From: an uncultured delta proteobacterium | Lineage (GTDB): Bacteria; Myxococcota_A; Polyangia; Polyangiales; Polyangiaceae | Reading direction: 5' to 3' | Assembly (NCBI GenBank): GCA_963716725.1 | Contig: CAVQUB010000032.1 | Coordinates: 64,001-128,000, forward strand | DNA: 64,000 bases | Part shown: piece by piece, positions 1-64,000 of the stretch | Layout: every line of letters begins with the position of its first letter | How positions within the stretch are numbered: the stretch's first letter is position 1 | Made by a program: the position numbers and the translations under genes | The notes under the pieces: model-generated | Told to the model about the DNA's origin: nothing | The model's database searches: none | What the model saw: only the letters and a program-made list of their open reading frames with translations

Positions 1-726
1 TGCGACGTGGGCCAGCTGCCATCGGATCCATCGATGGCCGCCCGACTTCAACGCGAGCCGCCGCTCGCCGCCCTCGCCTACGAGATCGCGCCCCGGTTGC
101 CCGAGCATCTCTTCCCGCGACAAGCCCGTGACCTCTTCGAGCCTGCGGTTCCAGACCTGGATCTCGCCCTCGGCGCCCAGGGCCATCACCAGCGCTGGGA
201 CGGCCTCCACGAGCTCGCGGTGGCGGGATTCGGATTCTTCCAGCGTGGCCGCGCGTTCGGCGCCGCGCACGCTCTTCGACAGTTGGTCGTGGTAGGCGTC
301 GAGCAGGACGGCGAGCTCGAGATCCACGAGCGCGCGAATCGCGGACTCTCCGGCTGTGAACCTGCCTGGCTCGCGGAGCCACACCCGGCGAACCAGCTGG
401 ATCAGGCCGGCGCGAAGTCGAGTGGTCGCGACCAACAACGAACAAGCGGGAAGCCCCAAGCGCACGTACATACTGCCGACGCGCTCGAGGCCTTCGATCC
501 AAGCGTGGTCGTGTGGGCCCGAGAGCGACGTCGCGAGCTGAGCTTCCAGCGCGAGCTCGACGCGATTGGGGTCGACCACCGCGTTTCGCACGATTGTTTC
601 GTGGAATTCTTCCGCGAGGCGGCGAAGCTCCGGAGTGGCGAGGGGCGCGAGCTCCGCCAAGGTGCCCTCGGCGGCGGCATCGAAGCCGACGCAGCGTCGA
701 ATCCGCTCGAAGTCAGCTGGTTCCAT
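1..726 (-). CDS. Globin-coupled sensor (protoglobin domain + PAS), probably a histidine kinase; runs off the left edge of the window
   Basis: Not in ORF track. Manual translation from ATG 726: MEPADFERIRRCVGFD...RLAEEFHETI...GPHDHAWIEGLERVGSMYVRLGLP...VDLELAVLLDAYHDQL, then PAS-like ELVEAVPALVMALGAEGEIQVWNRRLEEVTGLSREEMLGQ. Pattern matches Anaeromyxobacter-type globin-coupled kinases. Confidence 0.85.
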   Translation of the reverse strand, partial: MEPADFERIRRCVGFDAAAEGTLAELAPLATPELRRLAEEFHETIVRNAVVDPNRVELALEAQLATSLSGPHDHAWIEGLERVGSMYVRLGLPACSLLVATTRLRAGLIQLVRRVWLREPGRFTAGESAIRALVDLELAVLLDAYHDQLSKSVRGAERAATLEESESRHRELVEAVPALVMALGAEGEIQVWNRRLEEVTGLSREEMLGQPGRDLVGEGGERRLALKSGGHRWIRWQLAHVA

Positions 727-769
727 CTACGGTCTCGGCAACCCGCGGGCTCTGCTCGCGCGGGTCGCG

Positions 770-1234
770 TCAGGCCTCGGTCTCGGCGGTGCGCACCGTG
801 AGTACCGGACACGACGCGCGTCGCACGACCTTCTCGGCAACGCTGCCCAGGAGCAAGTGCGCAAACCCGCTGCGTCCGTGCGTTCCCATCGCGATCAGGT
901 CGTAGCCATCGCTATCGGCGAGGGTCACGATGGTATGCGATGGGTCTCCTTGCTCGACGCGCGTGTTTGCGATCTCGATGCCGTCCTCGCGCGCCTGAGC
1001 AACGAACTCTCGCATCGCTGCCTGGGCCTGATCGCTAGCGAGCTGTGCGAGTGTCTGCGTCGTGCCCGCCGCCCCGACCATCGCTTCCGGCGCGATGAAG
1101 GCCGGTGCCTCCCACACGTAGAGCAGGTCGATGGTGGCGTTGAAGCTCTTGGCCAACATGGCCGCGTGCTCGAGGGCTGATCGCGAGCAGGCCGAGTAGT
1201 CGACGGGAACCAGGATGCGGCGCAGGTTGTTCAT
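770..1234 (-). CDS. Universal stress protein (UspA family)
   Basis: [11 protein letters not shown]-terminus; [12 protein letters not shown]...[19 protein letters not shown]. Confidence 0.95.
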
Positions 1235-1740
1235 TTGGGATCTCCTTTGAGCGAGGCGTGTTCGTCTGAGCCGTCGCGCTCACCAGGCTCGGTCATCGGT
1301 ATCACCAGCACGGGGCAGGGTGCGAGCCTGACCACGCGTTCCGCCACGCTCCCCAGCACGACGCGTCGCGCCCCGGTGCGGCCGTGGGTCCCAAGCACCA
1401 GCAGATCGACGCCGGAAACCTTCGCTCGCTGCAGGATTACGCCGGAGGCGTCGCCGACCTCGTAGCTCACCGTGACCATCGCGCGGTCCTCGGCCGAGAG
1501 AGGCGCCAGGAACCGCTCGACCTGGGCCTTGGCTTGATCCTCGGCCAGCTCCCAGAGGGGCCGCGGGCCGACCGCAGCCCAGACCAGGATGCTCGGCTGG
1601 ACGTAGGCGGGCACGCTGTGGACGTGCAGCACCTCGAGCGTCGCCGCGAACCGACGCGCCAGGGACAGCGCCGTGAGCAAGGCCGCCCGCGAAGGATCCG
1701 ATGTGTCGATGGGGCAGAGGATGCGACGATAGCCGGTCAC
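1231..1740 (-). CDS. Universal stress protein (UspA family)
   Basis: YRRILCPID...[12 protein letters not shown]...[19 protein letters not shown]; start set at GTG 1740, overlapping the upstream TGA. Confidence 0.93.
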
Positions 1741-2330
1741 GGGGATCTCTCTCGAGCAAGTCTCATGCCGCTCAGGGGCGGTGGTCGGGGACGGCGTAGC
1801 CCTCGGATTCGAGCCAGCCACCGCAACACGTCGAGGGAGCTCAAGATCCCCACCACCTTGCCCGCCTCCGAGACGACAGGAACGCGGTGGACGCCTTCGA
1901 GGGCCATCAGGGCCGAAGCGCGCGCGATGGAGGCGCTAGAAGGCATGGTGAACGCGAGGGGAGTCATCACGTCACGCACGGTCGCGTCCCTGAATTGCTC
2001 GACGTGCATTCCCCGGTCGAGCCGGGCCTGGATCCCGCCGCTGCTCACGGCCGGGCTGCTCCGCTCCAGCGTGTCTCCGCGATCGGCGAAGTCTCGGAGC
2101 AGATCGGTCTTGGACACGACGCCAAGGGCGCGACCCGAGGCGTCCACCACTGGCGCTCCGCTGATCCCACGTTCTAGAAACAAAGCTAGCAGCGCCTCGA
2201 TGCTCAGGTCCGGCGACACCGAGACGACGTGGTGAGTCATCACCTCGGAGACGGGGGTGGTATCGGCTGGACCGGCCTCCTGACCTGCCGGGCGCTGAGC
2301 GGCGCCGACGGATTCCAATTTGGAACTCAT
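1737..2330 (-). CDS. Tandem CBS-domain protein
   Basis: VSEVMT...ISGAPVVD...GVVSKTDL; VRDVMT...VHRVPVV...GILSSLDVL; GAGAGG RBS before ATG 2330. Confidence 0.9.
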   Translation of the reverse strand: MSSKLESVGAAQRPAGQEAGPADTTPVSEVMTHHVVSVSPDLSIEALLALFLERGISGAPVVDASGRALGVVSKTDLLRDFADRGDTLERSSPAVSSGGIQARLDRGMHVEQFRDATVRDVMTPLAFTMPSSASIARASALMALEGVHRVPVVSEAGKVVGILSSLDVLRWLARIRGLRRPRPPPLSGMRLARERSP

Positions 2331-2344
2331 GATGTCATCCTCTC

Positions 2345-2388
2345 GCGCACTGCCTGCGCCGCCAGAGCAACCAGCGCACCCATTGCGC
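2345..2388. promoter_or_regulatory. Paired palindromes GCGCA-N5-TGCGC (putative sigma-54 activator binding sites)
   Basis: GCGCACTGCCTGCGC at 2345-2359 and GCGCACCCATTGCGC at 2374-2388, 29 bp apart. Confidence 0.7.
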
Positions 2389-2423
2389 AGGTCTGCTTCG
2401 ACGCCGTCGGCGAAGGCCCGAAT

Positions 2424-2439
2424 TGCAAGTGTCGAACCA
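2424..2439 (-). promoter_or_regulatory. Sigma-54 -24/-12 promoter for the CBS-USP-USP-globin sensor operon
   Basis: Minus strand TGGTTCGACACTTGCA (GG-N10-GC). Confidence 0.7.
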
Positions 2440-2455
2440 GGGCATGTACGTTGCA
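2440..2455 (+). promoter_or_regulatory. Sigma-54 -24/-12 promoter for the CBS gene at 2501
   Basis: GGGCATGTACGTTGCA (GG-N10-GC), back-to-back with the divergent promoter. Confidence 0.7.
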
Positions 2456-2500
2456 TCGTATCAGCGCTAGAACCGCGCACGGAAGAGAGGATTTCGAGCA

Positions 2501-2917
2501 ATGGTCGTCCAAGAAGTCATGACCGAGGATCCGATCACCGCACAGTCCAGCACCGCCATCGGGACAGTGTTGAACACTCTCTTCGAGAGCGACGTCAGGC
2601 ACCTGCCCATCGTCGACGGCGATCAGCTCGTTGGTATCGTGAGTGATCGCGACCTGCGCGCATTCCTTGCCCCGTCAATGCTCGAGTTCGAAAAGCCCGA
2701 GGACGTGCGCAAGCGCCTGGCTCAGCCGGTGTCCACCGTGATGAACGCGGACGTGGTGAGCGTCACTCCCGAGACGGACTTGTCCGAGGTCATCGAGATG
2801 ATGATCGATCAGAAAGTCGGCGCCGTACCCGTCGTGCAGCCGGGAACCGACGAGCTGGTGGGCATCGTCAGCTACATCGACGTACTTCGGGCGGCCCAAG
2901 ACCTCTTCGAAGAGTGA
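2501..2917 (+). CDS. Tandem CBS-domain protein
   Basis: VQEVMT...VRHLPIVD...GIVSDRDL; VSTVMN...VGAVPVV...GIVSYIDVL. Confidence 0.93.
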   Translation: MVVQEVMTEDPITAQSSTAIGTVLNTLFESDVRHLPIVDGDQLVGIVSDRDLRAFLAPSMLEFEKPEDVRKRLAQPVSTVMNADVVSVTPETDLSEVIEMMIDQKVGAVPVVQPGTDELVGIVSYIDVLRAAQDLFEE

Positions 2918-2939
2918 TCCGGGCGTGCGGTCGCGCCGC

Positions 2940-3893
2940 TCACGCGGCCGGCCACGCGATGCGATGCTGCGGCTCGTAGCCCAGTTGGTCGCGAGCGCGG
3001 CGACCGTCGAGCACGGCGCTGAAATGGAAGCGCCGATGGTTGAGATCGTAGCGGAAGTCCATTCCGAGCGCGTTTGCGCGCAGGGCGTAGAGCGGTGCCA
3101 GTAACGGTCCCGGCACCGGGACCTCGAGCCGACCCCAGAGTCGGATCGCGGACGAGAGCGGTAGGACGTCGGCGCCAGGGACGTTGAACACGCCGTTGGT
3201 CCGGCCGCTCGCGGCGAGCACGAGCGCCCGGGTGGCGTCCTCGAGCGAGAGCAGGTTCAGCATGGGGTCGAAGCCGAGGGGCCGAAAGCACACTCTCGAG
3301 GAGAGGTAGTCGTGAAGCTGGCTGCCGACGTTCGCGGCCAGGATTTCCGCGCAGCGGAGCACCACCACTTCCAGTCGCGACATGCCCATGCGTGTGCACA
3401 CCGTCAGGTCTGCCTCCACGCGATCTCTCACTTTCTGCGGCGCGCTCGGGGAGAGATCGAGCGGGTCGTCTTCGACGAGCAGCGTGGAACGGCGCGGGTC
3501 CAGGCGGTAGACGGCGCCGGCGCTTCTAAACACGAAACGCCGGATGCTGGGGTGGCGCTCGGCCAAAGCCAGGAGCTGGCGGGTACACTCGACGTTCAAA
3601 GCGTGAACGCGGGCGCCCTCGGCGCGAGCGCGTCGGTGCAGCGCGTTGTGAATGATCACCTCGATCCCGAGCTCCCGCGCGTCCGCGAAGAGGAGGTCGT
3701 GAAGCTCCCTCGAGCGCGTCAGATCCACCTGTCGATAGCGGTAGCGCGCCGAGGCCTGGCCCCCCAGCGGCATCGGATCGGGCTCGGCGCCGACGGCGAG
3801 CACCAGCTCGGTAGCCGGGTCGGCCAGCAGCGCGCCGATCAGCTGACCGCCGAGGGGCGTCGTCGCGCCCGTGACCAACACCCTCATCGTCAC
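2940..3893 (-). CDS. NAD-dependent epimerase/dehydratase family protein (atypical extended SDR)
   Basis: MRVLVTGATTPLG Rossmann start; NVECT, FVFRSAGAVY, GVFNV; canonical YxxxK not evident. Confidence 0.85.
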   Translation of the reverse strand: MTMRVLVTGATTPLGGQLIGALLADPATELVLAVGAEPDPMPLGGQASARYRYRQVDLTRSRELHDLLFADARELGIEVIIHNALHRRARAEGARVHALNVECTRQLLALAERHPSIRRFVFRSAGAVYRLDPRRSTLLVEDDPLDLSPSAPQKVRDRVEADLTVCTRMGMSRLEVVVLRCAEILAANVGSQLHDYLSSRVCFRPLGFDPMLNLLSLEDATRALVLAASGRTNGVFNVPGADVLPLSSAIRLWGRLEVPVPGPLLAPLYALRANALGMDFRYDLNHRRFHFSAVLDGRRARDQLGYEPQHRIAWPAA

Positions 3894-4726
3894 CAGAGTC
3901 CCTCCCTCTGGGCGAGTCCACGGGAGATGAGCGTCTGGACGGACTCCTTGACCACGCGCGCTGCGTCCCGCACCGCGGTCGGATCGTCGGCATCGCCGAA
4001 ACGCTCCGACAGTAACAGTGGCTCGCCGTAGTGCAGGTGGAGACGCACGGGCAGGGGCAGCGGGGTGGCGGGAATGGGCAAGAACGGTGCGCCGAAGGCG
4101 TGAAACGAGTCGATGCGTCCGATCCCGGGCCAGGCTTCCTCGGCGCCCACCACGGCCACCGGGATCACCGGCACGCGATGACGGAGCGCGAGCTCGGCGT
4201 GGCCGACTCGCCAGTCCTGGAGCTCGTAGCGCTTGCGAAACCCCTTGCCGATGCCGGGCACGCCCTCGGGGAACACCAGCACGAGTTCACCGGTCTCGAG
4301 CAAATGGCGGAAGTTCCCAGCGCTCCCGGCCACGACGCCCAGCCGGCTGAAGGTCGTGCCCACCCAGGGCAGGAGCGGGATGAAGATGTCGCCGATGACG
4401 CGGGCGACTCGCGGCGGCGATGTGCGGCGGGCCACGTCTGCCACGATCATGGCGCCGTCGATCGGCAAGAGGCCGCCGTGGTTGGCCGCCAGGATCGCGG
4501 CACCGGTCTTCGGCAGGTGCTCGGCGCCGTAGCTGACCACTCGGAAGTAGCGTTCGTAAGCGAAGCGCAGGACCCCGAGCGCGGTGGAGAAAGCCGTGGG
4601 ATCGAAGCCCAGGACGTCGAACCCGTGGCCCGCGTCGTTGAAGGCGAGCCGTCGCAGAGCGTCGCGCTGTCCCTGGTCGAGCAAGGCGCGAGAGAGCGAT
4701 TGGTGGATACGGCGGCGGAGAGACAT
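3890..4726 (-). CDS. Lysophospholipid acyltransferase (PlsC/DGAT-like)
   Basis: ANHGGLLPIDG (NHxxxxxD), VFPEG, VPVIPVAVVG; start at ATG 4726. Confidence 0.9.
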   Translation of the reverse strand: MSLRRRIHQSLSRALLDQGQRDALRRLAFNDAGHGFDVLGFDPTAFSTALGVLRFAYERYFRVVSYGAEHLPKTGAAILAANHGGLLPIDGAMIVADVARRTSPPRVARVIGDIFIPLLPWVGTTFSRLGVVAGSAGNFRHLLETGELVLVFPEGVPGIGKGFRKRYELQDWRVGHAELALRHRVPVIPVAVVGAEEAWPGIGRIDSFHAFGAPFLPIPATPLPLPVRLHLHYGEPLLLSERFGDADDPTAVRDAARVVKESVQTLISRGLAQREGLW

Positions 4727-4731
4727 GGAAG

Positions 4732-5565
4732 CTAGAACCGCGGCCCTGCCGGGCTGGTCAGCAGCAAGCTGCAAGGTGCCGAGCGGAGCAGGCGCTCGGC
4801 GGTCCCACCGAGGAACACCCTTCGGAGGCCGGCAAGTCCGGTGCGACCGAGGATCAGCAGATCTGTCCCCTCTTTCGCCGCCAGCTGTCGAAGGGCTTCG
4901 TCCGCTCGGCCCGACGCGCTGCGGAGCGAGCCGAGCAGGTTCGAGCAACAGGTGCTTTCCACGAACTCGTTGACCTGCTCCAGGCGCGCGTCGAGGTCTG
5001 CCCGCTCGTCGGGGCGGGCCGTGAGCATGGGGTCTTCGACGACGTGCACCACCGTGGGGGTCGCAGCAAACCGCTCGCAGAAGTCCGACGCGAAGACCAA
5101 CGCCTCACGCGATGCGGCGGATCGATCGACCGCTACCATCACGCGGGCCAGGCCGGGCTCGCGCCTTGGACGGCTAATCCAGACCGGCTGCCGGGCAAAG
5201 CGTCCGACGGTTGCGGCCGTGGCGCCGGTGCCGGCGTCGCCGCTGGCGCGGTCTCCGGCCCCAATCACGATCAGGCTCGAGTCGAGGGCCTCTGCGGTGT
5301 GGATCAGGGCTTCGGCAGCGCTGCCCTGGGTCACCCGTTCTTCGCCCACGCTCGCTCCCGCGGCGAGTAGCGCCTCGCGCCAAACCGCGAGTTCGCGCCG
5401 TGAGCGAGCATCGTCATCGGAGCTCGTCCTCGGATAGGGCGGGTGCACATGCACGACGTCCACCGGCACCGAATACGCTCGCGACAGCATTGCCGAGTCG
5501 AAGCGAGCCAACTCGGCGGCCTTGCCGAAATCGGTGGCGAGGAGGATTCGAAGCAGTCCGGCCAT
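4732..5565 (-). CDS. Tandem-domain universal stress protein
   Basis: RILLATDF...LIVIG; RVMVAVD...DLLILGRTG...LGGTAERLLRSAPCSLL. Confidence 0.9.
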   Translation of the reverse strand: MAGLLRILLATDFGKAAELARFDSAMLSRAYSVPVDVVHVHPPYPRTSSDDDARSRRELAVWREALLAAGASVGEERVTQGSAAEALIHTAEALDSSLIVIGAGDRASGDAGTGATAATVGRFARQPVWISRPRREPGLARVMVAVDRSAASREALVFASDFCERFAATPTVVHVVEDPMLTARPDERADLDARLEQVNEFVESTCCSNLLGSLRSASGRADEALRQLAAKEGTDLLILGRTGLAGLRRVFLGGTAERLLRSAPCSLLLTSPAGPRF

Positions 5566-5579
5566 GGACAATCGACCTT

Positions 5580-5595
5580 AGCAAGGCATACGCCA
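5580..5595 (-). promoter_or_regulatory. Sigma-54 promoter for the USP-acyltransferase-epimerase operon
   Basis: Minus strand TGGCGTATGCCTTGCT (GG-N10-GC). Confidence 0.65.
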
Positions 5596-5636
5596 CTCGG
5601 ACTCGAGGGGAATCGCCTTCGAAGCGGCGTTGGTCC

Positions 5637-5682
5637 CCGCATCGGTTTCCGGCTGGGCGCTCGTCTCCCGCAAAGATTACCG
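5637..5682. promoter_or_regulatory. Paired degenerate activator sites
   Basis: CCGCATCGGTTTCCG (5637-5651) and CCGCAAAGATTACCG (5668-5682), 31 bp apart; the first differs by 1 nt from the site at 22412. Confidence 0.5.
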
Positions 5683-5712
5683 CCCCTTGCCCCCGATGAG
5701 CGCGCCGGGCGA

Positions 5713-5728
5713 TGGCAAGCGTCTCGCA
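5713..5728 (+). promoter_or_regulatory. Possible sigma-54 promoter for the His-motif lipoprotein
   Basis: TGGCAAGCGTCTCGCA (GG-N10-GC). Confidence 0.5.
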
Positions 5729-5767
5729 ACACTGTATCGTGTCGGTCCTACGTTGCGGAGGCACACT

Positions 5768-6109
5768 ATGTCGAGTTGGATGCGGGGTTCTGTGGTCGCG
5801 GTCGCGGTCGTGGTTGGCGTTGCCGCGCTGGCGGTGGGCTGTGACAAGGGTGAGGGCGCCGCCGGAACCAAATGCGGAAACGGCGCTCAGGCGGAGCTCA
5901 CGGGCAACCACGGCCATGCCGTCGAGATCAGCGCCGATCAGATCAAGCGTGGCATGGGTGGCGGGCTGGGCGTGAAGGGTGGGGACCACGAGCACGCGAT
6001 CATGCTCAAAGACGAGGACATGAAGAAGCTGCAGGCGGGAGAGAAGGTGTCGACGCGCACCAGCAGCGTGAACGGTCACATGCACGAGGTGACCATCAGC
6101 TGCAAATAG
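5768..6109 (+). CDS. Small lipoprotein with three HxH motifs (putative metal-binding)
   Basis: GGAGG RBS; lipobox LAVG-C; NHGH, DHEH, GHMH. Confidence 0.8.
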   Translation: MSSWMRGSVVAVAVVVGVAALAVGCDKGEGAAGTKCGNGAQAELTGNHGHAVEISADQIKRGMGGGLGVKGGDHEHAIMLKDEDMKKLQAGEKVSTRTSSVNGHMHEVTISCK

Positions 6110-6116
6110 CCCCGGG

Positions 6117-7175
6117 TCAGCAGATCCGTGGCAGCTGTTCGCCGCTCTGAAGCCTCAGCGGGCGCATCGCGCCGAGGGGGCCCCGGGCGGACACCGAGCC
6201 GCGCGTGCCGCGCATCTTCGTCACGGTGCCGATGCGGACCGCCGCGGACGAGACGGAGTGCGCGCGCAGTGCGGCCAGGCATGCCGCCTCGTCGGCCGCC
6301 GGGACGATGGCCACCATTCGGCCCTCGTTCGCGACGTAGAGCGGATCGAGCCCGAATAGCTCGCACGCCCCCCGGACGGCGTCGTGCACCGGCACCAGGC
6401 CCTCGTCGATCTCCATGTCCACGCTCGAGTCCAAGCAGAGCTCCGCCAAAGCCGAGGCCAAGCCCCCGCGGGTCAGATCGCGCAGGCAGTGCAGGTCGAC
6501 TTTGGCCTCCAGGAGCGCGCGCACGGGATCGACGAGGGGAGCGCAATCGCTCTGGAGGGTGCTCCCGAGCTCGAGTCCGGCGCGCACGCCCATGACCGCG
6601 ATTCCATGGCGGCCGACGTCACCGCTCGCGATCACGGCGTCCCCAGCCTGAATGCGCCCGGGCCGCACGTCCACGGTGTCGCGGACCCAGCCGACGCCCG
6701 CGGTGTTGATGTAGACTCCGTGCCCTCGACCGCGGTCGACCACCTTCGTGTCTCCAGTGACGATGGCGACGCGGCATTCCGCAGCAGCGTCGGCCATCGA
6801 CTGCACGACCCGCCGCAGGCTGTCGAGGGGGAAGCCCTCCTCGAGCACGAATCCCGCGCTCAGATACGCGGGTTCGGCCCCCGCCATGCAGAGGTCGTTC
6901 ACGGTGCCGCACACCGCGAGCGTGCCGATGTCCCCTCCGGGAAAGAAGATGGGGTCCACGACGTAGCTGTCGGTGGTCATGGCGAGTCGGGCGGCGCCCA
7001 CCGGGAGCACGGCGGAATCGTGGCGCGCCACCGGCGCGGAGGAGTCGAAGGCGGGACCGAAGACCTGCTCGATCAGGTCGCGCATCAGCCGGCCACCACC
7101 ACCATGTGCGAGCTGCACGGTGTCGTGACGGAGCGGGGAGGCCGGACAGCTCGGCGAGAAGGGTTCGCGGCTCAT
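6117..7175 (-). CDS. hypE: Hydrogenase maturation protein HypE
   Basis: [33 protein letters not shown]-terminal GEQLPRIC. Confidence 0.97.
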
Positions 7176-8263
7176 GTCGCCGGCCGCCGATACGCGTAGT
7201 ACGCAGCACACGCGCCCTCGCTCGAGACCATGGTCGCACCCAGGGGGTGCTCGGGAGTGCAGCGCGTGCCGAACGCGGGGCAGTCGGTGGGCTTCTCCAC
7301 CCCGCGCAGAATCCGCCCGCTCCGGCACTCCGCCGGCTCTTCTGCTCGCACGCTGCCCACGTCGAAGCGGCGCTCCGCATCCAAGGCCAGGTATTCCGCG
7401 CGGAGGCCCAGCCCGCTCGCAGGGATTTCGCCGATGCCGCGCCACTTTCGCGGGACCACCTCGAACACGGAGTCGACCATCCGACGCGCATCGGCGTTGC
7501 CGTGCTCGGCGACCGAGCGCGCATACTGATTTTCGACCTCGTGGCGCCCGCTCTCGAGTTGCTCGACGCACATCAAGATGCCCTGGAGTAAATCGAGGGG
7601 TTCGAAACCCGTGGCGACGATGGGAACGCGGAAACGCTCGGCGATGGGCCGGTACTCGTCGAGGCCCATCACCGTGCACACGTGTCCGGCGGCGATGAAC
7701 GCATCGACCGTTGCCTCGGCGTCCGACAGGATGGCCAAGAGCGCGGGAGGCACCAGCACGTGGGACACCAGGAGCGAAAAGTTCGCCAGCCCTTCGCGCT
7801 TGGCGAGATGGGCGCACATGGCGATGGCCGGCGCGGTGGTCTCGAAGCCAACGGCGAAAAACACGACCTCTCGCTGGGGGTTTTCCCGGGCGACGCCCAA
7901 GGCGTCGAGGGGGGAGTAGACCACTCGGACGTCGGCTCCGCGGCTCTTGGCCCCGAACAAGTCGGAGGTCGAGCCGGGGACCCGGAGCATGTCGCCGAAG
8001 GAGCACAGGATCACGCCGGGCTTTTCGGCGATGGCGATCGCGCGCTCGATCATCTCCAGCGGCGTGACGCAGACCGGGCACCCGGGCCCGTGGATCAGTG
8101 TCACGCGATCCGGGAGCAGCTGATCGATGCCGAAGCGCACGATGGAGTGCGTCTGGCCTCCGCAGACTTCCATGATGCGCCAGGGGCGGGTCACCGTCGT
8201 TGCGATGGTTTCGGCGCAGCGTTGCGCCAGGGCGGGGTCTCGGAACTCGTCGATGAGCTTCAT
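7172..8263 (-). CDS. hypD: Hydrogenase maturation protein HypD
   Basis: [37 protein letters not shown]. Confidence 0.98.
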
Positions 8264-8499
8264 GGATCGAGCTCCGCGAGGTTGCCCAGAGCCGCGAGGT
8301 GCTCGAGCGTTCGGCGGGCTTCTTCTTGGTTGACGACGCTGATGGCGAAGCCGACGTGAACGATGACGTAGTCGCCGACCTTCACCTCTGGCACGTAGGC
8401 CAGGCAGACCTCCTTCTCGATCCCGCCGAAGGCCACGCGTCCGGACGCAAGCGTGCCGGGGACGACGCTCAGGACCTTTCCCGGGATGCCAAGGCACAT
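8260..8499 (-). CDS. hypC: Hydrogenase chaperone HypC
   Basis: MCLGIPG...[13 protein letters not shown]. Confidence 0.97.
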
Positions 8500-8566
8500 A
8501 CGCTCCGGATAGCAGAGCTCCGGAGAAATGACACGGGCTCGGGCCCGAGCGCCGAGAGCCTTGGCC

Positions 8567-9895
8567 TCAGGACGGGCCCTGACCCTTGCACAGCGCCAAG
8601 ATTTGAAGGTCGGCGTTCGGACTGCCTTGCACCGCAGTGCAGGTGTTCGCACAGAGCTTGATCTTGGTGCCTTCGATGTAGAAGGCGTCCTGGGTGCAGG
8701 CGGCGGCGTTCGCGACCTGGGTGATCTTGGTCGGACTGCCGCCTTGCGGAGTGAACTCGATGCTGATGGTCGCGGGATCGATCTCTTTGCCCTGGGGTGG
8801 TTCGGGCAGGTCGAAATCGCAGGCGATCGACGCGCTCTTGATCACGCCCTTGGCGATCTCCTGGAACACCACGTCGAACCCCTGGCCCTCGCACACCGGG
8901 AATTTGATGCCGCCCGTCATGTTGCTGAGCCACTGGTAGCCGGTGCCGGGGCCGGGCGCGGTGCTGCACTTGCTGGTGGAGACCGGGTCGGTGGCCGCCC
9001 AGGATTTGTTCGGGCTGCCCGGGTTCGCCCCGACGCCGACGATGCTGTACCAGGTGTAGTTGCGATTGGTGGAGTCGCCGAATTGCGCTGGGTCTCGGGC
9101 CAGGAGGTCGGCGTCGAACTTCTCGGCCGCGGTCTTGCCGGCGGCGACCTGATCGCTGTCGTTGTAGCTCCACTGGCCCCGGGTGCAGCTGATCCCGTCG
9201 TCCGTGATCTCGACGAAGGCCTTGAAGGCTTCCGGACGGAGCCACTCGCGCCAACCGGTCTTTGCCAAGTTGTAGCGGTCGGGTTTGTCGTACCAGTCGA
9301 TCATCTTGCACCACGAGTCGTGGCTCTCCACGTCGTTGTTGTCGTAGTGGTAGAAGATTGGCGGGTTGTTCACCGGCGGCTGGTTTGCCGCCACCGGGCA
9401 CTTGGTGCCACCCAGCGGTGCGCCGATGCAGATCGACTCGTCGGGATTGGCGGGGCCTTGTTCGGCGATGAACACGACGCGGTAGTCCACGCCCGACGCC
9501 TTGATGATCTGGGCAAAGTTCGTGTTGATGTTCTTCTCGATGGCGATGATCTCGTCCGTCATGCTGCACGAGTTGTCGAGGATGAAGACCACGTCGACGG
9601 GCTTCTTCTCGAGCTTGGCAGAGTACTTCTGTAGGTCGCAGGCCGCGTCTGGGTCGATGCCGGTATCTGCTGGCCCGGAGTCGATGACGATACCCGCGCC
9701 GCTGCCACCGTTGCCGCTGGCTGAGCTGCCGCCCGAACCTCCGCTGCCACCTCCCGCAGCGGTGCCGCCACCGAAGGAGTTGTCGGCGGTGCCACTGTCG
9801 GTGCCGCTGCAGGCCGCGGCGAAGGCCGAGCCGATCAACACGCCGGCGGCCGTGGTTCCAAGTGTGCGAAGAGTCAGCAGCGACCGTGAGCTCAT
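8567..9895 (-). CDS. Myxobacterial vWA-domain lipoprotein with Gly-rich linker and Cys-rich C-terminus
   Basis: AAAC lipobox; DVVFILDNSCSM (MIDAS DxSxS); ITDD; C-terminal CDFDLPEPP...IKLCANTC. Confidence 0.85.
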   Translation of the reverse strand: MSSRSLLTLRTLGTTAAGVLIGSAFAAACSGTDSGTADNSFGGGTAAGGGSGGSGGSSASGNGGSGAGIVIDSGPADTGIDPDAACDLQKYSAKLEKKPVDVVFILDNSCSMTDEIIAIEKNINTNFAQIIKASGVDYRVVFIAEQGPANPDESICIGAPLGGTKCPVAANQPPVNNPPIFYHYDNNDVESHDSWCKMIDWYDKPDRYNLAKTGWREWLRPEAFKAFVEITDDGISCTRGQWSYNDSDQVAAGKTAAEKFDADLLARDPAQFGDSTNRNYTWYSIVGVGANPGSPNKSWAATDPVSTSKCSTAPGPGTGYQWLSNMTGGIKFPVCEGQGFDVVFQEIAKGVIKSASIACDFDLPEPPQGKEIDPATISIEFTPQGGSPTKITQVANAAACTQDAFYIEGTKIKLCANTCTAVQGSPNADLQILALCKGQGPS

Positions 9896-10001
9896 GCTCG
9901 CCTCCGGGTTTGTGGGCGGGTCGGCCCAAGCCAACCGCCAGTGTAGCGGAATACTGGGGCAGGGCAGCCCTGGCCGCGCCAAAATTGCGCTATCTCGGCG
10001 C

Positions 10002-10037
10002 CTGGGCGTCGCTGGGCGTCGCTGGGCGTCGCTGGGC
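10002..10037. repeat. Intergenic 10-bp tandem repeat (GCTGGGCGTC) x about 3.6
   Basis: ctgggcgtc gctgggcgtc gctgggcgtc gctgggc. Confidence 0.9.
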
Positions 10038-10119
10038 CCGCGCTTTGTCGCTTCGCGGACTCGGGACTTGACCGTAGCTCCCGGCGACTGTTTCCTCCCG
10101 CGCCAGAGAGACCTTCACC

Positions 10120-10737
10120 ATGGCTTTGACGCGAGACGGTGTCTTCTGGTCGGCCTTCTCCGCAATGACGGAGAAGACAGTCCGTGCAACTGATTGCTTG
10201 CGCGAGATGCTCGAGCAGCCTGGGCGAGCGGGCGAGCTCTCGAAGCGCATCAAGGACATCGAGCACGAGGGTGACAAGATCACTCACGAGGTCGTGCAGG
10301 CGCTCCATCAGACCTGGATCACGCCGCTCGACCGCGAAGAAATTCACAACCTGATCACGAGCCTCGATTCAGTGCTCGATTTCGTCGACGCGGCCAGCGA
10401 CAAGATCGCGCTCTACGAGGTAGAGAGCGTGCGGTCCGAGGCGCTCGAACTGGTCGAGACCTTGAAGCTATCGGTGGTGGACGTCGAGAAGGCGGTCGCG
10501 GGGTTGCAGAAGATCAAGGATCCGGCCCCGCTGCTCGCGCTCTGTCGCGCCATCAACAAGCACGAGCACGACGCGGACGTGATCTTCCGGCGTGGCTTGG
10601 CTCGACTGTTCAAAGAGCGCACGGATCCCCTCGAGCTGATGAAGTGGCGTGACATCCTGGAGTCGATGGAGACCGCCACGGACCGTGCCGAAGACGTCGC
10701 CAACATCATCGAGGGCATCATTTTGGAGCATGCCTGA
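10120..10737 (+). CDS. DUF47 / Pit accessory (PhoU-like) protein
   Basis: IEHEGDKI...TWITPLDREEI...EHDAD...MKWRDI..METATDRAEDVAN; overlaps pit start. Confidence 0.92.
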   Translation: MALTRDGVFWSAFSAMTEKTVRATDCLREMLEQPGRAGELSKRIKDIEHEGDKITHEVVQALHQTWITPLDREEIHNLITSLDSVLDFVDAASDKIALYEVESVRSEALELVETLKLSVVDVEKAVAGLQKIKDPAPLLALCRAINKHEHDADVIFRRGLARLFKERTDPLELMKWRDILESMETATDRAEDVANIIEGIILEHA

Positions 10738-11750
10738 TGACTCCGCTGCAGATCGTGATCGGGCTGGTCGCGATCGCGTTGGTCTTCGATTTCATCAATG
10801 GGTTTCACGACGCGGCGAACTCCATTGCTACCGTGGTGAGCACGCGGGTGCTGTCGCCCCGCGCCGCCGTGGTCTGGGCGGCGTTCTTCAACTTCGTGGC
10901 GTTTCTCGTGTACCCGACCCACGTGTCCTCGTCGATCGCCAAGGGCGTCGCGCTCTCGAGCGTCACCTACAACGTGATCTTCGCCACGCTCATCGGCGCC
11001 ATCGTCTGGAACCTGCTGACCTGGTGGTGGGGCCTACCGAGCTCGTCGTCGCACGCATTGATGGGTGCCTTCGCCGGCGGCGCCCTGGCCAATACGCCGA
11101 GCTTGTCGGTTCTCGACATGAAGGTCTTCGGCAAGACCATCGCGTTCATCGTCATCGCTCCGCTCTTGGGTAGCCTGATCGGCTTCGCGCTGATGAAGCT
11201 GGTCAAGGCGCTGTTCGGGCACTGGAGGCCGGGCAAGATCGACAAATACTTCAGGCGGGGGCAGCTCTTCTCCGCGGCGCTCTACTCCCTGGGGCACGGA
11301 GGCAACGACGCCCAGAAGACCATGGGCATCATCACGCTCTTGCTCATCACCGCGGGGTTGCAGGAGAAAGCCAAGACGGTCGAGCCACAGCTCTGGGTCG
11401 TGCTGCTCTGCCATGCGGCCATGGGCTTCGGTACGCTCATGGGCGGCTGGCGCATCGTCAAGACGATGGGCATGAAGATCACCAAGCTGCGCCCGGTCGG
11501 CGGATTCTGCGCGGAGACCAGCGGCGCCATTACGCTCGCCCTGGCGACCTTCATGGGCATCCCTGTGTCCACCACCCACACCATCACCGGATCCATCGTC
11601 GGGGTCGGCACCGCGGAGCGGCGCCTCAACGCGGTCCGCTGGGGCGTCGCTGGCAGAATCGTCTGGGCGTGGGTGTTCACGATCCCGGCTTCGGCGATCA
11701 TCGCCGTCCTCACCTACCTGGTGATCGTGGCGATTTCAGGCCGGCCCTGA
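10737..11750 (+). CDS. pit: Inorganic phosphate transporter (PiT family)
   Basis: NGFHDAANSIAT, GLPSSSSHAL, HGGNDAQKTMG, GIPVSTTH. Confidence 0.97.
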   Translation: MTPLQIVIGLVAIALVFDFINGFHDAANSIATVVSTRVLSPRAAVVWAAFFNFVAFLVYPTHVSSSIAKGVALSSVTYNVIFATLIGAIVWNLLTWWWGLPSSSSHALMGAFAGGALANTPSLSVLDMKVFGKTIAFIVIAPLLGSLIGFALMKLVKALFGHWRPGKIDKYFRRGQLFSAALYSLGHGGNDAQKTMGIITLLLITAGLQEKAKTVEPQLWVVLLCHAAMGFGTLMGGWRIVKTMGMKITKLRPVGGFCAETSGAITLALATFMGIPVSTTHTITGSIVGVGTAERRLNAVRWGVAGRIVWAWVFTIPASAIIAVLTYLVIVAISGRP

Positions 11751-11753
11751 CGG

Positions 11754-14015
11754 TCATCCGTCGCGCCGCGGGGCTCGGGCCCCGGAGCGAGACACCGCCG
11801 CTACGAAGGCCTGCCCCACGGAAATTCCTCCGTCGTTCACCGGGACCCGTTCCGGTGACAGGACGCGGAACCCGCGCGCCTCGAGCAGCTGCCTCGAGCC
11901 GTTCAAGAGCAGCGCGTTCTGGAAGCAGCCGCCACTGAGCACGACATGCTCCTTGCCTGCTCGCTCGGCGATGGTCCCGGTGGTTGCGATCAGAGCCGCG
12001 TGAAAGCGCGCGGCAGCGATCTCGGGATCGGCCTCCCCGAGCGCCGCGCGCAGCGCCGGTTCCCAGTCCACCATGGCGGGTGCACCGTCGACGAGCAGCA
12101 TCGGGTACGCCTCCTGGGCGCCAGCCCGCTCGGCGGCCAGCTCCAGCTCAATCGCGGCCTGGCCTTCGAAGGCCGAGCGCTCCGCGAAGCCAAGCAGCGC
12201 GGACAGCGCATCGAAGAGCCGTCCCATGCTGGTGGTGAGCCGAGCGTGTGCGCCCGTCTCGAGCATGCCCAGCAGCACCCCCGCATGCGCGGGAGGGTAC
12301 CAGCGACTCGCCCACTCGCGCGCCAACGCGGGATCGATCGCGTGCAGCACCCCGAGGGCGGCGCGTCGCGGATCGCGAGCCGCCGCGTCGCCGCCGGGCA
12401 GACGAAATGGGCGCAAGTGCGCGATGCGATCAGCGCCCGCGCCGTCGACGATCAGCGCCTCGCCGCCCCAGATCGTGCCGTCCGGTCCCAGGCCGGTGCC
12501 GTCCCAAGCAAGTCCGAGCACCGACTGCTGAACCTCGTGCTCTGCCAGCGCCGCAGCGACGTGCGCGTGATGGTGTTGGACCCGCATGAGGGGGACCCCA
12601 AGGCGTCCTGCGATGCGCTCCGCGAGCTGGGTCGATGCGTAGTCTGGATGCAGATCGCAGGCCACGAGGTCCGGGGATGCGTCGAAGAAGCGACACAGGT
12701 CGTCGACTGCGCGCTCCTGCCCGGCGATGGCCGCGACGGTCTCGAGATCGCCGAGGTGATGGCTCGGAATCAGCTGCCCGCGGTGGAGCAGGGTGACGGT
12801 GTTCTTCATCTGTGCGCCGACGGCCAGTACAGTCCGGTTCGAGTCGAGCCTGGCCACCGGTCGGGGAGAGAAACCCCGCGCGCGCCGGAGGAGGCAGAGG
12901 CCGGTCGGGCCGACGCGGGCCACCGAATCGTCGATCGGGCGTACGATCTCGCGGTTGTGGACCAACAGCTCGTCGGCGATCTCGCCGAGAGCGGAGAGCG
13001 CCTCGGTAACGCCGGTGCACATGGGTTCTTCGGAGCGGTTGCCGCTCGTACACACCAGCGGTCGGCCCACCGCTTTGGCCAGTACCAGATGCAGTGGGCT
13101 GTAAGGCAAGAGCGCGCCGATGCGCGGGTTCCGGGGCGCCACGGCGGGCGCGATGTTCGACTCGGGGCGCTGGCGGACGAGCAGAATCGGGGCCTCCGGG
13201 CCACTGAGCGCCCGCTCTTCGGCCTCGCTGAGCAACACGTGTGAGCGCGCCTGAGCGGGCGACTCGAACAACACCGCGAGCGGTTTCTCTTCGCGGTGCT
13301 TTCGCTCTCTCAGGCGGCGCACCGCGTGCTGGTCCGTCGCGTCCGTCAGAAGTTGGAATCCGCCGACGGCGCGCAGCGCCAAGATGCCCCCTTGTCGGAG
13401 TAGGGCCGCCGCGCCCTGGAGGGCGTCTTCACGCGTGGCCAGCCGCCGCCCGCTCGGATCGAGCAGCGCGAGCGAGGGCCCGCAGGCCGGGCACGCGATG
13501 GGTTCGGCGTGGAAGCGCCGGTCATCCACCGAGCCGTATTCGAGGGCGCAGTCGGCGCACAGTTCGAACTGCTTCATGCTGGTGCGCGCCCGGTCGTAGG
13601 GCAGCGCCTCGACGATGCTGAAGCGCGGGCCGCAGCGCGTGCAGTTCGTGAACGGGTAGCGAAAGCGTCGCGCCTTCGGGTCTTCAATCTCCGCAGCGCA
13701 GTCCTCGCACAGCGCGAGGTCTGGCGGCAACGTCGCCTCGACCCGGGCAGCGTCGTCGCTGACCGCGATTTCGAAGCCCGACTCGGAGGCGTCCGGAAGC
13801 TCCTCTCGATCCACCTGCTGGACGTCGATTGGGGGTGGAAGCTGCGACAGCGCTTGGACCAACTCGAGCGCGCGGTCGCCTTGAGCCTCGATGCGCACCG
13901 AGCCGCGGCCGTTCCGCACGAAGCCGGTCAGACCCAGCAGACGAGCGAGCCGGCACACGCTGGGTCGAAAACCGACTCCCTGCACCACCCCCCGCACCGT
14001 CAGGCCGATCCGCAC
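11754..14015 (-). CDS. hypF: Carbamoyltransferase HypF
   Basis: VRGVVQGVGFRP acylphosphatase domain; two Zn fingers; CDLHPDY; QHHHAH; NDGGISVGQA. Start uncertain (GTG 14015). Confidence 0.96.
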   Translation of the reverse strand: MRIGLTVRGVVQGVGFRPSVCRLARLLGLTGFVRNGRGSVRIEAQGDRALELVQALSQLPPPIDVQQVDREELPDASESGFEIAVSDDAARVEATLPPDLALCEDCAAEIEDPKARRFRYPFTNCTRCGPRFSIVEALPYDRARTSMKQFELCADCALEYGSVDDRRFHAEPIACPACGPSLALLDPSGRRLATREDALQGAAALLRQGGILALRAVGGFQLLTDATDQHAVRRLRERKHREEKPLAVLFESPAQARSHVLLSEAEERALSGPEAPILLVRQRPESNIAPAVAPRNPRIGALLPYSPLHLVLAKAVGRPLVCTSGNRSEEPMCTGVTEALSALGEIADELLVHNREIVRPIDDSVARVGPTGLCLLRRARGFSPRPVARLDSNRTVLAVGAQMKNTVTLLHRGQLIPSHHLGDLETVAAIAGQERAVDDLCRFFDASPDLVACDLHPDYASTQLAERIAGRLGVPLMRVQHHHAHVAAALAEHEVQQSVLGLAWDGTGLGPDGTIWGGEALIVDGAGADRIAHLRPFRLPGGDAAARDPRRAALGVLHAIDPALAREWASRWYPPAHAGVLLGMLETGAHARLTTSMGRLFDALSALLGFAERSAFEGQAAIELELAAERAGAQEAYPMLLVDGAPAMVDWEPALRAALGEADPEIAAARFHAALIATTGTIAERAGKEHVVLSGGCFQNALLLNGSRQLLEARGFRVLSPERVPVNDGGISVGQAFVAAVSRSGARAPRRDG

Positions 14016-14034
14016 GGCTGCCAGCTTCTCACAT

Positions 14035-14376
14035 TCACTCGACGTCGATGCTGTCGATCCTGAGGCCGACCGCTCCGAGCAGGTCCGCGTCCGTTCCGCC
14101 ACAGGTCGGGCAGAGGGTGATGTGGTGGTCTGGATCGTAGCTGGTGCCGCACGACCGGCACTTCGCCTTCACGTGGGTCAGCTTCAGATCCAGAGCTGCG
14201 GCTTCGGCCAGGGTGCCGACGGCGTGCGCGGTGAAGTGAAACTGGATGGCGTCGCCGTGCAGGTGCTCGGTCTCCGACAGCTCGCCACTCACACGGCGCA
14301 CCCGCTCGACGCCGTTCGTTCGTGCCAGATCGAGCACTGCGGTGAGGACAGAACGAGCGAGGGCGGATTCGTGCAT
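14035..14376 (-). CDS. hypA: Nickel metallochaperone HypA
   Basis: MHE N-terminus; CRSC...CPTC. Confidence 0.95.
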   Translation of the reverse strand: MHESALARSVLTAVLDLARTNGVERVRRVSGELSETEHLHGDAIQFHFTAHAVGTLAEAAALDLKLTHVKAKCRSCGTSYDPDHHITLCPTCGGTDADLLGAVGLRIDSIDVE

Positions 14377-14378
14377 GG

Positions 14379-14828
14379 TCAACTCCGGGTGAGATCGCGC
14401 ACCTTGGTGGCTGCGAGGGCAACGGCTGCGCGCACCGGCCCCGAGAGTTCGGTCGAGTACCCGCTCGGGCGATCGATGGCGATGGCGACGATCACGATGG
14501 GTGGAAGCACTCCGCCCGCCAGCACCTTCGCGAGCTCGAGGGCTTGTCCGACGCCAACGCCGTGGGTGGAGACCGGTGCCAGGGCGCTGTCGGCCAGCGC
14601 GGCGGCGTCGAGCGTTCGTACCGTACCCGGGGGTCCCGCGGCCACTGCAGCGTCGACGACCACGACGCGCTCCGCACCTTGAACGAGCTCGACCAACTGC
14701 GCCGCGTCAGCCACCCGGCACAGCTCGACCCCAGCGGGCGGATCTTGCTCGAGAGCATCGAGCACGCACAGACCGACGCCGTCGTCGCCCGCGACACGCT
14801 GCCCCAGCCCGATCACCCTCACCACCAC
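14379..14828 (-). CDS. Hydrogenase maturation endopeptidase
   Basis: VIGLG...GDDGVG, VVVDA, STHG. Confidence 0.93.
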   Translation of the reverse strand: MVVRVIGLGQRVAGDDGVGLCVLDALEQDPPAGVELCRVADAAQLVELVQGAERVVVVDAAVAAGPPGTVRTLDAAALADSALAPVSTHGVGVGQALELAKVLAGGVLPPIVIVAIAIDRPSGYSTELSGPVRAAVALAATKVRDLTRS

Positions 14829-16127
14829 TCAGTCCTCCTGCTCCAGGTTCAGACGCAGGAAGTGGGTGGAACACGAGATGCACGGGTCGTAGTTGCGGAC
14901 GGTCTGCTCGGCCAGGCGGGTCGCGGCGTCGTGCGGCATGTCGGCCAGGCGCTTGGCGATCGTGAACAGGTCGTCCTCGATGGCCTTCTGATTCTGGGAG
15001 GTCGGAGGAATGATCTTCGCCTCCTCGATCAGGCCGTCGGCGCTGACGCGGTAGCGGTGATAGAGCGTGCCGCGCGGCGCCTCCGTGGCGGCCATGCCGA
15101 CTCCGGCACGGTTGGGCACGGGGACCCTCGAGACAAGAGGCGGCCGGTACGCCTCGATGATGGCGATAGCTTCGTCAAAGGCCTGAATGGTTTCTACCCC
15201 GCGTACCAGCAAGGTCTTGAAGGGATTTGCCACGGGAGGAACCAGACCGATGGACTCGGCGGCTCGCCGCGCGAAGGGCCGGAGCTCGTCGAAACACAGG
15301 TTGAAGCGCGCCAGCGGGCCCACCACGTAGGCGCCATGACCCAGGTGCACCGAGTGCAGCGCCGTCGAGCGCGCTACGTGCTGCTCCTCGAAGTGTTTCT
15401 CGTAGTCGTGCACGTCGATGTCGAGGCCACGATTCGAAACTAGGCGGCCCTCGCAGAAGGGATACTCTTCGGGGTGCCTCGTGCTGACCAGCTCCACCGG
15501 CCGTTCGAAGTCGGGGAAGGGCAGGCCGGCCAGCGTGGGCATCGCGTCGGCCAGCGCTTGCCTGGACCACGACAGCTCTGGCAAGAGTCCACGTAGCTCC
15601 GCCGCCGTCGGCGCGCGGTAGAAGCCGCCGACGCAGACGTTGATGGGATGGATCTCCCGCCCACCGAGCAGGTTCACGATGGCGTTGCCGGCCTTCTTCA
15701 TCCGTAGCGACGCCTTGACCAGGTCGCCGTGATCCTTTGCCATGTGGATCGCGTCCGGGTAGCCGAGGAAGTCCGGCGCGTGCAGCATGAACATGTGCAG
15801 CACGTGGCTCTCGATCCACTCGCCGCAGTAGAGCAGCCGCCGCAGCGTGCGAAGCTCGGGGGGGAGTGTCAGACCCACTGCGTCCTCGATGGCGTGGCAG
15901 GCGCTCATCTGGTAGGCGACCGGGCAGATGCCGCAGATGCGAGCCGTGATGTCTGGGGTCTCGAGCTGCGAGCGACCGATCAAGAAACCCTCGAAGAAGC
16001 GCGGCGGCTCGAAGATCCTCAGCTCGACGCTCTTTGGTTCTTTGCCCTTGAAGCGAATGGTGAGCGCGCCCTCGCCCTCGACGCGCGCCAAGTAGTCGAC
16101 CTTGATGGTGCGGGCGTTCTTGGTCAC
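14829..16127 (-). CDS. hyhL: Group 3b [NiFe]-hydrogenase (sulfhydrogenase-type) large/alpha subunit
   Basis: [16 protein letters not shown]1 [14 protein letters not shown]2 [10 protein letters not shown] followed by a cleavable C-terminal tail; start GTG 16127. Confidence 0.95.
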
Positions 16128-16918
16128 GCTACGGGCTCCTTCTTCGGGGTCAGGCTCTGGTGCTCCGCTGCGAAGGCGGGCGCCGCCGCGTTGAAAGTGG
16201 CGTACAGACGCTGAATCTCCGCCGGGGTCCCGAGTTGGAGCAGCGCGGGGCGCAGGCCAGTTGGGTTGGCGCTCTTCGAGGGGCCGAAGCAGCCAAAGCA
16301 GCCTCGGGTGTAGGTGGGACAGAGCGCGTTGCAGCCGCTGTGGGTCACAGGTCCCAGACACGGCGTGCCGTGCGCGACCATCACGCAGACCGTCCCGCGG
16401 CGCTTGCAGTCGAGGCACACGGAATGATTCCCGATGCGTGGTGGTCGCTGGTTGAGGAAGGCGTTCAGTACCTCGAGCAGTTGCTCCTTGCTCACCGGGC
16501 AGCCTCGGAGCTCGAAGTCGACCGGCACGTGGTCGGCGACCGCGGTGGAGAGTGCCAGCGTCTTGATGTACTCGGGCCGCGCGTACACGACTCGGGTGAA
16601 TTCCGCGACGTCGGCGAAGTTCCGGAGCGCCTGGATCCCCCCGGCGGTGGCGCAGGCGCCGATGGTCACCAGCCGCTTGCTGACCCTTCGGATCTCGCGC
16701 AGTCGCTCCGCGTCGTGCTCGGTGGTGATCGAGCCTTCTACCAGCGTCAAGTCGTAGGGGCCCTTGACGATCCGACTGCTCGCTTCGAGGAAGTGCGCGA
16801 TGTCCACCGCGCCGGCGACCGCCAGGAGTTCGTCTTCGCAATCGAGCAGACTGAGCTGGCAGCCATCGCAGCTGGCCAGCTTGAACACCGCGAGCTTGGG
16901 CTTCTTGACAGACTTCAT
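16124..16918 (-). CDS. hyhS: Group 3b hydrogenase small/delta subunit
   Basis: ASCDGCQ, EGSIT, GACA, RGCP, VCLDC...CLGPVT..GC..LCP...CFGCFG. Confidence 0.94.
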
Positions 16919-16921
16919 CGC

Positions 16922-17746
16922 TCAGAGCTCCCGCACGTTCATCAATGGTGCGACCTGGTGCAGCGGGTAAACCGGCCCGTCTTTGCATACGAAGGTGGGG
17001 CCGAGCTGGCAGTGACCGCAGGAGCCCACGCCACACTTCATGTTGCGCTCCATTGACAGGTAGATGCGCGAGGACGGAACGCCGAGACCTTCGAGCTCGC
17101 GGGATGCAAAGCGCATCATGACCTCCGGCCCGCACAGCATCGCCACCGTGTTTTCAGCCGCGAGGGAGAATCGGCCGAGCAGCTTGGTCACCACTCCACT
17201 GTGCCCGCGCCACCTGGGGTCGCCGCGGTCCACGGTCACCTCGAGGTCGATGTCGATCCGACCACGCCACTTCGCGATCTCTTTCCCGAAGAGCAAATCG
17301 TCGGGCGTGCGGGCGCCATAGGCGATACAGACCTTCCCGAAGACTTGGCGACGCGACAGGATGCTGTAGATGACCGGCCGCAGCGGGGCCAGTCCGATGC
17401 CGCCGGCGACCAAGATCACATCTCGGCCTTGTGCTTCGTCCACCGGCCAAGGAGTCCCGAAGGGGCCGCGCACACCGAGGCTGTCGCCCCGGCGGAGCTT
17501 CTCCAAGGCTCGAGTGGTGGGTCCCACGGCCCGCACCGTGTGGGTGAGCACCGCGGGCCTGAGGGGGTCGCCGCTGATCGAAATCGGCACCTCGCCCAAT
17601 CCAAACGCGTAGAGCATGTTGAACTGCCCCGGCGCAAAGCGAAAACCACCGCGGGGCCTTGCGTCCAGATCGAAGGTGAAGGTGTCTTTGGTGTCGTGCC
17701 GCATCCGCAGCACTTCCATCGGCTCGAGTTTCAGGGCGTCGCTCAT
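16922..17746 (-). CDS. hyhG: Group 3b hydrogenase gamma subunit (FAD/NAD(P)-binding, 2Fe-2S)
   Basis: [31 protein letters not shown]...CKDGPV. Confidence 0.94.
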
Positions 17747-18213
17747 CCGAGCTCCGACTTGTACACGTCGAGTTGTTGGAGACGCGCTTGCGTCAGACGG
17801 TCGGAAGCACAGGCCAAGAGCTTGAGCGTGAATGCATAGCCAAAGCTGGGATCGGCCTGCACTTTGCCGCGGATACAGTTCGCGTCGAAGCTGAAGACGA
17901 GCGTCGGCTCGAGGGCGCGGGCGTCCAATTGCCAACGGAAGGGTGGCAGGAGCACTGACCAACCAACGATGTCTCCGGAACTGGCGGTGTCGACCTGCAG
18001 CGACCCTCGGCCGGGCACGTGAGTCTCGATGGCCACGGAACCGCTGCGCACCAGGAACATCGCGTCGGCTAGCGAGCCCTCACGCACCAGGTAGTCGTCG
18101 GCCTCGTAGCGCGCGTTCTTGGCACAGCCGGCCAGGAACTCGACCTGGGCTTGAGTGAGCTCCTTGCAGAAGGGGTGCTCCGCTAGTGAACGGGCGAGCG
18201 ATTCGGGTTTCAT
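17743..18213 (-). CDS. Stand-alone cyclic-nucleotide-binding domain protein within the hydrogenase operon
   Basis: HPF...[18 protein letters not shown]...GDIVGW; no HTH; ATGA overlaps on both sides. Confidence 0.88.
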
Positions 18214-19331
18214 GATGCCTTCTCCGGTCTTCGAAGGGAGGCGATGTGCGCGGCCTCTTCGGTGATGTCGATGCCCGTCGGGCACCAGGTAATGCAGCGG
18301 CCGCAACCGACGCAGCCCGATGAGCCGAACTGCTGGTGCCAGGTCGAGAGTTTGTGGGTGATCCACTGCCGGTAGCGAGCGCGCGTGCTGGGACGTACGG
18401 GTCCCCCGTGGATGTAAGAGAAGTCCGAGGTGAAGCAGGAGTCCCAGCGACGCCGGCGTTCGGCGCCCGTACCATCGAGCTCAGTGAAGTCTTCGATGGT
18501 ATTGCAGAAGCACGTGGGGCAAACCTGCGTGCAGTTGGTGCAGGCGAGGCAGCGTTGCGCGACGTCGGCGTAGCGCGGATGGTCGAGATCCCGAGCCAGC
18601 TTCTCCGGGAGCCCGACGCTCTCGAGCCGGCGAGTGATGCGCTCGGCCGCGACGATGGGAACCTTGGCCGCATGGACGCGATCGATCACGTTGGCGGCCG
18701 TGAGCCCGAGCTCCCTCACCAAGGTCACCCCGATCGCGCTGCCGGTCTCCACGATGAAGCGGTGCTCGCCGGTCGTCAGCTCGGTCAGCGCGAGATCCCA
18801 CGGGCCGTCGGCCCGGGGACCCGTGCCCATGGATGTGCAGAAGCAGCTCGCCGATGGGGAGCCGCAGTGTACTGCGACCACTATCACGTCGGAGCGCCGC
18901 GCCGCGTAGCGTTCATCGCGGAAGCGGTCGCCCTCGAAGACTCGATCCTGGATCCGGAGCGCCGCAAGATCGCAACCGCGGGCTCCGAGCAGCGCCAGCT
19001 TTCTGGGCGCGAGGGGCTCCGGGGTGAAGCGCAGCGACTTGCCCTCGCGGTGTACGCGATAGAGGCGCTCCTCGGGCACGTGGAACTGACGCTTGAACGA
19101 GGTCGGACCCACCGCGAACCCGAACAATGCCCGGTCGTCTCGCTCCACGATGCGATAGCGCCCGGGAGCTTGCTCGTCCGTGAGGCCGACGGGAAGGTCG
19201 GTGTCGCTCTCCACGGAGTCGTAGGTGATCGCACCCTCGCGCAGTGTCGGCCCGATCACGTCGTAGCCCCGAGCGCGCAAGGCGCTCATCAGCTCACCGA
19301 TTCGAGAACGTGGGAGCAGCCAGGCGTCCAT
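18210..19331 (-). CDS. hyhB: Group 3b hydrogenase beta subunit (4Fe-4S dicluster)
   Basis: [43 protein letters not shown]. Confidence 0.94.
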
Positions 19332-19372
19332 GGTCAATCCTGCGCGGGGTGAACGAACATGCGCGCGACCGT

Positions 19373-19388
19373 TGCAGGGCGCGTGCCA
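19373..19388 (-). promoter_or_regulatory. Sigma-54 promoter of the hydrogenase operon
   Basis: Minus strand TGGCACGCGCCCTGCA, one mismatch to TGGCACG-N4-TTGCW. Confidence 0.78.
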
Positions 19389-19420
19389 CCGCCAGGGAGT
19401 CGAGTTTCCCGCGGCGCGGG

Positions 19421-19465
19421 GTCGAGAGCTTGCGTCGGAGCGGTCCCAGCGCGCAAGGTATGCGC
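19421..19465. promoter_or_regulatory. Activator site GCGCA-N5-TGCGC plus a half-site 30 bp away
   Basis: GCGCAAGGTATGCGC at 19451-19465; GTCGAGAGCTTGCGT at 19421-19435. Confidence 0.68.
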
Positions 19466-19473
19466 GACTTGTC

Positions 19474-20676
19474 ATGGCTGACGCGTACGAGCGCCTTCGC
19501 GATGCCGTCCGAGGCGAGAGATTGCCGCTCGCGCTCCTCGATTTCGACGCGGTCTCGAGGAATGCGGAGACTCTGCTGGCGCCGGCCCGCGCCCGTCGAA
19601 AGACCATTCGACTAGCGACCAAGTCATTGCGCAGCCCGGAGCTCATTCGCCGGGTGATGGCGCTGGACCCAGGGGTCTTTCGCGGACTCATGGCCTACGC
19701 GCCGGCCGAGGTCAGCGCGCTCCTCGACGATGGCTTCGACGATGTCCTGCTCGCCTATCCAACCTGTCAGGTCCCGCTGCTGAGGGAGTTGTCGCGGCGC
19801 GCCGCCGCGGGGCGCAACGTCATGGTGATGGTGGATGATCTCCAACACATCCTGGCGCTCGACGAGGCCTGTCGCGCGGGAGGCGGCGTCATCGGCGTGG
19901 TCGTCGACGTCGACATGTCGCTGCGGCTCCTGCACGGCAGGGTTCACTTGGGTGTGCGTCGGTCGCCGGTCCGCGACGCGGATCGCGCGCTCGCGCTCGC
20001 GGAGGCCGTGCTCGGCCGCCGCAGTCTCCGCCTCGCGGGGTTCATGGGCTACGAGGCCCAGGTCGCCGGGCTCACCGACGCGGGCGGCTCGAGGGTGGAC
20101 AACGCGCTCAAGTCCACGGTGCGTGCGCTCTCACGGCGCCACGCCGCGGCGCTCCGCGGGGAAATCAGCGCGCGCGCGCGGTCGCGGGGTATCGAAGTTG
20201 CGGTCTTCAATGGCGGTGGCTCCGGTAGCATCGACAGCTCGTCCAGTGACGACGCGCTCAGCGAGGTGACCGTCGGCTCCGGGTTGCTCGACGGCCACCT
20301 CTTCGACCACTACTCGAACGTGAGCTTCGAGCCCGCCCTCTACTTTGCCCTCGAAGTAGCGCGCCGACCCGAGATTGGAATCGTCACCTGCGCCGGCGGA
20401 GGTTACATCGCGTCCGGTCCCGCGGGACGCGATCGCCTGCCACTGCCATGGCTTCCGCGAGGTCTGTCGCTGCTGCCCTACGAAGGGGCCGGGGAGGTTC
20501 AGACGCCGCTCGCGCAGCGGCCCGGGGTCCGGCTCAGGGTCGGTGATCCCGTCTTCTTCCGCCACGCGAAGGCGGGCGAGCTCGCCGAGCGGTTTTCCGA
20601 GTACCTGCTGCTCGAAGGAGATGGCGTCTCGGCACGGCTGCCGACCTATCGCGGCCTCGGGCGCTGTTACCCCTGA
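19474..20676 (+). CDS. Fold-type III PLP enzyme (alanine racemase / D-serine deaminase / D-threonine aldolase-like)
   Basis: RLATKSLRS (PLP Lys), GVRRSP, MGYEAQVAG, NGGGSGS, GGGYIASG, EGAGEVQTP, FRHAKAGE. Confidence 0.9.
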   Translation: MADAYERLRDAVRGERLPLALLDFDAVSRNAETLLAPARARRKTIRLATKSLRSPELIRRVMALDPGVFRGLMAYAPAEVSALLDDGFDDVLLAYPTCQVPLLRELSRRAAAGRNVMVMVDDLQHILALDEACRAGGGVIGVVVDVDMSLRLLHGRVHLGVRRSPVRDADRALALAEAVLGRRSLRLAGFMGYEAQVAGLTDAGGSRVDNALKSTVRALSRRHAAALRGEISARARSRGIEVAVFNGGGSGSIDSSSSDDALSEVTVGSGLLDGHLFDHYSNVSFEPALYFALEVARRPEIGIVTCAGGGYIASGPAGRDRLPLPWLPRGLSLLPYEGAGEVQTPLAQRPGVRLRVGDPVFFRHAKAGELAERFSEYLLLEGDGVSARLPTYRGLGRCYP

Positions 20677-20736
20677 GTCAGGGGGCAGCTCCGACGCCCG
20701 GCCATGCTGTCCGCGGGCTCGTGTACCCTCGGCTCG

Positions 20737-21527
20737 GTGAGTGTCTTCGCGTCGCTGTCCCTTGAACCCTGGGTCGTGGCCACGCCGGGCCTCCGCCCGC
20801 GTCTGGCGGAGCGTGTCCTCGGCTTCGAACGGGACTCTTTGCGCTGGTACGATCCGACGCGGTGTTCCAGTGAACGATTCCTGGACCAGCTCGAACGCAT
20901 CGACGAACTCACCTTCGGTCCCCTCGGTCTCCGGATGCCCCGCTGGGCCTTCTACGACTGCGCAGAGTTGCCGGGCGCATTGTTTGGCTTCGGCGCTTCG
21001 AGGGCGCATCTCCCGGAAAGCGTGCGGGCTCGGCTGCCGGACGCGGGGCCGTTCATGCCGATCAGTATGTGCATGGCGACGCCCATGGTGCGCCCCGACG
21101 AGTGGCTCACCTTCTCGATTTCGTCGTTGCTCGACTTGGAGCCCGGACCTGACGCCGTCAGTCTCGGCGTCGAGACGCTGGCGCTCACGCTGGCAGCGCT
21201 GCGCCCGCGACGCGTGCACGGCACGATGCAGTGGCGCTCGCCCAGCCTGGCAGTGCACGCTCGCTTCGCACCGCTCGAGGTGCGCGCAGCGTGGGTTCCC
21301 GCGCACACCCACGCGGCGACCTGCGTCTTTGCTTTCGACGTCGATGAGGGCCTCATCGAGCGCGCTCTGTCGCGACCGGACCTCACCACCGGCCGGGGCA
21401 CGATCGTCGATCCCGAAGACGCGGCCGGACTCGAGGAGCTCCAGCGGCGGATCGAGGCGGGCGGATCGCTGAGGCTGCTCGGCGCGACACCTTCGTCACT
21501 GGCCTGCGTTGCGTGGGGGATCCATGA
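20737..21527 (+). CDS. Hypothetical protein, paralog of the next gene; natural stop at 21527 needs one extra base in the G run at 21515-21519
   Basis: Shares TFGPxGxxMPRWxFxDxAELPG, QW, HxRxxPL and AWxPAH with 21524..22390; homology ends near 21480. Confidence 0.75.
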
Positions 21528-22390
21528 CGACCCTCGCACTGGCCAACTCCGCGCTCTCTGCTCGCCTCCGGCCCTTCGTGGTGGCCCTCGAAGAACACCG
21601 CGCCGAGTTCGACTGCGGCGCGTTCGGCTGGGTCATTGGCCGGGAAGACCGCTTGGATCCGCTGCGGCTCGCCTCAGTCCGCTTTCTCGAAATCCTCCGG
21701 CGGCTGGACGCGGCCACCTTCGGTCCCGAAGGCATGCCCATGCCGCGCTGGGTCTTCTTCGACGGGGCGGAGTTGCCCGGCGGCATCGTCGGCTTCGGGG
21801 CCGACGCGGGAACGCTGTCCCTTCACACTCGGCAGCTGCTCGAGGTCGAGGCGAGCTACCAAGGGCTGGTGCCCCTCTCGATGTTCATTGCGATCCCCAC
21901 CCACGAGCCCGGAACCTGGATGGCGCACAACCTCGCCAGCATGGCGCCGCAGGTTCCGGACGAAGCGCTGCAGGGGTTGGGCGGATTGACCAAGGCCTAT
22001 GGACTTCGGGTCTACCGTGTGCGGCGTCAGATCGGCGCGACCCAGTGGAACTCGAGCGCGCTGTCGATCCACACCCGGCTGGGCCCTCTCGATCTCGCGA
22101 GCGCCTGGACACCTGCGCACAGCGAGCCGTGGACCCTGACCTACGGTGTGGACGTGACCGAAAGCGCCCTGCTCAATCTTGCGCGTGACGCTGCGGGAGC
22201 CGTGGAGACACCGTCCGTGGATCTCTGGATCGACTCCGACGACCACGCGGCGATGCGCGATCTCCAAGCACGCATCGAGTCGGGGGAACGCTTCCGAATC
22301 GTGGGCAAACCCCAGCGCGTCGCACAGAAGCGACTGCGCGTGCCCGTGGGCATCGTGCCGCCGGTCGGGTCTCCGGCCGGCGCCAGATGA
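21524..22390 (+). CDS. Hypothetical protein, possibly divergent GNAT fold
   Basis: Clean ORF from ATG 21524; ALQGLGGLTKA...QWNSSALSIHTRLG resembles GNAT motifs A and B. Confidence 0.8.
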   Translation: MTTLALANSALSARLRPFVVALEEHRAEFDCGAFGWVIGREDRLDPLRLASVRFLEILRRLDAATFGPEGMPMPRWVFFDGAELPGGIVGFGADAGTLSLHTRQLLEVEASYQGLVPLSMFIAIPTHEPGTWMAHNLASMAPQVPDEALQGLGGLTKAYGLRVYRVRRQIGATQWNSSALSIHTRLGPLDLASAWTPAHSEPWTLTYGVDVTESALLNLARDAAGAVETPSVDLWIDSDDHAAMRDLQARIESGERFRIVGKPQRVAQKRLRVPVGIVPPVGSPAGAR

Positions 22391-22411
22391 GGCCCGGCCA
22401 GGTCTGGGCGG

Positions 22412-22456
22412 CCGCATCGGTTGCCGCCGGGGCCGTCGCGCCTGCACTCTTTGCGG
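22412..22456. promoter_or_regulatory. Paired degenerate activator sites
   Basis: CCGCATCGGTTGCCG (22412-22426) and CTGCACTCTTTGCGG (22442-22456), 30 bp apart. Confidence 0.55.
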
Positions 22457-22488
22457 GCGCCCCGGGCAGTGGACGCGCGTTTTTCTCC

Positions 22489-22504
22489 TGGAACGAAGCT
22501 TGCT
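22489..22504 (+). promoter_or_regulatory. Sigma-54 promoter
   Basis: TGGAACGAAGCTTGCT (GG-N10-GC). Confidence 0.72.
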
Positions 22505-22520
22505 CCGACCCCCGTCTGCC

Positions 22521-22775
22521 ATGACCACCACCCAAAACCTCAAGAGCACGTTGGAAAAAGAGCTCGGCGACCTCGCGCAGCTTCGAGACGAAATCCGAGT
22601 CAAGGTTCATTTGGCGGGCCTCGACGCCAAGAGCGCGTGGAAGGAGCTGGAGCCGCGCTTGGACGAGCTCGAGCGAGATTTCCGAGTTGAGAGCGCCGGC
22701 GTCAAGGACGCGAGCCTGCTGCTCGCGCGGGATCTGAAGTCCGCGTTCGAGCAATTCCGCTCGCGTCTGGTCTGA
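22521..22775 (+). CDS. Small helical/coiled-coil hypothetical protein (84 aa)
   Basis: MTTTQNLKSTLEKEL...LRDEIRVKVHLAGLDAKSAWKELEP; good codon usage. Confidence 0.8.
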   Translation: MTTTQNLKSTLEKELGDLAQLRDEIRVKVHLAGLDAKSAWKELEPRLDELERDFRVESAGVKDASLLLARDLKSAFEQFRSRLV

Positions 22776-22793
22776 ATCCGCGGGCGGTCGCCA

Positions 22794-23531
22794 ATGCCAC
22801 GCACAGTCAAGGAGATCATGAACGGCGAGCTGTTCAGCTTGCGTACCCACGACGCCGCCGCGCAAGCGCTTGGATACATCGTGGGGCTCGGGATCACCGC
22901 GGCCCCCGTGCTCGACCAAGACAAGAAACCGGTGGGGATGGCGTCGTTTCGAGATCTGCTGAGGTTGCCGACCCCGGCGACGGTGGCGGAGTGCATGACC
23001 TCCCCCGCGCTGACGCTGCGATCCGACGCGCCAGTGGAAGAAGCCGCGCGGCTCTTGACCGAGCGTGGCGTTCACCGGGTCGTCGTCGTCGACTCCGACG
23101 GACGCGCCGTCGGCATCGCCTCGGCCCTCGACGTGATTCGCGGGCTCTTGGGTTTGCCAGCGCTGCACCCGTCGGCGTTCCCGCATTGGGACTCGACGCG
23201 AGGCGTTTCGTGGTGTGACGACACCTTGCTCGAAGTCGATCGGTTGGACGCCGCGCCGGACGCTCCCGGAGCGTTTGCGCTGATCCGCGGGGGGAAGGGG
23301 ATTGAAGAGCGCGTGGTGTGGGCAGAAGCGGCCCACAACGTTCGCACCCGACTCTACGACCTCTTGGCGAGACCGCAGAGCGAGCAGCCGATGCTCGCGC
23401 GGCTGCTCGAGAGTCACTCGGATTTGCGGTTTAGAGCTGCTGCGATAGCGAGGGCCGACCGGCGAGAGTCCGTCTCGGAGTCCTTGATGGGAGAAGCGCG
23501 TTCGGCGCTAGCACCTACGAGGGCAGAGTGA
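22794..23531 (+). CDS. CBS-pair protein with C-terminal extension
   Basis: TVKEIMN...AAPVLD...TVAECMT...VHRVVVVD...GIASALDV. Confidence 0.87.
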   Translation: MPRTVKEIMNGELFSLRTHDAAAQALGYIVGLGITAAPVLDQDKKPVGMASFRDLLRLPTPATVAECMTSPALTLRSDAPVEEAARLLTERGVHRVVVVDSDGRAVGIASALDVIRGLLGLPALHPSAFPHWDSTRGVSWCDDTLLEVDRLDAAPDAPGAFALIRGGKGIEERVVWAEAAHNVRTRLYDLLARPQSEQPMLARLLESHSDLRFRAAAIARADRRESVSESLMGEARSALAPTRAE

Positions 23532-23561
23532 GAGCGGGTCGAGCGTGCTGGCGCCCGACTC

Positions 23562-24314
23562 TCACTCGAATCCGTTCAGGTGGACCAAGTACCACTCGCC
23601 GCGCCACGAGATCAGGCTGGTGACCTCGAGGGTGGCCGGCTTGCCTTCCGAAGTCTCGTAGCGCAGGCGATTCCGCGTGACGCGGAAGTAGCCGAGCTTG
23701 TTGCCTTCGCTCCGCGGTTTCATCCACTTCATGCGGTCTTTTGCTAGCTCGAAGCCGACGAAGCGGGCCTGCCCGGCCTTGGGTCCGAGCCGCTTGTTGT
23801 AGTCGCGGATGTCGCGGCGGAAGTTCGCCAGCAGGCGCCGCTCCCAGTCGCGCTTGGGATCCTTCACGTCTTTGACTTTTTCGTAGGCAACGATCGGAAA
23901 GAAGAAGGGCTCGGCGATGGTCGGGTCGTTCTCTTGAATGGCTCGGAAGAGCGCCCGCACCCCGGCACTGAACCAGGCCGAGGTCGAAGTCGGTTCGTCC
24001 TCGGTCTGGGGCAAGGCGCTCCCGTCGGGTGCGAGGAGTGTGGGTGGCACGAGGGCGCGGTCGCCCGTCGCCGCGTCGCTCGCCGCGATGCGCGCGTCGC
24101 CTGCGTCGCCTGCGTCGCCTACAGCTGGACTGGCCCCGCTGTCCCGCACGCGCACCGGCTCACCGGGGGCTCGCTTTGGTTGCGAGAGGCGTCGCTCGTG
24201 CGGCGCGGCGCCGTTGGTCGACGTGGTGCCCGACGAGGTCGGGCGGCGCGGTGGATCCGCGTGATCACAAGCGAGGAGGCAGAAGGCTGCAGCCAGGGCG
24301 ATGCGAGTGGACAT
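23562..24314 (-). CDS. Hypothetical lipoprotein
   Basis: LLAC lipobox, low-complexity linker, globular C-terminus ending SLISWRGEWYLVHL. Confidence 0.78.
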   Translation of the reverse strand: MSTRIALAAAFCLLACDHADPPRRPTSSGTTSTNGAAPHERRLSQPKRAPGEPVRVRDSGASPAVGDAGDAGDARIAASDAATGDRALVPPTLLAPDGSALPQTEDEPTSTSAWFSAGVRALFRAIQENDPTIAEPFFFPIVAYEKVKDVKDPKRDWERRLLANFRRDIRDYNKRLGPKAGQARFVGFELAKDRMKWMKPRSEGNKLGYFRVTRNRLRYETSEGKPATLEVTSLISWRGEWYLVHLNGFE

Positions 24315-24347
24315 CTGCCGGCAGACTAGCCTCGGTCGCGGCAGAAT

Positions 24348-25859
24348 TCACCGGGCGTCGCGGCCGAGGGCGTGGTCGAGCTTCACGCGCGCGATCCTGA
24401 TACCCACTCGGGCATTGATCACCTCGAGCCTCGAGCGCGACAAGTCGGCCTCCGCGTCGGTGAGCTCGACGCTGCTGGCGCGGCCGAGGCGGTACTGCTC
24501 GGCGCGGGCCCGGTAGGCCTCTTCTGCGGCGGCGGCGCCGCGTTGAGCGGTCCCGAGGCCCACCTGAGCCTCGCGCAGCGACTGGGATGCGTCGAAGATC
24601 TCGTTTCGGAGTGCGTCTCGGAGCTGATCGCGTTGCGCGTCGAGCTTCGCCCGTTGCGCCTCCAGGCCCGCCGCTGTGGCGCCTGCCGTGAGGAAGTCGT
24701 TGGGTGTCCAGGTCAGCTGAACCCCGACATCCCAAGTCGCCTTCCACTCGCTGGACTGCGGGACATAGCGTTGATTCGGGTTCGCATAGTAAGCGTTGCC
24801 AAAGGCATCGAGGCGGGGGAGCCCGACGCTCTTCACTGCTCGCCTCTGCTCGGCCAGGGAGAGGCCCGCCTTCTCGAGCGCGCGGAGCTCGAGCCGTTGC
24901 CGGAGAGACTCGGCGTAGAGCGACGCAAAGTCGAGCTTCTCGCTCTGCCTCGGCGATGATCCCATCAGGTCTTCGCCGATCTCGTAGCGAGCCGTGGCTG
25001 GATCTGCGAGCAGCGTGCGCAGCCGGTCTTCGGCGAGTGCGGTCAGGTTCGAAGTGCGCTCGACCAAGAGCTCAGCACCAGCGACCGCCGACTCCGCGCG
25101 CAGCACGTCGGCCTTCGCGGCGCGGTCGACCTCGAACAGGATCTTCGCAGCTTGATGATGGGACTTGGATTGGCTCAAGCTCTGCTTGGCCACCTCGTGG
25201 GAGAGCTTGGCTCGCGCCCAGCCGTAGTAGACCAGCTTGGCGTCGGTCGCCGCGTTCAGGCGCGCGGCGCGGTGCGTGAGCTCGGACGCGCCCTTGCCCA
25301 GGTTGGCAGCGGCTTGCGACTGGCTGATACGCAGGAAGTAGTCACTGACCGGCAGCAGCAGCGCGGCCTGGAGCGCGTACTGGTCTTGAATCACCGGAAA
25401 TGCCAGGGCGGACGAGGGAATGGCTATCAGCGGAGCACCCGGCGGCATGGCACCCGCCGGCGCCGGCGTTCCCACCAGCCTCACGTCGCCCGGGCCGAAG
25501 CCGCCGGAGTCGACCGGTGACAGGTGCGTGTAGCGGGCGGTCAACGTCAGCTTGGGGAACCACCCGGCGAAGGCTTTGTCGACTTCGGCGCTGGCAGCCG
25601 CGATCTCCGCCTGCTTCGCGCGCACGTCTTTGCTGTTCTTGACCGCCCGACGACCCACATCTTCGGAGGTCAGGCCACCGGGTCGCCCGCTGAGAGCGCG
25701 CAGCCGGACCGCGAGATCGTCGGCGGCCGGCGGCGGCACCTTCTCTTCGAGCGTCGGCGCCTTCTCCGGGGGCGCGGGCGGGGGATCTTGAGCGAGGGCC
25801 AGGCCGGTGGAGAGGCCGGACGTGGCGAGGATCATCAACGACAGGGAGTGTTTCATCAT
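24348..25859 (-). CDS. TolC-family outer membrane efflux protein
   Basis: Signal peptide; FPKLTLTARY, LPRLDAFG, WDVGVQLTW, YRLGRASSVELTDAE. Confidence 0.92.
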   Translation of the reverse strand: MMKHSLSLMILATSGLSTGLALAQDPPPAPPEKAPTLEEKVPPPAADDLAVRLRALSGRPGGLTSEDVGRRAVKNSKDVRAKQAEIAAASAEVDKAFAGWFPKLTLTARYTHLSPVDSGGFGPGDVRLVGTPAPAGAMPPGAPLIAIPSSALAFPVIQDQYALQAALLLPVSDYFLRISQSQAAANLGKGASELTHRAARLNAATDAKLVYYGWARAKLSHEVAKQSLSQSKSHHQAAKILFEVDRAAKADVLRAESAVAGAELLVERTSNLTALAEDRLRTLLADPATARYEIGEDLMGSSPRQSEKLDFASLYAESLRQRLELRALEKAGLSLAEQRRAVKSVGLPRLDAFGNAYYANPNQRYVPQSSEWKATWDVGVQLTWTPNDFLTAGATAAGLEAQRAKLDAQRDQLRDALRNEIFDASQSLREAQVGLGTAQRGAAAAEEAYRARAEQYRLGRASSVELTDAEADLSRSRLEVINARVGIRIARVKLDHALGRDAR

Positions 25860-26482
25860 GACTTGTCCAGATTCAGGGTGGGGCGACCGATGCCGCGCAG
25901 CAGGACATCGACGAGTTGTTGTGCAAATGCCGGGCCTTCCGGCAGGCCCAGGAAGGCCATGTTTTCGGCGGCGATGCGCCGGATCATCTGCGGTGCGATC
26001 CCGAGCGCAAAGGTCGACATGACCATCACCGCCGGGTGAAATCTGGCGTCGAGCTGCCCGGATCCAAGGCCCTCGGCTACGGCCTCGAGCATCAGCCCGA
26101 GGTGACCGCGCTTGAAGCGTTCGATCAACCGTTCGAGGCGCGCAGACGAGGTGATGGACTCTCGAACGACCAGGCGCAAGACGTCGACCTCGTCGGCTTC
26201 GAACGCCGCGATCCGCGCGTAGAGCGCCGAGACGCGCGCCTCGAACGACTCTTCGCCCGCGATGGCTTCCTCGACCTGAGCGAGCACCTTGGCGTAGATC
26301 TCCTCGACCACCGCCAGGAACAGGTCGTCCTTGGTCGGGAAGTAGTAGTAGATCATGCCGATGTTCGTGCCGGCCTCGCGGGCGATCTTGCGCAGCGACG
26401 CGCCATCGACGCCGTCTTCGAGGAAGCGCCGGCGCGCGGCATGGATGATGCGGGGTTCGATGTCGCTCTTGGGTCGAGCCAT
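25856..26482 (-). CDS. TetR/AcrR family regulator
   Basis: MARPK...AARRRFLEDGVDGASLRKIAREAGTNIGMIYYYFPTKDDLF. Confidence 0.93.
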   Translation of the reverse strand: MARPKSDIEPRIIHAARRRFLEDGVDGASLRKIAREAGTNIGMIYYYFPTKDDLFLAVVEEIYAKVLAQVEEAIAGEESFEARVSALYARIAAFEADEVDVLRLVVRESITSSARLERLIERFKRGHLGLMLEAVAEGLGSGQLDARFHPAVMVMSTFALGIAPQMIRRIAAENMAFLGLPEGPAFAQQLVDVLLRGIGRPTLNLDKS

Positions 26483-26484
26483 GG

Positions 26485-27615
26485 TTAGGCGAGCTTCTTG
26501 CTGAAACGCAGCGGAGGCGACGGTCACCAGGACCGCCAGGATGATGGCCATGGCGCCGAGATCCGCGGTGAGATCCCCGAACTTGGCGCCGCGCAGCGTG
26601 ATGCCGCGAACGATGCGCAGAAAGTGCGTCAGCGGCAGCGCCTGCGACAGCCACTGCGCGGGCACGGGCATGGCCTCGAAGGGGAACATGAAGCCCGAGA
26701 GCAGGATGTTCGGCAGCATGAAGAAGAACGACATCTGCATGGCCTGTTGTTGCGTCTTCGCCAGGGTCGAGAAGAACAGGCCGAGCGCGAGGTTGGCGGC
26801 GATGAACACGAATGCCAGCGCGTAGAGCATCGCCAGGGAGCCGACCAGGGGCACGTCGAAGACGACGCGACCAGCCAGCAAGATCAGCGTCATCTGCACG
26901 TAGCCGATGACGATGTACGGAACGATCTTGCCCACCACCAGCTCGATGTTCCTCACCGGCGACACGATCAGCTGCTCGAGCGTGCCGCGCTCGCGCTCGC
27001 GCGCGATGGCCATGGCCGTGAGCATCACCATGGTCATGGTCAGGATCACGCCGACCAGACCCGGCACGATGTAGATCGCCGTGCGCAGGTCGGGGTTGTA
27101 CCAGGTGTTCGGCTCGAGCTGGATGGGCGGCGAGCGGCGCGCCGGCGCCCTGCCCAGCGAGGCGCCGCACCATCAGCTGACTCGAGCGCGCGGCCACCAG
27201 CGACGCGGCGGTGTTCGTCGCGCTGGCGACGGTCTGCGGATCCGAGCCGTCGACGATGAGCTGCACCTGGGTCGGTTGGCCGCGGGTGAGATCGCTGGAG
27301 AATCGAGCCGGGATCACCAGCCCGACGCGGGCGCGGCCGGCGCGCAGCGCGTGCTCGATCTCGTCGTAGTCATTGGCTTCGCCCGACCAGATCGTAGAAG
27401 CCGGTGGACCGCAGGCTCTGAGCCAAATCCCGCGACGCAGCGCTACGATCTTGGTCGTAGACGACGGTCGGGATGTGGCGAACGTCGGTGTTGATGGCGT
27501 AGCCGAAGAGCAACAGCTGCATCACCGGCAGGATCAACATCATCGCCATCGTCAGGCGGTCCCGTCGGAGCTGCAGCAGCTCTTTTCGCGCGATCACCCA
27601 GGGGCGCAGATTCAT
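26485..27615 (-). pseudogene. ABC-2 permease (YbhR/YbhS-like) with three apparent frameshifts (near 27383, 27140 and 26513); may be intact in the true genome
   Basis: Segments in three frames: KELLQLRRDR...LLFGYAIN; IVDGSDPQ; WYNPDL...PGLVGVIL...RERERGTLEQL...LLSGFMFP; correcting gives C-terminus LRFSKKLA*. Confidence 0.8.
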
Positions 27616-28574
27616 GCCGCGCTCCGCGCATCGTGCTGTCGAGCTTCTGCGCGCACCATGCTGACGAAGGCGTCCTCCACCGAGACTCGCGCGAGGCGGG
27701 CCTTGGCGATGGGGAGTCGGGCGGCACCCAGGATCTCTTCGGCCAGCGCGATGGGATCCGTGCCGTTCTTGGTCGAGAGCCGCAAGAGGTGGCCGTAGTG
27801 GGCCACTTCGTCCACGGCAGGGTGCGCGCGCAGGGCGGACGCCGCGGCGCGGGTATTTTCCTGAATCTCGAGCTCGGCCACGCGTAGGTGCCGGCGCTCG
27901 ACCACTTCCTCGGGGGTGCCGGTGTCGAGCAGCTGTCCACTGAAGATGAACGCGAGGCGGTGACAGCGCTCGGCCTCGTCCATGTAGTGAGTCGTCAGGA
28001 GCACGGTGGTGCCCTCGTGGGAGATGCGGTGGATCTGCTCCCAGAACTCCCGCCGGCTGACCGGATCGACTCCCGCCGTCGGCTCGTCCAAGAACAGGAG
28101 CGGGGGCTGGTGGATGGTGGCGCTGGCGAGGGCCACGCGTTGCTTCCAACCGCCGGACAGCGTGCCCGAGAGTTGCTTGCGGCGTGCGGTGAGGCCGGTG
28201 GACTCGAGCACCTCACGGATGCGCTCTTTGCGTCGTTTGAGCGAGACCCCGTAGATGCCTGCGTAGAAGGTGAGGTTCTCTTCGACGCTCAGGTCTTCGT
28301 AGAGGCTGAAGCGCTGGGTCATGTACCCGATCCGCTCCTTGATGCGCTCTGCGTCCTTGCGGATGTCCAGGCCCACGACGCTGCCGTCGCCGCCCGTCGG
28401 GTTGAGGATGCCGCAGAGCATGCGGATGGTCGTGCTCTTGCCCGCGCCATTGGGTCCGAGCACCCCGAAGATCTCGCCACGCGCGACCTCGAGGTTTAGG
28501 TCTTTCACCGCGACGAGGGAGCCGAAGTGGCGCGAGAGGTTCCGCGTGCGGATGATGGGTTCGTCGGAATTCAT
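27612..28574 (-). CDS. ABC transporter ATP-binding protein (YbhF-like)
   Basis: GPNGAGKST, LSGGWKQR, FLDEPTAGVD, TTH. Confidence 0.96.
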   Translation of the reverse strand: MNSDEPIIRTRNLSRHFGSLVAVKDLNLEVARGEIFGVLGPNGAGKSTTIRMLCGILNPTGGDGSVVGLDIRKDAERIKERIGYMTQRFSLYEDLSVEENLTFYAGIYGVSLKRRKERIREVLESTGLTARRKQLSGTLSGGWKQRVALASATIHQPPLLFLDEPTAGVDPVSRREFWEQIHRISHEGTTVLLTTHYMDEAERCHRLAFIFSGQLLDTGTPEEVVERRHLRVAELEIQENTRAAASALRAHPAVDEVAHYGHLLRLSTKNGTDPIALAEEILGAARLPIAKARLARVSVEDAFVSMVRAEARQHDARSAA

Positions 28575-28588
28575 GGGCGTCCGCTCTC

Positions 28589-29548
28589 TCAGCGCTCGAT
28601 CTTGGCGAAGGCCGGCACGCCCGCGTGCAGACGGCGCTCCGGATCCTCGATCCGGAGCCTCACGCGGATGACCAGGTTCGGGCGCTCGCGTTCGCTGAAC
28701 AGGTAGCGGGGAGTGAACTCGGTCGTCCGGGAGATGTGCTCCACTTTGGCTGCAAACGAGGCCGAGCTGGCGTCGACGCGGACGGAAGCCAGGGAGCCGA
28801 TCTTGATGCCGTCGAGCTTGCCGATCGGGACGAAGACCTCGGCGATGGGGTGGCTCGTATCACCGACCGTGATCACCGGTGCACCGGGAGCGACGACTTC
28901 GCCCGGATCGACGTGAACGTCGAGCACCACGCCGTCTTTCGGGGCCTTGAGCAGGTAGCGGTCGACCCGCCCGTCCTGCACGCTCAGGGTCTTGTCCGCC
29001 GCCTCGGCGCGCGACGAAGCGCCGGCGATCTCCTGGGAACGCGCTCCGCGTTTCAGGCCCTTGAGCTGCTGCTCGAGCCCTTGGCGATCGGCGACGGTTG
29101 CGTCGAGCTTGGTCTCGAGCTCATCGACCATCGCGCGGGAGCTCACCCCGCGCTTTTCGAGCTCGCGCTCACGGGCGAGGTTCTTGGCGAGGAGCGCCTC
29201 GGTGGCGCGCACGGCGCGGATGCGAGCTTCGACCACCCGAAGCTCCTCCGGTCGAGCGCCGGCCTTGAGCAGCGCGACCTGCGCCTTGGCGGCGTCGACC
29301 TCGGCCGAGCGTGCTTCGCGGGCTGTCTTCTCCAGCGTGGAGTCGAGGGTCGCGAGGGTCCCGGCCCCCTTCACGATGTCGCCCCGGGCAACGTCCACAC
29401 GCTCCACCCGGCCCCCGACCTCGAAGCCGAGCACGCGCTCATCGAGCTCGACCACCCCTTGGTACGCCTCCTCCGGCTCCGCCGTTGCCGAGGCGCAGCC
29501 CGCGGCAAGGAGCGAAACGGCGGCGGCCCCCGCCCAGTTATTTATCAT
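28589..29548 (-). CDS. HlyD-family membrane fusion lipoprotein
   Basis: LAAGC lipobox; biotinyl-like halves around a coiled coil; EFTP motif. Confidence 0.92.
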   Translation of the reverse strand: MINNWAGAAAVSLLAAGCASATAEPEEAYQGVVELDERVLGFEVGGRVERVDVARGDIVKGAGTLATLDSTLEKTAREARSAEVDAAKAQVALLKAGARPEELRVVEARIRAVRATEALLAKNLARERELEKRGVSSRAMVDELETKLDATVADRQGLEQQLKGLKRGARSQEIAGASSRAEAADKTLSVQDGRVDRYLLKAPKDGVVLDVHVDPGEVVAPGAPVITVGDTSHPIAEVFVPIGKLDGIKIGSLASVRVDASSASFAAKVEHISRTTEFTPRYLFSERERPNLVIRVRLRIEDPERRLHAGVPAFAKIER

Positions 29549-29583
29549 GCGACTGATAATAGTTTGGGGCATCGGATTGGCAA
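29542..29583 (-). promoter_or_regulatory. Leaderless sigma-70-type promoter with overlapping inverted repeat (putative TetR operator)
   Basis: Minus strand TTGCCA-16-TATTAT-7-ATG; inverted repeat TTATCA-N6-TGATAA at 29542-29559. Confidence 0.6.
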
Positions 29584-29629
29584 GGGGTTTCCTCTGGCGC
29601 CGGTGCCAGCAGCGCGGCGCTTGGGAGGC

Positions 29630-30277
29630 TCAGCGCTGGTGTTTTCTCGCGAGGAGCGCGCCGAACCCGGCCAGCAGCGCATCGAGGCCGAGCTCGAACT
29701 CCCGCTCGAGATCGTGGCCCGGCAGGAGCGCGGCAGCCTCCCGAACGCGCGGAAATTGCTCCGGGTTCAGCTGGCCGTAGGCGGGTCGGGAGGTTTCGCC
29801 CGGCGCGTTGGACGCGTAGCAGGCGAGGGTGTGGCCGACGACGTACGCGGCTGCGACCTGAAGCGCGCTCAGGGCTTGGCGGGTCGAGAAGCCCGCGCCG
29901 CGGAGTGAATCGAGCACGTGCTCGACGTGTGCGATCGAGGCCGGCGTCACCGCGGGCCGGGTCGCGAAGATCGGGAGCGCGTTGGGGTGGGCTCGAAGCA
30001 CGCATCGAAGCGCCCGAGCCCGGTCTCGGAGCGCGGCCTCCCAGGTCGCGGACCGCTTCGGAGCGGGCAACTCGGCCAGCACGGTTTCGAAGATGCCGTC
30101 GAGGATTGCGGCCTTGTTTGCCACGTGATTGTAGAGCGACATCGCCTCGACGCCCAGGGCTTCGCCGACGCGCCGCATCGAGATGGCGTCCAATCCTTCG
30201 CTGTCGACGATCGCCAGGGCGCTCCGCAAGATCCGCTCCCGGGACAACGCCTGGCGCTTCTTTGGGGACTTCTTCAC
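29630..30277 (-). CDS. TetR family regulator (TetR_C type)
   Basis: LSRERILRSALAIVDSEGLDAISMRRVGEALGVEAMSLYNHVANK...FELGLDALLAG. Confidence 0.95.
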   Translation of the reverse strand: MKKSPKKRQALSRERILRSALAIVDSEGLDAISMRRVGEALGVEAMSLYNHVANKAAILDGIFETVLAELPAPKRSATWEAALRDRARALRCVLRAHPNALPIFATRPAVTPASIAHVEHVLDSLRGAGFSTRQALSALQVAAAYVVGHTLACYASNAPGETSRPAYGQLNPEQFPRVREAAALLPGHDLEREFELGLDALLAGFGALLARKHQR

Positions 30278-30286
30278 CGCGGGACC

Positions 30287-30321
30287 TTGACGGGCTTACG
30301 ACATAAACTTACACTGTAAGT
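30287..30321 (+). promoter_or_regulatory. Sigma-70-type promoter overlapped by a perfect palindrome (putative TetR operator)
   Basis: TTGACG(30287)-17-TACACT(30310); ACTTACA-C-TGTAAGT at 30307-30321. Confidence 0.75.
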
Positions 30322-30325
30322 CAAG

Positions 30326-31198
30326 ATGTGGATCCGAGAACGTGAAGCAACCAGCGAGCTTCGGCATTTGCACCAGGGGCCGGCGCCCGACGCCGGTCGA
30401 CTGCGCGCTTGGGTCGAGCGCTTGGCCGTCCCGCGCCACGTCTTCGCCAACGCCCGCAGCAACCGCTGGGTTCGCGACGAGCTCGCGGCCGAGTTCGAGC
30501 GAAGCGGCCTGTGCGTGCGGCTGCAAGGCCGCTACCAGAACGTGGTGGCATTGCCGATGCGCCGCGCCGGCGAGCCGGTCACCTTGGTTGCGGCCCACTA
30601 CGACAGCGTGCCCGACTGCCCGGGTGCTGACGACAACGCGAGCGGGCTGGCAGTAATGCTCGAGTGCGCCCGCGTGCTGCGCGAGGCAGCCGCTCAGCCC
30701 ATTGGATTTGTCGCATTCAACGCCGAAGAGGACGGTCTGCTCGGCAGTCGGGAGTTTCTGAACGACGGTCTGGCGGAGCTGGGCGTGGAGGTGCGCCTGG
30801 CGCACGTGCTCGAGATGGTCGGATTTCGGTGTTCGACAGCCCAGCAACAGCTCCCGATCCCGTGGGCTCCGGCGAGCCTGAGGGTCCCCGACTTCATCGG
30901 CATGGTCAGTAACGGAGCCTCGAACGCCACCGTCGACCGCGCGGTGCGCTCGAGGGCCGGCCGCGGCCTGCGCCTGGTGGCGGCCAAGACCTGGGGGCCG
31001 CTCCACCGGGTCTTCCCAGATCTGACCCGCAGCGATCACTTCCCCTTCTGGAACGCTGGGCTTTCCGCCGTGCTCTGGACGGACACCGGGAATTTCCGGA
31101 ACCCGAACTATCACCGAGCGACCGACACGCCCGACACGCTCGACTACGGGTTCATGCGAGAGGTCGCGGAGCTCATTTGTGCGCTTGCGAGCGAATGA
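30326..31198 (+). CDS. M28 family metallopeptidase
   Basis: AHYDS, GADDNASG, FNAEEDG, LEMVG, SDH.PFW, YH..TD. Confidence 0.93.
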   Translation: MWIREREATSELRHLHQGPAPDAGRLRAWVERLAVPRHVFANARSNRWVRDELAAEFERSGLCVRLQGRYQNVVALPMRRAGEPVTLVAAHYDSVPDCPGADDNASGLAVMLECARVLREAAAQPIGFVAFNAEEDGLLGSREFLNDGLAELGVEVRLAHVLEMVGFRCSTAQQQLPIPWAPASLRVPDFIGMVSNGASNATVDRAVRSRAGRGLRLVAAKTWGPLHRVFPDLTRSDHFPFWNAGLSAVLWTDTGNFRNPNYHRATDTPDTLDYGFMREVAELICALASE

Positions 31199-31261
31199 CT
31201 CCCGCCGCGAGGCCGTGACGACTCGTGCTAGGATGGGCGCCGTGACCGACGACAGCGCCGA

Positions 31262-32149
31262 ATGAGCCACGACCACCTCGACCGTCGAAGCGTGATCGCC
31301 GCTGCGCTGGCAGCTGCCTGTTCGCCGCGAACGCCACGGGTGCGAGAAGCCGAACCGCCGGCGGAAGTAGACCTCTTCGCCCGGGTGGAGGCCGACCTCG
31401 GCGGACGCCTCGGCGTGTTTGCGTTGGACACCGGCAGTGGCCGACAGCTCGCGCGACGAGCCGACGAGCGATTTGCCATGTGCTCGACCTTCAAGTGGGC
31501 ATTGGCGGCGGCCGTGTTGGCGCGGGTCGACGAGGGCGAGCTGGCGCTCGATCGTCAGCTTGCCTTCGGCGAGGCCGATCTCTTGGAGTATGCGCCGATG
31601 ACGCGCGCGGCCGTGGCTCGCGGCCAGATGAGCGTCGAGGAGCTCGCAGCTGCGGCCGTGACCGTGAGCGACAACACCGCGGCCAATCTCCTGCTCCCGC
31701 TGGTGGGAGGCCCGCAGGGGCTGACGGCGTTCTTTCGGCAGCTCGGCGACCGCGTGACTCGGTTGGATCGCAACGAGCCGACCCTGAACACCAATCTCCC
31801 CCGCGACGCGCGCGACACCACGTCGCCCCGAGCGATGGTGAGCTCGCTGCGCGCAGTGATCAGTGGCGCGGGGCTGAAGCCTGCAAATCGCGAGCGCTTG
31901 CTTGGCTGGTTGCTGAGTTCCACCACAGGTCGCAACCGACTGCGCGCCGGACTGCCCCCGAGCTGGATCGCGGCTGACAAGACGGGGACCTGCAGCCGCG
32001 GCGCGGCAAATGACGTCGCCGTCGTCTGGCCGCCCGGGCGGCCCCCCATCTTGATTGCGGCCTATTCGAGCGATTCGACAAGGGCGCTGGCGCAGCTCGA
32101 TGCCGCCCACGCCGAGATCGGTCGCCTCATCGCGGTCGCGTTCGGCTGA
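31262..32149 (+). CDS. bla: Class A serine beta-lactamase with Tat-type lipoprotein signal
   Basis: ERFAMCSTFK (SxxK), SDN, RNEPTLN (Glu166), RDTTSP, DKTG; DRRSVI...AAAC leader. Confidence 0.95.
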   Translation: MSHDHLDRRSVIAAALAAACSPRTPRVREAEPPAEVDLFARVEADLGGRLGVFALDTGSGRQLARRADERFAMCSTFKWALAAAVLARVDEGELALDRQLAFGEADLLEYAPMTRAAVARGQMSVEELAAAAVTVSDNTAANLLLPLVGGPQGLTAFFRQLGDRVTRLDRNEPTLNTNLPRDARDTTSPRAMVSSLRAVISGAGLKPANRERLLGWLLSSTTGRNRLRAGLPPSWIAADKTGTCSRGAANDVAVVWPPGRPPILIAAYSSDSTRALAQLDAAHAEIGRLIAVAFG

Positions 32150-32228
32150 GCGGCTTTCGCACCGCGCGGCGAGGTGCTGACCGCTGCCTCCGCTGCTAGA
32201 GTCAGCGGCGTGAGCCTCTTGGGCTCGA

Positions 32229-34763
32229 TCAATCCGGCGATGACGGCCGATCCGCCGCGGCGATTGGCTCGGCGTCGGCGGATTCGCTCGAGTCGGACTC
32301 ACCGGAGCTCGGAGTGGTCTCGGTGTCGGGCGGGCTCGCGCCCGGATCGACATCCTCGGCGGGAGGCGCGTCCGCAGAGACGGGATCTTCGGCTGCCGCC
32401 TCCTCCGCGCTCGGACTGGGTTCTTCGGCGGGTGCGGGGGGCGCGGAGTCCGGGGGCACGCCGACGGGCGCGAGCTGCCGCGCCAAGCCGAAGTCGCTGG
32501 CGAGGGTCACCAAGAGCAGCGCCGCGGTACAGACCACGATCAGCGCGCTCGAGAAATAGAAGTGCAGGCCCAGGTCCTTCTCGATGGCGACGAAGTACTG
32601 AGCCGCGCACATGCCCAGGAGCGCGATCCACAGGCCTCCGCCGGCGGGCTTCATCGGCCAGAGCGCGCCGCCCTTCTTGGAGTCGTTCAGCTCCACGGCC
32701 AGCATGGGCAGGACGAAGATGAAGTGGGCGTAGTAGTTCGCCGGATGAAACACGATGGGGATCATCAGCGTGCCGAGCGTGGCGGCGAGCGCGATGTTCT
32801 TACGGCGGCCGCCGACGGCGACCATCACCGCAAACAGGATGATGCCCGCCGCGAAGAGGCTGGAACGCGCCGCGAGAACGCGGTTGTGGATGCCGTCCGG
32901 TCCGCCAATCAGCGCACGCAGACTCACGTGGTTGACGTGCGGATCCCGGTGCAGCATCCCGACCTTGTGCAGCCACTCGGGCCACGATCGGAAGCCGAAG
33001 AGGGCCGATGAGGCCAGGAACAAGACGACGCCGGTGATCAAGGCACCGAGGGCGACCTTCAGGATCGGCATCTGGTGCTGCTTGATGATCGCGATGCTGG
33101 GCAGCCGTTTGTTCGCGACGATATGTTCGCCGAACCACCAAATTGCCGGCAAGGCCGCGCCCACGAGGGCGAAGAACGGGAAGGCGCGGATCAGGCCCGA
33201 GAGCATGAGCAGCGCGCCGGCGAGCATCCACTTTTCGAGTTTGAGCAGGGCGATTCCGATGGCCAGGTACGCGAGCCAGTCGTGTCTCAGCGTCGCGCCG
33301 GCCCAACAGGTGCCGAACATGTAGAAGTCATTGGCTCCGAACACGATGGCGCAGATCAAAGCCGTGCGGACGCCAAACGCGCGCCAGACCAAGCCCAAGG
33401 CGATGATCATCAGGATGGGGTCGAGCATCGCGGTGATGGTCAGCGTGGTGTTCGACGCCCAGGCGTTTCTGAACAGAGCATGCCCAAAGAGGAACCACAC
33501 CGGTGTCGCGTTGCCCCCGTGGTCGCTCATGCTGCCCAGGTAGTCGCGCACCCCCATGTTCTCGCGGAAGTAGCGCATGTCGCGCTTGAAGTCCTCCCAG
33601 CGCTGGGGCGAAAACCGACTCTGGACCTCCTTGATGTCGGCCATCGAGTCGCCGACGCTCTGCATGCGGTGCGTGCGCAAGCTGCGGAGTTGCTGATTGC
33701 GCAAGGACTCGAGGGTGACGCTCTTGTCGTCGTCGACGTAGGCCGCGACGCTCCCGAGGTAGAGCCCATCGAAGCGCAGTTCCTTGAAGTACTTCGCGAT
33801 GGGGAAGTACACGCGCATGTCGAAATTGTGGACGAAGCCCGGACGCCCGTTCTGATAGTCGTGAAACTGCGGGTGCCCGAGGTTGTAGAAGGCTCCGATG
33901 GAGAGGGCGGCGCAGACGCCGAAGGCCCCAATCGTGACGCGACGGTTGGCCAGGAGCTTGGCCGGCGCGAAGACCTCTCGCACCACGACCAAAGCCCCGA
34001 CTGCCGCCACCACGCCGCGAACCAGGGCAACTTCCCGCGTGCTCGGCGGCCAGGCGATGGAGAGCGCACGCCAGAGGTCGAAGCCCGCGGCCGCGGGCAC
34101 GAGCAGCAGCAGCAACGTCCACCAGATCGGCGCGCCCTTCCAGGTGAAGATCACCAAGATGGACAGCGCGAGACCGAAGGCGAGGATCTTGTTGCGGAGG
34201 ACCTCGTCGGGCGGGATCGAGTCTTTGACGGTGGGCTTGGGCGGCCAAGTGCCGGGCGTCTGCGAGAAGACCTGGAACTCGGAGAGCGCGTAGGAGCCGT
34301 CGCCGCCAGTCGCGCTCACACGGACGTAGCGCGCGGTCTCCTTCAAACCGTCGGCGAATCGCGGTTGAAGCCCGCCGCCACCGACCGGGCGTCCCTCCCA
34401 GAGTGGGCGATACGTCTGACCGTCGTCCGAGACGCTGACGTTGTACGAGTCGTTGTCGTCCCCGGTCAGGTACAGGGCAGCGATGGAGGTGGGTTGACCC
34501 AAGTCCCACTCGGCGAACGCCGTCGACGACGAGAAGATCGTCGTGAGCTCGCTCTTCCAGGAGTCGCCTCGCGGGGCGATCACGTTGTCCGTCAGTCGGA
34601 CTTCTCGGCGCAGTCCGCTGTGGTTCGTCGGGAGCTTCCCGTGGATCACGCTTTCGCTCGCGTTGCCGAATCCGAAGCTGCTCGCTGCGCGCTTGCACCC
34701 CGGGAGAAACACCGCGACCAGGACGAGCACGAGCCCCAAGAGGAGCGCCAGTTTCTTCTTCAC
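32229..34763 (-). CDS. Multi-pass membrane protein with N-terminal discoidin/F5-8-like domain and GT-C-like (GT87/DUF2029-like) membrane region
   Basis: AEWDLGQ..SI..L...YNVSVSDDG...TARYVRV...SEFQVF; more than 10 hydrophobic segments; acidic tail. Start uncertain. Confidence 0.65.
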   Translation of the reverse strand: MKKKLALLLGLVLVLVAVFLPGCKRAASSFGFGNASESVIHGKLPTNHSGLRREVRLTDNVIAPRGDSWKSELTTIFSSSTAFAEWDLGQPTSIAALYLTGDDNDSYNVSVSDDGQTYRPLWEGRPVGGGGLQPRFADGLKETARYVRVSATGGDGSYALSEFQVFSQTPGTWPPKPTVKDSIPPDEVLRNKILAFGLALSILVIFTWKGAPIWWTLLLLLVPAAAGFDLWRALSIAWPPSTREVALVRGVVAAVGALVVVREVFAPAKLLANRRVTIGAFGVCAALSIGAFYNLGHPQFHDYQNGRPGFVHNFDMRVYFPIAKYFKELRFDGLYLGSVAAYVDDDKSVTLESLRNQQLRSLRTHRMQSVGDSMADIKEVQSRFSPQRWEDFKRDMRYFRENMGVRDYLGSMSDHGGNATPVWFLFGHALFRNAWASNTTLTITAMLDPILMIIALGLVWRAFGVRTALICAIVFGANDFYMFGTCWAGATLRHDWLAYLAIGIALLKLEKWMLAGALLMLSGLIRAFPFFALVGAALPAIWWFGEHIVANKRLPSIAIIKQHQMPILKVALGALITGVVLFLASSALFGFRSWPEWLHKVGMLHRDPHVNHVSLRALIGGPDGIHNRVLAARSSLFAAGIILFAVMVAVGGRRKNIALAATLGTLMIPIVFHPANYYAHFIFVLPMLAVELNDSKKGGALWPMKPAGGGLWIALLGMCAAQYFVAIEKDLGLHFYFSSALIVVCTAALLLVTLASDFGLARQLAPVGVPPDSAPPAPAEEPSPSAEEAAAEDPVSADAPPAEDVDPGASPPDTETTPSSGESDSSESADAEPIAAADRPSSPD

Positions 34764-34883
34764 GTCGACCAACCCAGTCCGCCGTTCTGCCTCAGCGAGC
34801 ACCACGACCCGCTCGAGGACGCGCGAGGATAGCAGCGACCCCCGTCCCGCCAAGCCTTCTCGCCAAGACGGAGCTTTTCGGCG

Positions 34884-35888
34884 CTACTCGTAGTTTCCGC
34901 CAGGGATTTTCGGGCCCTTGTGCACGAGCACGCCGTTCACCAGCGGCAGAGCCATGATGTTGCCGCCCGCGGCCCAGACTCCGCCCTTGGGGTCGATCCA
35001 GACCGAGTGGAAGTCTCCGAACACGTCGAACCCGAGTGGCTCGTCGACCCAGGAGCCGCTCTTCCGTCGCATCACGCTGCCTCCCGTGCCCGCCGCGTAC
35101 CCGTCGTCGCCGCGCGTGCGGATGCCGATCATGGCGTGGGTGGGCGGCGGGGGGCTCGCGTCCTGCCAAGTACCTGCCGTGTCCTCGAGGATCACCGCTT
35201 GGCTCATGCCGCCGACCGCGGTGTAGCGCCCGCCCGGCTCGGCGAAGAGCGTCAGCAGGCGACGGTTCGTCGGCGAGTCGATCTGCTGAAACCCCTTGCC
35301 GTCATAGTGGACGATGGCGCCGTCCATGCCGACGAAGCGCACGTCGTCCGCGGCGCGCCCCCAGACCTTGAACCACGAAGCGATGGGCACGCTCGGGAAG
35401 TCACTGGGCGCGCTCCAGGTGGTGCCATCGAAGCGCCAAACGAATGCTTTTCCCGACTTCGCTGGGTCGCCGCCGACTGCCCAGAGATCATCCGCGGCCA
35501 TGCCCCAGATCCCGAACACCGTGGCGGTGTCGGGCGTTGGCAGCTTTTCGAAGGTGTCGTTCTGATATCGGAGGATGGTGCCGCCGCTGCCGCCGAAGAA
35601 CACGGGGCCGCCAGGGACCGGGTGGACCCACCACAGGTCCACCTGGTGGCCCGTGGGCTTGCGCGCCCACTTGCCGTCGAAATGCAGCACGAAGGCGCCG
35701 CTGCCGTCCCCCGGGTTTCCGCCAACCGCCCACACGTCGTCGTGTGCAGTGCCCGAGACGCTGATCAGGGCGCCGGGCAGCGAGTCGAAGGTCTGCACCC
35801 ATTTGTTCGGGTCGTGTTCGACTTTCGTGCCGTCGTCGTTGCCGCAAGCGGCGAGCATCAGGGCTGCGAAGATCAGGGGCCGGCGCAT
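34884..35888 (-). CDS. Lipoprotein with repeated beta-propeller-like units
   Basis: LAAC lipobox; repeats of VWG...DVWAVG...G.I.HFDG..W. Confidence 0.8.
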   Translation of the reverse strand: MRRPLIFAALMLAACGNDDGTKVEHDPNKWVQTFDSLPGALISVSGTAHDDVWAVGGNPGDGSGAFVLHFDGKWARKPTGHQVDLWWVHPVPGGPVFFGGSGGTILRYQNDTFEKLPTPDTATVFGIWGMAADDLWAVGGDPAKSGKAFVWRFDGTTWSAPSDFPSVPIASWFKVWGRAADDVRFVGMDGAIVHYDGKGFQQIDSPTNRRLLTLFAEPGGRYTAVGGMSQAVILEDTAGTWQDASPPPPTHAMIGIRTRGDDGYAAGTGGSVMRRKSGSWVDEPLGFDVFGDFHSVWIDPKGGVWAAGGNIMALPLVNGVLVHKGPKIPGGNYE

Positions 35889-35897
35889 GGGAGAAAG

Positions 35898-36791
35898 CTA
35901 GCCCATTTTCTGGTCGTCGGAGCCGGGGTTTCGTCCGAGCAGCGCCCCGCACTCTGCTTCACGCCCACGCACCACGCGCCGGCCTGCGAGGGGCCCGCGC
36001 ACTTCGGTCACCACCGTGCACTGTCCTTCGTGACCGTTCTCCTCGTAGAAGAGGATGACCCAGTCACCGGTCTTTCCCAGCTCATGGGCACGAGCCGTGT
36101 TGGAGTGGAGCGCGGTGAAGTTCCAGCTGCCGCGCGTGGTGTGCAGGATGGAGAGCCACGCCTTGCCCTCCGCGTTGAAGCGGCGCGGTGCGATTCTCGG
36201 CAACTCCTCGCGTTTGTTCCGCGTTCGGTATTCATCGTCCACGTCCAGCAGCAATTCGACGCTCGGCGTGTCCCCGGCGGGCTCGGACGACGGAATGAAT
36301 CGCGCGCGCCGCCGAGCTGAGCGCGAGAGCCGGGCGGCCAGCAGATCCCGGAGCGCTTGGACCCGGCGGCGCCCAAAGCCAGGGACCGCCTCCAGCCGAC
36401 CGTCGTGGGCGCAGAGTTCGAGCTGCTCGAGCGTCTCGATGTCGAGCACCTGGTGCAGTCGCTGCGCCAGCGCGTCACCGATCCCCGGCAAGGTGGTGAA
36501 CAGGTCTTCGGGCGAGATCTGCCCCCGGAGGCGTTCGAGCAGCGCGATGCGTCCGGAGTAAACCAGCTCGCCGATCGAGGTCGCGATGCTCTTGCCGATG
36601 GCTGGCAGCTCCGCGAGAGCCTCGGGACCGTCGGCTTCCACGATCTCTGCCAGCGGCCGCGCGCTCTTCCTGGCGGTATCGCCGGCGCGGCGATAGGCGC
36701 GCACGCGGAAGGCGTCGCCCCCCTGAGCGGCGAGGAGATCGGCAATTTGATCGAGCGTGTCTGCGATTTCGCGGTTGCCCGGCGCCCTCAC
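35898..36791 (-). CDS. Helix-hairpin-helix protein resembling the PolX N-terminus, without polymerase core
   Basis: NREIA..L..IADLL...FRVRAYRRA, LPAIGKSIA, LPGIG, VPGFG. Confidence 0.85.
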   Translation of the reverse strand: MRAPGNREIADTLDQIADLLAAQGGDAFRVRAYRRAGDTARKSARPLAEIVEADGPEALAELPAIGKSIATSIGELVYSGRIALLERLRGQISPEDLFTTLPGIGDALAQRLHQVLDIETLEQLELCAHDGRLEAVPGFGRRRVQALRDLLAARLSRSARRRARFIPSSEPAGDTPSVELLLDVDDEYRTRNKREELPRIAPRRFNAEGKAWLSILHTTRGSWNFTALHSNTARAHELGKTGDWVILFYEENGHEGQCTVVTEVRGPLAGRRVVRGREAECGALLGRNPGSDDQKMG

Positions 36792-37123
36792 TTGCCGCGG
36801 GTGGCGCGGGCCTTCGGGGACGTCGTGGCTCGGGTTTGGCGACGCTTCAGGTTCGAGTCGGGCTTGGAGCGGTTCGAGCTGCCACGAGTCGACTTACGCG
36901 AGGCCTGTCCGGTTGCCGAGTCTTCCAGCTTGAAGGACGCCTTGGTGTCGGCCCGCTTCGAGACATTCCGCGTTCCGGCGCGACCTTGGCCCACCTTCTT
37001 GTCCGTCGCGCTCACGCCGGGCAGCGAGGTGTCGACGCTCGCGGGTTTCTTCTTCTTGGGTGCCGCCGTCTTCTTCTTTGGGCGAACGGCGTCACGGTGG
37101 AATTTGGCGGCCTTCCTCAACAT
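36788..37123 (-). CDS. Small highly basic Lys/Arg/Ser/Thr-rich protein
   Basis: 111 aa; TGA overlaps ATG of the HhH gene; leaderless -10 box upstream. Confidence 0.75.
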   Translation of the reverse strand: MLRKAAKFHRDAVRPKKKTAAPKKKKPASVDTSLPGVSATDKKVGQGRAGTRNVSKRADTKASFKLEDSATGQASRKSTRGSSNRSKPDSNLKRRQTRATTSPKARATRGK

Positions 37124-37181
37124 GGGTCCGAGGCTAGCCGAGCCCGCGGGAATGAGCGAAGGGTTTTGGTGGGCTCTGGCG

Positions 37182-39383
37182 TCAACCGAGCTCTTCGTCG
37201 TCGACCGCGGCGATGCGCAGGGTGAACTCGGCGCCGCCGCCGTCGACGGCCCGCGCCAACAGCCGACCGCCGTGCTGTCGCGCGATTTGCTGCGAGAGCG
37301 CCAGTCCCATGCCGGTACCGCTTGCCTTGGTTGTGTACCCGGGGGTGAAGATGCTGACCAGGTCGGCGATGCCCGGGCCGGTGTCGCGGACAGAGAGCTC
37401 GTAATCGCCTCCCTGGCGGCAAACCGCCAGGGTCGCGACGCGGGTGTCGGTGCCGGCCATGGCCTCGATGGCGTTGCCGACCAGGTTGTGCACGAGCTGC
37501 TTCAACTTGTCCGGGTGGCCGAGCACCCAGGCGGGCTCCCGAGCCAGATGTTCTTCGAGGTGGATCCCGCCGTCGGCCATGCTGGCGGCGTGGGCCCGCC
37601 CAACGCTCCCGGCGATTTCGTTCAAGTCGACCCGCTGCAGCTCGAGGGACCCCGATTGGGGGCTCATCGACAGATACTCGTTGGTGAGGCTGGTCAAGCG
37701 AGCGAGCTCACTCTTGACCACGGCGATGGACGAAGCGACGCGGTCGCGGTCCTCGCTCGCGAGCTCGAGCCTGGAGGTCCGGCGCTCGAGCAACGCGAGC
37801 TCGAGCCCGAGGCTGTTCAGTGGGTTCTTGATTTCATGGGCCAGCAGGCGACCGAAGGCCCCGAGCGTGCTCCACTGCTCAGCGAACCGCAGGCGCGCTT
37901 CGAGCTGAACGCGAGCGAGGGCGCTGGCCGCGACCGGAGCCATGGCCGTTGCCGCCCGCACATCTTGTTCGGTGAACTCCGGCCGTCCGCGTGCCAGACA
38001 AATCACGCCAATCGGCCGATCATTCACCCGCAGGGGCACCACGAGTTGCGGGCCTGGGCAGCGTTGCTGCAAGCTCGTGCAGGCACCGCTCTCGCCGTCG
38101 GCCAGCGCCCGGACTCCCGCGGGCACGCCGGAATCGCCCACGGCGCCCACGCGCTCGAGTCGATTCGAGTGAATGGCCCACGTGTCTTCCACGCGCCCCT
38201 CCGAGTCGTAGAGTTCTATCACCGCGCTGTCGTGGGCGATGAGTCGGCCGAGGCTCTCACCGATCTCCTTGGCATCGGGCCGCCCGGAAAGCCCGCCCAG
38301 CGCCGTGGCGAGCTGGCCTTGGAGGGTCTTCGTCGCCAGAAGCCGGCCCGCGAGACAAGCGATGGAAAAAACCTGCGAGAGTGTGTCGATCAAGATCTCG
38401 TCGGAGTCGCCGCGGCCTTCGCGGGGGTTTCGCAGGCGGAGGGAGCGACCGGCCAGCTCCGAATCAGGCACGAGCTCGGCGATCTCGTGGCCGGTGGCGC
38501 CTGCCACTTCAGTCAGCGCTCTCTCGAGGGAGCCGCTCCCGGCGAGCCACGCGCCGAGGGCGTCAGCCACGCTGCGGGTGGCGAGCTGCTGCAAGGCCAG
38601 GGACTCCGCGCGCCTCGCTTCGTCTCTGCTCTGCTCCCGCTCGACGGCGATGCCTCGACCGAGCGCATCGGCCAGCCCGTCGAGCTCATCCGTGCCGACG
38701 ATCTGCGCGGCGATCGCGCGGTCGTCACCCAGGTCGACCAAGGCGCGGAGTCGCCGGATTCGGCCGAAGATCTGCCCGACTCCGGCCGCCACCAGCGCCA
38801 CGAGCAGTACCGAGCCGGCGCTGGCCCAAGAGCCGAGCCGAGCGTTGTGCTCGAGGCGCGTCTCGACGATCCGGGCCACGGCTCGCACGGTGAGGTCCAG
38901 CTCGGTCAGCTCCAGGAGCACATCCGTGACCAGCGCGCCGCCGACCGGGATGTCGCTGTCGAGCTCAGCCCGAATGCGCGGGAGCAGCTCCGCCCTCCAC
39001 CGGGTTCGGTGCGCTTTGAATCGTTCGCACACTTCCCAGGTGGGACACGCCGCGAAGCCCACCGACGGATCACCAGACACAGCGCGATCCAGCAGTTCGT
39101 CCTGTTCCCCGAGCATGGTTTCGAAGCGGGAGCGCGTCCCGGGATCCGTGCGAGCTTGCGGCAGCTGTACCAGGACCTGCAGTAGGCGAAAGCGTAGGGA
39201 GCCTGCCTCCTGGATGGCCACCGCGAATCCGTCCGTACTCCGTCGCAGCTCGTCGGTGACCAGCCAGGGCACGAGGGCCAGACCGGCGAGCGCGGTCAGC
39301 AGCAGGTAGAAGCGAGATCGGAGCGAAGGCAGGACGCGCTGCGCCCAGGTCGGCGACCTTCGAACGGGCTGAGCGGCTGCCAT
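37182..39383 (-). CDS. Membrane sensor histidine kinase (NarX/PilJ-like sensor, HAMP, GAF, HisKA, HATPase)
   Basis: Two TMs; AIQEAGSLRFR P-box-like; AHEIKNPL, NLVGNAIEA, DTGPGI, GTGMGL. Confidence 0.92.
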   Translation of the reverse strand: MAAAQPVRRSPTWAQRVLPSLRSRFYLLLTALAGLALVPWLVTDELRRSTDGFAVAIQEAGSLRFRLLQVLVQLPQARTDPGTRSRFETMLGEQDELLDRAVSGDPSVGFAACPTWEVCERFKAHRTRWRAELLPRIRAELDSDIPVGGALVTDVLLELTELDLTVRAVARIVETRLEHNARLGSWASAGSVLLVALVAAGVGQIFGRIRRLRALVDLGDDRAIAAQIVGTDELDGLADALGRGIAVEREQSRDEARRAESLALQQLATRSVADALGAWLAGSGSLERALTEVAGATGHEIAELVPDSELAGRSLRLRNPREGRGDSDEILIDTLSQVFSIACLAGRLLATKTLQGQLATALGGLSGRPDAKEIGESLGRLIAHDSAVIELYDSEGRVEDTWAIHSNRLERVGAVGDSGVPAGVRALADGESGACTSLQQRCPGPQLVVPLRVNDRPIGVICLARGRPEFTEQDVRAATAMAPVAASALARVQLEARLRFAEQWSTLGAFGRLLAHEIKNPLNSLGLELALLERRTSRLELASEDRDRVASSIAVVKSELARLTSLTNEYLSMSPQSGSLELQRVDLNEIAGSVGRAHAASMADGGIHLEEHLAREPAWVLGHPDKLKQLVHNLVGNAIEAMAGTDTRVATLAVCRQGGDYELSVRDTGPGIADLVSIFTPGYTTKASGTGMGLALSQQIARQHGGRLLARAVDGGGAEFTLRIAAVDDEELG

Positions 39384-39554
39384 GGCGGAGGGAGTTGCGC
39401 GCACAGCTCCGAGTGGCCATTCAGAGGCGACATGTCGGGCGCGCGCCGTGACGAGATGAGTGACGCATTATACACATGGGTGCGGCGCATCGAGCGTCAT
39501 CGTGCACGCTCCTTTGGAGCTTCGCTGACGCCTGCACCGTCGGTCGAGGTGGGT

Positions 39555-40421
39555 TCAGAGCACGAAATCCAGCATCTGCAGCCGCGTCAGGTGATCCTCA
39601 ATCGCGCGGTTGTAATCCTCGATCAGAAGATCCAGCTTGATCACGAACTCCGTGCCGTCGCTGCCCTCGACGGTGCCGCTCACGGCGATCTCGCGCTCCG
39701 GCAGCAGCAGCACGCCGCTCCAGTCGTCGCCGCGCTTGGGACTGCCCGCGCTCGCCGGCAGATGCAACCAGCCCTTGCTGATGGACTCGACGGCCACGAC
39801 GGAGCCGTCGTCAAGGCGCACGGACGTCGGGAGAGCCTCGGCCGGCGCGACCAGGTAGTGACCCTTCTTGTTCTGCTCGATCAGGGACTCGAGTTCGTCG
39901 AAGAGTTGCTTGCTGAGAGGGGTGTCGTCGCCTTCCAGGAGCGCGTCGCGCATGCGCTTCATCGCCTTCTGCGTCGTCATCAAGTTGTGACGCATCTCTT
40001 CGAGTCGGCGGGTGTCCCGGCGGATCTTGTCGGCGACTACCCGCAGCAGGTTGTAGTGGAAGGGGAACGCGACATCGCCGTGTTCCTCGAAGAACTGCAT
40101 CAGGTCTTTGACCGCGATGTCGAGCAGTTCGACCTTGGACGCTGCCACTGCCGTCGTGCGACGTTCGAGGCGCGCGATGGCGCCCAGCTCGCCGACTGGT
40201 GCGATGGGCTTGAGCCGGAAGCGCTCTTCGCCCCCGTCGCGCAGCGAGACCTCGCCGCTGGTGAGGATCAGGAATCGATCCGAGACGGAACCGGCCTCGA
40301 ACAAGACCTCTCCGCTCTCCGCCGTTCTGGTGTCGCAGGCGGCGACGAGTTGAGCGAGGTGCTCGTCGGTGATGTTGGAGAGCAGGGGGATCTTGCGCAA
40401 ATCGGACGGGGCGACGGGCAT
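39555..40421 (-). CDS. Cyclic-nucleotide-binding protein with coiled coil and beta-rich C-terminal domain
   Basis: LRKIPLL...GEVLFEAG...GELG...RRTTAVA. Confidence 0.85.
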   Translation of the reverse strand: MPVAPSDLRKIPLLSNITDEHLAQLVAACDTRTAESGEVLFEAGSVSDRFLILTSGEVSLRDGGEERFRLKPIAPVGELGAIARLERRTTAVAASKVELLDIAVKDLMQFFEEHGDVAFPFHYNLLRVVADKIRRDTRRLEEMRHNLMTTQKAMKRMRDALLEGDDTPLSKQLFDELESLIEQNKKGHYLVAPAEALPTSVRLDDGSVVAVESISKGWLHLPASAGSPKRGDDWSGVLLLPEREIAVSGTVEGSDGTEFVIKLDLLIEDYNRAIEDHLTRLQMLDFVL

Positions 40422-40537
40422 GCTGTGACCTCTCGGGGGGGACGGAGTCTAAACCGGATGAGGCCCGCGACCGACGAAAACTCGGTCTCGCGTGCAAGGC
40501 CGAGCTTCACCGGGTATCTTGGAGGTGAGGTGCACAA

Positions 40538-41131
40538 ATGGTTGGGCGGTGCTTAGCGTCGGCTTTGGTGGTTGGGCTCACCCTGGGCTGCGGCTCGGAT
40601 GGTGGTGGTAGCGGCCTTTCGGGGACCGGCGGCGCGAGCAGCGGCGGCGCGAGCAGCGGCGGCGCGAGCAGCGGCGGCGCGAGCAGCGGCGGCGCTGCCG
40701 GGCAAGCGGGCGGTGGCAGCGCGGGCGTGGGGACTGGTGGCGGTGCGGGTGCGGGCGGTGCGGGCGGCTCGGGCGCCGGCGGTGCGGGCGGCTCGGGCAC
40801 CGGCGGCTCGGGCACTGGCGGCTCGGGCACTGGCGGTGCGGGCACTGGCGGTGCGGGCACTGGCGGCACGGGGAGTTGCTCAGGCGTCGCCACCGGGCTT
40901 CCGCCGGCGTGTGACGCGTGCGTGAAGGGTGCGTGCTGCAAAGAAGTGCTCGCCTGCCAGGCCAACACGCCCTGCACTCAGCTCGTCGCCTGCCTCCAGC
41001 AGAAGTGCGTCGGCGTCCCGGATCTGACGGCCTGCGCCATTCAGAAATGCTCCAGCTTCCTGGCGGGCGCGACCCTCGCGACGGCGATCCAATCCTGTCA
41101 ACAGAAGAGCTGCCCCACGCAGTGCCCGTAG
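40538..41131 (+). CDS. Gly-rich lipoprotein with small Cys-rich domain
   Basis: GGAGG RBS; TLGC lipobox; GGASS/GGSGT repeats; CDAC...CC...C. Confidence 0.85.
   Translation: MVGRCLASALVVGLTLGCGSDGGGSGLSGTGGASSGGASSGGASSGGASSGGAAGQAGGGSAGVGTGGGAGAGGAGGSGAGGAGGSGTGGSGTGGSGTGGAGTGGAGTGGTGSCSGVATGLPPACDACVKGACCKEVLACQANTPCTQLVACLQQKCVGVPDLTACAIQKCSSFLAGATLATAIQSCQQKSCPTQCP
40628..40695 (+). repeat. 15-bp coding tandem repeat GGCGGCGCGAGCAGC x4.5
   Basis: Perfect copies encoding GGASS. Confidence 0.92.
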
Positions 41132-41137
41132 CCGAGA

Positions 41138-42058
41138 TCAGCCACGCTTCTTCTTGGTCTTCGGTGCGCCCTTGCGCTGCTGCGGAGGCTTCGAGGGCAT
41201 GGCCGCCGGCTTCTTGCCAGAGCGCAAGAAGATCACGGCTTCGCGGATTTGAGCGTCGGTCATCGAGTGTCCGACGTTGCGTCGGCCCACGACTAGGCTC
41301 TTCCAGCCCATAGCCCGGAGCGCCCGGCCGAGTCGCGCCGGATCCTTGCGCGCGCGATCCTTGTGTCCGTAGCCGACGTATACGGGCACCTTCGGCTGAG
41401 TACCCTTCGCCCAACGTTCGACCCCTTTGGGTGCTCCCCCGCCGGCGAACACAGCGTAGCCAGCCACGTCGAGACGTCCGCGAAGCGCAAGCCCCGCGGC
41501 GTAGTATGCACCCGCTGAAAACCCCCACACGAACACCTTGGCGAAGGGGCGACCGTTGCGTTTCTCGAGGGTCTCGCGGGCCTGCTTCCACTCAGCTAGC
41601 ACTTCGGCCTCGAGCGCGTTCTGTCCGGCGACGGACGAAGGCCAATTCCAGTGGTCGGCGAACTTGCTCGAGCCCGCGCCCACTCGGCCTCGAGGTGTGA
41701 TCACCGAGAAGCCGTGGGCCTTCGCCGCGCGCGCGAGCCCGCGCTGGCCGTTCCACTGCCACGTCGTTCCGACCTTGGTCAGCCCGTGCAGAAAGATCAC
41801 CAGCGTATCGGGGGCACGCTCCGGAGGTACCGGCGAATAGTGGCAGACCGTCGGCGTCAGCTCCTCGATGCCCTCGCCCCGATAGCACCAGGGCTGCTCC
41901 GCCCCCGCCTCGTCGGCGGTGCCGGCGTCGGGACTGAACAGCGCGTCTGGCTCACCCAGGTCATCGGCAAATCGCGGGGCGGCGGCTTGCGCGAGCGCAT
42001 CGCAGGGAAGGGCGACGGCGAGTGCCACCGCCGTCACCCAGAAGGGCGGGGGAGCCAT
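41138..42058 (-). CDS. Secreted alpha/beta hydrolase (esterase-like)
   Basis: VIFLHG, GFSAG nucleophile elbow, GHKD, VGH. Confidence 0.85.
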   Translation of the reverse strand: MAPPPFWVTAVALAVALPCDALAQAAAPRFADDLGEPDALFSPDAGTADEAGAEQPWCYRGEGIEELTPTVCHYSPVPPERAPDTLVIFLHGLTKVGTTWQWNGQRGLARAAKAHGFSVITPRGRVGAGSSKFADHWNWPSSVAGQNALEAEVLAEWKQARETLEKRNGRPFAKVFVWGFSAGAYYAAGLALRGRLDVAGYAVFAGGGAPKGVERWAKGTQPKVPVYVGYGHKDRARKDPARLGRALRAMGWKSLVVGRRNVGHSMTDAQIREAVIFLRSGKKPAAMPSKPPQQRKGAPKTKKKRG

Positions 42059-42115
42059 GACAGTCAACTCCCTAACATGCGGGACTCGATCAGCCCATTT
42101 GGGACCGCCGTCGTT

Positions 42116-42131
42116 CGGCACGAGCCTTGCT
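42116..42131 (+). promoter_or_regulatory. Sigma-54 promoter
   Basis: CGGCACGAGCCTTGCT (GG-N10-GC). Confidence 0.6.
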
Positions 42132-42165
42132 CGATGCACTCGCAAGCGACCCGAAAGGTGCCCCA

Positions 42166-42861
42166 ATGAGACCTTCAATCGAAATCGACTCTGGCCTGCT
42201 CGTCCCGCCGTCCCAGCGCTCTGGCACAGGTCGGCACACGCTGCCCGGCACGCCCATCGCGCTCCGCGATCGGGACTCGCTCGGTGGAGTGGCCGAGGAC
42301 TTCTTCTCCGCGGGAGACGACGGCAGCTACGAAGGCGCCGAGGCCGAGCCGCTCGAAGGGGTCGAGCTCGAGCCAGTGAGGGTGGTGGTGCGATCACCGG
42401 AGATGGAAGCACGCCGCGCTCGTGGCATTCGAGTGGTCGCCGGCGTCGTCGGCTGCCTGACGGCGTTGCTCGCCTTTGGAGTCGTCCGCTCGAACGTACC
42501 GGGCGAGGCCGTTGCGACGGCTCCAGTCAACGGCCTTCACCACGCAGAGGCGGCGCGCGAGCCCGCGTCCATCGGCAGAGCAGCTGCTCGAGGGCTCGAG
42601 GCGGCGCCAGCCGGCGAGCAGACCCCTCGAGCCGCGCCCGCGAAGCCCTCGACACCTGTCAGCGCTCCCGCCGTTGCCCGGGCAACCTCAGCCCTTTCGC
42701 GGGCTCTGTCGCCGCCGGTAGCCCTCGTGTCGCCGGTCCGCGCTGCCGCGAGGCCTTTGGCCGATGCCCCGCCCAGCGTGGCGAATTTTGCTGCTCGGTC
42801 CGGCGACTCGCCAAAGTCTGCGGGGCGAGTGCCGACCGCTTCGTTCGCGCCCGCGCGGTAG
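42166..42861 (+). CDS. Hypothetical single-pass membrane protein with Ala/Pro-rich C-terminus
   Basis: ORF with one TM segment; promoter upstream. Confidence 0.65.
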   Translation: MRPSIEIDSGLLVPPSQRSGTGRHTLPGTPIALRDRDSLGGVAEDFFSAGDDGSYEGAEAEPLEGVELEPVRVVVRSPEMEARRARGIRVVAGVVGCLTALLAFGVVRSNVPGEAVATAPVNGLHHAEAAREPASIGRAAARGLEAAPAGEQTPRAAPAKPSTPVSAPAVARATSALSRALSPPVALVSPVRAAARPLADAPPSVANFAARSGDSPKSAGRVPTASFAPAR

Positions 42862-42903
42862 GCGCAGGGGACGACCGACCGAAGTTTTGGCATGCTTCGC
42901 TCG

Positions 42904-43839
42904 ATGCGCCTCGTCACCGTCGCTCTGACCCTGTGCTTCATCTCGGGTTGCGGCTCGTCGTCGAGCGACGAGCCCCGGTCGGCACCGGGAGCGCCTGCGT
43001 CCTCGAGCTTCGACTGTACGGCGGTCGGGCCGCCCGAGCGCAGGACGCCGGTTCCCGCGAGCTGTGCGACGGATCGGACCTGCACCGAGCGTATGGTGTC
43101 AGGCCATCGGGGCACCGGAGGAGAGCTGGGCGCGCTGGCGCCTGAGAACACCCTCTCTGCCGTGCGCGCTGCCATCGCCGCGGGTGCAGACTTCGTCGAG
43201 ACCGATCCCCGCCCGACCAAGGACGGCGTGCTGGTGAACCTGCACGACACGGAGGTCGATCGCACCACGCATGGCAGCGGCGTCGCTTCCGACATGACCC
43301 TGGTGGAGATCCAGGCGCTGCAAATCGATGCCTCGAACCTCGCGGGGGATTTCTCCTGCGACCGGGTGCCCACCATCCATGAGGTGCTGGCAGCCGCCAA
43401 AGGTCGCATTCACGTGCTGCTGGACGCCAACAAGACCAGCCGGGTGGATCTCCTGGTTCAGGCCGTCCACGACACCGACACGCTCGATTGGGCCATCTTC
43501 GACACCGACGACACCAAGAAAATCCAAGATGCCCTGCTGCTCGAGCCCGCGCTGCACACCATGATCCGAGTCACCGACGAAGCTGAGATCGACGCCGAGC
43601 TCGCGCTGTTCAGCGCGCACCCGCCGGTCATCGTCGAGATCCACGACGGAGCGGATCCCAAGCTCCTGGCGCCCAAGCTGCACGCCGCTGGCCATCGGGT
43701 CCTGATGGACGTGTTCGCGCTGGATCTGTCGGCGAAGTTGGCACAAGACGCTCAGATCTACGCGACGCCTTTCGCAAACGGTGTGGACATCGTGCAGACC
43801 GACCGTCCCGAACTGGTCGCGCAGTACCTGAAGCGATGA
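42904..43839 (+). CDS. Glycerophosphodiester phosphodiesterase lipoprotein
   Basis: GHRG, APENTL, VETD...TKDG..V.LHD..VDRTT, QTDRP; alternative start 42892. Confidence 0.93.
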   Translation: MRLVTVALTLCFISGCGSSSSDEPRSAPGAPASSSFDCTAVGPPERRTPVPASCATDRTCTERMVSGHRGTGGELGALAPENTLSAVRAAIAAGADFVETDPRPTKDGVLVNLHDTEVDRTTHGSGVASDMTLVEIQALQIDASNLAGDFSCDRVPTIHEVLAAAKGRIHVLLDANKTSRVDLLVQAVHDTDTLDWAIFDTDDTKKIQDALLLEPALHTMIRVTDEAEIDAELALFSAHPPVIVEIHDGADPKLLAPKLHAAGHRVLMDVFALDLSAKLAQDAQIYATPFANGVDIVQTDRPELVAQYLKR

Positions 43840-43888
43840 CGACCGGGGCGATCCGCGCTAGGTTCCGCCGGCTTCCTGGAGGTACGAA

Positions 43889-45082
43889 ATGAAGAAGCTC
43901 AGCCGTGAAATCTGGATTGTCGCTGCCAAACGCACGCCCTTCGGCGCGCTCTCGGGCGGGCTCAAGGACGTGAGCGCCATCGATCTGGCGGTGCACGCTG
44001 GCAAGGCGGCCATCGCCCAGAGCGGCGCGCAGCCGAAGGACTTCGACCACGTCATCCTCGGCAACGTGCAGCAGACCAGCGCGGACGCCATCTACGGCGC
44101 GCGGCACGTGGGCTTGAAGGCCGGCCTGCCGATTGAGACGCCGGCCCTCACCGTCAACCGCCTCTGCGGATCCGGGTTCCAAGCGGTCGTGAACGCGGCG
44201 GAGCAGATCCTGCTCGGCGAAGCCCGTTGCGTGCTCGCGGGAGGCTCGGAGAACATGAGCCAGGCGCCGCATGTCCTGTGGGGCCTGCGTGACGGTGCGA
44301 AGTTCGGCAGGCCACCCAAGCTCGTGGATTCGCTCTGGGAGGCGCTCACGGACAGCTACTGCCAGACTCCGATGGCAGTGACGGCCGAGAACCTCGCCGA
44401 GAAGTACGGCGTCACCCGGGAGATGGCCGATGCCTTTGCGCTACGCTCGCAGAAGAACTGGGCGGCTGCCCAGGAGTCCGGGGCGTTTTCCGATGAAATC
44501 TGCCCGATGGAAATCCCACAGGGACGAAAGACGCTGACCGTCGATCGCGACGAGCATGCCCGCCCGCAGACGACGCTCGAGACGTTGGCGAAGCTGCCGA
44601 CCGTGTTCAAGAAGGACGGTGTCGTGACCGCAGGCAACGCGAGTGGCATCTGCGACGGAGCGGCGATGCTGGTGGTCGCTGACGCCGAATGGGCGAAGGC
44701 TCAGGGGCTGAAGCCGCTGGCCAAGCTCGTGCAGTGGGGCGTCGCCGGGGTCGAGCCCAGCCTCATGGGCATCGGGCCGGCGCCTGCCATCCGCAGCGCC
44801 CTCGAGCGCGCCGGCGTCGCCATCGGCGACGTCGACTTGTTCGACGTCAACGAGGCGTTCGCGCCGCAGTTCTTGGCTGTACAGAAGGAGCTCGGCCTCC
44901 CCGACGAGAAGGTCAACGTGAACGGTGGAGCCATCGCCCTCGGTCACCCGCTCGGAGCATCCGGCGCCCGCATCACCGCGAACTTGATCTACACCTTGAA
45001 GAAACGCGGCAAGCGGCTCGGGGTCGGTTCGGCCTGCATCGGCGGCGGCCAGGGCATCGCAGTGGTTCTCGAATCGGTCTGA
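43889..45082 (+). CDS. Acetyl-CoA C-acyltransferase (thiolase)
   Basis: NRLCGSG, NEAFA, GHPLGASG, CIGGGQG. Confidence 0.97.
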   Translation: MKKLSREIWIVAAKRTPFGALSGGLKDVSAIDLAVHAGKAAIAQSGAQPKDFDHVILGNVQQTSADAIYGARHVGLKAGLPIETPALTVNRLCGSGFQAVVNAAEQILLGEARCVLAGGSENMSQAPHVLWGLRDGAKFGRPPKLVDSLWEALTDSYCQTPMAVTAENLAEKYGVTREMADAFALRSQKNWAAAQESGAFSDEICPMEIPQGRKTLTVDRDEHARPQTTLETLAKLPTVFKKDGVVTAGNASGICDGAAMLVVADAEWAKAQGLKPLAKLVQWGVAGVEPSLMGIGPAPAIRSALERAGVAIGDVDLFDVNEAFAPQFLAVQKELGLPDEKVNVNGGAIALGHPLGASGARITANLIYTLKKRGKRLGVGSACIGGGQGIAVVLESV

Positions 45083-45085
45083 CGC

Positions 45086-46291
45086 TCACGGCGCGTCGTG
45101 ACCCGGTCGGTGGGTCACGGCGCGGCGGACGCTCGGACTGGCGAAGAGCGCAGCGAGCGCCAAGAGCAACAGAGCCGAGCTGGCGTAATAAGGCAGGTCG
45201 GCTCGAATCGTGTACAGGCCCGTGCCGACCACCGGACCGAGTACTCGTCCCAAGCCGTGTGCCGCGTGGCTGAGCCCGGCTGCCGCACCTTGCTCGTGCT
45301 CGCCCACCGCGAGGGAGGCGGCGGCAGTCACGCCTGGCAACGCGAGCCCCTGTCCGAGCCCCTGGACCGCCAGCGCGGCGGTGAGGGGGATGAAATCGTG
45401 GGCGAAGATCAGCCCGATGAAGCCACACAGCGCAATCGGGACGCCGGCGCTCAAGAGCACGTGCGGGGGCCACTTGTAGCGTCGGACCAGGAAGCCCTGC
45501 ACGAAGACCGCGACGATGCCGTAGAAGACCAGCGAGAGGCCCACAGTGCGGGCCGTCTCGTGTTCGGTCAGGTGCAGGCGGTCCTGGAAGTAGAACGCCA
45601 CGGTCTGCTCCATGGCGACGCTGGACAGGCTGATCACCAGCCCCAGTGCGAGCACGGGCCACATTCGCACGATGAGCGACGTCGGGTGTTCCTCGTCGGG
45701 CGGCCTGACGTGTTTGACCGGTTCGGGAAGCTTGATCCAGACGAAGACCGCGTTCAGAAGGGCGAACCCAGCAGAAAAATACACGGGCGCGAGCAGACTC
45801 AGCGTCGACAGCGCCGCGCCAATGGCAGGGCCGATCACCACACCCAGGCCGAATGCAGCGCCGATGAGCGCCATGCCCGCGGTCCGATCCGCGCGATCCG
45901 TGGTGTCCGCAATGTAGGCCTGCGCCGTTGGCAGGGTCGCCGACGAAAAGACGCCGCCCGCGACCCGCGACGCGAGCAAGAGCCCGAAGGTCGTCCAGCG
46001 ATCGAAGAGGCCTTGTTTGCCCAGCTGAGCGATGATCGCGAAGGCGAGGAACGACAGCGCGAAGCCGATGATTCCGACCAGCAGCACCGGCTTGCGCCCA
46101 ACGCGCTCGCTCCGCCGCCCCCAGAACGGGCTCATGACGAACTGCATGAGCGCGTAGCTGGTCGACAAGAGGCCGACCTCGATCTCGGAGAAGCCGAGCC
46201 AGCGCCCGAGCGGGGCCAGGATCGGAAACAGCACCGACAGCCCGAGGATGCTGTTGAACAGCGTGATGAACAACAGCCCGCGGGGCGACAC
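45086..46291 (-). CDS. MFS transporter (DHA1/TetA-like)
   Basis: WGRRSERVGRKPVL motif A; 12 hydrophobic segments. Confidence 0.93.
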   Translation of the reverse strand: MSPRGLLFITLFNSILGLSVLFPILAPLGRWLGFSEIEVGLLSTSYALMQFVMSPFWGRRSERVGRKPVLLVGIIGFALSFLAFAIIAQLGKQGLFDRWTTFGLLLASRVAGGVFSSATLPTAQAYIADTTDRADRTAGMALIGAAFGLGVVIGPAIGAALSTLSLLAPVYFSAGFALLNAVFVWIKLPEPVKHVRPPDEEHPTSLIVRMWPVLALGLVISLSSVAMEQTVAFYFQDRLHLTEHETARTVGLSLVFYGIVAVFVQGFLVRRYKWPPHVLLSAGVPIALCGFIGLIFAHDFIPLTAALAVQGLGQGLALPGVTAAASLAVGEHEQGAAAGLSHAAHGLGRVLGPVVGTGLYTIRADLPYYASSALLLLALAALFASPSVRRAVTHRPGHDAP

Positions 46292-46347
46292 GTGGCTACT
46301 CTACTCGATGTGCTCGTGAGGGCGCGTGATATGCTCGCGCGTTCCGA

Positions 46348-47139
46348 GTGACGGCGCGTGTATCCTCTTTGTCGGCCTATCCGGTCAAGTCCTGCGGTGG
46401 CGTCCGCTTGTCTCGGGCGTGGGTCGAACGCCGCGGGCTCTCCCACGATCGACGCTTCATGTTGGTGGACGAATGCGGTGAGTTCATCACTCAACGGCGA
46501 GAAGGCGTGTTGGCGCAGACTCGGCTGGAGCTTGGTGAACGGCACTTCAGGGTGACCGCACCCGGGCGCGAGGCGCTAGAGGTTCCCCTCGTCCCCGCAG
46601 GGGGAGAACGCATTCGCGTACGGGTCTGGAACGACGAGAGCGAGGGCCTGCTCGTGCCGGAAGCCGCCGACTGGTTCAGCGCGCTCGTGGGGCGCCCTCT
46701 GCGTTTGGTCTACATGCCGTCGGACGTGTCTCGCCGGGTGGATCCCACTTACGGCGCGGAAGGGGACATCGTGAGCTTTGCCGATGGCTTCCCGCTGCTG
46801 CTCGTCTCCGAAGGCTCCCTCGAAGAGCTCGCGCATCGGGCGGGGAGGGCCTTCGAGATGCAACGGTTCCGCCCCAACGTGGTCGTCTCGGGTACGGAAG
46901 CCCACGCCGAGGACTCGTGGCGACGGATCCGCGTGGGCGCGGTCGAAATGCGTGTCGTGAAGCCCTGCTCTCGCTGCGCGATCCCGACTCGGGACCCCGA
47001 CACCGGCGCGCTCGGCAAGGAGCCCCTCACCACCCTGGCGACCTACCGCAAGCGGGACGGGAAGGTGATGTTCGGGATGAACGTGATCCCAGACTTCGAA
47101 GCCGAGCTGCGAGTCGGCGATCCGGTCGAGGTGCTGTGA
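46348..47139 (+). CDS. MOSC-domain protein (YcbX/mARC-like)
   Basis: YPVKSC, DRRFML, FADGFP, RFRPN, KPCSRC. Confidence 0.95.
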   Translation: MTARVSSLSAYPVKSCGGVRLSRAWVERRGLSHDRRFMLVDECGEFITQRREGVLAQTRLELGERHFRVTAPGREALEVPLVPAGGERIRVRVWNDESEGLLVPEAADWFSALVGRPLRLVYMPSDVSRRVDPTYGAEGDIVSFADGFPLLLVSEGSLEELAHRAGRAFEMQRFRPNVVVSGTEAHAEDSWRRIRVGAVEMRVVKPCSRCAIPTRDPDTGALGKEPLTTLATYRKRDGKVMFGMNVIPDFEAELRVGDPVEVL

Positions 47140-47197
47140 CGCGGCTGGAGCTTCGACAAGCTAGCCCGGGTCCGCCACCCGTGCGAAAGTTGGCGCC

Positions 47198-47836
47198 ATG
47201 AACTGCCCCCGTTGCGGTGGAGTTGTCTGGAGTCGCGCGCTACCGGCCGGATCGGGTCACGCCTGTGGCAGCTGCGGGGGCGTCTGGCTCGACACGGCCG
47301 CGGCCGCGCGTGTGACCGAGGTGATGTGCGCCGACACCCTCGCCCACGCGGACGCCGGCGCCCAGCTTTCGAAACACGCGGTGGACACCCGGGGTGCCGT
47401 CGCCTGTCCGGTCTGCGGCGCGCCCATGGAGCGCAGCGTTGCCGGGCAGACCCGCGTCGAGCTCGACACATGCCGCTCGCATGGCACTTGGTTCGATCGC
47501 GACGAGCTCGGCCGGGTCGCACAGGCGCACGCCACTGCCCGGGCCTACGGACAGCACGGCAGCGCCGCCTTGGTGGGTGGCGCAGCGGTGGGCGGCGCGG
47601 CGGTGGTGGGCGCGGCCGCGGTGGGCGCGGCGGTCGCCGCAGATCAAGGGTTCTTTGCCCGCCAATTCCAGCATGTCGACGCCGCGGACGCCGCGGAGAT
47701 CGCCATCGAAGGCGGCAGCGCGGCCTTCGATGTGGGCGGTGCCATCGGTGACGCGGCCGACGCTGCGGGCGGGGGCGCCGAGATCGCGGGGACTGTCTTC
47801 GAGCTGCTCGGTGGGCTGTTCGAAGGCTTGGGGTGA
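47198..47836 (+). CDS. Double zinc-ribbon (zf-TFIIB-like) protein
   Basis: CPRC...CGSCGGVWLD; CPVC...CRSHGTWFD. Confidence 0.85.
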   Translation: MNCPRCGGVVWSRALPAGSGHACGSCGGVWLDTAAAARVTEVMCADTLAHADAGAQLSKHAVDTRGAVACPVCGAPMERSVAGQTRVELDTCRSHGTWFDRDELGRVAQAHATARAYGQHGSAALVGGAAVGGAAVVGAAAVGAAVAADQGFFARQFQHVDAADAAEIAIEGGSAAFDVGGAIGDAADAAGGGAEIAGTVFELLGGLFEGLG

Positions 47837-48894
47837 TGCGCAGGCTGCGCGCCGCGGCGCTCTCTGCCGGACTGCTCGTAGCCGCGTGCGGAGGGCCACC
47901 GGCACCGTCAGCGCCAGCGGGGCCGGCGCGAGTCGACACCGGACGCGCCCTCTACGATCGCTACTGCGCCCTGTGTCACGGTGCAGGGGCGGTCGGCTAC
48001 TCGGCTGACAACGCGAGTCAGCTGAAGAACCGGACGTTCTTGGGTACGGTCACCGACGAGCACCTGCGGGTCGCCATCGAGAGCGGCCGTCCGGGGACTC
48101 CGATGTCGGCCTTCGGCGTCGCGCGCAGGGGTCCGCTCGCCGCGTCGGATGTCGGCGCCCTCATCGCGTACCTGCAATCACTGGGCGACGGCGCCGCGAT
48201 GGACGTGCATCGGGCGGGGGCATCGGGGAACGCTGCGGCTGGCGGGAAGAGCTACGGCGCACGCTGCGCTGCCTGTCACGGACCGAAGGGCGAAGGCCGG
48301 ACCGCGATCAGCTTGAACAACCCGACCTTCCTCGCCACGGCCAGCGACGGATTCATCCGATACGCCATCGAGCACGGTCGCCCCGGCACGCCGATGCCGG
48401 CCTTCGGCAAGCTGCTCGCGCCGAGCGAGCTCGACGATCTCACCGCGGCGATTCGCGGGTGGGCGAGGCCCATCGGCCCGGCGACGGCGGCCGCCACTTG
48501 GCTCCCGGCCGTGGCGGATTTGGTGATTCACCCCCAGGGTCCGCACCCGAAATTCTCCCTTCGGGAGGGTCGCTACGTGCCGGCGGCCGAGGTCGCCGAG
48601 GCGCTGCGCACTGGCGCGCGTTTGGTGGTGCTCGATGCGCGGCCGCTCTCCGATTGGCACGCCGGTCACATCCCAGGCGCCACGCCCGCCCCCTTTCACG
48701 ACAGCCTCGACACCATTGCCGCGGCCCTGCCCCGCGACGGCACCTGGATCATCGCTTATTGCGCCTGCCCGCACGCGGCCTCCGGCAAGGTCGTGGACGC
48801 GCTGCGCGAGCGCGGGTTTTCGAACACGGCCGTCCTCGACGAAGGCATCCAGATCTGGCAGGAGCGAGGCTATCCGATGCGACCGGCGCCTTGA
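47836..48894 (+). CDS. Diheme cytochrome c fused to a rhodanese-like domain (lipoprotein)
   Basis: VAAC lipobox; CALCH and CAACH, each followed by GTPM; VLDAR...GHIPGA...YCACPH. Confidence 0.88.
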   Translation: MRRLRAAALSAGLLVAACGGPPAPSAPAGPARVDTGRALYDRYCALCHGAGAVGYSADNASQLKNRTFLGTVTDEHLRVAIESGRPGTPMSAFGVARRGPLAASDVGALIAYLQSLGDGAAMDVHRAGASGNAAAGGKSYGARCAACHGPKGEGRTAISLNNPTFLATASDGFIRYAIEHGRPGTPMPAFGKLLAPSELDDLTAAIRGWARPIGPATAAATWLPAVADLVIHPQGPHPKFSLREGRYVPAAEVAEALRTGARLVVLDARPLSDWHAGHIPGATPAPFHDSLDTIAAALPRDGTWIIAYCACPHAASGKVVDALRERGFSNTAVLDEGIQIWQERGYPMRPAP

Positions 48895-48918
48895 CGCTCG
48901 CCCCCTCGCGGTGGTCCC

Positions 48919-50100
48919 GTGCTCGGAGTGGCGCTCGGCGTCGTTCTCCAGGTGGTCCTCGGGCTCGTCGCTGCCAGCGTCGCTTACACGCTGTACTGCA
49001 CGGTCCGCGGCCTTCACGCGCTGATCGAGCCCCCGGAGCAGGTCGAGCCCCGGTCGACGTGGCCGCGGGTCAGCATGATCGTCCCGGCGTGCAACGAAGC
49101 TGACACCCTCGAGGCGGCGACGCGGGCCAAACTCTCGAGCGACTACCCGAACCTCGAGCTCGTGTTGATCGACGATCGCTCGACGGACGGCACCTCCGAG
49201 ATCGTGGACCGCATCGCGGCGAGCGACCCACGGGCACGGGCCGTGCACATCTCGGAGTTGCCACCCGGTTGGCTTGGTAAAGTGCACGCGCTCAGCCGGG
49301 GTTGCGAGGAGGCGACGGGGGAGTGGCTGCTGTTCTGCGACGCCGATGTGCACATCGATTCGGACTTCTTGCGGCGGGTGATGGCCGAATCCCTGCGACG
49401 AGACCTCGAGTTCGTCACGCTCTTGCCGAGGATCCTGTCATCGTCGTTTGCGCTGGACATCGCGCTGGCGACCTTCACCCGCATCCTGGTCGCGGGTGGG
49501 AGGCTCTGGCTGGTGGCAGATCCCAGGTCACGCGTCGCCGTCGGGGGAGGCGTGTTCAACCTGGTCGAGCGCCGCGCCCTGGATCGCACCCGCGGCCTCG
49601 AATGGCTGCGGCTCGAAATCGCCGACGACGTCGCGTTGGGTCAAATGTTGAAGCGCTCGGGCGCGCGCTCGGCGGTGTTCGACGGCACTCGGGGCGTCCA
49701 CCTGCACTTCTACCGATCGCTGGGCGAAATGATGCGTGGGCTCGAGAAGAACGCCTACGCGGTCTTCGGGGGTCTACGCCCGCTCCAGCTCGCGCTGATG
49801 CTGTCGCTCATGGTCTCCATCGAGCTGTTTCCAGTGGTGGCGCTGGCACTGCCCTCGACGACGGCGAGGGTCGCAGGCGCGGCTATGCTGGCCACCACCG
49901 CGCTCAGCCAAGCCCTGGTGGCTCGGGCGGGCAAGCGGGGGATCGGGACCGCGCTGGTCCCGGCGCTCGGCCCGCTGCTACTCTCGTGGTTTGGGCTCCG
50001 GTCAGCCGTACTCGCCCATCTTCGGGGCGGGATCGTCTGGCGGGGCACACACTACTCGCTCGCCGAGCTGCGCGCTGGCCGTCGATTCGAGGTCTTCTGA
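48919..50100 (+). CDS. GT2 family glycosyltransferase (membrane-anchored)
   Basis: VPACNE, DDRSTD, GWLGKVHA, DAD, DDVALG. Confidence 0.92.
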   Translation: MLGVALGVVLQVVLGLVAASVAYTLYCTVRGLHALIEPPEQVEPRSTWPRVSMIVPACNEADTLEAATRAKLSSDYPNLELVLIDDRSTDGTSEIVDRIAASDPRARAVHISELPPGWLGKVHALSRGCEEATGEWLLFCDADVHIDSDFLRRVMAESLRRDLEFVTLLPRILSSSFALDIALATFTRILVAGGRLWLVADPRSRVAVGGGVFNLVERRALDRTRGLEWLRLEIADDVALGQMLKRSGARSAVFDGTRGVHLHFYRSLGEMMRGLEKNAYAVFGGLRPLQLALMLSLMVSIELFPVVALALPSTTARVAGAAMLATTALSQALVARAGKRGIGTALVPALGPLLLSWFGLRSAVLAHLRGGIVWRGTHYSLAELRAGRRFEVF

Positions 50101-50108
50101 AGCGCGAG

Positions 50109-51917
50109 TCAGCGAGCGTTGGCGTCGTTCAACCCGCGTGACAAAAAGCTCAGGAGCGCGCGCCGATCTGCTTTGGACAGCGCAAACGCGCGAACGTCGG
50201 GATCGAAGCTGGGCGGCGCGATGCCCAGCCCCTCGCCGGCCCCCGCGGCGTAGAAGTCCACGACCTCTTCCAGAGTGCGGAACGCGCCATTGTGGAAGTA
50301 GGGCGCCGTTCGCGGCAAGTTGCGCAGGCTCGGCACCTTGAATGCGTGGCGCCCGGTCGTTTGTTTCTCCAGCCCGCCGCGACCGAGATCCGGATCCAAC
50401 TCGCGGGTGCCCGGGCGTTTCGGGACACCGATGACCGAGACCTCGGCCTTCGTGAAACGCGGAGGTGCGGCCCCGCTGGTGAGTGGCAGGCGGTGACAGC
50501 GGCTGCAGCGCGCCTCGCCATAGAAGATGTCGAAGCCCCGGAGCTCGCTGGCGCCCAGCGCGGCGCGATCACCGCGCACGTACCGATCGAAGGGCGCGTC
50601 GTCGCTCTGAAGAGTCCGCTCGTGAGCGGCCAGCGCACCCGTGATGGCTTCCTTGCTGACGCCACCCGGCAGCGCGGCTGTGACCTCGGGGTCGTCGCGC
50701 AGTCGATCGACGATGGTGGGCCAGTCTCCGCCCATGTCCTGCTCGACGGCGAGCTCGGTCTGACGAGTCAGCGTGCTCGCCCTCCCGTCCCAGAAGAGCA
50801 TGGGCTCGTAGGCGACGTTGAACAGGCTCGGGACGTCGCGGATCACGGATTTGCCGTCGAAGCGCCGCGGGCGAGTTGGCCCGGACGACAGCGCAGCGCT
50901 CTCGCGGTGACAGCTCGCGCAGCTCAGCGTGCGGTCTTTGCTCAACCGCGTGTCGCCGAACAGGCGCTTGCCGAGGGCCGCCTGCCGCTCGTCCGGCGCG
51001 GCTCCGGGCAGGCGGGGAAAAGTCGCCGGGCTCACGGGCTCGGCGAAGTGGTCCTTCTCGGTCGGTCGGCGCGGCGCAAAGGCCGGCGGGACGACGGCGC
51101 CCTTCCGCGCAAGCTCGACGCGCAGGGCGGCGCCGAGCTCGCCGCTCGCGATGAGCCCGTCGAGCTTTTGATCGATTCGGCCGCCCTTCTCCCGGGCCGC
51201 GAGCCAGGCGTCGAATCGCGCGACAGCGCTCGACAGCTGCCGCGACCCGCCGGTCAACGCGCGCACCTCGTCGATGTACTCGAGCAGCGCTCGCCCCCCG
51301 CCGATCACGTCGATCCGGTTCTCTTGGGCGCTCTCAGCTCCGGAGCCGTCGAGCATGACGCCCCAGTGGAACACCGCACGCGTCAGGGAGTGGGCGAGCT
51401 TGGGCAGCGAGAGCGAGATCGTGCGTGGCTCGTTCGGGGCGAGCTTCGACGCTGGACCGGTTCGGTGCAGTGACTGAGCCAGGACCTCCCACTTCGGCGG
51501 ATCGGTCGCGAGCGCGCCGGCAATGGGGCGCAGGCCCAAATCCTCGGGGACCTCGTCGGCCTCGTCGCTCTCGGGTTCTAACGTTCCAGTGTACGTGAGC
51601 ACCGCTGACAGCGGCAGCAGGCGCCGCCAAGCGCGACGAAGATCGAGGTAGGCGCGGCGGGCCGACGCTGCATCTTTTGCGCGCGACGCGCCCTCGAGTC
51701 GCTCGAAGGCCTCCGCCACGAATCGTCCGTCGCGCTCGGCGATACTCCTGATTTTCGACAGCGCGGGCACGACAGATGCAGAGGCCGGCAGGGCGGCTGA
51801 CGAGAGGGCCGGCAGGGCGACCGACGCGACGGTGACCGCCGGCTGCGGGTCGGCGCGATCCCGACACGCGCCGACGGCGAGCGAGCCGACGAGCAGCTGA
51901 ACAGCGAGCCTTCTCAC
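50109..51917 (-). CDS. Diheme cytochrome c peroxidase/MauG family lipoprotein with helical N-terminal domain
   Basis: LGKRLF.D.RLS...SCASCH, FWDGR, CSRCH, FKVPSLRN..RTAPYFHNG. Confidence 0.92.
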   Translation of the reverse strand: MRRLAVQLLVGSLAVGACRDRADPQPAVTVASVALPALSSAALPASASVVPALSKIRSIAERDGRFVAEAFERLEGASRAKDAASARRAYLDLRRAWRRLLPLSAVLTYTGTLEPESDEADEVPEDLGLRPIAGALATDPPKWEVLAQSLHRTGPASKLAPNEPRTISLSLPKLAHSLTRAVFHWGVMLDGSGAESAQENRIDVIGGGRALLEYIDEVRALTGGSRQLSSAVARFDAWLAAREKGGRIDQKLDGLIASGELGAALRVELARKGAVVPPAFAPRRPTEKDHFAEPVSPATFPRLPGAAPDERQAALGKRLFGDTRLSKDRTLSCASCHRESAALSSGPTRPRRFDGKSVIRDVPSLFNVAYEPMLFWDGRASTLTRQTELAVEQDMGGDWPTIVDRLRDDPEVTAALPGGVSKEAITGALAAHERTLQSDDAPFDRYVRGDRAALGASELRGFDIFYGEARCSRCHRLPLTSGAAPPRFTKAEVSVIGVPKRPGTRELDPDLGRGGLEKQTTGRHAFKVPSLRNLPRTAPYFHNGAFRTLEEVVDFYAAGAGEGLGIAPPSFDPDVRAFALSKADRRALLSFLSRGLNDANAR

Positions 51918-51955
51918 GGTGTCACGTGTAAGCTATGCCTCGGAGGCAGGTCCAG

Positions 51956-53339
51956 GTGAAGTCGCATTGGTTGGGATTTGCGTTGTTCATGACCACGGTC
52001 ATCGGGTGCTCGTCCTCCGAAGACGCCGGTGAGCCGACCGTCAAACGCCCCGACGATGCGATCGCCGTGGCCGCCCGCGAAGCCTGCGAGTTCAAGGCGG
52101 GCGCACTGCCCCAAGACACGCTGGGCAAGAGCGAGCCTATCAGCAGACAGATCCCGGTCGATCACATCTTCGTCTTGATGATGGAGAACCGATCCTTCGA
52201 TCACTACTTCTCCAAGCTGCCCGAATACGGCGTCACCGATGTGAACGTGGCGGACGCGAGCTTTTCCAACGTCGACGACACGGGCCAAAAGGTGAGCTGG
52301 TTCCACGAGACGGAGTACTGCGTCGAGGATCCATCTCACGGCTGGAAGGGCAGTCACCGCCAATGGAACGGCGGGAAGAACGACGGCTTCGTTCTCGACA
52401 ACGAGCCCAACGGCCGGCGCGCCATGGGGTATTTCAACGCCGACGACCTGCCCTTCTACTACGCGCTCGCCAAAGAGTTCGCGATCGGGGACCAGTACTT
52501 CTGCTCCCTGCTCGGGCCGACTTGGCCGAATCGCATGTATTTGTACAGCGCGTCGAGCCACGGTCTGACCAAGAACACCCTGCCGACCAACCTCAGCTCC
52601 GCCAACGTCTTTGCGGCGCTGAGCGCCAAGAAGATCGAGTGGAAGGTGTATCGGAGCAACCTGCCCCCGGCAGCGATGTTCCTCGAGACCTGGCTCGAGA
52701 GCACCAAGGGCTGCGGCGCACCCGAAGAGGGTCCCTGTCGCCTTGCCGAAATCGACCAGCTCGAGGCCGACCTCGCCAGCGGTCAGCTGCCCCCCGTGGT
52801 GTTCATCGATCCCGAATTCTCGACGGGGATCAAAGAGACGAGCGAGCATCCTCCGGCCAATCCCCACCACGGCCAGCGCTTCACCTGGAGAGTCGTCGAC
52901 GCGCTGATGAAGAGCCCGCTCTGGAAGCGAAGCGCGCTGCTTCATCACCTATGATGAGCACGGTGGATTCGCGGACCACGTGCCGCCGCCGCCGGCCTGT
53001 CATCCGGGCGACGCCGAGCCCGAAGAGGCCAGCGACGGGACCTTCGACCGACTCGGTTTCCGCGTGCCGCTGATGGTCGTCTCGCCCTTCGCAAAGAAGG
53101 GCTACGTGTCGCATTTGGTCCGGGACCACACGGCGATCCTGCGCTTCATCCAGGCTCGCCATGGCATCGGAGCCTTCACCGCGCGCGATGCAAACTCCGA
53201 CGCGCTCATGGACCTCTTCGACTTCGAGGCCGCACCGCACGCGGTCCCTCCGACCTTCGCGGAGCCAGCCGTCGACCCGGGCAAGCTCAGCGGTGCCAGG
53301 CCGCGTTTCCCGGCGGCAAGTAGGCTCGTCGCGAGCTAG
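51956..53339 (+). CDS. Phosphoesterase / phospholipase C family lipoprotein, frameshifted near 52940 and probably again near 53290
   Basis: MMENRSFDHYF, TWPNRMY, SEHPP; frame change at SAL/FITYDEHGG; GFRVP, DHTAILRFI. Confidence 0.88.
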
Positions 53340-53350
53340 GTTTCGATTCG

Positions 53351-53927
53351 ATGGGTTGGCACGCTGCTCGGCGGCATCGGGCTCTTCTTGCTGGGCATGT
53401 TGATGCTCACCGACGGCCTGCAGGCGCTGGCCGGCGATCGACTTCGGTCTGCGCTGCGCCGCTACACGCGCACCCGGCCATCCGCCATTTTGACCGGAGC
53501 CGCCGTGACGGCCGTCGTGCAATCGTCGAGCGCGACGACCCTCGCCGTCATCGGGTTCGTCGGAGCCGGACTCTTGAGCTTTCGTCAAGCCTTGGGCGTC
53601 GAGGTGCGCGCGTTTCTCGAACTCTTGGGCGACGGACTTACCCCGCATCGCTCGGTTGCGCCGGGGCTCGAAGACGTCTCCCTGCGAGTCGCCGCACTCC
53701 GGCGCGAAGCGCGAGGAGAACTCTTGAGCCGCACCGCGGACGGCGAGATCGATCCCGCCGCGGCAGAGAACCTGCTCGAGGCCTTCCGCTGGCTCGACCG
53801 GATCGCGTATCACTTCTGGCGCACGGCCCATCACCTCGACGTGATGGATCACGACATGCCCTCCGTCGAGCCGCCTGCCCCCGAATCCCGGGGGCGGCGG
53901 GCCGACGAAACTCACGATATGTCTTGA
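53351..53927 (+). pseudogene. Na+/Pi cotransporter remnant with large internal deletion
   Basis: LLGGIGLFLLGM...TAVVQSSSATT..IGFVGAG...QALGV jumps to a PhoU-like tail; GANIGTT and the second repeat are missing; ATG 53351 is one base out of frame. Confidence 0.75.
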
Positions 53928-53949
53928 AGCCGAGTGCCTCGCCGGCCGT

Positions 53950-55023
<1,074 letters not shown>

Positions 55024-55084
55024 GCGCGCCACCCTAGGAAAAGTCGGGCAGAGATACGAGCAGATTGGAAAATTCCGCGAATGC

Positions 55085-55148
55085 CCCGAGCAATCGTCAT
55101 GGCCCCACGGGCCGAGCCCCACCGGGGGACCAGATTCGATTGCTCGGG
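55085..55148. other. Intergenic nested inverted repeat (potential three-way junction)
   Basis: CCCGAGCAATCG / CGATTGCTCGGG 12-bp stem enclosing GGCCC-CAC-GGGCC and CCCC-ACC-GGGG. Confidence 0.6.
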
Positions 55149-55174
55149 CGGCGACCTTGCCGGACAATTACCGA

Positions 55175-56461
55175 ATGCGAGTCAGGGCCCTGGGGTTCGG
55201 GTTGTGTCTGTCCGCTTTGGTCTACTCGGTCGCCTGCGGCAGCGATTCCGGCGGTGAAGCCGGACTGGGTTCCGGTGGGAACGTCGCCACCGGCGGCAAG
55301 GGCGGCGCGGCCGGTGGCGGCAGCGGAGGCCTGGGGCTTGGCGGCGCTTCAGGAGGCGGCGGCGCGGCGGGGGCAGGGGCGAGCGCAGGTGGTGGTGCCA
55401 GCGGCGCGGGCGGCGTCGGCGACGCCGGGTTGCCAGACGTTTCGTTCACCTACGACGCGGGCGGCACGACCGACGGCGGCGTCGGCGACGCCTGCGCCGC
55501 GGTGACCGCCAAGGCGGAGCCCAAGCCCCTCGACATGTACATCATGCTCGACAAGTCCGGCAGCATGGGTTCGGACTGCAACATCGGTTCTTCAACCGCT
55601 TCGAAGTGGTGCTACGCGGTGAACGCGCTGAGCGGCTTCTTCACCTCCACCTCCGCCCCGGGCATGGGCGTGGCCCTCCAGTACTTCCCCATCTCGGGTT
55701 ACTCGTGCACGGGCAACGGTGGCACCGAGGCCACGCCGGCCGTCGCGTTGGGACTCCTGCCGGGCAACCTGAACGCGCTCCAGAACTCGCTCAACGGGAC
55801 GGTGCCCGACGGCGGCAATACCCCCATCGAAGCCGGGCTACGCGGGCTCATCGACTACACGGCCAAGAACAAGAAACCGAACCGCGTGATGATCGCCATC
55901 CTGATCACCGACGGATCGCCCAATGCCTGCAATACCAGCGGCACCTACATGGCGGGGCTCGCCAGCGCGCACTTCGCCGCTAGCGGCGTCCGTACCTTCG
56001 TGATCGGAATGACCGGTGCGAGCTTCGCCACGCTCGAGCAAATTGCGGCGGGCGGCGGGACCACCACGCATCCGGACAACGTCGGCGGCGTCACTGACGC
56101 CTGTGGCAACGGCAACGGGCCCTGCTACCACTGGAACGTCGGCAACGGCAATCCGCAGGCTTTCGTCGCGGCGCTCCAGGCCATCCAACAGTCGGCGGTG
56201 GGCTGTCAGTACAACGTGCCCAAGAGTGACGCGGGCATCGTGGACCCCGACAAGATCGAGGTCCAGTACACCCCGGGCAGCGGCGCGGTGCAGAAGTTGC
56301 AGAAGGTCGCCAACGCCGGCGCGTGCGGCGCGGGTGACGGCTGGCACTACGACAACAACGCGAACCCGACGACCATCATCCTGTGTCCGGCCACCTGCAC
56401 CAAGGTGACCAACGATGCCAAGGCCAAGATCGACATCGTGCTCGGCTGTCTCGGCTCCTGA
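55175..56461 (+). CDS. Myxobacterial vWA-domain lipoprotein
   Basis: SVAC lipobox; Gly linker; DMYIMLDKSGSM, TP, LITDG; C-terminal IILCPATC. Confidence 0.88.
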   Translation: MRVRALGFGLCLSALVYSVACGSDSGGEAGLGSGGNVATGGKGGAAGGGSGGLGLGGASGGGGAAGAGASAGGGASGAGGVGDAGLPDVSFTYDAGGTTDGGVGDACAAVTAKAEPKPLDMYIMLDKSGSMGSDCNIGSSTASKWCYAVNALSGFFTSTSAPGMGVALQYFPISGYSCTGNGGTEATPAVALGLLPGNLNALQNSLNGTVPDGGNTPIEAGLRGLIDYTAKNKKPNRVMIAILITDGSPNACNTSGTYMAGLASAHFAASGVRTFVIGMTGASFATLEQIAAGGGTTTHPDNVGGVTDACGNGNGPCYHWNVGNGNPQAFVAALQAIQQSAVGCQYNVPKSDAGIVDPDKIEVQYTPGSGAVQKLQKVANAGACGAGDGWHYDNNANPTTIILCPATCTKVTNDAKAKIDIVLGCLGS

Positions 56462-56499
56462 GTCGCGCGGTATGATTGCCCGGCACTGCGCCGACGTGA

Positions 56500-57927
56500 T
56501 CACTCGCAGCGGCGGAAAGGCAGCCCGTCGACGCTTGGACCGCCAGCCGCGACGCAGCTCGAACCCGTTGGACAGAGACCGTCTTTGGTGCAGTCCCGAG
56601 AGCACTTTTTCGCGCTGCGGTTGCAGTAGCCGAAGAAGCAATCTGCCTCCTTGGTGCACGCCGCGCCGACGGCGCCCGGGCCGAGCGCGGGCAAACACAA
56701 GCCGATGCGACCCGAGCCCACCGAGCCCAGCGCGGTGCACATGCTGCCCAGCGGACAGCCGCTCGGGTATCGACACGAGTCGACGCACGCGTCTCCGGCG
56801 AGCCCATCCGTAGTCACCGGGGACGAGCAGTTGACGGCCGGCGGGTTGGGGATGGTGAACGCCGCGAAATCGATGTGCTGGCCGTCGCCGCAGACGTTGA
56901 CGACCTGGCTCGCACCATTGCAGGCCCACTGAGCCGGCGCCGTGCCGCCCTCGAGCGGACCGTAGATCGCGGTCGCGCCGCTGCTTGGCCTCCGGCACAG
57001 GCCATCGCAGGTCCAAGGCGACATGCCTGCAGCGCGCTGCGGACAGTCGGACGCGGAGCTACACGCCAGCGTGCAGCCGGCGACGACCAAGGACGGCGAA
57101 GTGTCGCACGCCGCCGGCACGATGCAGGCCGCGGTGTTGCTCGAATCACAGGCCTCTGCGGCCTTCACGCAGACCTTCTGTCCCGACACCGGCATGCACC
57201 CCCAGCCGTTCGGACAGTCGCTCCCGTTGGCGCACGGCGACGTGCAGTATTTGACCGACGTCACGCAGGCGTACTGGCACTCCGCAGCGACGCTGCACGC
57301 TCTCCCGATGTCGCTCAGCATGCAGTACTGCTCGTTGCCGCTCGCCTCGCAGCGCGTGCTGCTCGGGCAGCCTGCGCTGGTTCCGACCGCGCTGCAGGCG
57401 CGGGCGCAGCGCTTGGCGAGGCCCTTGCCAAAGGCACGACACAAGAGCGCGCCGCACTCAGCGTCGCTCGAGCAGAGATCCAGCTCGAGTTTGTTGGCGG
57501 GCGAGCCGCCGCCGCCGGGCGAGCCGCCGCCGCCGGGCGAGCCGCCGCCGCCGGGCGAGCCGCCGCCGCTGGGCACGCCGCCGCCGCTGGGCACGCCGCC
57601 GCCGCTGGGCACGCCGCCGCCGCTGGGCGCACCGCCGCTGCCCCCGCTCGGGCTCGCGCCAGTGCCCGCTGAACCATCCGGATCCGCGCCGCCGGTGCCC
57701 GCGCCGCCATCGCTCGGCGGGTCGCAGCGGCCGATCGCAGAGTTGCACACGAAGCCGAAGCTACAGTCGGTATCCAGCTTGCATTCGGACACGCACTCTC
57801 CGGAGACGCATTGCGCGTACTCACAGTCGCTGTTGCGTTCACACTCGGCGGAGGCGCACGAGCCGACGACCGCGCTCGGGCCCATTGCCATCAGTCCGAG
57901 CAACAAGCCTCGCGCCAATCGCCACAT
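56500..57927 (-). CDS. Cys-rich repeat secreted/lipoprotein
   Basis: Many C...DC units; Gly/Pro linker; ATG 57927 preceded by TATGCT. Confidence 0.82.
   Translation of the reverse strand: MWRLARGLLLGLMAMGPSAVVGSCASAECERNSDCEYAQCVSGECVSECKLDTDCSFGFVCNSAIGRCDPPSDGGAGTGGADPDGSAGTGASPSGGSGGAPSGGGVPSGGGVPSGGGVPSGGGSPGGGGSPGGGGSPGGGGSPANKLELDLCSSDAECGALLCRAFGKGLAKRCARACSAVGTSAGCPSSTRCEASGNEQYCMLSDIGRACSVAAECQYACVTSVKYCTSPCANGSDCPNGWGCMPVSGQKVCVKAAEACDSSNTAACIVPAACDTSPSLVVAGCTLACSSASDCPQRAAGMSPWTCDGLCRRPSSGATAIYGPLEGGTAPAQWACNGASQVVNVCGDGQHIDFAAFTIPNPPAVNCSSPVTTDGLAGDACVDSCRYPSGCPLGSMCTALGSVGSGRIGLCLPALGPGAVGAACTKEADCFFGYCNRSAKKCSRDCTKDGLCPTGSSCVAAGGPSVDGLPFRRCE
57499..57640. repeat. 18-bp coding tandem repeat (two variants, about 8 units)
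   Basis: Encodes PSGGGV x3 and PGGGGS-type units. Confidence 0.88.
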
Positions 57928-58043
57928 CGGGTCGAGCATAGCAGCGCCGCGACCCGGCGTGCGCTTCGGCGGAGGCGGGTGTCGATTCTTCGCTCCGACC
58001 GGTCAGTGAGAGGCGGCAGCGCGATGTCGGTTACACTGCCGGA

Positions 58044-58565
58044 GTGAGCTATCGCGAACCACAGGAGGCGCTGCGAGCAGAGCTCGCCCTGGCCCGGGAA
58101 GAGCAGGCGACGACGCGCCGCGAACGCTCCGCGATCGACCAGAAGCTCGCTCGGGCCGAGAAAGCTCTGGCGGCCTATCGCAAGACCACGGGAACGCCAG
58201 TCACCGATGGCGCCCGCGGCGCCCGCATCCTGGTCGGCATTGGTGTGGCGCTATGGGGCAGCGCGATTGTGGCTGCTATCCAGGACAACCACGACCTCGC
58301 CCGAGTACTGGCCGTGGCTTTCACGGCCTTCGCCCTCTTCGCTCCGCTCGGCGTCTGGGCGGCCGTGCAGCGATTGGGCACTGGGATCGTGTTCGTTTGC
58401 GCGAAGATCATTTTGCCTCTGGGCGTTGCCAACCTCGTGACGTTCAAGCGCGCCGCGAGGTCCCACGACATCGATTCGCTTTTCTGGTGGGGACCGGTCG
58501 TGCTGCTGTGCGTACTTCTGTTCGAGAGCGTCCGGCTGGTTCGGCCCCCGGAGCGCCGACCCTAG
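58044..58565 (+). CDS. Hypothetical membrane protein (coiled coil + 4 TM)
   Basis: MSYRE start, helical N-terminus, four hydrophobic segments. Confidence 0.72.
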   Translation: MSYREPQEALRAELALAREEQATTRRERSAIDQKLARAEKALAAYRKTTGTPVTDGARGARILVGIGVALWGSAIVAAIQDNHDLARVLAVAFTAFALFAPLGVWAAVQRLGTGIVFVCAKIILPLGVANLVTFKRAARSHDIDSLFWWGPVVLLCVLLFESVRLVRPPERRP

Positions 58566-58630
58566 CCCCGCAATGGGATTCTGAGCCCAGGCCCTCGGCG
58601 CCGGGGCCCCGGCAGGCTACGCTCCGGCGA

Positions 58631-59698
58631 ATGGTGTCGCTCTGCCGCCGAGTCTTCGCCGTTGCCGCGCTCTCCGCTTGGCCTGCGAACGCAGCCTGGG
58701 TGGTCGACGTGCCGCTGACGAGCGGCGCCGGCGCTGCGGATGCGTTCGTGAAGAGCCATGGAGGAAAGCTCCAAGGCGGTACGTTTTCCGGCCAGGGTTG
58801 GACGACGACGAGCCGCAGCGACTCGATGGAGATCCCGCTCCCCGCCGGCATCGACGCGCGACGCGGCAAGCTCACAGTAACCTTTGCCAACCCCGAGCTC
58901 TCCGGGCCAAAGGGGTTCTTCGAGAGCTGGGTGCTCGTGTCCGTCGACACTTCCGGCGTGCCGTTCGCGCCCATCCAAGCAGGTCAGGCGGGGGTGCAGG
59001 TCCTGTACCTTGCGTACAACGAATTCGACGAAACACTCGCGCAAGCGCGCGCCTACTTCAACCTGTACGATCCGAGTTGTACGGATTGGAAACTCTGCAC
59101 CGCTGAAGGCGCTTCCAAGAAGGGTTGGCTCGCCGGAGCTGGCGAGTTCACGAGCGATCAGACTTGGGATGGCCCCAAGGACGCGCTGTCGTTCACGCCG
59201 GGCGGAGGTGCCAAGCAGATCGACCTCAGCGCGACTTCTCCCTCCGGGGCCATCAGCGGGAAGAACCTTGTGCTTTCCATCAACGCCTGCGGTGGTTCGA
59301 AGTCGAATGCTTGTGGGCTTTGGGACGGTGCGACGCACGGGGGGCCGCTGGGCATCACGTATTCGATGGTGAGACTCGAGTTGAGCGACGCGCCGGGCGG
59401 AGTCGACGCCGGCGCAGAGGGAGGGGTGGATGCGGCCAGTGAAGCGGCCGCGGGAGGGAGCGCCGGCGCCGGCGGTTCTCGGTCAACGGCCGGTGCAGCC
59501 GGAACCGCGGCGGCCGGCGGCACCGGTGGGGGCAGCCCTTCAGTCGGAGGCGCCGGCACGGTGGCGGGGGGCGACGCGGACGCTGGATGCGGGTGCCGTA
59601 TCGGGCGCCGGCAGCTGGGTTTTGGCCTCTTCGTGGCTGCCTTGGCGTTCTTCATTCGGCGTCGGCGCGGCCCCCTGAACCCCTGGTCCGCTGTCTAG
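58631..59698 (+). CDS. Surface protein with MYXO-CTERM sorting signal
   Basis: Signal peptide; Gly/Ala linker; DAGCGCRIG...hydrophobic...RRRR. Confidence 0.82.
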   Translation: MVSLCRRVFAVAALSAWPANAAWVVDVPLTSGAGAADAFVKSHGGKLQGGTFSGQGWTTTSRSDSMEIPLPAGIDARRGKLTVTFANPELSGPKGFFESWVLVSVDTSGVPFAPIQAGQAGVQVLYLAYNEFDETLAQARAYFNLYDPSCTDWKLCTAEGASKKGWLAGAGEFTSDQTWDGPKDALSFTPGGGAKQIDLSATSPSGAISGKNLVLSINACGGSKSNACGLWDGATHGGPLGITYSMVRLELSDAPGGVDAGAEGGVDAASEAAAGGSAGAGGSRSTAGAAGTAAAGGTGGGSPSVGGAGTVAGGDADAGCGCRIGRRQLGFGLFVAALAFFIRRRRGPLNPWSAV

Positions 59699-59764
59699 GA
59701 CGCACACCGGCTTGCTAGACAGGACGGAAATCCCAGAGGTTCATGCTAGAGCGGGGCAACCGAC

Positions 59765-61066
59765 ATGAAGTTGCGTTTCGTCTATCCCAAGTTTGCCCGC
59801 CACGCCGATCACAACCCGGAGCTGCGCGAGCACGTCCCGTGCAACGAATACTTCGGACCTCCGTCACTCGGGATCGCTTGTCTCGCTGCCGTCACGCCGG
59901 CCGAGTGGCAAGTGGAGTTCCGAGACGAACGCGTCGAGGACGTCGGTCTCGACGACTGCGCCGACATCGATCTCATCGCGATCTCGTTCTTCACGCCGGC
60001 GGCCACTCGCGCGATCGAGCTGGCTGACGAGTTCCGCAAGCGCGGCAAGAAGGTCGTCGTCGGCGGAATCTTCCCGACGATGATGCCTGAGGTGGTGGCG
60101 CCCCACGCCGACTCGGTCGTGATGCACGAAGGTGAAGGCGTCTGGCCTCAGGTGTTGGCCGATGTCAAGGCTGGCAAGCTGCAGAAGCGCTACCACGGGC
60201 TGCCGGGCGTCGACCCCGCGACCTTGCCCATGCCTCGAGTCGATCTCTACCTCGACAAAGAGAACGACGAATACAAGCCTGACGACTACCCGCTGCAGAT
60301 CGCTCGTGGCTGCCCGCTCAACTGCTTCGCCTGTGTGCTCCCGACCAGCATGGGCAAAAAGATGCGCCATTTCGGCACCGAGCACGCTCTGGGGCAGATC
60401 GACCAGCTGGCGAAGCGCGGCAAGCTCGCCTCACTGACCGAGGACACCAGCCTGTTCTTCGGATCGGGTGCCTCCCGACGCTTCGGGGCCTTGCTCGACG
60501 CCATCGCCGAGCGCGAGGGGCCGGCGCCCTTCAGCTACCTCGGCACCAGCATGCCGATGGTGCGCGTCACCTCGAGTGAGTTCCTCACGCGCATGCGCAC
60601 CGCCGGCATCAACATGTTCTACCTGGTCGGAGGCTTCGACCCCTTCACCATGAAGGCCTTCACCGGCAAGGAGCCGGACGCGCTCCAGAAGGCCCACGAC
60701 GCCGTCCAGAAGTGCTTCGACCACGGCATCGAGCCCTACACCTCGTTCTTGGTCGGTAACGACGATGACGACGAGGGAACCATGGACCGCATGCTCGAGT
60801 TCGCCAACAAGGCGAAGATCCGCAAGGCCGAGTTCGCGGTCATGACGCCCTATCCCGGGACCCGCGTGTGGCACCGGCTGGTCGAAGAGGGGCGGATACT
60901 GCACCGCCGCTGGGACCGCTACAACGACGCCAACGTGGTGTTCCAGCCCAAGCACATGAGCCCCGAGCGGCTGCACGAGGGCTACATCTACCTCTGGAAA
61001 GAGTTCTACAAGTCGCGTCAGGAGCTGCGTGAGCTCGGACAGACCGAGCGAACCATTCAGTTCTGA
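59765..61066 (+). CDS. B12-binding radical SAM protein
   Basis: PPSLG, VVVGGIFPT, EGE; RGCPLNCFAC; TPYPGT. Confidence 0.93.
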   Translation: MKLRFVYPKFARHADHNPELREHVPCNEYFGPPSLGIACLAAVTPAEWQVEFRDERVEDVGLDDCADIDLIAISFFTPAATRAIELADEFRKRGKKVVVGGIFPTMMPEVVAPHADSVVMHEGEGVWPQVLADVKAGKLQKRYHGLPGVDPATLPMPRVDLYLDKENDEYKPDDYPLQIARGCPLNCFACVLPTSMGKKMRHFGTEHALGQIDQLAKRGKLASLTEDTSLFFGSGASRRFGALLDAIAEREGPAPFSYLGTSMPMVRVTSSEFLTRMRTAGINMFYLVGGFDPFTMKAFTGKEPDALQKAHDAVQKCFDHGIEPYTSFLVGNDDDDEGTMDRMLEFANKAKIRKAEFAVMTPYPGTRVWHRLVEEGRILHRRWDRYNDANVVFQPKHMSPERLHEGYIYLWKEFYKSRQELRELGQTERTIQF

Positions 61067-61089
61067 GCTGACCCCGCGCTCCGCCCCTC

Positions 61090-61665
61090 ATGGCCACGAC
61101 CCTCGAGGATCTTCTTTCGATGTCGAACGCCGAGCGCTTCGAGATCGTGCGACGCGCGGCGCCCTTGGATCTCGAAGCAATCGCCGACACGACCTACACC
61201 GGCGTCGATCTCTCGATGCCGGCGCTCTTCCAGCGCCTGTTTTGGCGCTCGTTCCGCAAGACCTTCCACCGCGACCCGGTGAGCGGCCGGCTCCGCGGGT
61301 GGAACGTCAAGGTCGAGCAGACCGGGTGGGATAGGCCGCCGGCGCCGAAGCGCGACCGTCGCGGCGTCGCCCTCAGCTTCGGGCACTACGAGGTTCGCTC
61401 CGCGTCGGGGCTGCGCTTCCCGCGTGGGTGGACTGGCGAGCACTACCTCGACTACCGGGTGGCGGGGAACCGCTTTGGCGACTTGCCCTCGCGCGCCGGC
61501 TACTGTCCGCTCGTCAGCGTGAACCCCAGCGACAGCGATTTGCTCTTGGGCTGGGAGGTCTTCAACTTTGGCGGCGTGCTGGTTCCGCTGAATGATTTCT
61601 GGGCGCTGAAGCGCGAAGGCCCGATCGCGCCCGGCGACATTCTCCCTCGACCGGACGGACGCTGA
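61090..61665 (+). CDS. Hypothetical protein
   Basis: Clean ORF in operon; FRKTF, GWNV, FGHY, LDY, LLLG motifs. Confidence 0.75.
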   Translation: MATTLEDLLSMSNAERFEIVRRAAPLDLEAIADTTYTGVDLSMPALFQRLFWRSFRKTFHRDPVSGRLRGWNVKVEQTGWDRPPAPKRDRRGVALSFGHYEVRSASGLRFPRGWTGEHYLDYRVAGNRFGDLPSRAGYCPLVSVNPSDSDLLLGWEVFNFGGVLVPLNDFWALKREGPIAPGDILPRPDGR

Positions 61666-61722
61666 CTCGGCTGGCTGGCGATCGCGTTGACGCGTGTCGC
61701 GGCGGGTGAGAGCGTCGATGGC

Positions 61723-62769
61723 GTGAAGCGAGGGTGGTTCGTGGCGGCCTTTGCGCTGGTCGGGGTGGGAGGCTATCTCGTGGCGTGGCCCGTCCCCTTC
61801 GAGCCCGTGGCCTGGTCGCCAGCGCGGGCACCCAGCCTTCCGGCCAACGACGCGCTGGCGAAGGTAGAGCGAATCGGTGGCGATCTCCCGGGGCCGGAGA
61901 GCATCGCCATCGACGCCGAAGGGAGCATCTTCACCGGGCTCGGCGACGGACGCGTCGTCCAAGTTGCGCGAGATGGGACCGTCACGCTGATGGCCACGAC
62001 CGGGGGGCGGCCGCTCGGCATGCAGTTCGACCGAACGGGTCGCCTGATCGTCGCCGATGCCGTGAGGGGTCTCCTGGCGATTGCGAAGGATGGATCCATC
62101 AGCGTGCTCGCGACGGAGCAGGGCGGCGTTCCCTTCCGTTTCGTCGATGATCTCGAGATCGCCTCCGACGGCACGATCTATTTCAGCGACGCGAGCCATC
62201 GCTTCGGCGTGCACGACTTTCGCGACGACGCGCTCGAGCACCGTCCGAACGGTCGGCTGCTCGCGTACCACCCCGACGGACGCACCGAGTTGATCAGGGG
62301 CGAGCTCTTTTTCGCCAATGGCGTCGCGCTCTCCGCCGACGAGTCATTCGTGCTCGTCAACGAGACCTGGGCTTACCGCGTGACGCGGATCTGGCTCAGC
62401 GGAGAGCGGCGCGGGACGAGCGAGGTGTTCGCGGACAACCTGCCGGGTTTTCCGGACAACATCACGCGCTCACCGCGCGGAGATCGCTTCTGGTTGGCGC
62501 TCTTCGCGCCCCGAAACCCCCGGCTGGACTCCTTGGCCGACAAGCCCTTCTTGCGCAAGGTCGTGGCTCGGTTGCCGGCCGCGCTTCAACCCAAACCGGC
62601 CCGCCACGCCATCGTGCTCGCGCTCGACGAAAATGGCGCCATCGTCGAAAATCTGCAAGATCCGACCGCCACTTCGTACTCGCCGATCACCAGCGCGCTC
62701 GAACACGGAGGGCAGCTGTACTTGGGCAGTCTTTGGCGCAGAGAAATTGCGGTTCTACCGGCGCCTTGA
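61723..62769 (+). CDS. Strictosidine synthase-like / SMP-30 family beta-propeller
   Basis: GPESI, GRPLG, DGTIYFSDAS, FANGVAL, LPGFPDNI. Confidence 0.93.
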   Translation: MKRGWFVAAFALVGVGGYLVAWPVPFEPVAWSPARAPSLPANDALAKVERIGGDLPGPESIAIDAEGSIFTGLGDGRVVQVARDGTVTLMATTGGRPLGMQFDRTGRLIVADAVRGLLAIAKDGSISVLATEQGGVPFRFVDDLEIASDGTIYFSDASHRFGVHDFRDDALEHRPNGRLLAYHPDGRTELIRGELFFANGVALSADESFVLVNETWAYRVTRIWLSGERRGTSEVFADNLPGFPDNITRSPRGDRFWLALFAPRNPRLDSLADKPFLRKVVARLPAALQPKPARHAIVLALDENGAIVENLQDPTATSYSPITSALEHGGQLYLGSLWRREIAVLPAP

Positions 62770-62804
62770 TCGGATTTCTGTCCCCGCGACCTACCAGCGC
62801 TGAC

Positions 62805-62915
62805 AGGACGCTCGAGCAGTTGAGGGAGCGTCCCCAGGGCATCACGCTGGAGCTGCCGATTCGGCACCGCAAATACAGTGAAGCCTTCTTGGATCATGGG
62901 CACGCTCCGGTGCCG
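62805..62915 (+). pseudogene. Possible relic fragment of a molybdopterin oxidoreductase gene
   Basis: TLEQLRERPQGITLELPIRHRKY / SEAFLDHGHAPVP recalled as similar to an internal segment of that family; no credible start. Confidence 0.35.
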
Positions 62916-63113
62916 CTCGGAGACACGCCGCCTGACTCCAGCTCGGGCTCCGACGCGCTGAAGCGGGTCCCTTGCGACGCCAAACCGCTCCGCTGACGCG
63001 GGCCCGCTCGATCGACATCCTAGGGCTTGAGTGGCGTCGTTGCAGGCGCTATCGAGCGCCATTTGGCTTGCGACCCGGTGCTCGCGAAGATCAGCGCTTG
63101 AAGATCGCGGAGA

Positions 63114-64000
63114 ATGTTCGGACAGTGGGCTAGCGCCGCTGCATCGGCGCAGCTCGCCATGTCGAACATCTCCGCCACTTCAGCGCGTGTCGTCGGGGCC
63201 ACGCTCCCCGAGCCGGGCTCGCCCTGGCTGGCGGGGCTGTACCTCGTACTGGCGCTCCTGGGCGGCCACCTGGTCGCGTCGCTTCTCCTGTTTGTCCTGA
63301 AGCGCTGGGCTGGCCGAACCGACACGCACATCGACGACGCCATCGTGGACTTGATGCCCGCGCCGCTCCGCGCGCTCGGAACGCTCGTGGGTGGCCGGCT
63401 TGTCTTGCCCTTGGTTGGGCTCCCAGCGTCGGCGTCGGCGCCGGTCGCGCACGCCCTCCTGGTCGGGATGATATTGGCGGGCGGTTGGGTCCTGGTCAAA
63501 GGCGTCAGGGTCTTTGAAGCGGCCGCAAACCGCCGCGTCGAAGGCGGGGAGAGCGACGATCTGCACGCACGGGCGGTGCGCACGCAGGTGCGTGGTGTGC
63601 GCAACATCGCGGACTTCGTCGTGTTCATTGTCGCTCTGGGCTTCGCGCTCACGACCTTCGAATCGGTGCGTCAAATCGGCAACGGAGTGCTCGCCTCCGC
63701 GGGTCTTGCCGGCGTCGTCTTGGGGTTTGCAGCTCAGAAGACCTTGGCGACGCTGCTGGCCGGTATTCAGCTCACCGTCACGCAACGCATCCGCGTCGAC
63801 GACATCGTCGTCGTCGAGGGCCAGTGGGGCAGCATCGAAGAGATCCGTCTGACCTACGTCGTGGTGCGGATCTGGGACAAGCGCCGATTGATCCTACCGG
63901 CCTCATACTTCATCGAGAAGCCTTTCGAGAACTGGACGCGGTCGTCCACGGATCTCTTGGGCACGGTCCACCTGTGGCTCGACTACAGCGTGCCCGTCGA
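63114..64000 (+). CDS. mscS: MscS-family mechanosensitive channel; runs off the right edge
   Basis: Not in ORF track. LASAGLAGVVLGFAAQKTL..LLAGIQL...IRVDDIVVVEGQWGSIEEIRLTYVVVRIWD. Confidence 0.93.
   Translation, partial: MFGQWASAAASAQLAMSNISATSARVVGATLPEPGSPWLAGLYLVLALLGGHLVASLLLFVLKRWAGRTDTHIDDAIVDLMPAPLRALGTLVGGRLVLPLVGLPASASAPVAHALLVGMILAGGWVLVKGVRVFEAAANRRVEGGESDDLHARAVRTQVRGVRNIADFVVFIVALGFALTTFESVRQIGNGVLASAGLAGVVLGFAAQKTLATLLAGIQLTVTQRIRVDDIVVVEGQWGSIEEIRLTYVVVRIWDKRRLILPASYFIEKPFENWTRSSTDLLGTVHLWLDYSVPV

Follow-up and report, generated by a model that had tools for sequence, protein, structure and literature searches.

A probable NmpR-family, sigma-54-dependent regulon in an uncultured member of the Polyangia, with a predicted group 3b-type hydrogenase and a GAFTGA-less NmpR paralogue

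Sequence comparisons indicate that an NmpR-type regulon genuinely exists in this organism, a Polyangiaceae bacterium from soil or wastewater, and we consider it probable that the first 23.5 kb of the 64,000-nucleotide stretch of DNA analyzed here (the window) is the core of this NmpR-family, sigma-54-dependent regulon, with the activator and paralogue roles proposed below. The predicted regulon unites CBS and USP proteins, hydrogenase and maturation genes, a pyruvate:ferredoxin oxidoreductase (PFOR) operon, and acyltransferase/reductase genes. An earlier note on this DNA had claimed that USP/CBS proteins, a group 3b hydrogenase, and a globin sensor are encoded here, and Pfam matches bore out this gene content.

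Genes were predicted with a crude codon-usage caller made for this analysis and assigned by Pfam. The CBS1 operon starts on the minus strand (770-2330) with a CBS-pair protein (1737-2330) and two USPs (1231-1821 and 770-1234), and it continues left of the window with a kinase, a GAFTGA-less response regulator, a USP, PFOR, and a DHODH-like protein. CBS2, a CBS-pair protein gene on the plus strand (2501-2917), is apparently monocistronic. The minus-strand 2940-5565 operon begins with a tandem USP (4732-5565) and also encodes a PlsC-type acyltransferase (3890-4684 or 3890-4948) and an NAD-dependent epimerase/"male sterility" reductase-like protein (2940-3893). Both the CBS1 operon and the 2940-5565 operon are syntenic in G028 and G106, two near-complete genomes of the same genus that were compared through alignments of the control regions. 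A predicted lipoprotein of 113 amino acids with three His-x-His motifs in its translation (5768-6109, plus strand) is predicted to be transcribed from the 5713 promoter; it has no Pfam or NCBIfam match and has an ortholog in both genomes.

The operon of the group-3b-type, NAD(P)-linked [NiFe]-hydrogenase (11754-19337, minus strand) encodes hyhB (18210-19337), hyhG, hyhS, hyhL, a hycI protease, hypA, and hypF. Both CxxC nickel motifs were found in the large subunit, hyhL (14829-16127), and all four subunits had sulfhydrogenase Shy/Hyd subunits as their best NCBIfam matches, at scores below the equivalog cutoffs. The [NiFe] center maturation genes hypE, hypD, and hypC (6117-8499, minus strand) have neither a site pair nor a sigma-54 box, the only nearby element being a single site at 9976. 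On the plus strand, an 84-amino-acid protein with no Pfam family match (22521-22775) is followed by a 245-amino-acid CBS-pair protein (22794-23531), and both have orthologs in G106.

Each of the six GG-N10-GC sigma-54 boxes that had been proposed was found within 1 bp of its expected location, at 2425-2439(-), 2440-2454(+), 5581-5595(-), 5713-5727(+), 19374-19388(-), and 22489-22503(+), which gives predicted starts at about 2413, 2466, 5569, 5739, 19362, and 22515. The eight 15-bp sites are likewise present in four intergenic regions. All four regions carry paired (G/C)CGCA-N5-TGCG(C/G)-type inverted repeats, spaced 29-31 bp apart as claimed (start-to-start distances of 29, 31, 30, and 30 bp). 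Three sites, at 2345, 2374, and 19451, are exact GCGCA-N5-TGCGC, and the other five are degenerate as described, with 3-4 mismatches each on reading the sequence; the GCA-N5-TGC core is intact at 22412 and 22442 and broken at 5637, 5668, and 19421. The proposed enhancer layout held at five of the six promoters, where the proximal site is centered 64-85 bp ahead of the predicted start and the pairs fall at about -65/-95 or -75-85/-105-115 bp, as at the validated Myxococcus promoter. It did not hold at the CBS1 operon, where the two best sites are on the downstream side of the promoter, near +32 and +61. As anticipated, the sites and -24/-12 boxes were kept upstream of the orthologs in G028 and G106, while flanks and spacers drift.

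The exact pair at 2345-2359 and 2374-2388, separated by a 14-nt gap, is the strongest in the genome and the only one totaling ≤1 mismatch among all pairs spaced 15-80 bp apart; its sites are kept in G028 and G106 although the spacer differs. Beside it, back-to-back divergent -24/-12 promoters (2424-2455) serve the CBS1 operon (2439->2424, minus strand) and CBS2 (2440-2455, plus strand), and they are identical in the three genomes apart from 2 spacer positions. Among the matches listed, RNA-library contigs, which were assembled from three runs of one study, cover 727-2412 piecewise and extend across CBS2 from 2480/2487 to 2920/2923; their ends at 2403-2412 and starts at 2480-2487 hint weakly at transcription from near the predicted starts 2413/2466. 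The bidirectional region at 5580-5728 contains boxes at 5595->5580(-) and 5713-5728(+) and degenerate sites at 5637-5651 and 5668-5682, centered at -75/-106 for the minus-strand promoter and -64/-95 for the plus-strand promoter, and all four elements hold position in G028 and G106.

In the hydrogenase control region (19373-19465), the box occupies 19388->19373(-); of the two sites, centered at -66/-96, the proximal one (19421-19435) is degenerate and the distal one (19451-19465) is exact. The G106 hydrogenase promoter has a box and two sites 29 bp apart at about -67/-96, one with 2 mismatches and the other exact. Its layout is the same as here though the neighboring gene differs. Upstream of the small-protein/CBS genes (22412-22504, plus strand), the sites at 22412-22426 and 22442-22456 form the second-best matrix pair in the genome, centered at -96/-66 relative to the start predicted from the box at 22489-22504(+), and the arrangement is conserved in G106.

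As a class, GG-N10-GC boxes were not enriched (72 in the window at ≤2 mismatches, compared with 61 +/- 7 in shuffles), so the boxes count as evidence because of their position and conservation. Exact GCGCA-N5-TGCGC sites, in contrast to a shuffle mean of 0.55, occur three times in the window, a count reached in 3 of 100 shuffles. Given 55 exact sites genome-wide (7,886,190 bp), 0.16 would be expected per 23.5 kb (Poisson P[≥3] = 6.5e-4). We then scanned the genome with a matrix built from the sites of these regions, including those in the related genomes, and compared intervals of 29-31 bp with the other 42 spacings (16-60 bp), leaving out the four training regions. At 29-31 bp there were 19 matrix pairs; 10 were intergenic, and 5 of these had a sigma-54-like promoter pointing outward at a distance of 55-90 bp. 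The other spacings gave 184 pairs, of which 29 were intergenic and 1 had a promoter of this kind (Fisher P = 6e-4 and 2e-5). Genome-wide, matrix pairs are thus enriched at the proposed spacing, between genes, and facing sigma-54-like promoters. Candidate members elsewhere include a WS/DGAT wax-ester/triacylglycerol synthase, whose promoter layout is kept in G106, a P-type ATPase with a USP (the DosR regulon also holds a cation P-type ATPase), and further CBS and USP genes; candidate sites also lie near nirS and hemerythrin genes. For the tandem USP beside the C21 candidate, neither G028 nor G106 has a close ortholog.

The earlier note had given GCGCA-N5-TGCGC as the NmpR consensus, correctly so according to PMC11841059. 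This paper describes NmpR as sigma-54 dependent, with a preferred gap of 14-15 nt between sites and a GCA-N5-TGC core in every NmpR-bound Myxococcus xanthus site, and it places a CBS protein, a USP, the cbb3 oxidase, hemN-hemerythrin, and nmpUTS in the regulon. Our system resembles NmpRSTU in its consensus, its paired sites (14-16-nt gap) at sigma-54 promoters, the CBS gene heading the regulator operon, the USP targets, the protoglobin kinase, and the conserved HTH recognition helix. It differs in belonging to the class Polyangia, in adding the group-3b-type hydrogenase with hyp genes, PFOR, and neutral-lipid genes, in having sites downstream of the promoter at the autoregulated operon, and in two proteins: the regulator at the syntenic position lacks GAFTGA and the ATPase motifs, a canonical second copy lying elsewhere, and one globin-PAS-kinase fusion replaces NmpU, NmpT, and NmpS in this genome and G028.

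An NtrC/NmpR ortholog had been expected left of the window. An NtrC-type regulator is indeed encoded there, in the CBS1 operon, but without GAFTGA or intact Walker A/B motifs. While its NmpR recognition helix and receiver domain are intact, it has lost the L1 (GAFTGA) and L2 loops, carries Arg in place of the Walker A Lys, and has an altered Walker B; since it has neither GAFTGA nor intact Walker A/B, it cannot activate sigma-54. Its Sigma54_activat score is 62.5 bits, compared with 161-249 bits at 44 other places in the genome. The closest fold to its predicted structure (mean pLDDT 83) is the GAFTGA-less NtrX, which is also its best NCBIfam match, at 28-29% identity to NtrX chains. Like NtrX, VpsR, Caulobacter NtrC, and R. 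capsulatus NtrC, it is a REC-AAA+-HTH_8 protein whose sigma-54 contact loop is missing; unlike NtrX, it keeps the NmpR recognition helix and has predicted sites at sigma-54 promoters. The regulator of a Myxococcus-type locus (L054) that shows the 14-nt and 24-nt gaps of the NmpR paper shares its HTH. On these sequence grounds, the CBS1-operon regulator arose inside the NmpR lineage and is not an NtrX ortholog.

Both G028 and G106 also carry a canonical NmpR paralogue with the same recognition helix. In the same-genus genomes, site pairs lie upstream of canonical nmpR and of the cbb3 cluster, which adjoin each other in G106. Canonical NmpR and rpoN were not found in this assembly (84% complete), from which the roughly 200-kb region that holds both in the same-genus genomes is missing. 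Since rpoN and about 200 kb are absent with it, the absence of canonical NmpR is uninformative, and the two related genomes and the assembly gap suggest that this organism has both proteins.

The GAFTGA-less regulator could instead be the only NmpR-type protein and read the sites alone, which we regard as unlikely. It would then either repress, or oppose the activation of, sigma-54 promoters fired by another enhancer-binding protein, or it would control sigma-70 promoters in the same regions, as do R. capsulatus NtrC and NtrX, which are NtrC-family regulators without GAFTGA. Excerpts of the literature describe Caulobacter NtrC and VpsR as further GAFTGA-less regulators acting with sigma-70, the fold and NCBIfam matches point to NtrX, and no other protein in the assembly (G000) has this HTH. 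The regulator also occupies the nmpR position in a CBS-headed operon, beside nmpUTS-type genes in G106, and the best sites lie in the leader of its own operon. However, the canonical paralogue with the same helix in G028 and G106 has sites upstream of its own gene, the assembly lacks rpoN and its surroundings, and the -65/-95 geometry fits enhancer activation. Given the predicted sites at sigma-54 promoters and the canonical sister protein, an antagonist is suggested rather than a sigma-70 activator. In the two-protein arrangement that we favor, canonical NmpR (REC, AAA+ with GAYTGA, and HTH domains) would be the activator, and the CBS1-operon regulator would be a sigma-54-blind paralogue, most likely binding the same sites. 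It would damp or gate the response by competing, by forming mixed oligomers, or by obstructing its own operon at +32/+61, and the fused globin-PAS kinase would control it.

This 488-amino-acid protoglobin-PAS-HisKA-HATPase kinase (Pfam) has its N-terminal 242 codons at 1-726 (minus strand) and continues to G000:C32:63260. The claimed globin sensor is present as a protoglobin kinase, but as a fusion with swapped heme-ligand residues. Its globin part resembles the globin domain of AfGcHK (5ohe; E = 7e-14), with Tyr87 at the position of the heme-ligating proximal His99 and His42 at that of the distal, O2-stabilizing Tyr45; because these counterparts are swapped, direct O2 sensing by the fusion kinase is uncertain. 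Like AfGcHK and NmpU, it joins a protoglobin domain to a HisKA-HATPase kinase, but it has an inserted PAS domain and an NmpS-type kinase core (sharing 76% identity with the NmpS-like hybrid kinase of G106), and its Pfam protoglobin score is 38 bits compared with 105-110 bits for NmpU-type proteins.

The atypical heme pocket and PAS domain would suit a real regulon that answers to a signal other than oxygen, such as redox/energy state, NO or CO, stationary phase, or development. CBS and USP proteins are argued to sense nucleotides (PMC11841059), and NmpRSTU reportedly also affects M. xanthus development. Against this reading, which we hold to be slightly less likely still than a lone regulator, the group 3b hydrogenase, PFOR, and the candidate sites close to nirS and hemerythrin genes make up a cargo typical of O2 limitation, G106 has a site pair upstream of cbb3 and retains a standard NmpU-type globin kinase with both His and Tyr, and the M. 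xanthus target mxan_4236 is induced under hypoxia (PMC11841059). That the architecture arose by chance in GC-rich intergenic DNA is very improbable: the boxes are not enriched, weak sites make up five of the eight, and pair counts follow the 3-bp periodicity of coding DNA, but the elements are conserved in two other genomes whose compared proteins are 60-90% identical and so are not recently transferred near-identical DNA, the 2345/2374 pair is unique in the genome, the spacing control gave P = 2e-5, and independent matches adjoin functionally coherent genes.

The proposed parallel with mycobacterial DosR was upheld, in that excerpts of bioRxiv 10.1101/2023.09.11.557286 describe the Hyh group 3b hydrogenase and Tgs synthases as DosR regulated. 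The DosS/T-DosR system and ours share USPs, CBS proteins, a group 3b hydrogenase, and a triacylglycerol synthase in their cargo, and a heme-based kinase tops both. In contrast, DosR is a NarL/LuxR-type protein at sigma-70 promoters, whereas an NtrC-family HTH and sigma-54 are used here, so the resemblance is one of convergent content and the control is not homologous. We infer a low-oxygen ("hypoxia") response from the gene content: the regulon would switch on when respiration runs short of oxygen and, like the DosR regulon, would direct electrons to H2 and carbon to neutral lipid under O2 limitation.

All eight 15-bp sites that the earlier note had reported in the four control regions are present, at 2345/2374, 5637/5668, 19421/19451, and 22412/22442, as are the six GG-N10-GC boxes at 2424(-), 2440(+), 5580(-), 5713(+), 19373(-), and 22489(+). 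Three sites, in the first and third regions, match GCGCA-N5-TGCGC exactly, and the other five are degenerate, with 3 to 4 mismatches each. Both sites of the fourth region (22412 and 22442) retain an intact GCA-N5-TGC core, and both sites of the second region break this core in the assembly under study (G000), yet their positions are conserved. The paired sites are ~30 bp apart, with gaps of 14, 16, 15, and 15 nt in regions 1 to 4, respectively. These gaps are near the 14 to 15 nt preferred by NmpR, a sigma-54 activator of Myxococcus xanthus that also requires the sigma-54 site, according to the available part of PMC11841059. Since the whole genome holds 55 exact sites, 0.16 would be expected per 23.5 kb; the exact sites are therefore over-represented in the first 23.5 kb of the window (3 versus 0.16; P[≥3] = 6.5e-4). 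The 2345/2374 pair is the only one in the genome with at most 1 total mismatch at any spacing tested. Sigma-54 boxes as a class were not enriched (72 observed versus 61 expected).

The G000 assembly, of which the window is C32:64001-128000, comprises 7.9 Mb in 35 contigs, with 67.6% G+C and 84% completeness, and the named relatives of its proteins are from Polyangiaceae MAGs. Genes were called with a codon-usage score trained on its long open reading frames (ORFs) and annotated using Pfam and NCBIfam. The main operon runs on the minus strand from 2330 off the left window edge and encodes, in order, a CBS-pair protein (CBS1), two USPs, a protoglobin-PAS-histidine kinase, an NtrC-type response regulator (P0001), a third USP, pyruvate:ferredoxin oxidoreductase, and a DHODH-like protein. 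A second CBS gene (CBS2; 2501-2917, plus strand) is divergent from it. Further genes are a USP-acyltransferase-reductase operon (5565 down to 2940, minus strand), a divergent gene for a predicted His-rich lipoprotein (5768-6109, plus strand), the hypEDC maturation genes (6117-8499, minus strand), a hyhBGSL-hycI-hypA-hypF operon (19337 down to 11754, minus strand), and genes for a small protein of no known family and a CBS protein (22521-23531, plus strand). The 113-amino-acid His-rich lipoprotein has three His-x-His motifs, no family match, and a conserved sigma-54 promoter, and its gene adjoins hypE; it may bind a metal (nickel?) in the periplasm. A different predicted lipoprotein of ~440 amino acids (8567-9898, minus strand), with a Gly/Ser-rich linker and many cysteines, had no match in Pfam or NCBIfam; encoded between hypC and the genes for PhoU-like and PitA-type phosphate transporter proteins, it is 86% identical in the same-genus genome G028. 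Two tandem paralogous genes with no Pfam match (20704-22390, plus strand) lie between an alanine-racemase-like gene and the 22412 control region. The pair is also found in G106, the other same-genus genome, and its first copy was missed by the codon-usage gene caller.

When the C of the GC element is taken as -12, the site centers fall at -64/-95 for promoter 5713(+), at -66/-96 for both 19388(-) and 22489(+), at -75/-106 for 5595(-), and at -85/-114 for 2440(+). In five of the six promoters, the sigma-54 -24/-12 box lies downstream of the sites and faces the gene; the exception is 2439(-), the promoter of the regulator's own CBS1 operon, whose site centers are at +32/+61. The CBS promoter of L054, a Myxococcus-type locus, has its sites at about -74/-103. 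The predicted starts of the six promoters are 2413(-), 2466(+), 5569(-), 5739(+), 19362(-), and 22515(+). Several predicted sigma-54 starts lie only 0 to 6 nt before the annotated start codon (5565-5569, 22515-22521, G000:C15:505610, and L074:6896-6899 in G106), which leaves two options, leaderless mRNAs or true start codons further downstream.

Both same-genus genomes carry a syntenic cluster whose proteins are 60 to 90% identical, and the sites and boxes upstream of the orthologs are conserved. The CBS1/CBS2 region keeps both sites and a 33-bp block with two back-to-back -24/-12 promoters, while the spacer between the sites drifts (alignment A2). The positions of both boxes and both sites are preserved in the USP3/lipoprotein region (A3), as are the box and both sites in the small-protein region (A5). 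Upstream of hyhB, G106 has a different neighbor gene and an extra small ORF; its hyhB promoter keeps the box, a 2-mismatch site, and an exact site, the two sites being 29 bp apart at about -67/-96. An ORF of 84 codons that reads like an acyl-carrier protein (L074:6643-6897, minus strand) separates the sigma-54 promoter from hyhB in G106 and is not found at that place in the window.

The hydrogenase had been assigned to group 3b, and its predicted products agree with this assignment, with a four-subunit sulfhydrogenase set, both CxxC motifs, and a dedicated endopeptidase. The best-matching family of all four subunits is the Pyrococcus-type sulfhydrogenase (group 3b type); in NCBIfam, the top match of each subunit is to Shy/Hyd A, D, G/C, or B, always below the equivalog cut-off, and the Pfam domains agree with large, small, FeS, and NAD(P)/FAD-binding subunits. 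The large subunit has nickel-binding CxxC motifs at residues 65 (N-terminal) and 416 (C-terminal), and the hycI endopeptidase gene adjoins its gene. We do not claim hypCDE as a regulon member, with only a single site, at 9976, and no box nearby. This lone near-consensus site (9976-9990; 1 mismatch) is followed by three copies of a 10-bp unit at ~10004-10035. Both features lie in the stretch that separates the divergent 8567-9898 lipoprotein and PhoU-like genes, and no sigma-54 box is apparent near 9976-10035. A literature search for group 3b hydrogenases in myxobacteria found no paper, and the papers on Myxococcota NiFe hydrogenases and hypoxia, as far as their available parts go, are surveys rather than studies of regulation.

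When further pairs were sought across the whole genome by counting matches to the consensus, pairs with at most 3 total mismatches showed no distinct maximum at 29 to 31 bp because coding periodicity dominates such counts. Core-based and matrix-based scans with spacing controls were used instead. The symmetrized matrix was built from 19 distinct sites, which were located by coordinate in the window and at their orthologous positions in G028 and G106. Eleven of the best 12 matrix pairs at 28- to 32-bp spacing were intergenic, and 3 of these 11 were training regions. With the four training regions excluded, 19 pairs were spaced 29 to 31 bp apart, of which 10 were intergenic and 5 were intergenic with an outward sigma-54-like box 55 to 90 bp away; the other 42 spacings within 16 to 60 bp gave 184, 29, and 1, respectively (Fisher's test: intergenic share, p = 6e-4; promoter-linked share, p = 2e-5). 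The five promoter-linked pairs head genes for a WS/DGAT wax-ester/triacylglycerol synthase, a P-type cation ATPase (divergent from a tandem USP gene), a CBS protein, an uncharacterized protein (with genes for a glutaredoxin-like protein and a SulP transporter behind it), and a small protein of the Nitro_FeMo-Co family. The promoter layout of the WS/DGAT gene was found again in G106, and the tandem USP at contig C21 had no ortholog in the same-genus genomes at E ≤ 1e-60. Boxless intergenic pairs lie upstream of the hemerythrin operon (C9:252914) and nirS (C18:16700); no sigma-54-like box was found at these or at C13:146602, C13:298870, and C9:218074. In G106 and G028, strong site pairs precede the cbb3 cluster and canonical nmpR.

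The earlier note had suggested looking for an NtrC/NmpR ortholog left of the window. P0001 is there and has the NmpR helix-turn-helix (HTH), but it appears sigma-54 blind, lacking GAFTGA and intact Walker motifs. P0001 is the only protein in G000 with an NmpR-type HTH, and its recognition helix is shared by the L054 regulator (A6). Its receiver domain keeps the phospho-acceptor residues (Response_reg, 105 bits; HTH_8, 41 bits): D11, D12, D55, and K105 are invariant in alignments A1 and A6, and T83 is invariant in A6. In contrast, the ESELFGHE-GAFTGA segment (L1) and a second insertion (L2) are deleted, Walker A has Arg for Lys, and Walker B has ED instead of the canonical DE. P0001 scores 62.5 bits on Sigma54_activat, versus 161 to 249 bits at 44 other places in the genome. 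Its structure model has a mean pLDDT of 83, with the AAA+ blocks mostly at 85 to 95, and the structure that it matches best is that of Brucella NtrX, which also lacks GAFTGA. The L1 deletion is common to P0001 and 9 relatives (A1), whereas the loop is present in 5 canonical relatives (A6). Given that the nine relatives, which range down to 48% identity, have the same deletions, P0001 represents a maintained subfamily rather than a decaying gene. Among species representatives, the degenerate form was found in this genus only: 2 of the 120 further genomes searched in the family had it, as did 2 of the 400 searched in the class; four candidates per genome were scored in the class survey, so elsewhere it counts as "not found" rather than "absent." A related-locus search with A1 returned canonical NmpR-type loci of at most 43% identity and none of the degenerate subfamily.

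A canonical paralog of 469 amino acids is encoded in both G028 and G106. It scores ~250 bits on Sigma54_activat, has a GAYTGA loop, and shares its helix with P0001; in G106, its gene directly follows the cbb3-ccoI-CBS genes. The 84%-complete G000 assembly yielded no match to PF04552 or PF04963 for rpoN, and canonical nmpR, its neighbors, and the cbb3 oxidase cluster were likewise not found. Since genes sampled across 2.64 to 2.83 Mb of G106 contig C1, in a stretch of ~200 kb (2.64 to 2.85 Mb; loci L075 and L085 to L089), mostly have no G000 ortholog and synteny resumes 4 to 7 kb from the end of contig C14, we read the missing rpoN and canonical nmpR region as an assembly gap and not as absence.

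The globin sensor was borne out in that a protoglobin kinase is encoded, but its usual heme-pocket residues look swapped. Ahead of the degenerate regulator, G106 encodes an NmpU-like globin kinase, an NmpT-like double receiver, and an NmpS-like receiver-PAS-kinase (L073:10091-13488). In G000 (C32:63260-64726) and G028, a single globin-PAS-kinase replaces this three-gene relay, and with this change the inverting step of the M. xanthus model is lost. The kinase half of the fusion shares 76% identity with the NmpS-like protein, and the globin half shares 42% with the NmpU-like globin. In the reference globin-coupled kinase AfGcHK, His99 is the proximal heme ligand and Tyr45 is distal and stabilizes O2 (PMC8697598, available part); the H96A result likewise identifies H96 as the proximal heme His of NmpU (PMC11841059, available part). 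In the G000 globin, Tyr87 aligns with His99 and His42 with Tyr45 (window 466-468 and 601-603, minus strand). The corresponding pair is His/Phe in G028 and the standard His/Tyr in the NmpU-like protein of G106. The apparent swap could mean a His/Tyr-ligated heme and a signal other than O2.

The M. xanthus NmpR consensus is GCGCA-N5-TGCGC in the available part of PMC11841059, as the earlier note had stated. According to the same part, NmpR activates the CBS-headed operon containing nmpR, a USP gene, the ccoI-cbb3 cluster, hemN-hemerythrin, nmpUTS, and pilR, and the CBS gene mxan_4236 is hypoxia induced. L054 reproduces the CBS-nmpR and nmpUTS layout of M. xanthus with its 14-nt and 24-nt gaps. 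The record (BNCN01000004.1) is titled Comamonas sp. and has the full Myxococcus-type layout and site spacings, such that label and content disagree. In three metatranscriptome runs, parts of the region are present and CBS/USP genes occur in the libraries. Among the contigs listed, the USP and CBS1 genes are covered up to 2403-2412 and CBS2 from 2480-2487 to 2920-2923, and the predicted starts are 2413 and 2466. Since all three runs come from one study, these contig ends near the predicted starts give a weak hint of expression. The parallel drawn with the mycobacterial DosR regulon holds for the cargo, as far as the available part of bioRxiv 10.1101/2023.09.11.557286 covers it: the survival package is the same, but here it is wired through sigma-54.

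Taken together, the shared control-region architecture is real, and its best explanation is a low-oxygen regulon of the NmpR type that depends on sigma-54. Systems of this kind are already known, and three elements are new: the cargo of genes for group 3b hydrogenase, PFOR, and neutral lipids, the degenerate paralog at the syntenic position, and the fused sensor with its atypical residues in the heme pocket. We infer that canonical NmpR activates these promoters and that its sigma-54-blind paralog P0001 modulates them. A more specific scheme, which we offer tentatively and consider rather unlikely as a whole, is that two regulators share one enhancer as a switch in this genus, with an NmpR activator, a sigma-54-blind decoy in feedback, and, in G000 and G028, a relay collapsed to a fused sensor. 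Canonical NmpR would fire the sigma-54 promoters, and its sister protein would act as a phosphorylation-gated decoy at the same sites. Made from the most strongly regulated operon along with the rewired globin-PAS kinase, the decoy would close a negative feedback loop, partly by occupying its own leader at +32/+61, and would amount to a naturally evolved dominant-negative enhancer-binding protein. In G000 and G028, the three-protein NmpU-NmpT-NmpS relay would have become one fused sensor kinase with a His/Tyr-swapped heme pocket.

If the NmpR-type regulon is borne out, the recently defined NmpR oxygen-utilization regulon extends from Myxococcus to uncultured Polyangiaceae, and fermentative H2 production, pyruvate:ferredoxin oxidoreductase, and the synthesis of neutral lipids can all be drawn into it. 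Its predicted starts and binding sites are directly testable. Beside DosR, it would clearly illustrate how two groups of "aerobic" soil bacteria have converged in the content of a regulon, and the sigma-54-blind NmpR paralog and the fused kinase would show how enhancer-binding proteins and phosphorelays can be remodeled. The regulon would also bear on persistence and H2 cycling in wastewater and soils with fluctuating oxygen.

Follow-up and report, generated by a model that had tools for sequence, protein, structure and literature searches.

Globin-coupled kinases and the Nmp relay are a known route that links oxygen to gene expression in myxobacteria. AfGcHK from Anaeromyxobacter sp. Fw109-5 (PDB 5ohe, 5ohf) carries an N-terminal sensor globin on a HisKA/HATPase kinase, and the globin is joined directly to HisKA. 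In this globin, His99 occupies the proximal position F8 and Tyr45 the distal position B10. AfGcHK is named as a homologue of NmpU in the available text of PMC11841059 and PMC6211767. According to the same partial texts, in Myxococcus xanthus the O2-active NmpU phosphorylates the receiver of NmpS and silences NmpS, and under hypoxia NmpS phosphorylates NmpR. The accessible part of PMC11841059 also places CBS and Usp genes in the NmpR regulon, and reports that NmpU H96A shows no heme binding and no autokinase activity.

Here we analysed a window of 64,000 nucleotides (positions 64001–128000 of contig C32 in genome G000), at whose left edge a histidine kinase gene begins. The initial annotation had pointed to an unlisted minus-strand gene at this place, and both the gene and the two codons picked out in it (CAC for His42 and TAC for Tyr87) were confirmed. 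The frame starts from an ATG at 726, directly preceded by an in-frame TAG, and stays open past the left window edge. The whole gene occupies G000:C32:63260–64726 (L001:7260–8726, minus strand), with 741 nt beyond that edge. Using Pfam, Protoglobin was found at kinase residues 4–149 (E 3.3e-10; 40.6 bits vs a cut-off of 25), PAS at residues 170–216 (E 8.4e-7), where the initial annotation had expected such a domain after the globin, and the transmitter domains HisKA (272–337) and HATPase_c (381–484) in the same polypeptide. The 488-aa frame is intact and the kinase motifs are all conserved. Protoglobin is the only globin-type match in the Pfam scan, in which the RsbR N-terminal family gave no match; whatever else was matched, at E values up to 1, belongs to PAS families or, weakly, to DUF3253. 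The features of the gene and of its neighbours are summarized in Table 1.

Table 1. Features of the kinase gene and of its upstream neighbours in the window
Feature	Position	Strand	Remarks
Histidine kinase gene start	1..726	-	First 242 codons of the 488-aa globin-PAS-HisKA-HATPase protein
Small PAS domain start (residues 170–242 in the window)	1..219	-	Assigned to an NmpS-type kinase; model strands 179–251
Fusion junction, Thr161/Leu162	241..246	-	Upstream residues assigned to U, downstream residues to S
Sensor-globin domain (residues 1–160)	247..726	-	Assigned to an NmpU/AfGcHK-type globin kinase by sequence, model and tree
Tyr87, codon TAC	466..468	-	Proximal F8; aligns with AfGcHK His99; His in the family
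Gln63, codon CAG	538..540	-	Replaces the E-helix Trp (99% in the family); Arg in P0001 and P0002
Site of the 9-residue deletion, helices B–E, between Val51 and Asp52	571..576	-	From alignments
His42, codon CAC	601..603	-	Distal B10; aligns with AfGcHK Tyr45; polymorphic, Tyr allele is 603 G>A
Universal stress protein (Usp), 154 aa, directly upstream of the kinase	770..1234	-	Pfam Usp, E 1.1e-39; syntenic in all loci compared
Universal stress protein (Usp), 196 aa, upstream of the kinase	1231..1821	-	Pfam Usp, E 4.4e-34; syntenic
CBS-pair protein, ORF start uncertain	1737..2501	-	Pfam CBS, E 3.4e-28; syntenic
CBS-pair protein, 138 aa, divergently transcribed	2501..2917	+	Pfam CBS, E 5e-29; syntenic

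In the same-genus genomes G002, G003 and G004 and in the metagenome locus L104, the corresponding region has the order epimerase-CBS-CBS-Usp-Usp-U-T-S-R-Usp-PFOR, and a DHOD-like gene follows PFOR in the compared neighbourhoods. In L104 the Pfam architectures are Protoglobin-HisKA-HATPase for U, two REC domains for T, REC-PAS-HisKA-HATPase for S and REC-Sigma54-HTH_8 for R. These relatives share with NmpU-NmpT-NmpS-NmpR of M. xanthus the four architectures, the nmpU-nmpT-nmpS order and the CBS/Usp neighbours, as given in the available text of PMC11841059 and PMC6211767; the link is drawn from the similarity to AfGcHK and the matching architectures, not from M. xanthus sequences. In G000 and G001, one gene stands in place of U-T-S in the same context. 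The fused locus thus keeps an Nmp-like setting, with a globin kinase next to an NtrC-like regulator and with CBS and Usp genes.

The two parts of the fused protein can be traced to different genes. Query residues 160–483 are 73% identical to the REC-PAS-HK of L104, and the relatives of the whole protein in L104 and L023 (60–73% identity in the PAS-kinase part) start with a receiver and have a separate globin kinase just upstream. The match to U ends at about residue 161, just before the H-box of U, and from residue 162 the sequence follows S (‘LEESE...VEAVP’, the PAS N-cap). At the junction, U reads ‘...IRAHERLAT’ and S reads ‘LEESERRYREVVEAVP’, compared with ‘...VRGAERAAT LEESESRHRELVEAVP’ in the query. 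Relative to L104, about 1880 nt are absent, a deletion of about 1.9 kb, and the fused locus contains no separate U kinase core, no T double-receiver and no S receiver, whose place is taken by the globin. Trees of the globin and of the PAS-HK both group the fused sequences in a single clade (100/99 support) surrounded by same-genus sequences, and the query globin nests among the same-genus U globins. Of the 301 family genomes examined, G000 and G001 alone contained the fused, deletion-bearing form. In G000 (84% complete) there is one Protoglobin match, a second S-type or T-type orthologue was not found, and the best T-like match elsewhere reaches 36% identity over one REC domain. On this comparison of sequences it is close to certain that the kinase gene is an in-frame fusion of an NmpU-type globin to an NmpS-type PAS-kinase.

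The fused kinase therefore differs from both described systems. Compared with AfGcHK, a PAS domain lies between globin and HisKA, and globin and kinase core are of different gene origin. Compared with the Nmp relay, what remains of U, T and S is in one polypeptide, and the published logic, in which the O2-active U silences S, cannot operate because the U core, T and the S receiver are gone.

Fusions with the same domain order also exist outside this clade. For example, L024 (a Polyangiaceae MAG), L017, P0007 and P0034 are globin-PAS-HKs with a canonical pocket, in which B10 Tyr, F8 His, the E-helix Trp and an unshortened C-E region are all present and which score 64–131 bits against Protoglobin. 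The context of L024 is Usp-Usp-kinase-RR-Usp. The junction of L024 and of L017 is shorter than, and distinct from, that of the query, and both are placed apart from the query clade in the trees, which indicates that their fusions and that of the query are independent. Most of the 33 longer representatives that were scanned also contain Protoglobin, PAS and kinase domains. The older globin-PAS-HK fusions, L024 and many of these 33 proteins, have retained the canonical heme residues, so that fusion alone does not force heme loss.

The best PDB sequence match of the query globin is the AfGcHK globin chain 5ohe_A (HMMER, E 1.9e-13). In this alignment ‘laeefhetiv’ of the query lies on ‘LAEEFYDRIL’ and ‘rvgsmyvrlglp’ on ‘RIGRVHVRIGLP’, so that His42 falls on Tyr45 and Tyr87 on His99, as the initial annotation had read them. 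The C-E region, which had looked short at first reading, is indeed 9 residues shorter than in 5ohe_A, and the shortening in B–E is made up of two gaps of 5 and 4 residues. This deletion is present only in the query, P0001, P0002, G001 (L003) and L103. In the query clade, E11 is changed from Leu (92% of the family) to Val or Ala. Two histidines, His72 and His74, sit at the start of helix F.

In order to see how common these residues are, we built a family alignment of 171 rows, which contains the query, 151 proteins from an exhaustive search of representatives and 19 relatives’ loci. The exhaustive search was used because a word-index homologue search with residues 1–160 returned 2 proteins only. 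Of the 171 sensor globins, 165 have His at F8 and four have Tyr, while Phe and Gln occur once each. At B10, Tyr is found in 156 of 171 (93–94% of the family in column counts). Both substitutions are rare in the family. A further 22 genomes from this family have F8 His and the E-helix Trp in 22 of 22 cases, and the rows of the query clade are the only ones without this Trp among the 171 aligned rows and the 22 further genomes. Among close relatives clustered at 50% identity, F8 His is missing in 4 of 151 clusters. Outside the query clade, the representatives without F8 His are P0058 (Tyr), P0094 (Phe) and P0132 (Gln), all of which lack B10 Tyr and keep the Trp. F8 Tyr is found in 2 of the 4 lineages without F8 His, and Tyr could have been selected rather than merely tolerated.

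Within the clade the two positions behave differently. The clade set (n = 10) consists of the sequences that include the globin domain from the query’s 90%-identity cluster and one 81%-identical protein. All ten have Tyr at F8, whereas B10 differs among these proteins, which are 81–99% identical: two have His, seven Tyr and one Cys. Contigs from four runs of four studies (biofilter, wastewater, groundwater and one metatranscriptome) show positions 466–468 unchanged, and one wastewater run carries the Tyr allele at B10. In the sister lineage (G001 and L103), whose globin is 52–54% identical to that of the query, B10 is Phe and F8 is His, encoded by CAC. In these sequences B10 is a strain-level allele and the change of F8 from His to Tyr a fixed lineage change. 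The initial annotation had described the two residues as swapped; both substitutions are real, but they are not a coordinated pair, because F8 is fixed, B10 varies (His in just 2 of 10) and the sister lineage combines Phe with His, which shows B10 free to vary. The B10 replacements are three separate ones, His and Cys in the query clade and Phe in the sister lineage. Because the sister lineage shares the deletion, has Phe at B10 and keeps F8 His, the order of events was the 9-residue deletion, then repeated independent loss of B10 Tyr, and last the change of F8 His to Tyr in the query clade only. The loss of the near-invariant Trp falls between those of B10 Tyr and F8 His.

Structural modelling, as had been suggested at the outset, gave a confident globin fold similar to AfGcHK. 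The AF2 model of residues 1–165 has a pLDDT of 94.3 and a pTM of 0.89, with the lowest values (about 70) at the deletion site, and its best Foldseek match is AfGcHK 5ohf_C (TM 0.78/0.87; rmsd 1.9 over 145 columns). In the full-length model (pLDDT 85.7), one helix covering residues 120–175 runs unbroken across the fusion junction, and the PAS is a small five-stranded domain without a long F-alpha helix. The homodimer prediction is 0.46, with all three runs above the best control (0.00), a mark reached by 20 of 30 proteins solved as one-chain pairs but by just one of the 23 that were solved as single chains; similar dimers have already been solved, and this pass may reflect memory. Agreement in contacts between the three runs is 65% or more, with a partner pLDDT of at least 80, and the predicted interface is formed by residues 9–13, 93–103 and 135–153. 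Some departures from the family consensus (Cys12 and positions 94 and 97) fall in this predicted interface, outside the pocket.

On the stem branch of the fused clade, the globin has 0.97 substitutions per site vs 0.17 for the PAS-HK, and the globin/PAS-HK ratio on the terminal branches of unfused lineages is 0.8–2.1. The PAS-HKs of the query and of G003 are equally identical to that of G002 (76%), but the query globin reaches 44% identity and the G003 globin 66%, and the biggest losses of identity are in the C-E, F and G segments. Protoglobin scores show the same trend, at 111 bits for U of L104 and 95 bits for L024 vs 44 bits for L103 and 38–41 bits for the query. Pairwise dN/dS is 0.27–0.33 for the fused globins vs 0.23–0.37 for the unfused U globins, with dS near saturation in most pairs, and the sole elevated measure is globin dN relative to PAS-HK dN (2.4–3.7 fused vs 1.2–1.6 unfused). 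Between the query and P0002, the globin is 81% identical and the PAS-HK 88%. Between the query and a variant strain in run X7, the globin shows 6 nonsynonymous and 4 synonymous differences, which are too few to weigh. In summary, the globin diverged quickly after the fusion, yet under purifying selection, which means that the domain is still useful to the cell. This selection also fits a working ligand-binding sensor.

Because F8 His is gone, B10 is unconstrained and other pocket features are changed, it is well supported that canonical O2 sensing on a His-ligated ferrous heme has been lost. The reading we prefer, to which we give a probability of about 0.55, is that the globin is a retained dimerising pseudo-sensor, most probably heme-free, in place of the inhibitory receiver. 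The soluble histidine kinase arose inside an Nmp-type oxygen-responsive phosphorelay locus with the ancestral order U, T, S, R. A deletion of about 1.9 kb joined the U globin via a continuous helix to the PAS-DHp-CA of S; with it went the kinase core of U, the whole T gene and the inhibitory receiver of S. The pocket was remodelled after the fusion, by the C-E deletion and the freeing of B10 and, in the query clade, by the loss of Trp and the gain of F8 Tyr. The globin would now be an N-terminal module that dimerises, is coupled through its helix and keeps the S-type kinase in a state that is either fixed or under PAS control. This kinase most likely still phosphorylates the adjacent R-type regulator among the Usp, CBS and PFOR genes, and the pathway would have lost its oxygen input or receive it at another point. 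The origin by fusion, the altered residues, the kept fold and the purifying selection were observed, while heme loss and its consequence for signalling are inferred.

The initial annotation had left two choices, a heme-free pseudo-globin or a Tyr/His-ligated heme sensor. Both still stand, and the evidence leans to the heme-free one. F8 Tyr alone is no proof of heme loss. Hemoglobin M variants have F8 His changed to Tyr and keep a ferric heme with tyrosinate ligation. Myoglobin H93Y carries the same change as the query and is described as a tyrosinate-bound heme in the available text of PMC12494546, which also cites work on heme-bound Tyr in hemoglobin M. It is conceivable, though doubtful, that Tyr87 is likewise a tyrosinate ligand to ferric heme, which would make the domain a redox, heme-availability or anion sensor and not an O2 sensor. 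His42 may be the sixth ligand in this strain, and reduction to Fe(II) would detach Tyr87 and thereby switch the kinase. In globins, Tyr can serve as a ligand of ferric heme (PMC12494546, available part), it is fixed at F8 in all ten clade proteins and recurs independently in P0058, and the fold is confidently predicted, close to AfGcHK and under purifying selection. Redox signalling would also lie within the family repertoire, since the ferric six-coordinate form of AfGcHK is an active state according to the accessible text of PMC8697598. However, hemoglobin M and H93Y are single-site variants with an otherwise intact pocket, while in the query Trp63 is lost, E11 is changed and 9 distal-side residues are deleted. 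His, Tyr and Cys at B10 among proteins of 81–99% identity would also give very different coordination in near-identical strains, and the three other lineages without F8 His are also without B10 Tyr, as if the whole pocket had been released from constraint. In a fuller scenario, a His-ligated O2 sensor was rewired to a different kinase and then gave rise, within a single genus, to a natural sensor with Tyr-ligated ferric heme, in which the B10 alleles His, Tyr and Cys would set the sixth ligand and tune the redox or ligand response between strains. We regard it as rather unlikely; if it were true, the clade would offer a ready-made allelic series from a gas sensor to a redox or heme sensor.

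The pocket may also have been remodelled to bind another small ligand, such as a fatty acid in the manner of RsbR-type domains, with Arg/Gln63 and Tyr87 as the new site. The available text of PMC8717448 describes non-heme globin sensor families that reuse the same pocket with other residues, among them the N-terminal domain of RsbR, likewise a globin-fold sensor without the proximal His in a signalling protein. Purifying selection that persists after the heme residues are lost, and a polar or charged residue in place of an invariant Trp, agree with such a use. We nevertheless consider it improbable, as the residues of the supposed site vary (Gln or Arg at 63, His, Tyr or Cys at 42, Val or Ala at 56), the Pfam globin match is to Protoglobin only and not of the RsbR type, and there is no ligand to propose. 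RsbR-type domains are also, as far as the accessible part of PMC8717448 describes them, an old separate family with its own ligand residue, while the query is a recent offshoot of a heme lineage that still scores as Protoglobin. It is very unlikely that the domain is still a canonical O2-sensing heme globin with a different His in the proximal role. His72 and His74 at the start of helix F are the candidates for it, and both were rejected: the column of His72 is His, Tyr or Trp family-wide and not clade-specific, His74 is Leu in P0002, and the 5ohe alignment puts Tyr87, and no His, on His99 at F8, with no other conserved His. In addition, B10 Tyr is needed for O2 recognition in AfGcHK (PMC8697598, available part) and is unconstrained in the query clade. 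An artefact or a dying gene, by sequencing error at the two codons or as a pseudogene, has nothing in its favour beyond the unusual residues themselves and is hardly credible. The frame of 488 aa is intact with all kinase motifs, the same length is found in 8 of the 10 members of the query’s 90%-identity cluster and in the sole member of the P0002 cluster, and dN/dS is about 0.3. The initial annotation had raised the chance of CAC at 466–468 in reads or close orthologs; the codon is TAC in all four runs, and all ten clade proteins have Tyr there.

Many globin-PAS-kinases with an intact pocket are already known, and so are non-heme globin sensors (PMC8717448, in the part available). What is new here is that a characterised three-protein relay has recently collapsed in place and that heme residues were then lost step by step in a lineage that still belongs to Protoglobin. 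In the literature searched, outside subscription journals, the titles and abstracts found describe no natural F8 Tyr globin kinase and no U-S fusion, only RsbR-type domains and engineered heme-free mutants, and the words ‘fusion’ and ‘fused’ are absent from the text of PMC6211767. The locus is a dated natural experiment, in which the three-gene relay and the fused gene occur in the same neighbourhood in sister genomes of one genus, and in which the fusion removes the inverting step where U phosphorylates and silences S. The simplification of multi-step phosphorelays, the reason why a sensor domain is kept after its cofactor site is lost, and whether Tyr ligation turns an O2 sensor into a redox sensor are all testable here. 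It also follows that a Protoglobin annotation alone does not mean heme or oxygen sensing.

The regulator next to the fused kinase is of the R type, with REC, Sigma54_activat (62.6 bits) and HTH_8 domains. A point of difference from the Nmp relay is that its GAFTGA loop appears to be missing: aligned to LuxO (5ep0), it has a 7-residue gap exactly over ‘GAFTGAS’, and it contains no GAFTGA-like motif. On the side of the kinase and the first Usp gene, metatranscriptome run X16, a type of library in which DNA is possible, holds contigs over 453–599 and 735–1291, at most a weak hint of expression.

Judged from sequence, loss of the heme ligand is recurrent in the globin histidine kinase family and is not confined to the query clade, as F8 His is replaced in three unrelated kinases among the 151 representatives (Tyr in P0058, Phe in P0094 and Gln in P0132), and B10 Tyr is missing in all three of them.

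Fusion of an NmpU-type globin (U) with a receiver-PAS-kinase (S) partner also seems to have arisen more than once. An older group of globin-PAS-kinase fusions, found at the relatives' loci L024 and L017, retains the canonical heme residues, and its junction is different from and shorter than that of the fused kinase of the source genome. The L024 fusion gene lies in the context Usp-Usp-kinase-RR-Usp.

Features at the source-genome locus (L001, source genome G000) and at L024
Feature	Location	Strand	Remark
Globin-PAS-kinase fusion	L024:7965-9461		older group, distinct from the fused kinase of G000
NtrC-like regulator	L001:5845-7122 = G000:C32:61845-63122, just left of the window	minus	downstream of the fused kinase
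Usp gene, 1182-aa pyruvate:ferredoxin oxidoreductase, DHOD-like gene	L001:785-5845, left of the window	same as regulator	after the regulator
Cys12 codon	window 691-693		globin of the fused kinase, predicted dimer interface

Among unfused arrangements, U is directly followed by S and the NtrC-like regulator in two other genera of the family (L187 of G008 and L188 of G013), with no double-receiver gene detected between U and S. In a same-genus genome that is 73% complete (G006), the S-type kinase match (L186:6546-7943) is broken into four contiguous segments, a pattern suggestive of frameshifts or of errors in the assembly.

Position 12 of the globin is Tyr in about 80% of the family and Cys in all fused-lineage sequences, and on the predicted model the dimer interface may have been remodelled after fusion.

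The NtrC-like regulator has no GAFTGA loop: a 7-residue alignment gap exactly spans the GAFTGAS of LuxO (5ep0), and the Walker B region reads VEDL. A GAFTGA-like motif is absent also from the orthologue at the unfused metagenome locus L104. The regulator may thus act independently of sigma-54, unlike NmpR of M. xanthus. The positions of the three genes behind it are kept in every same-genus locus reaching that far, suggesting that anaerobic pyruvate metabolism is part of the regulon.

Metagenomes from wastewater, biofilters, sediment and groundwater contain DNA nearly identical to window 1-1300 (8 studies, 20 rows); at least half of the sampled words are present in 15 of the 20 rows, and a single wastewater run holds at least two strains.
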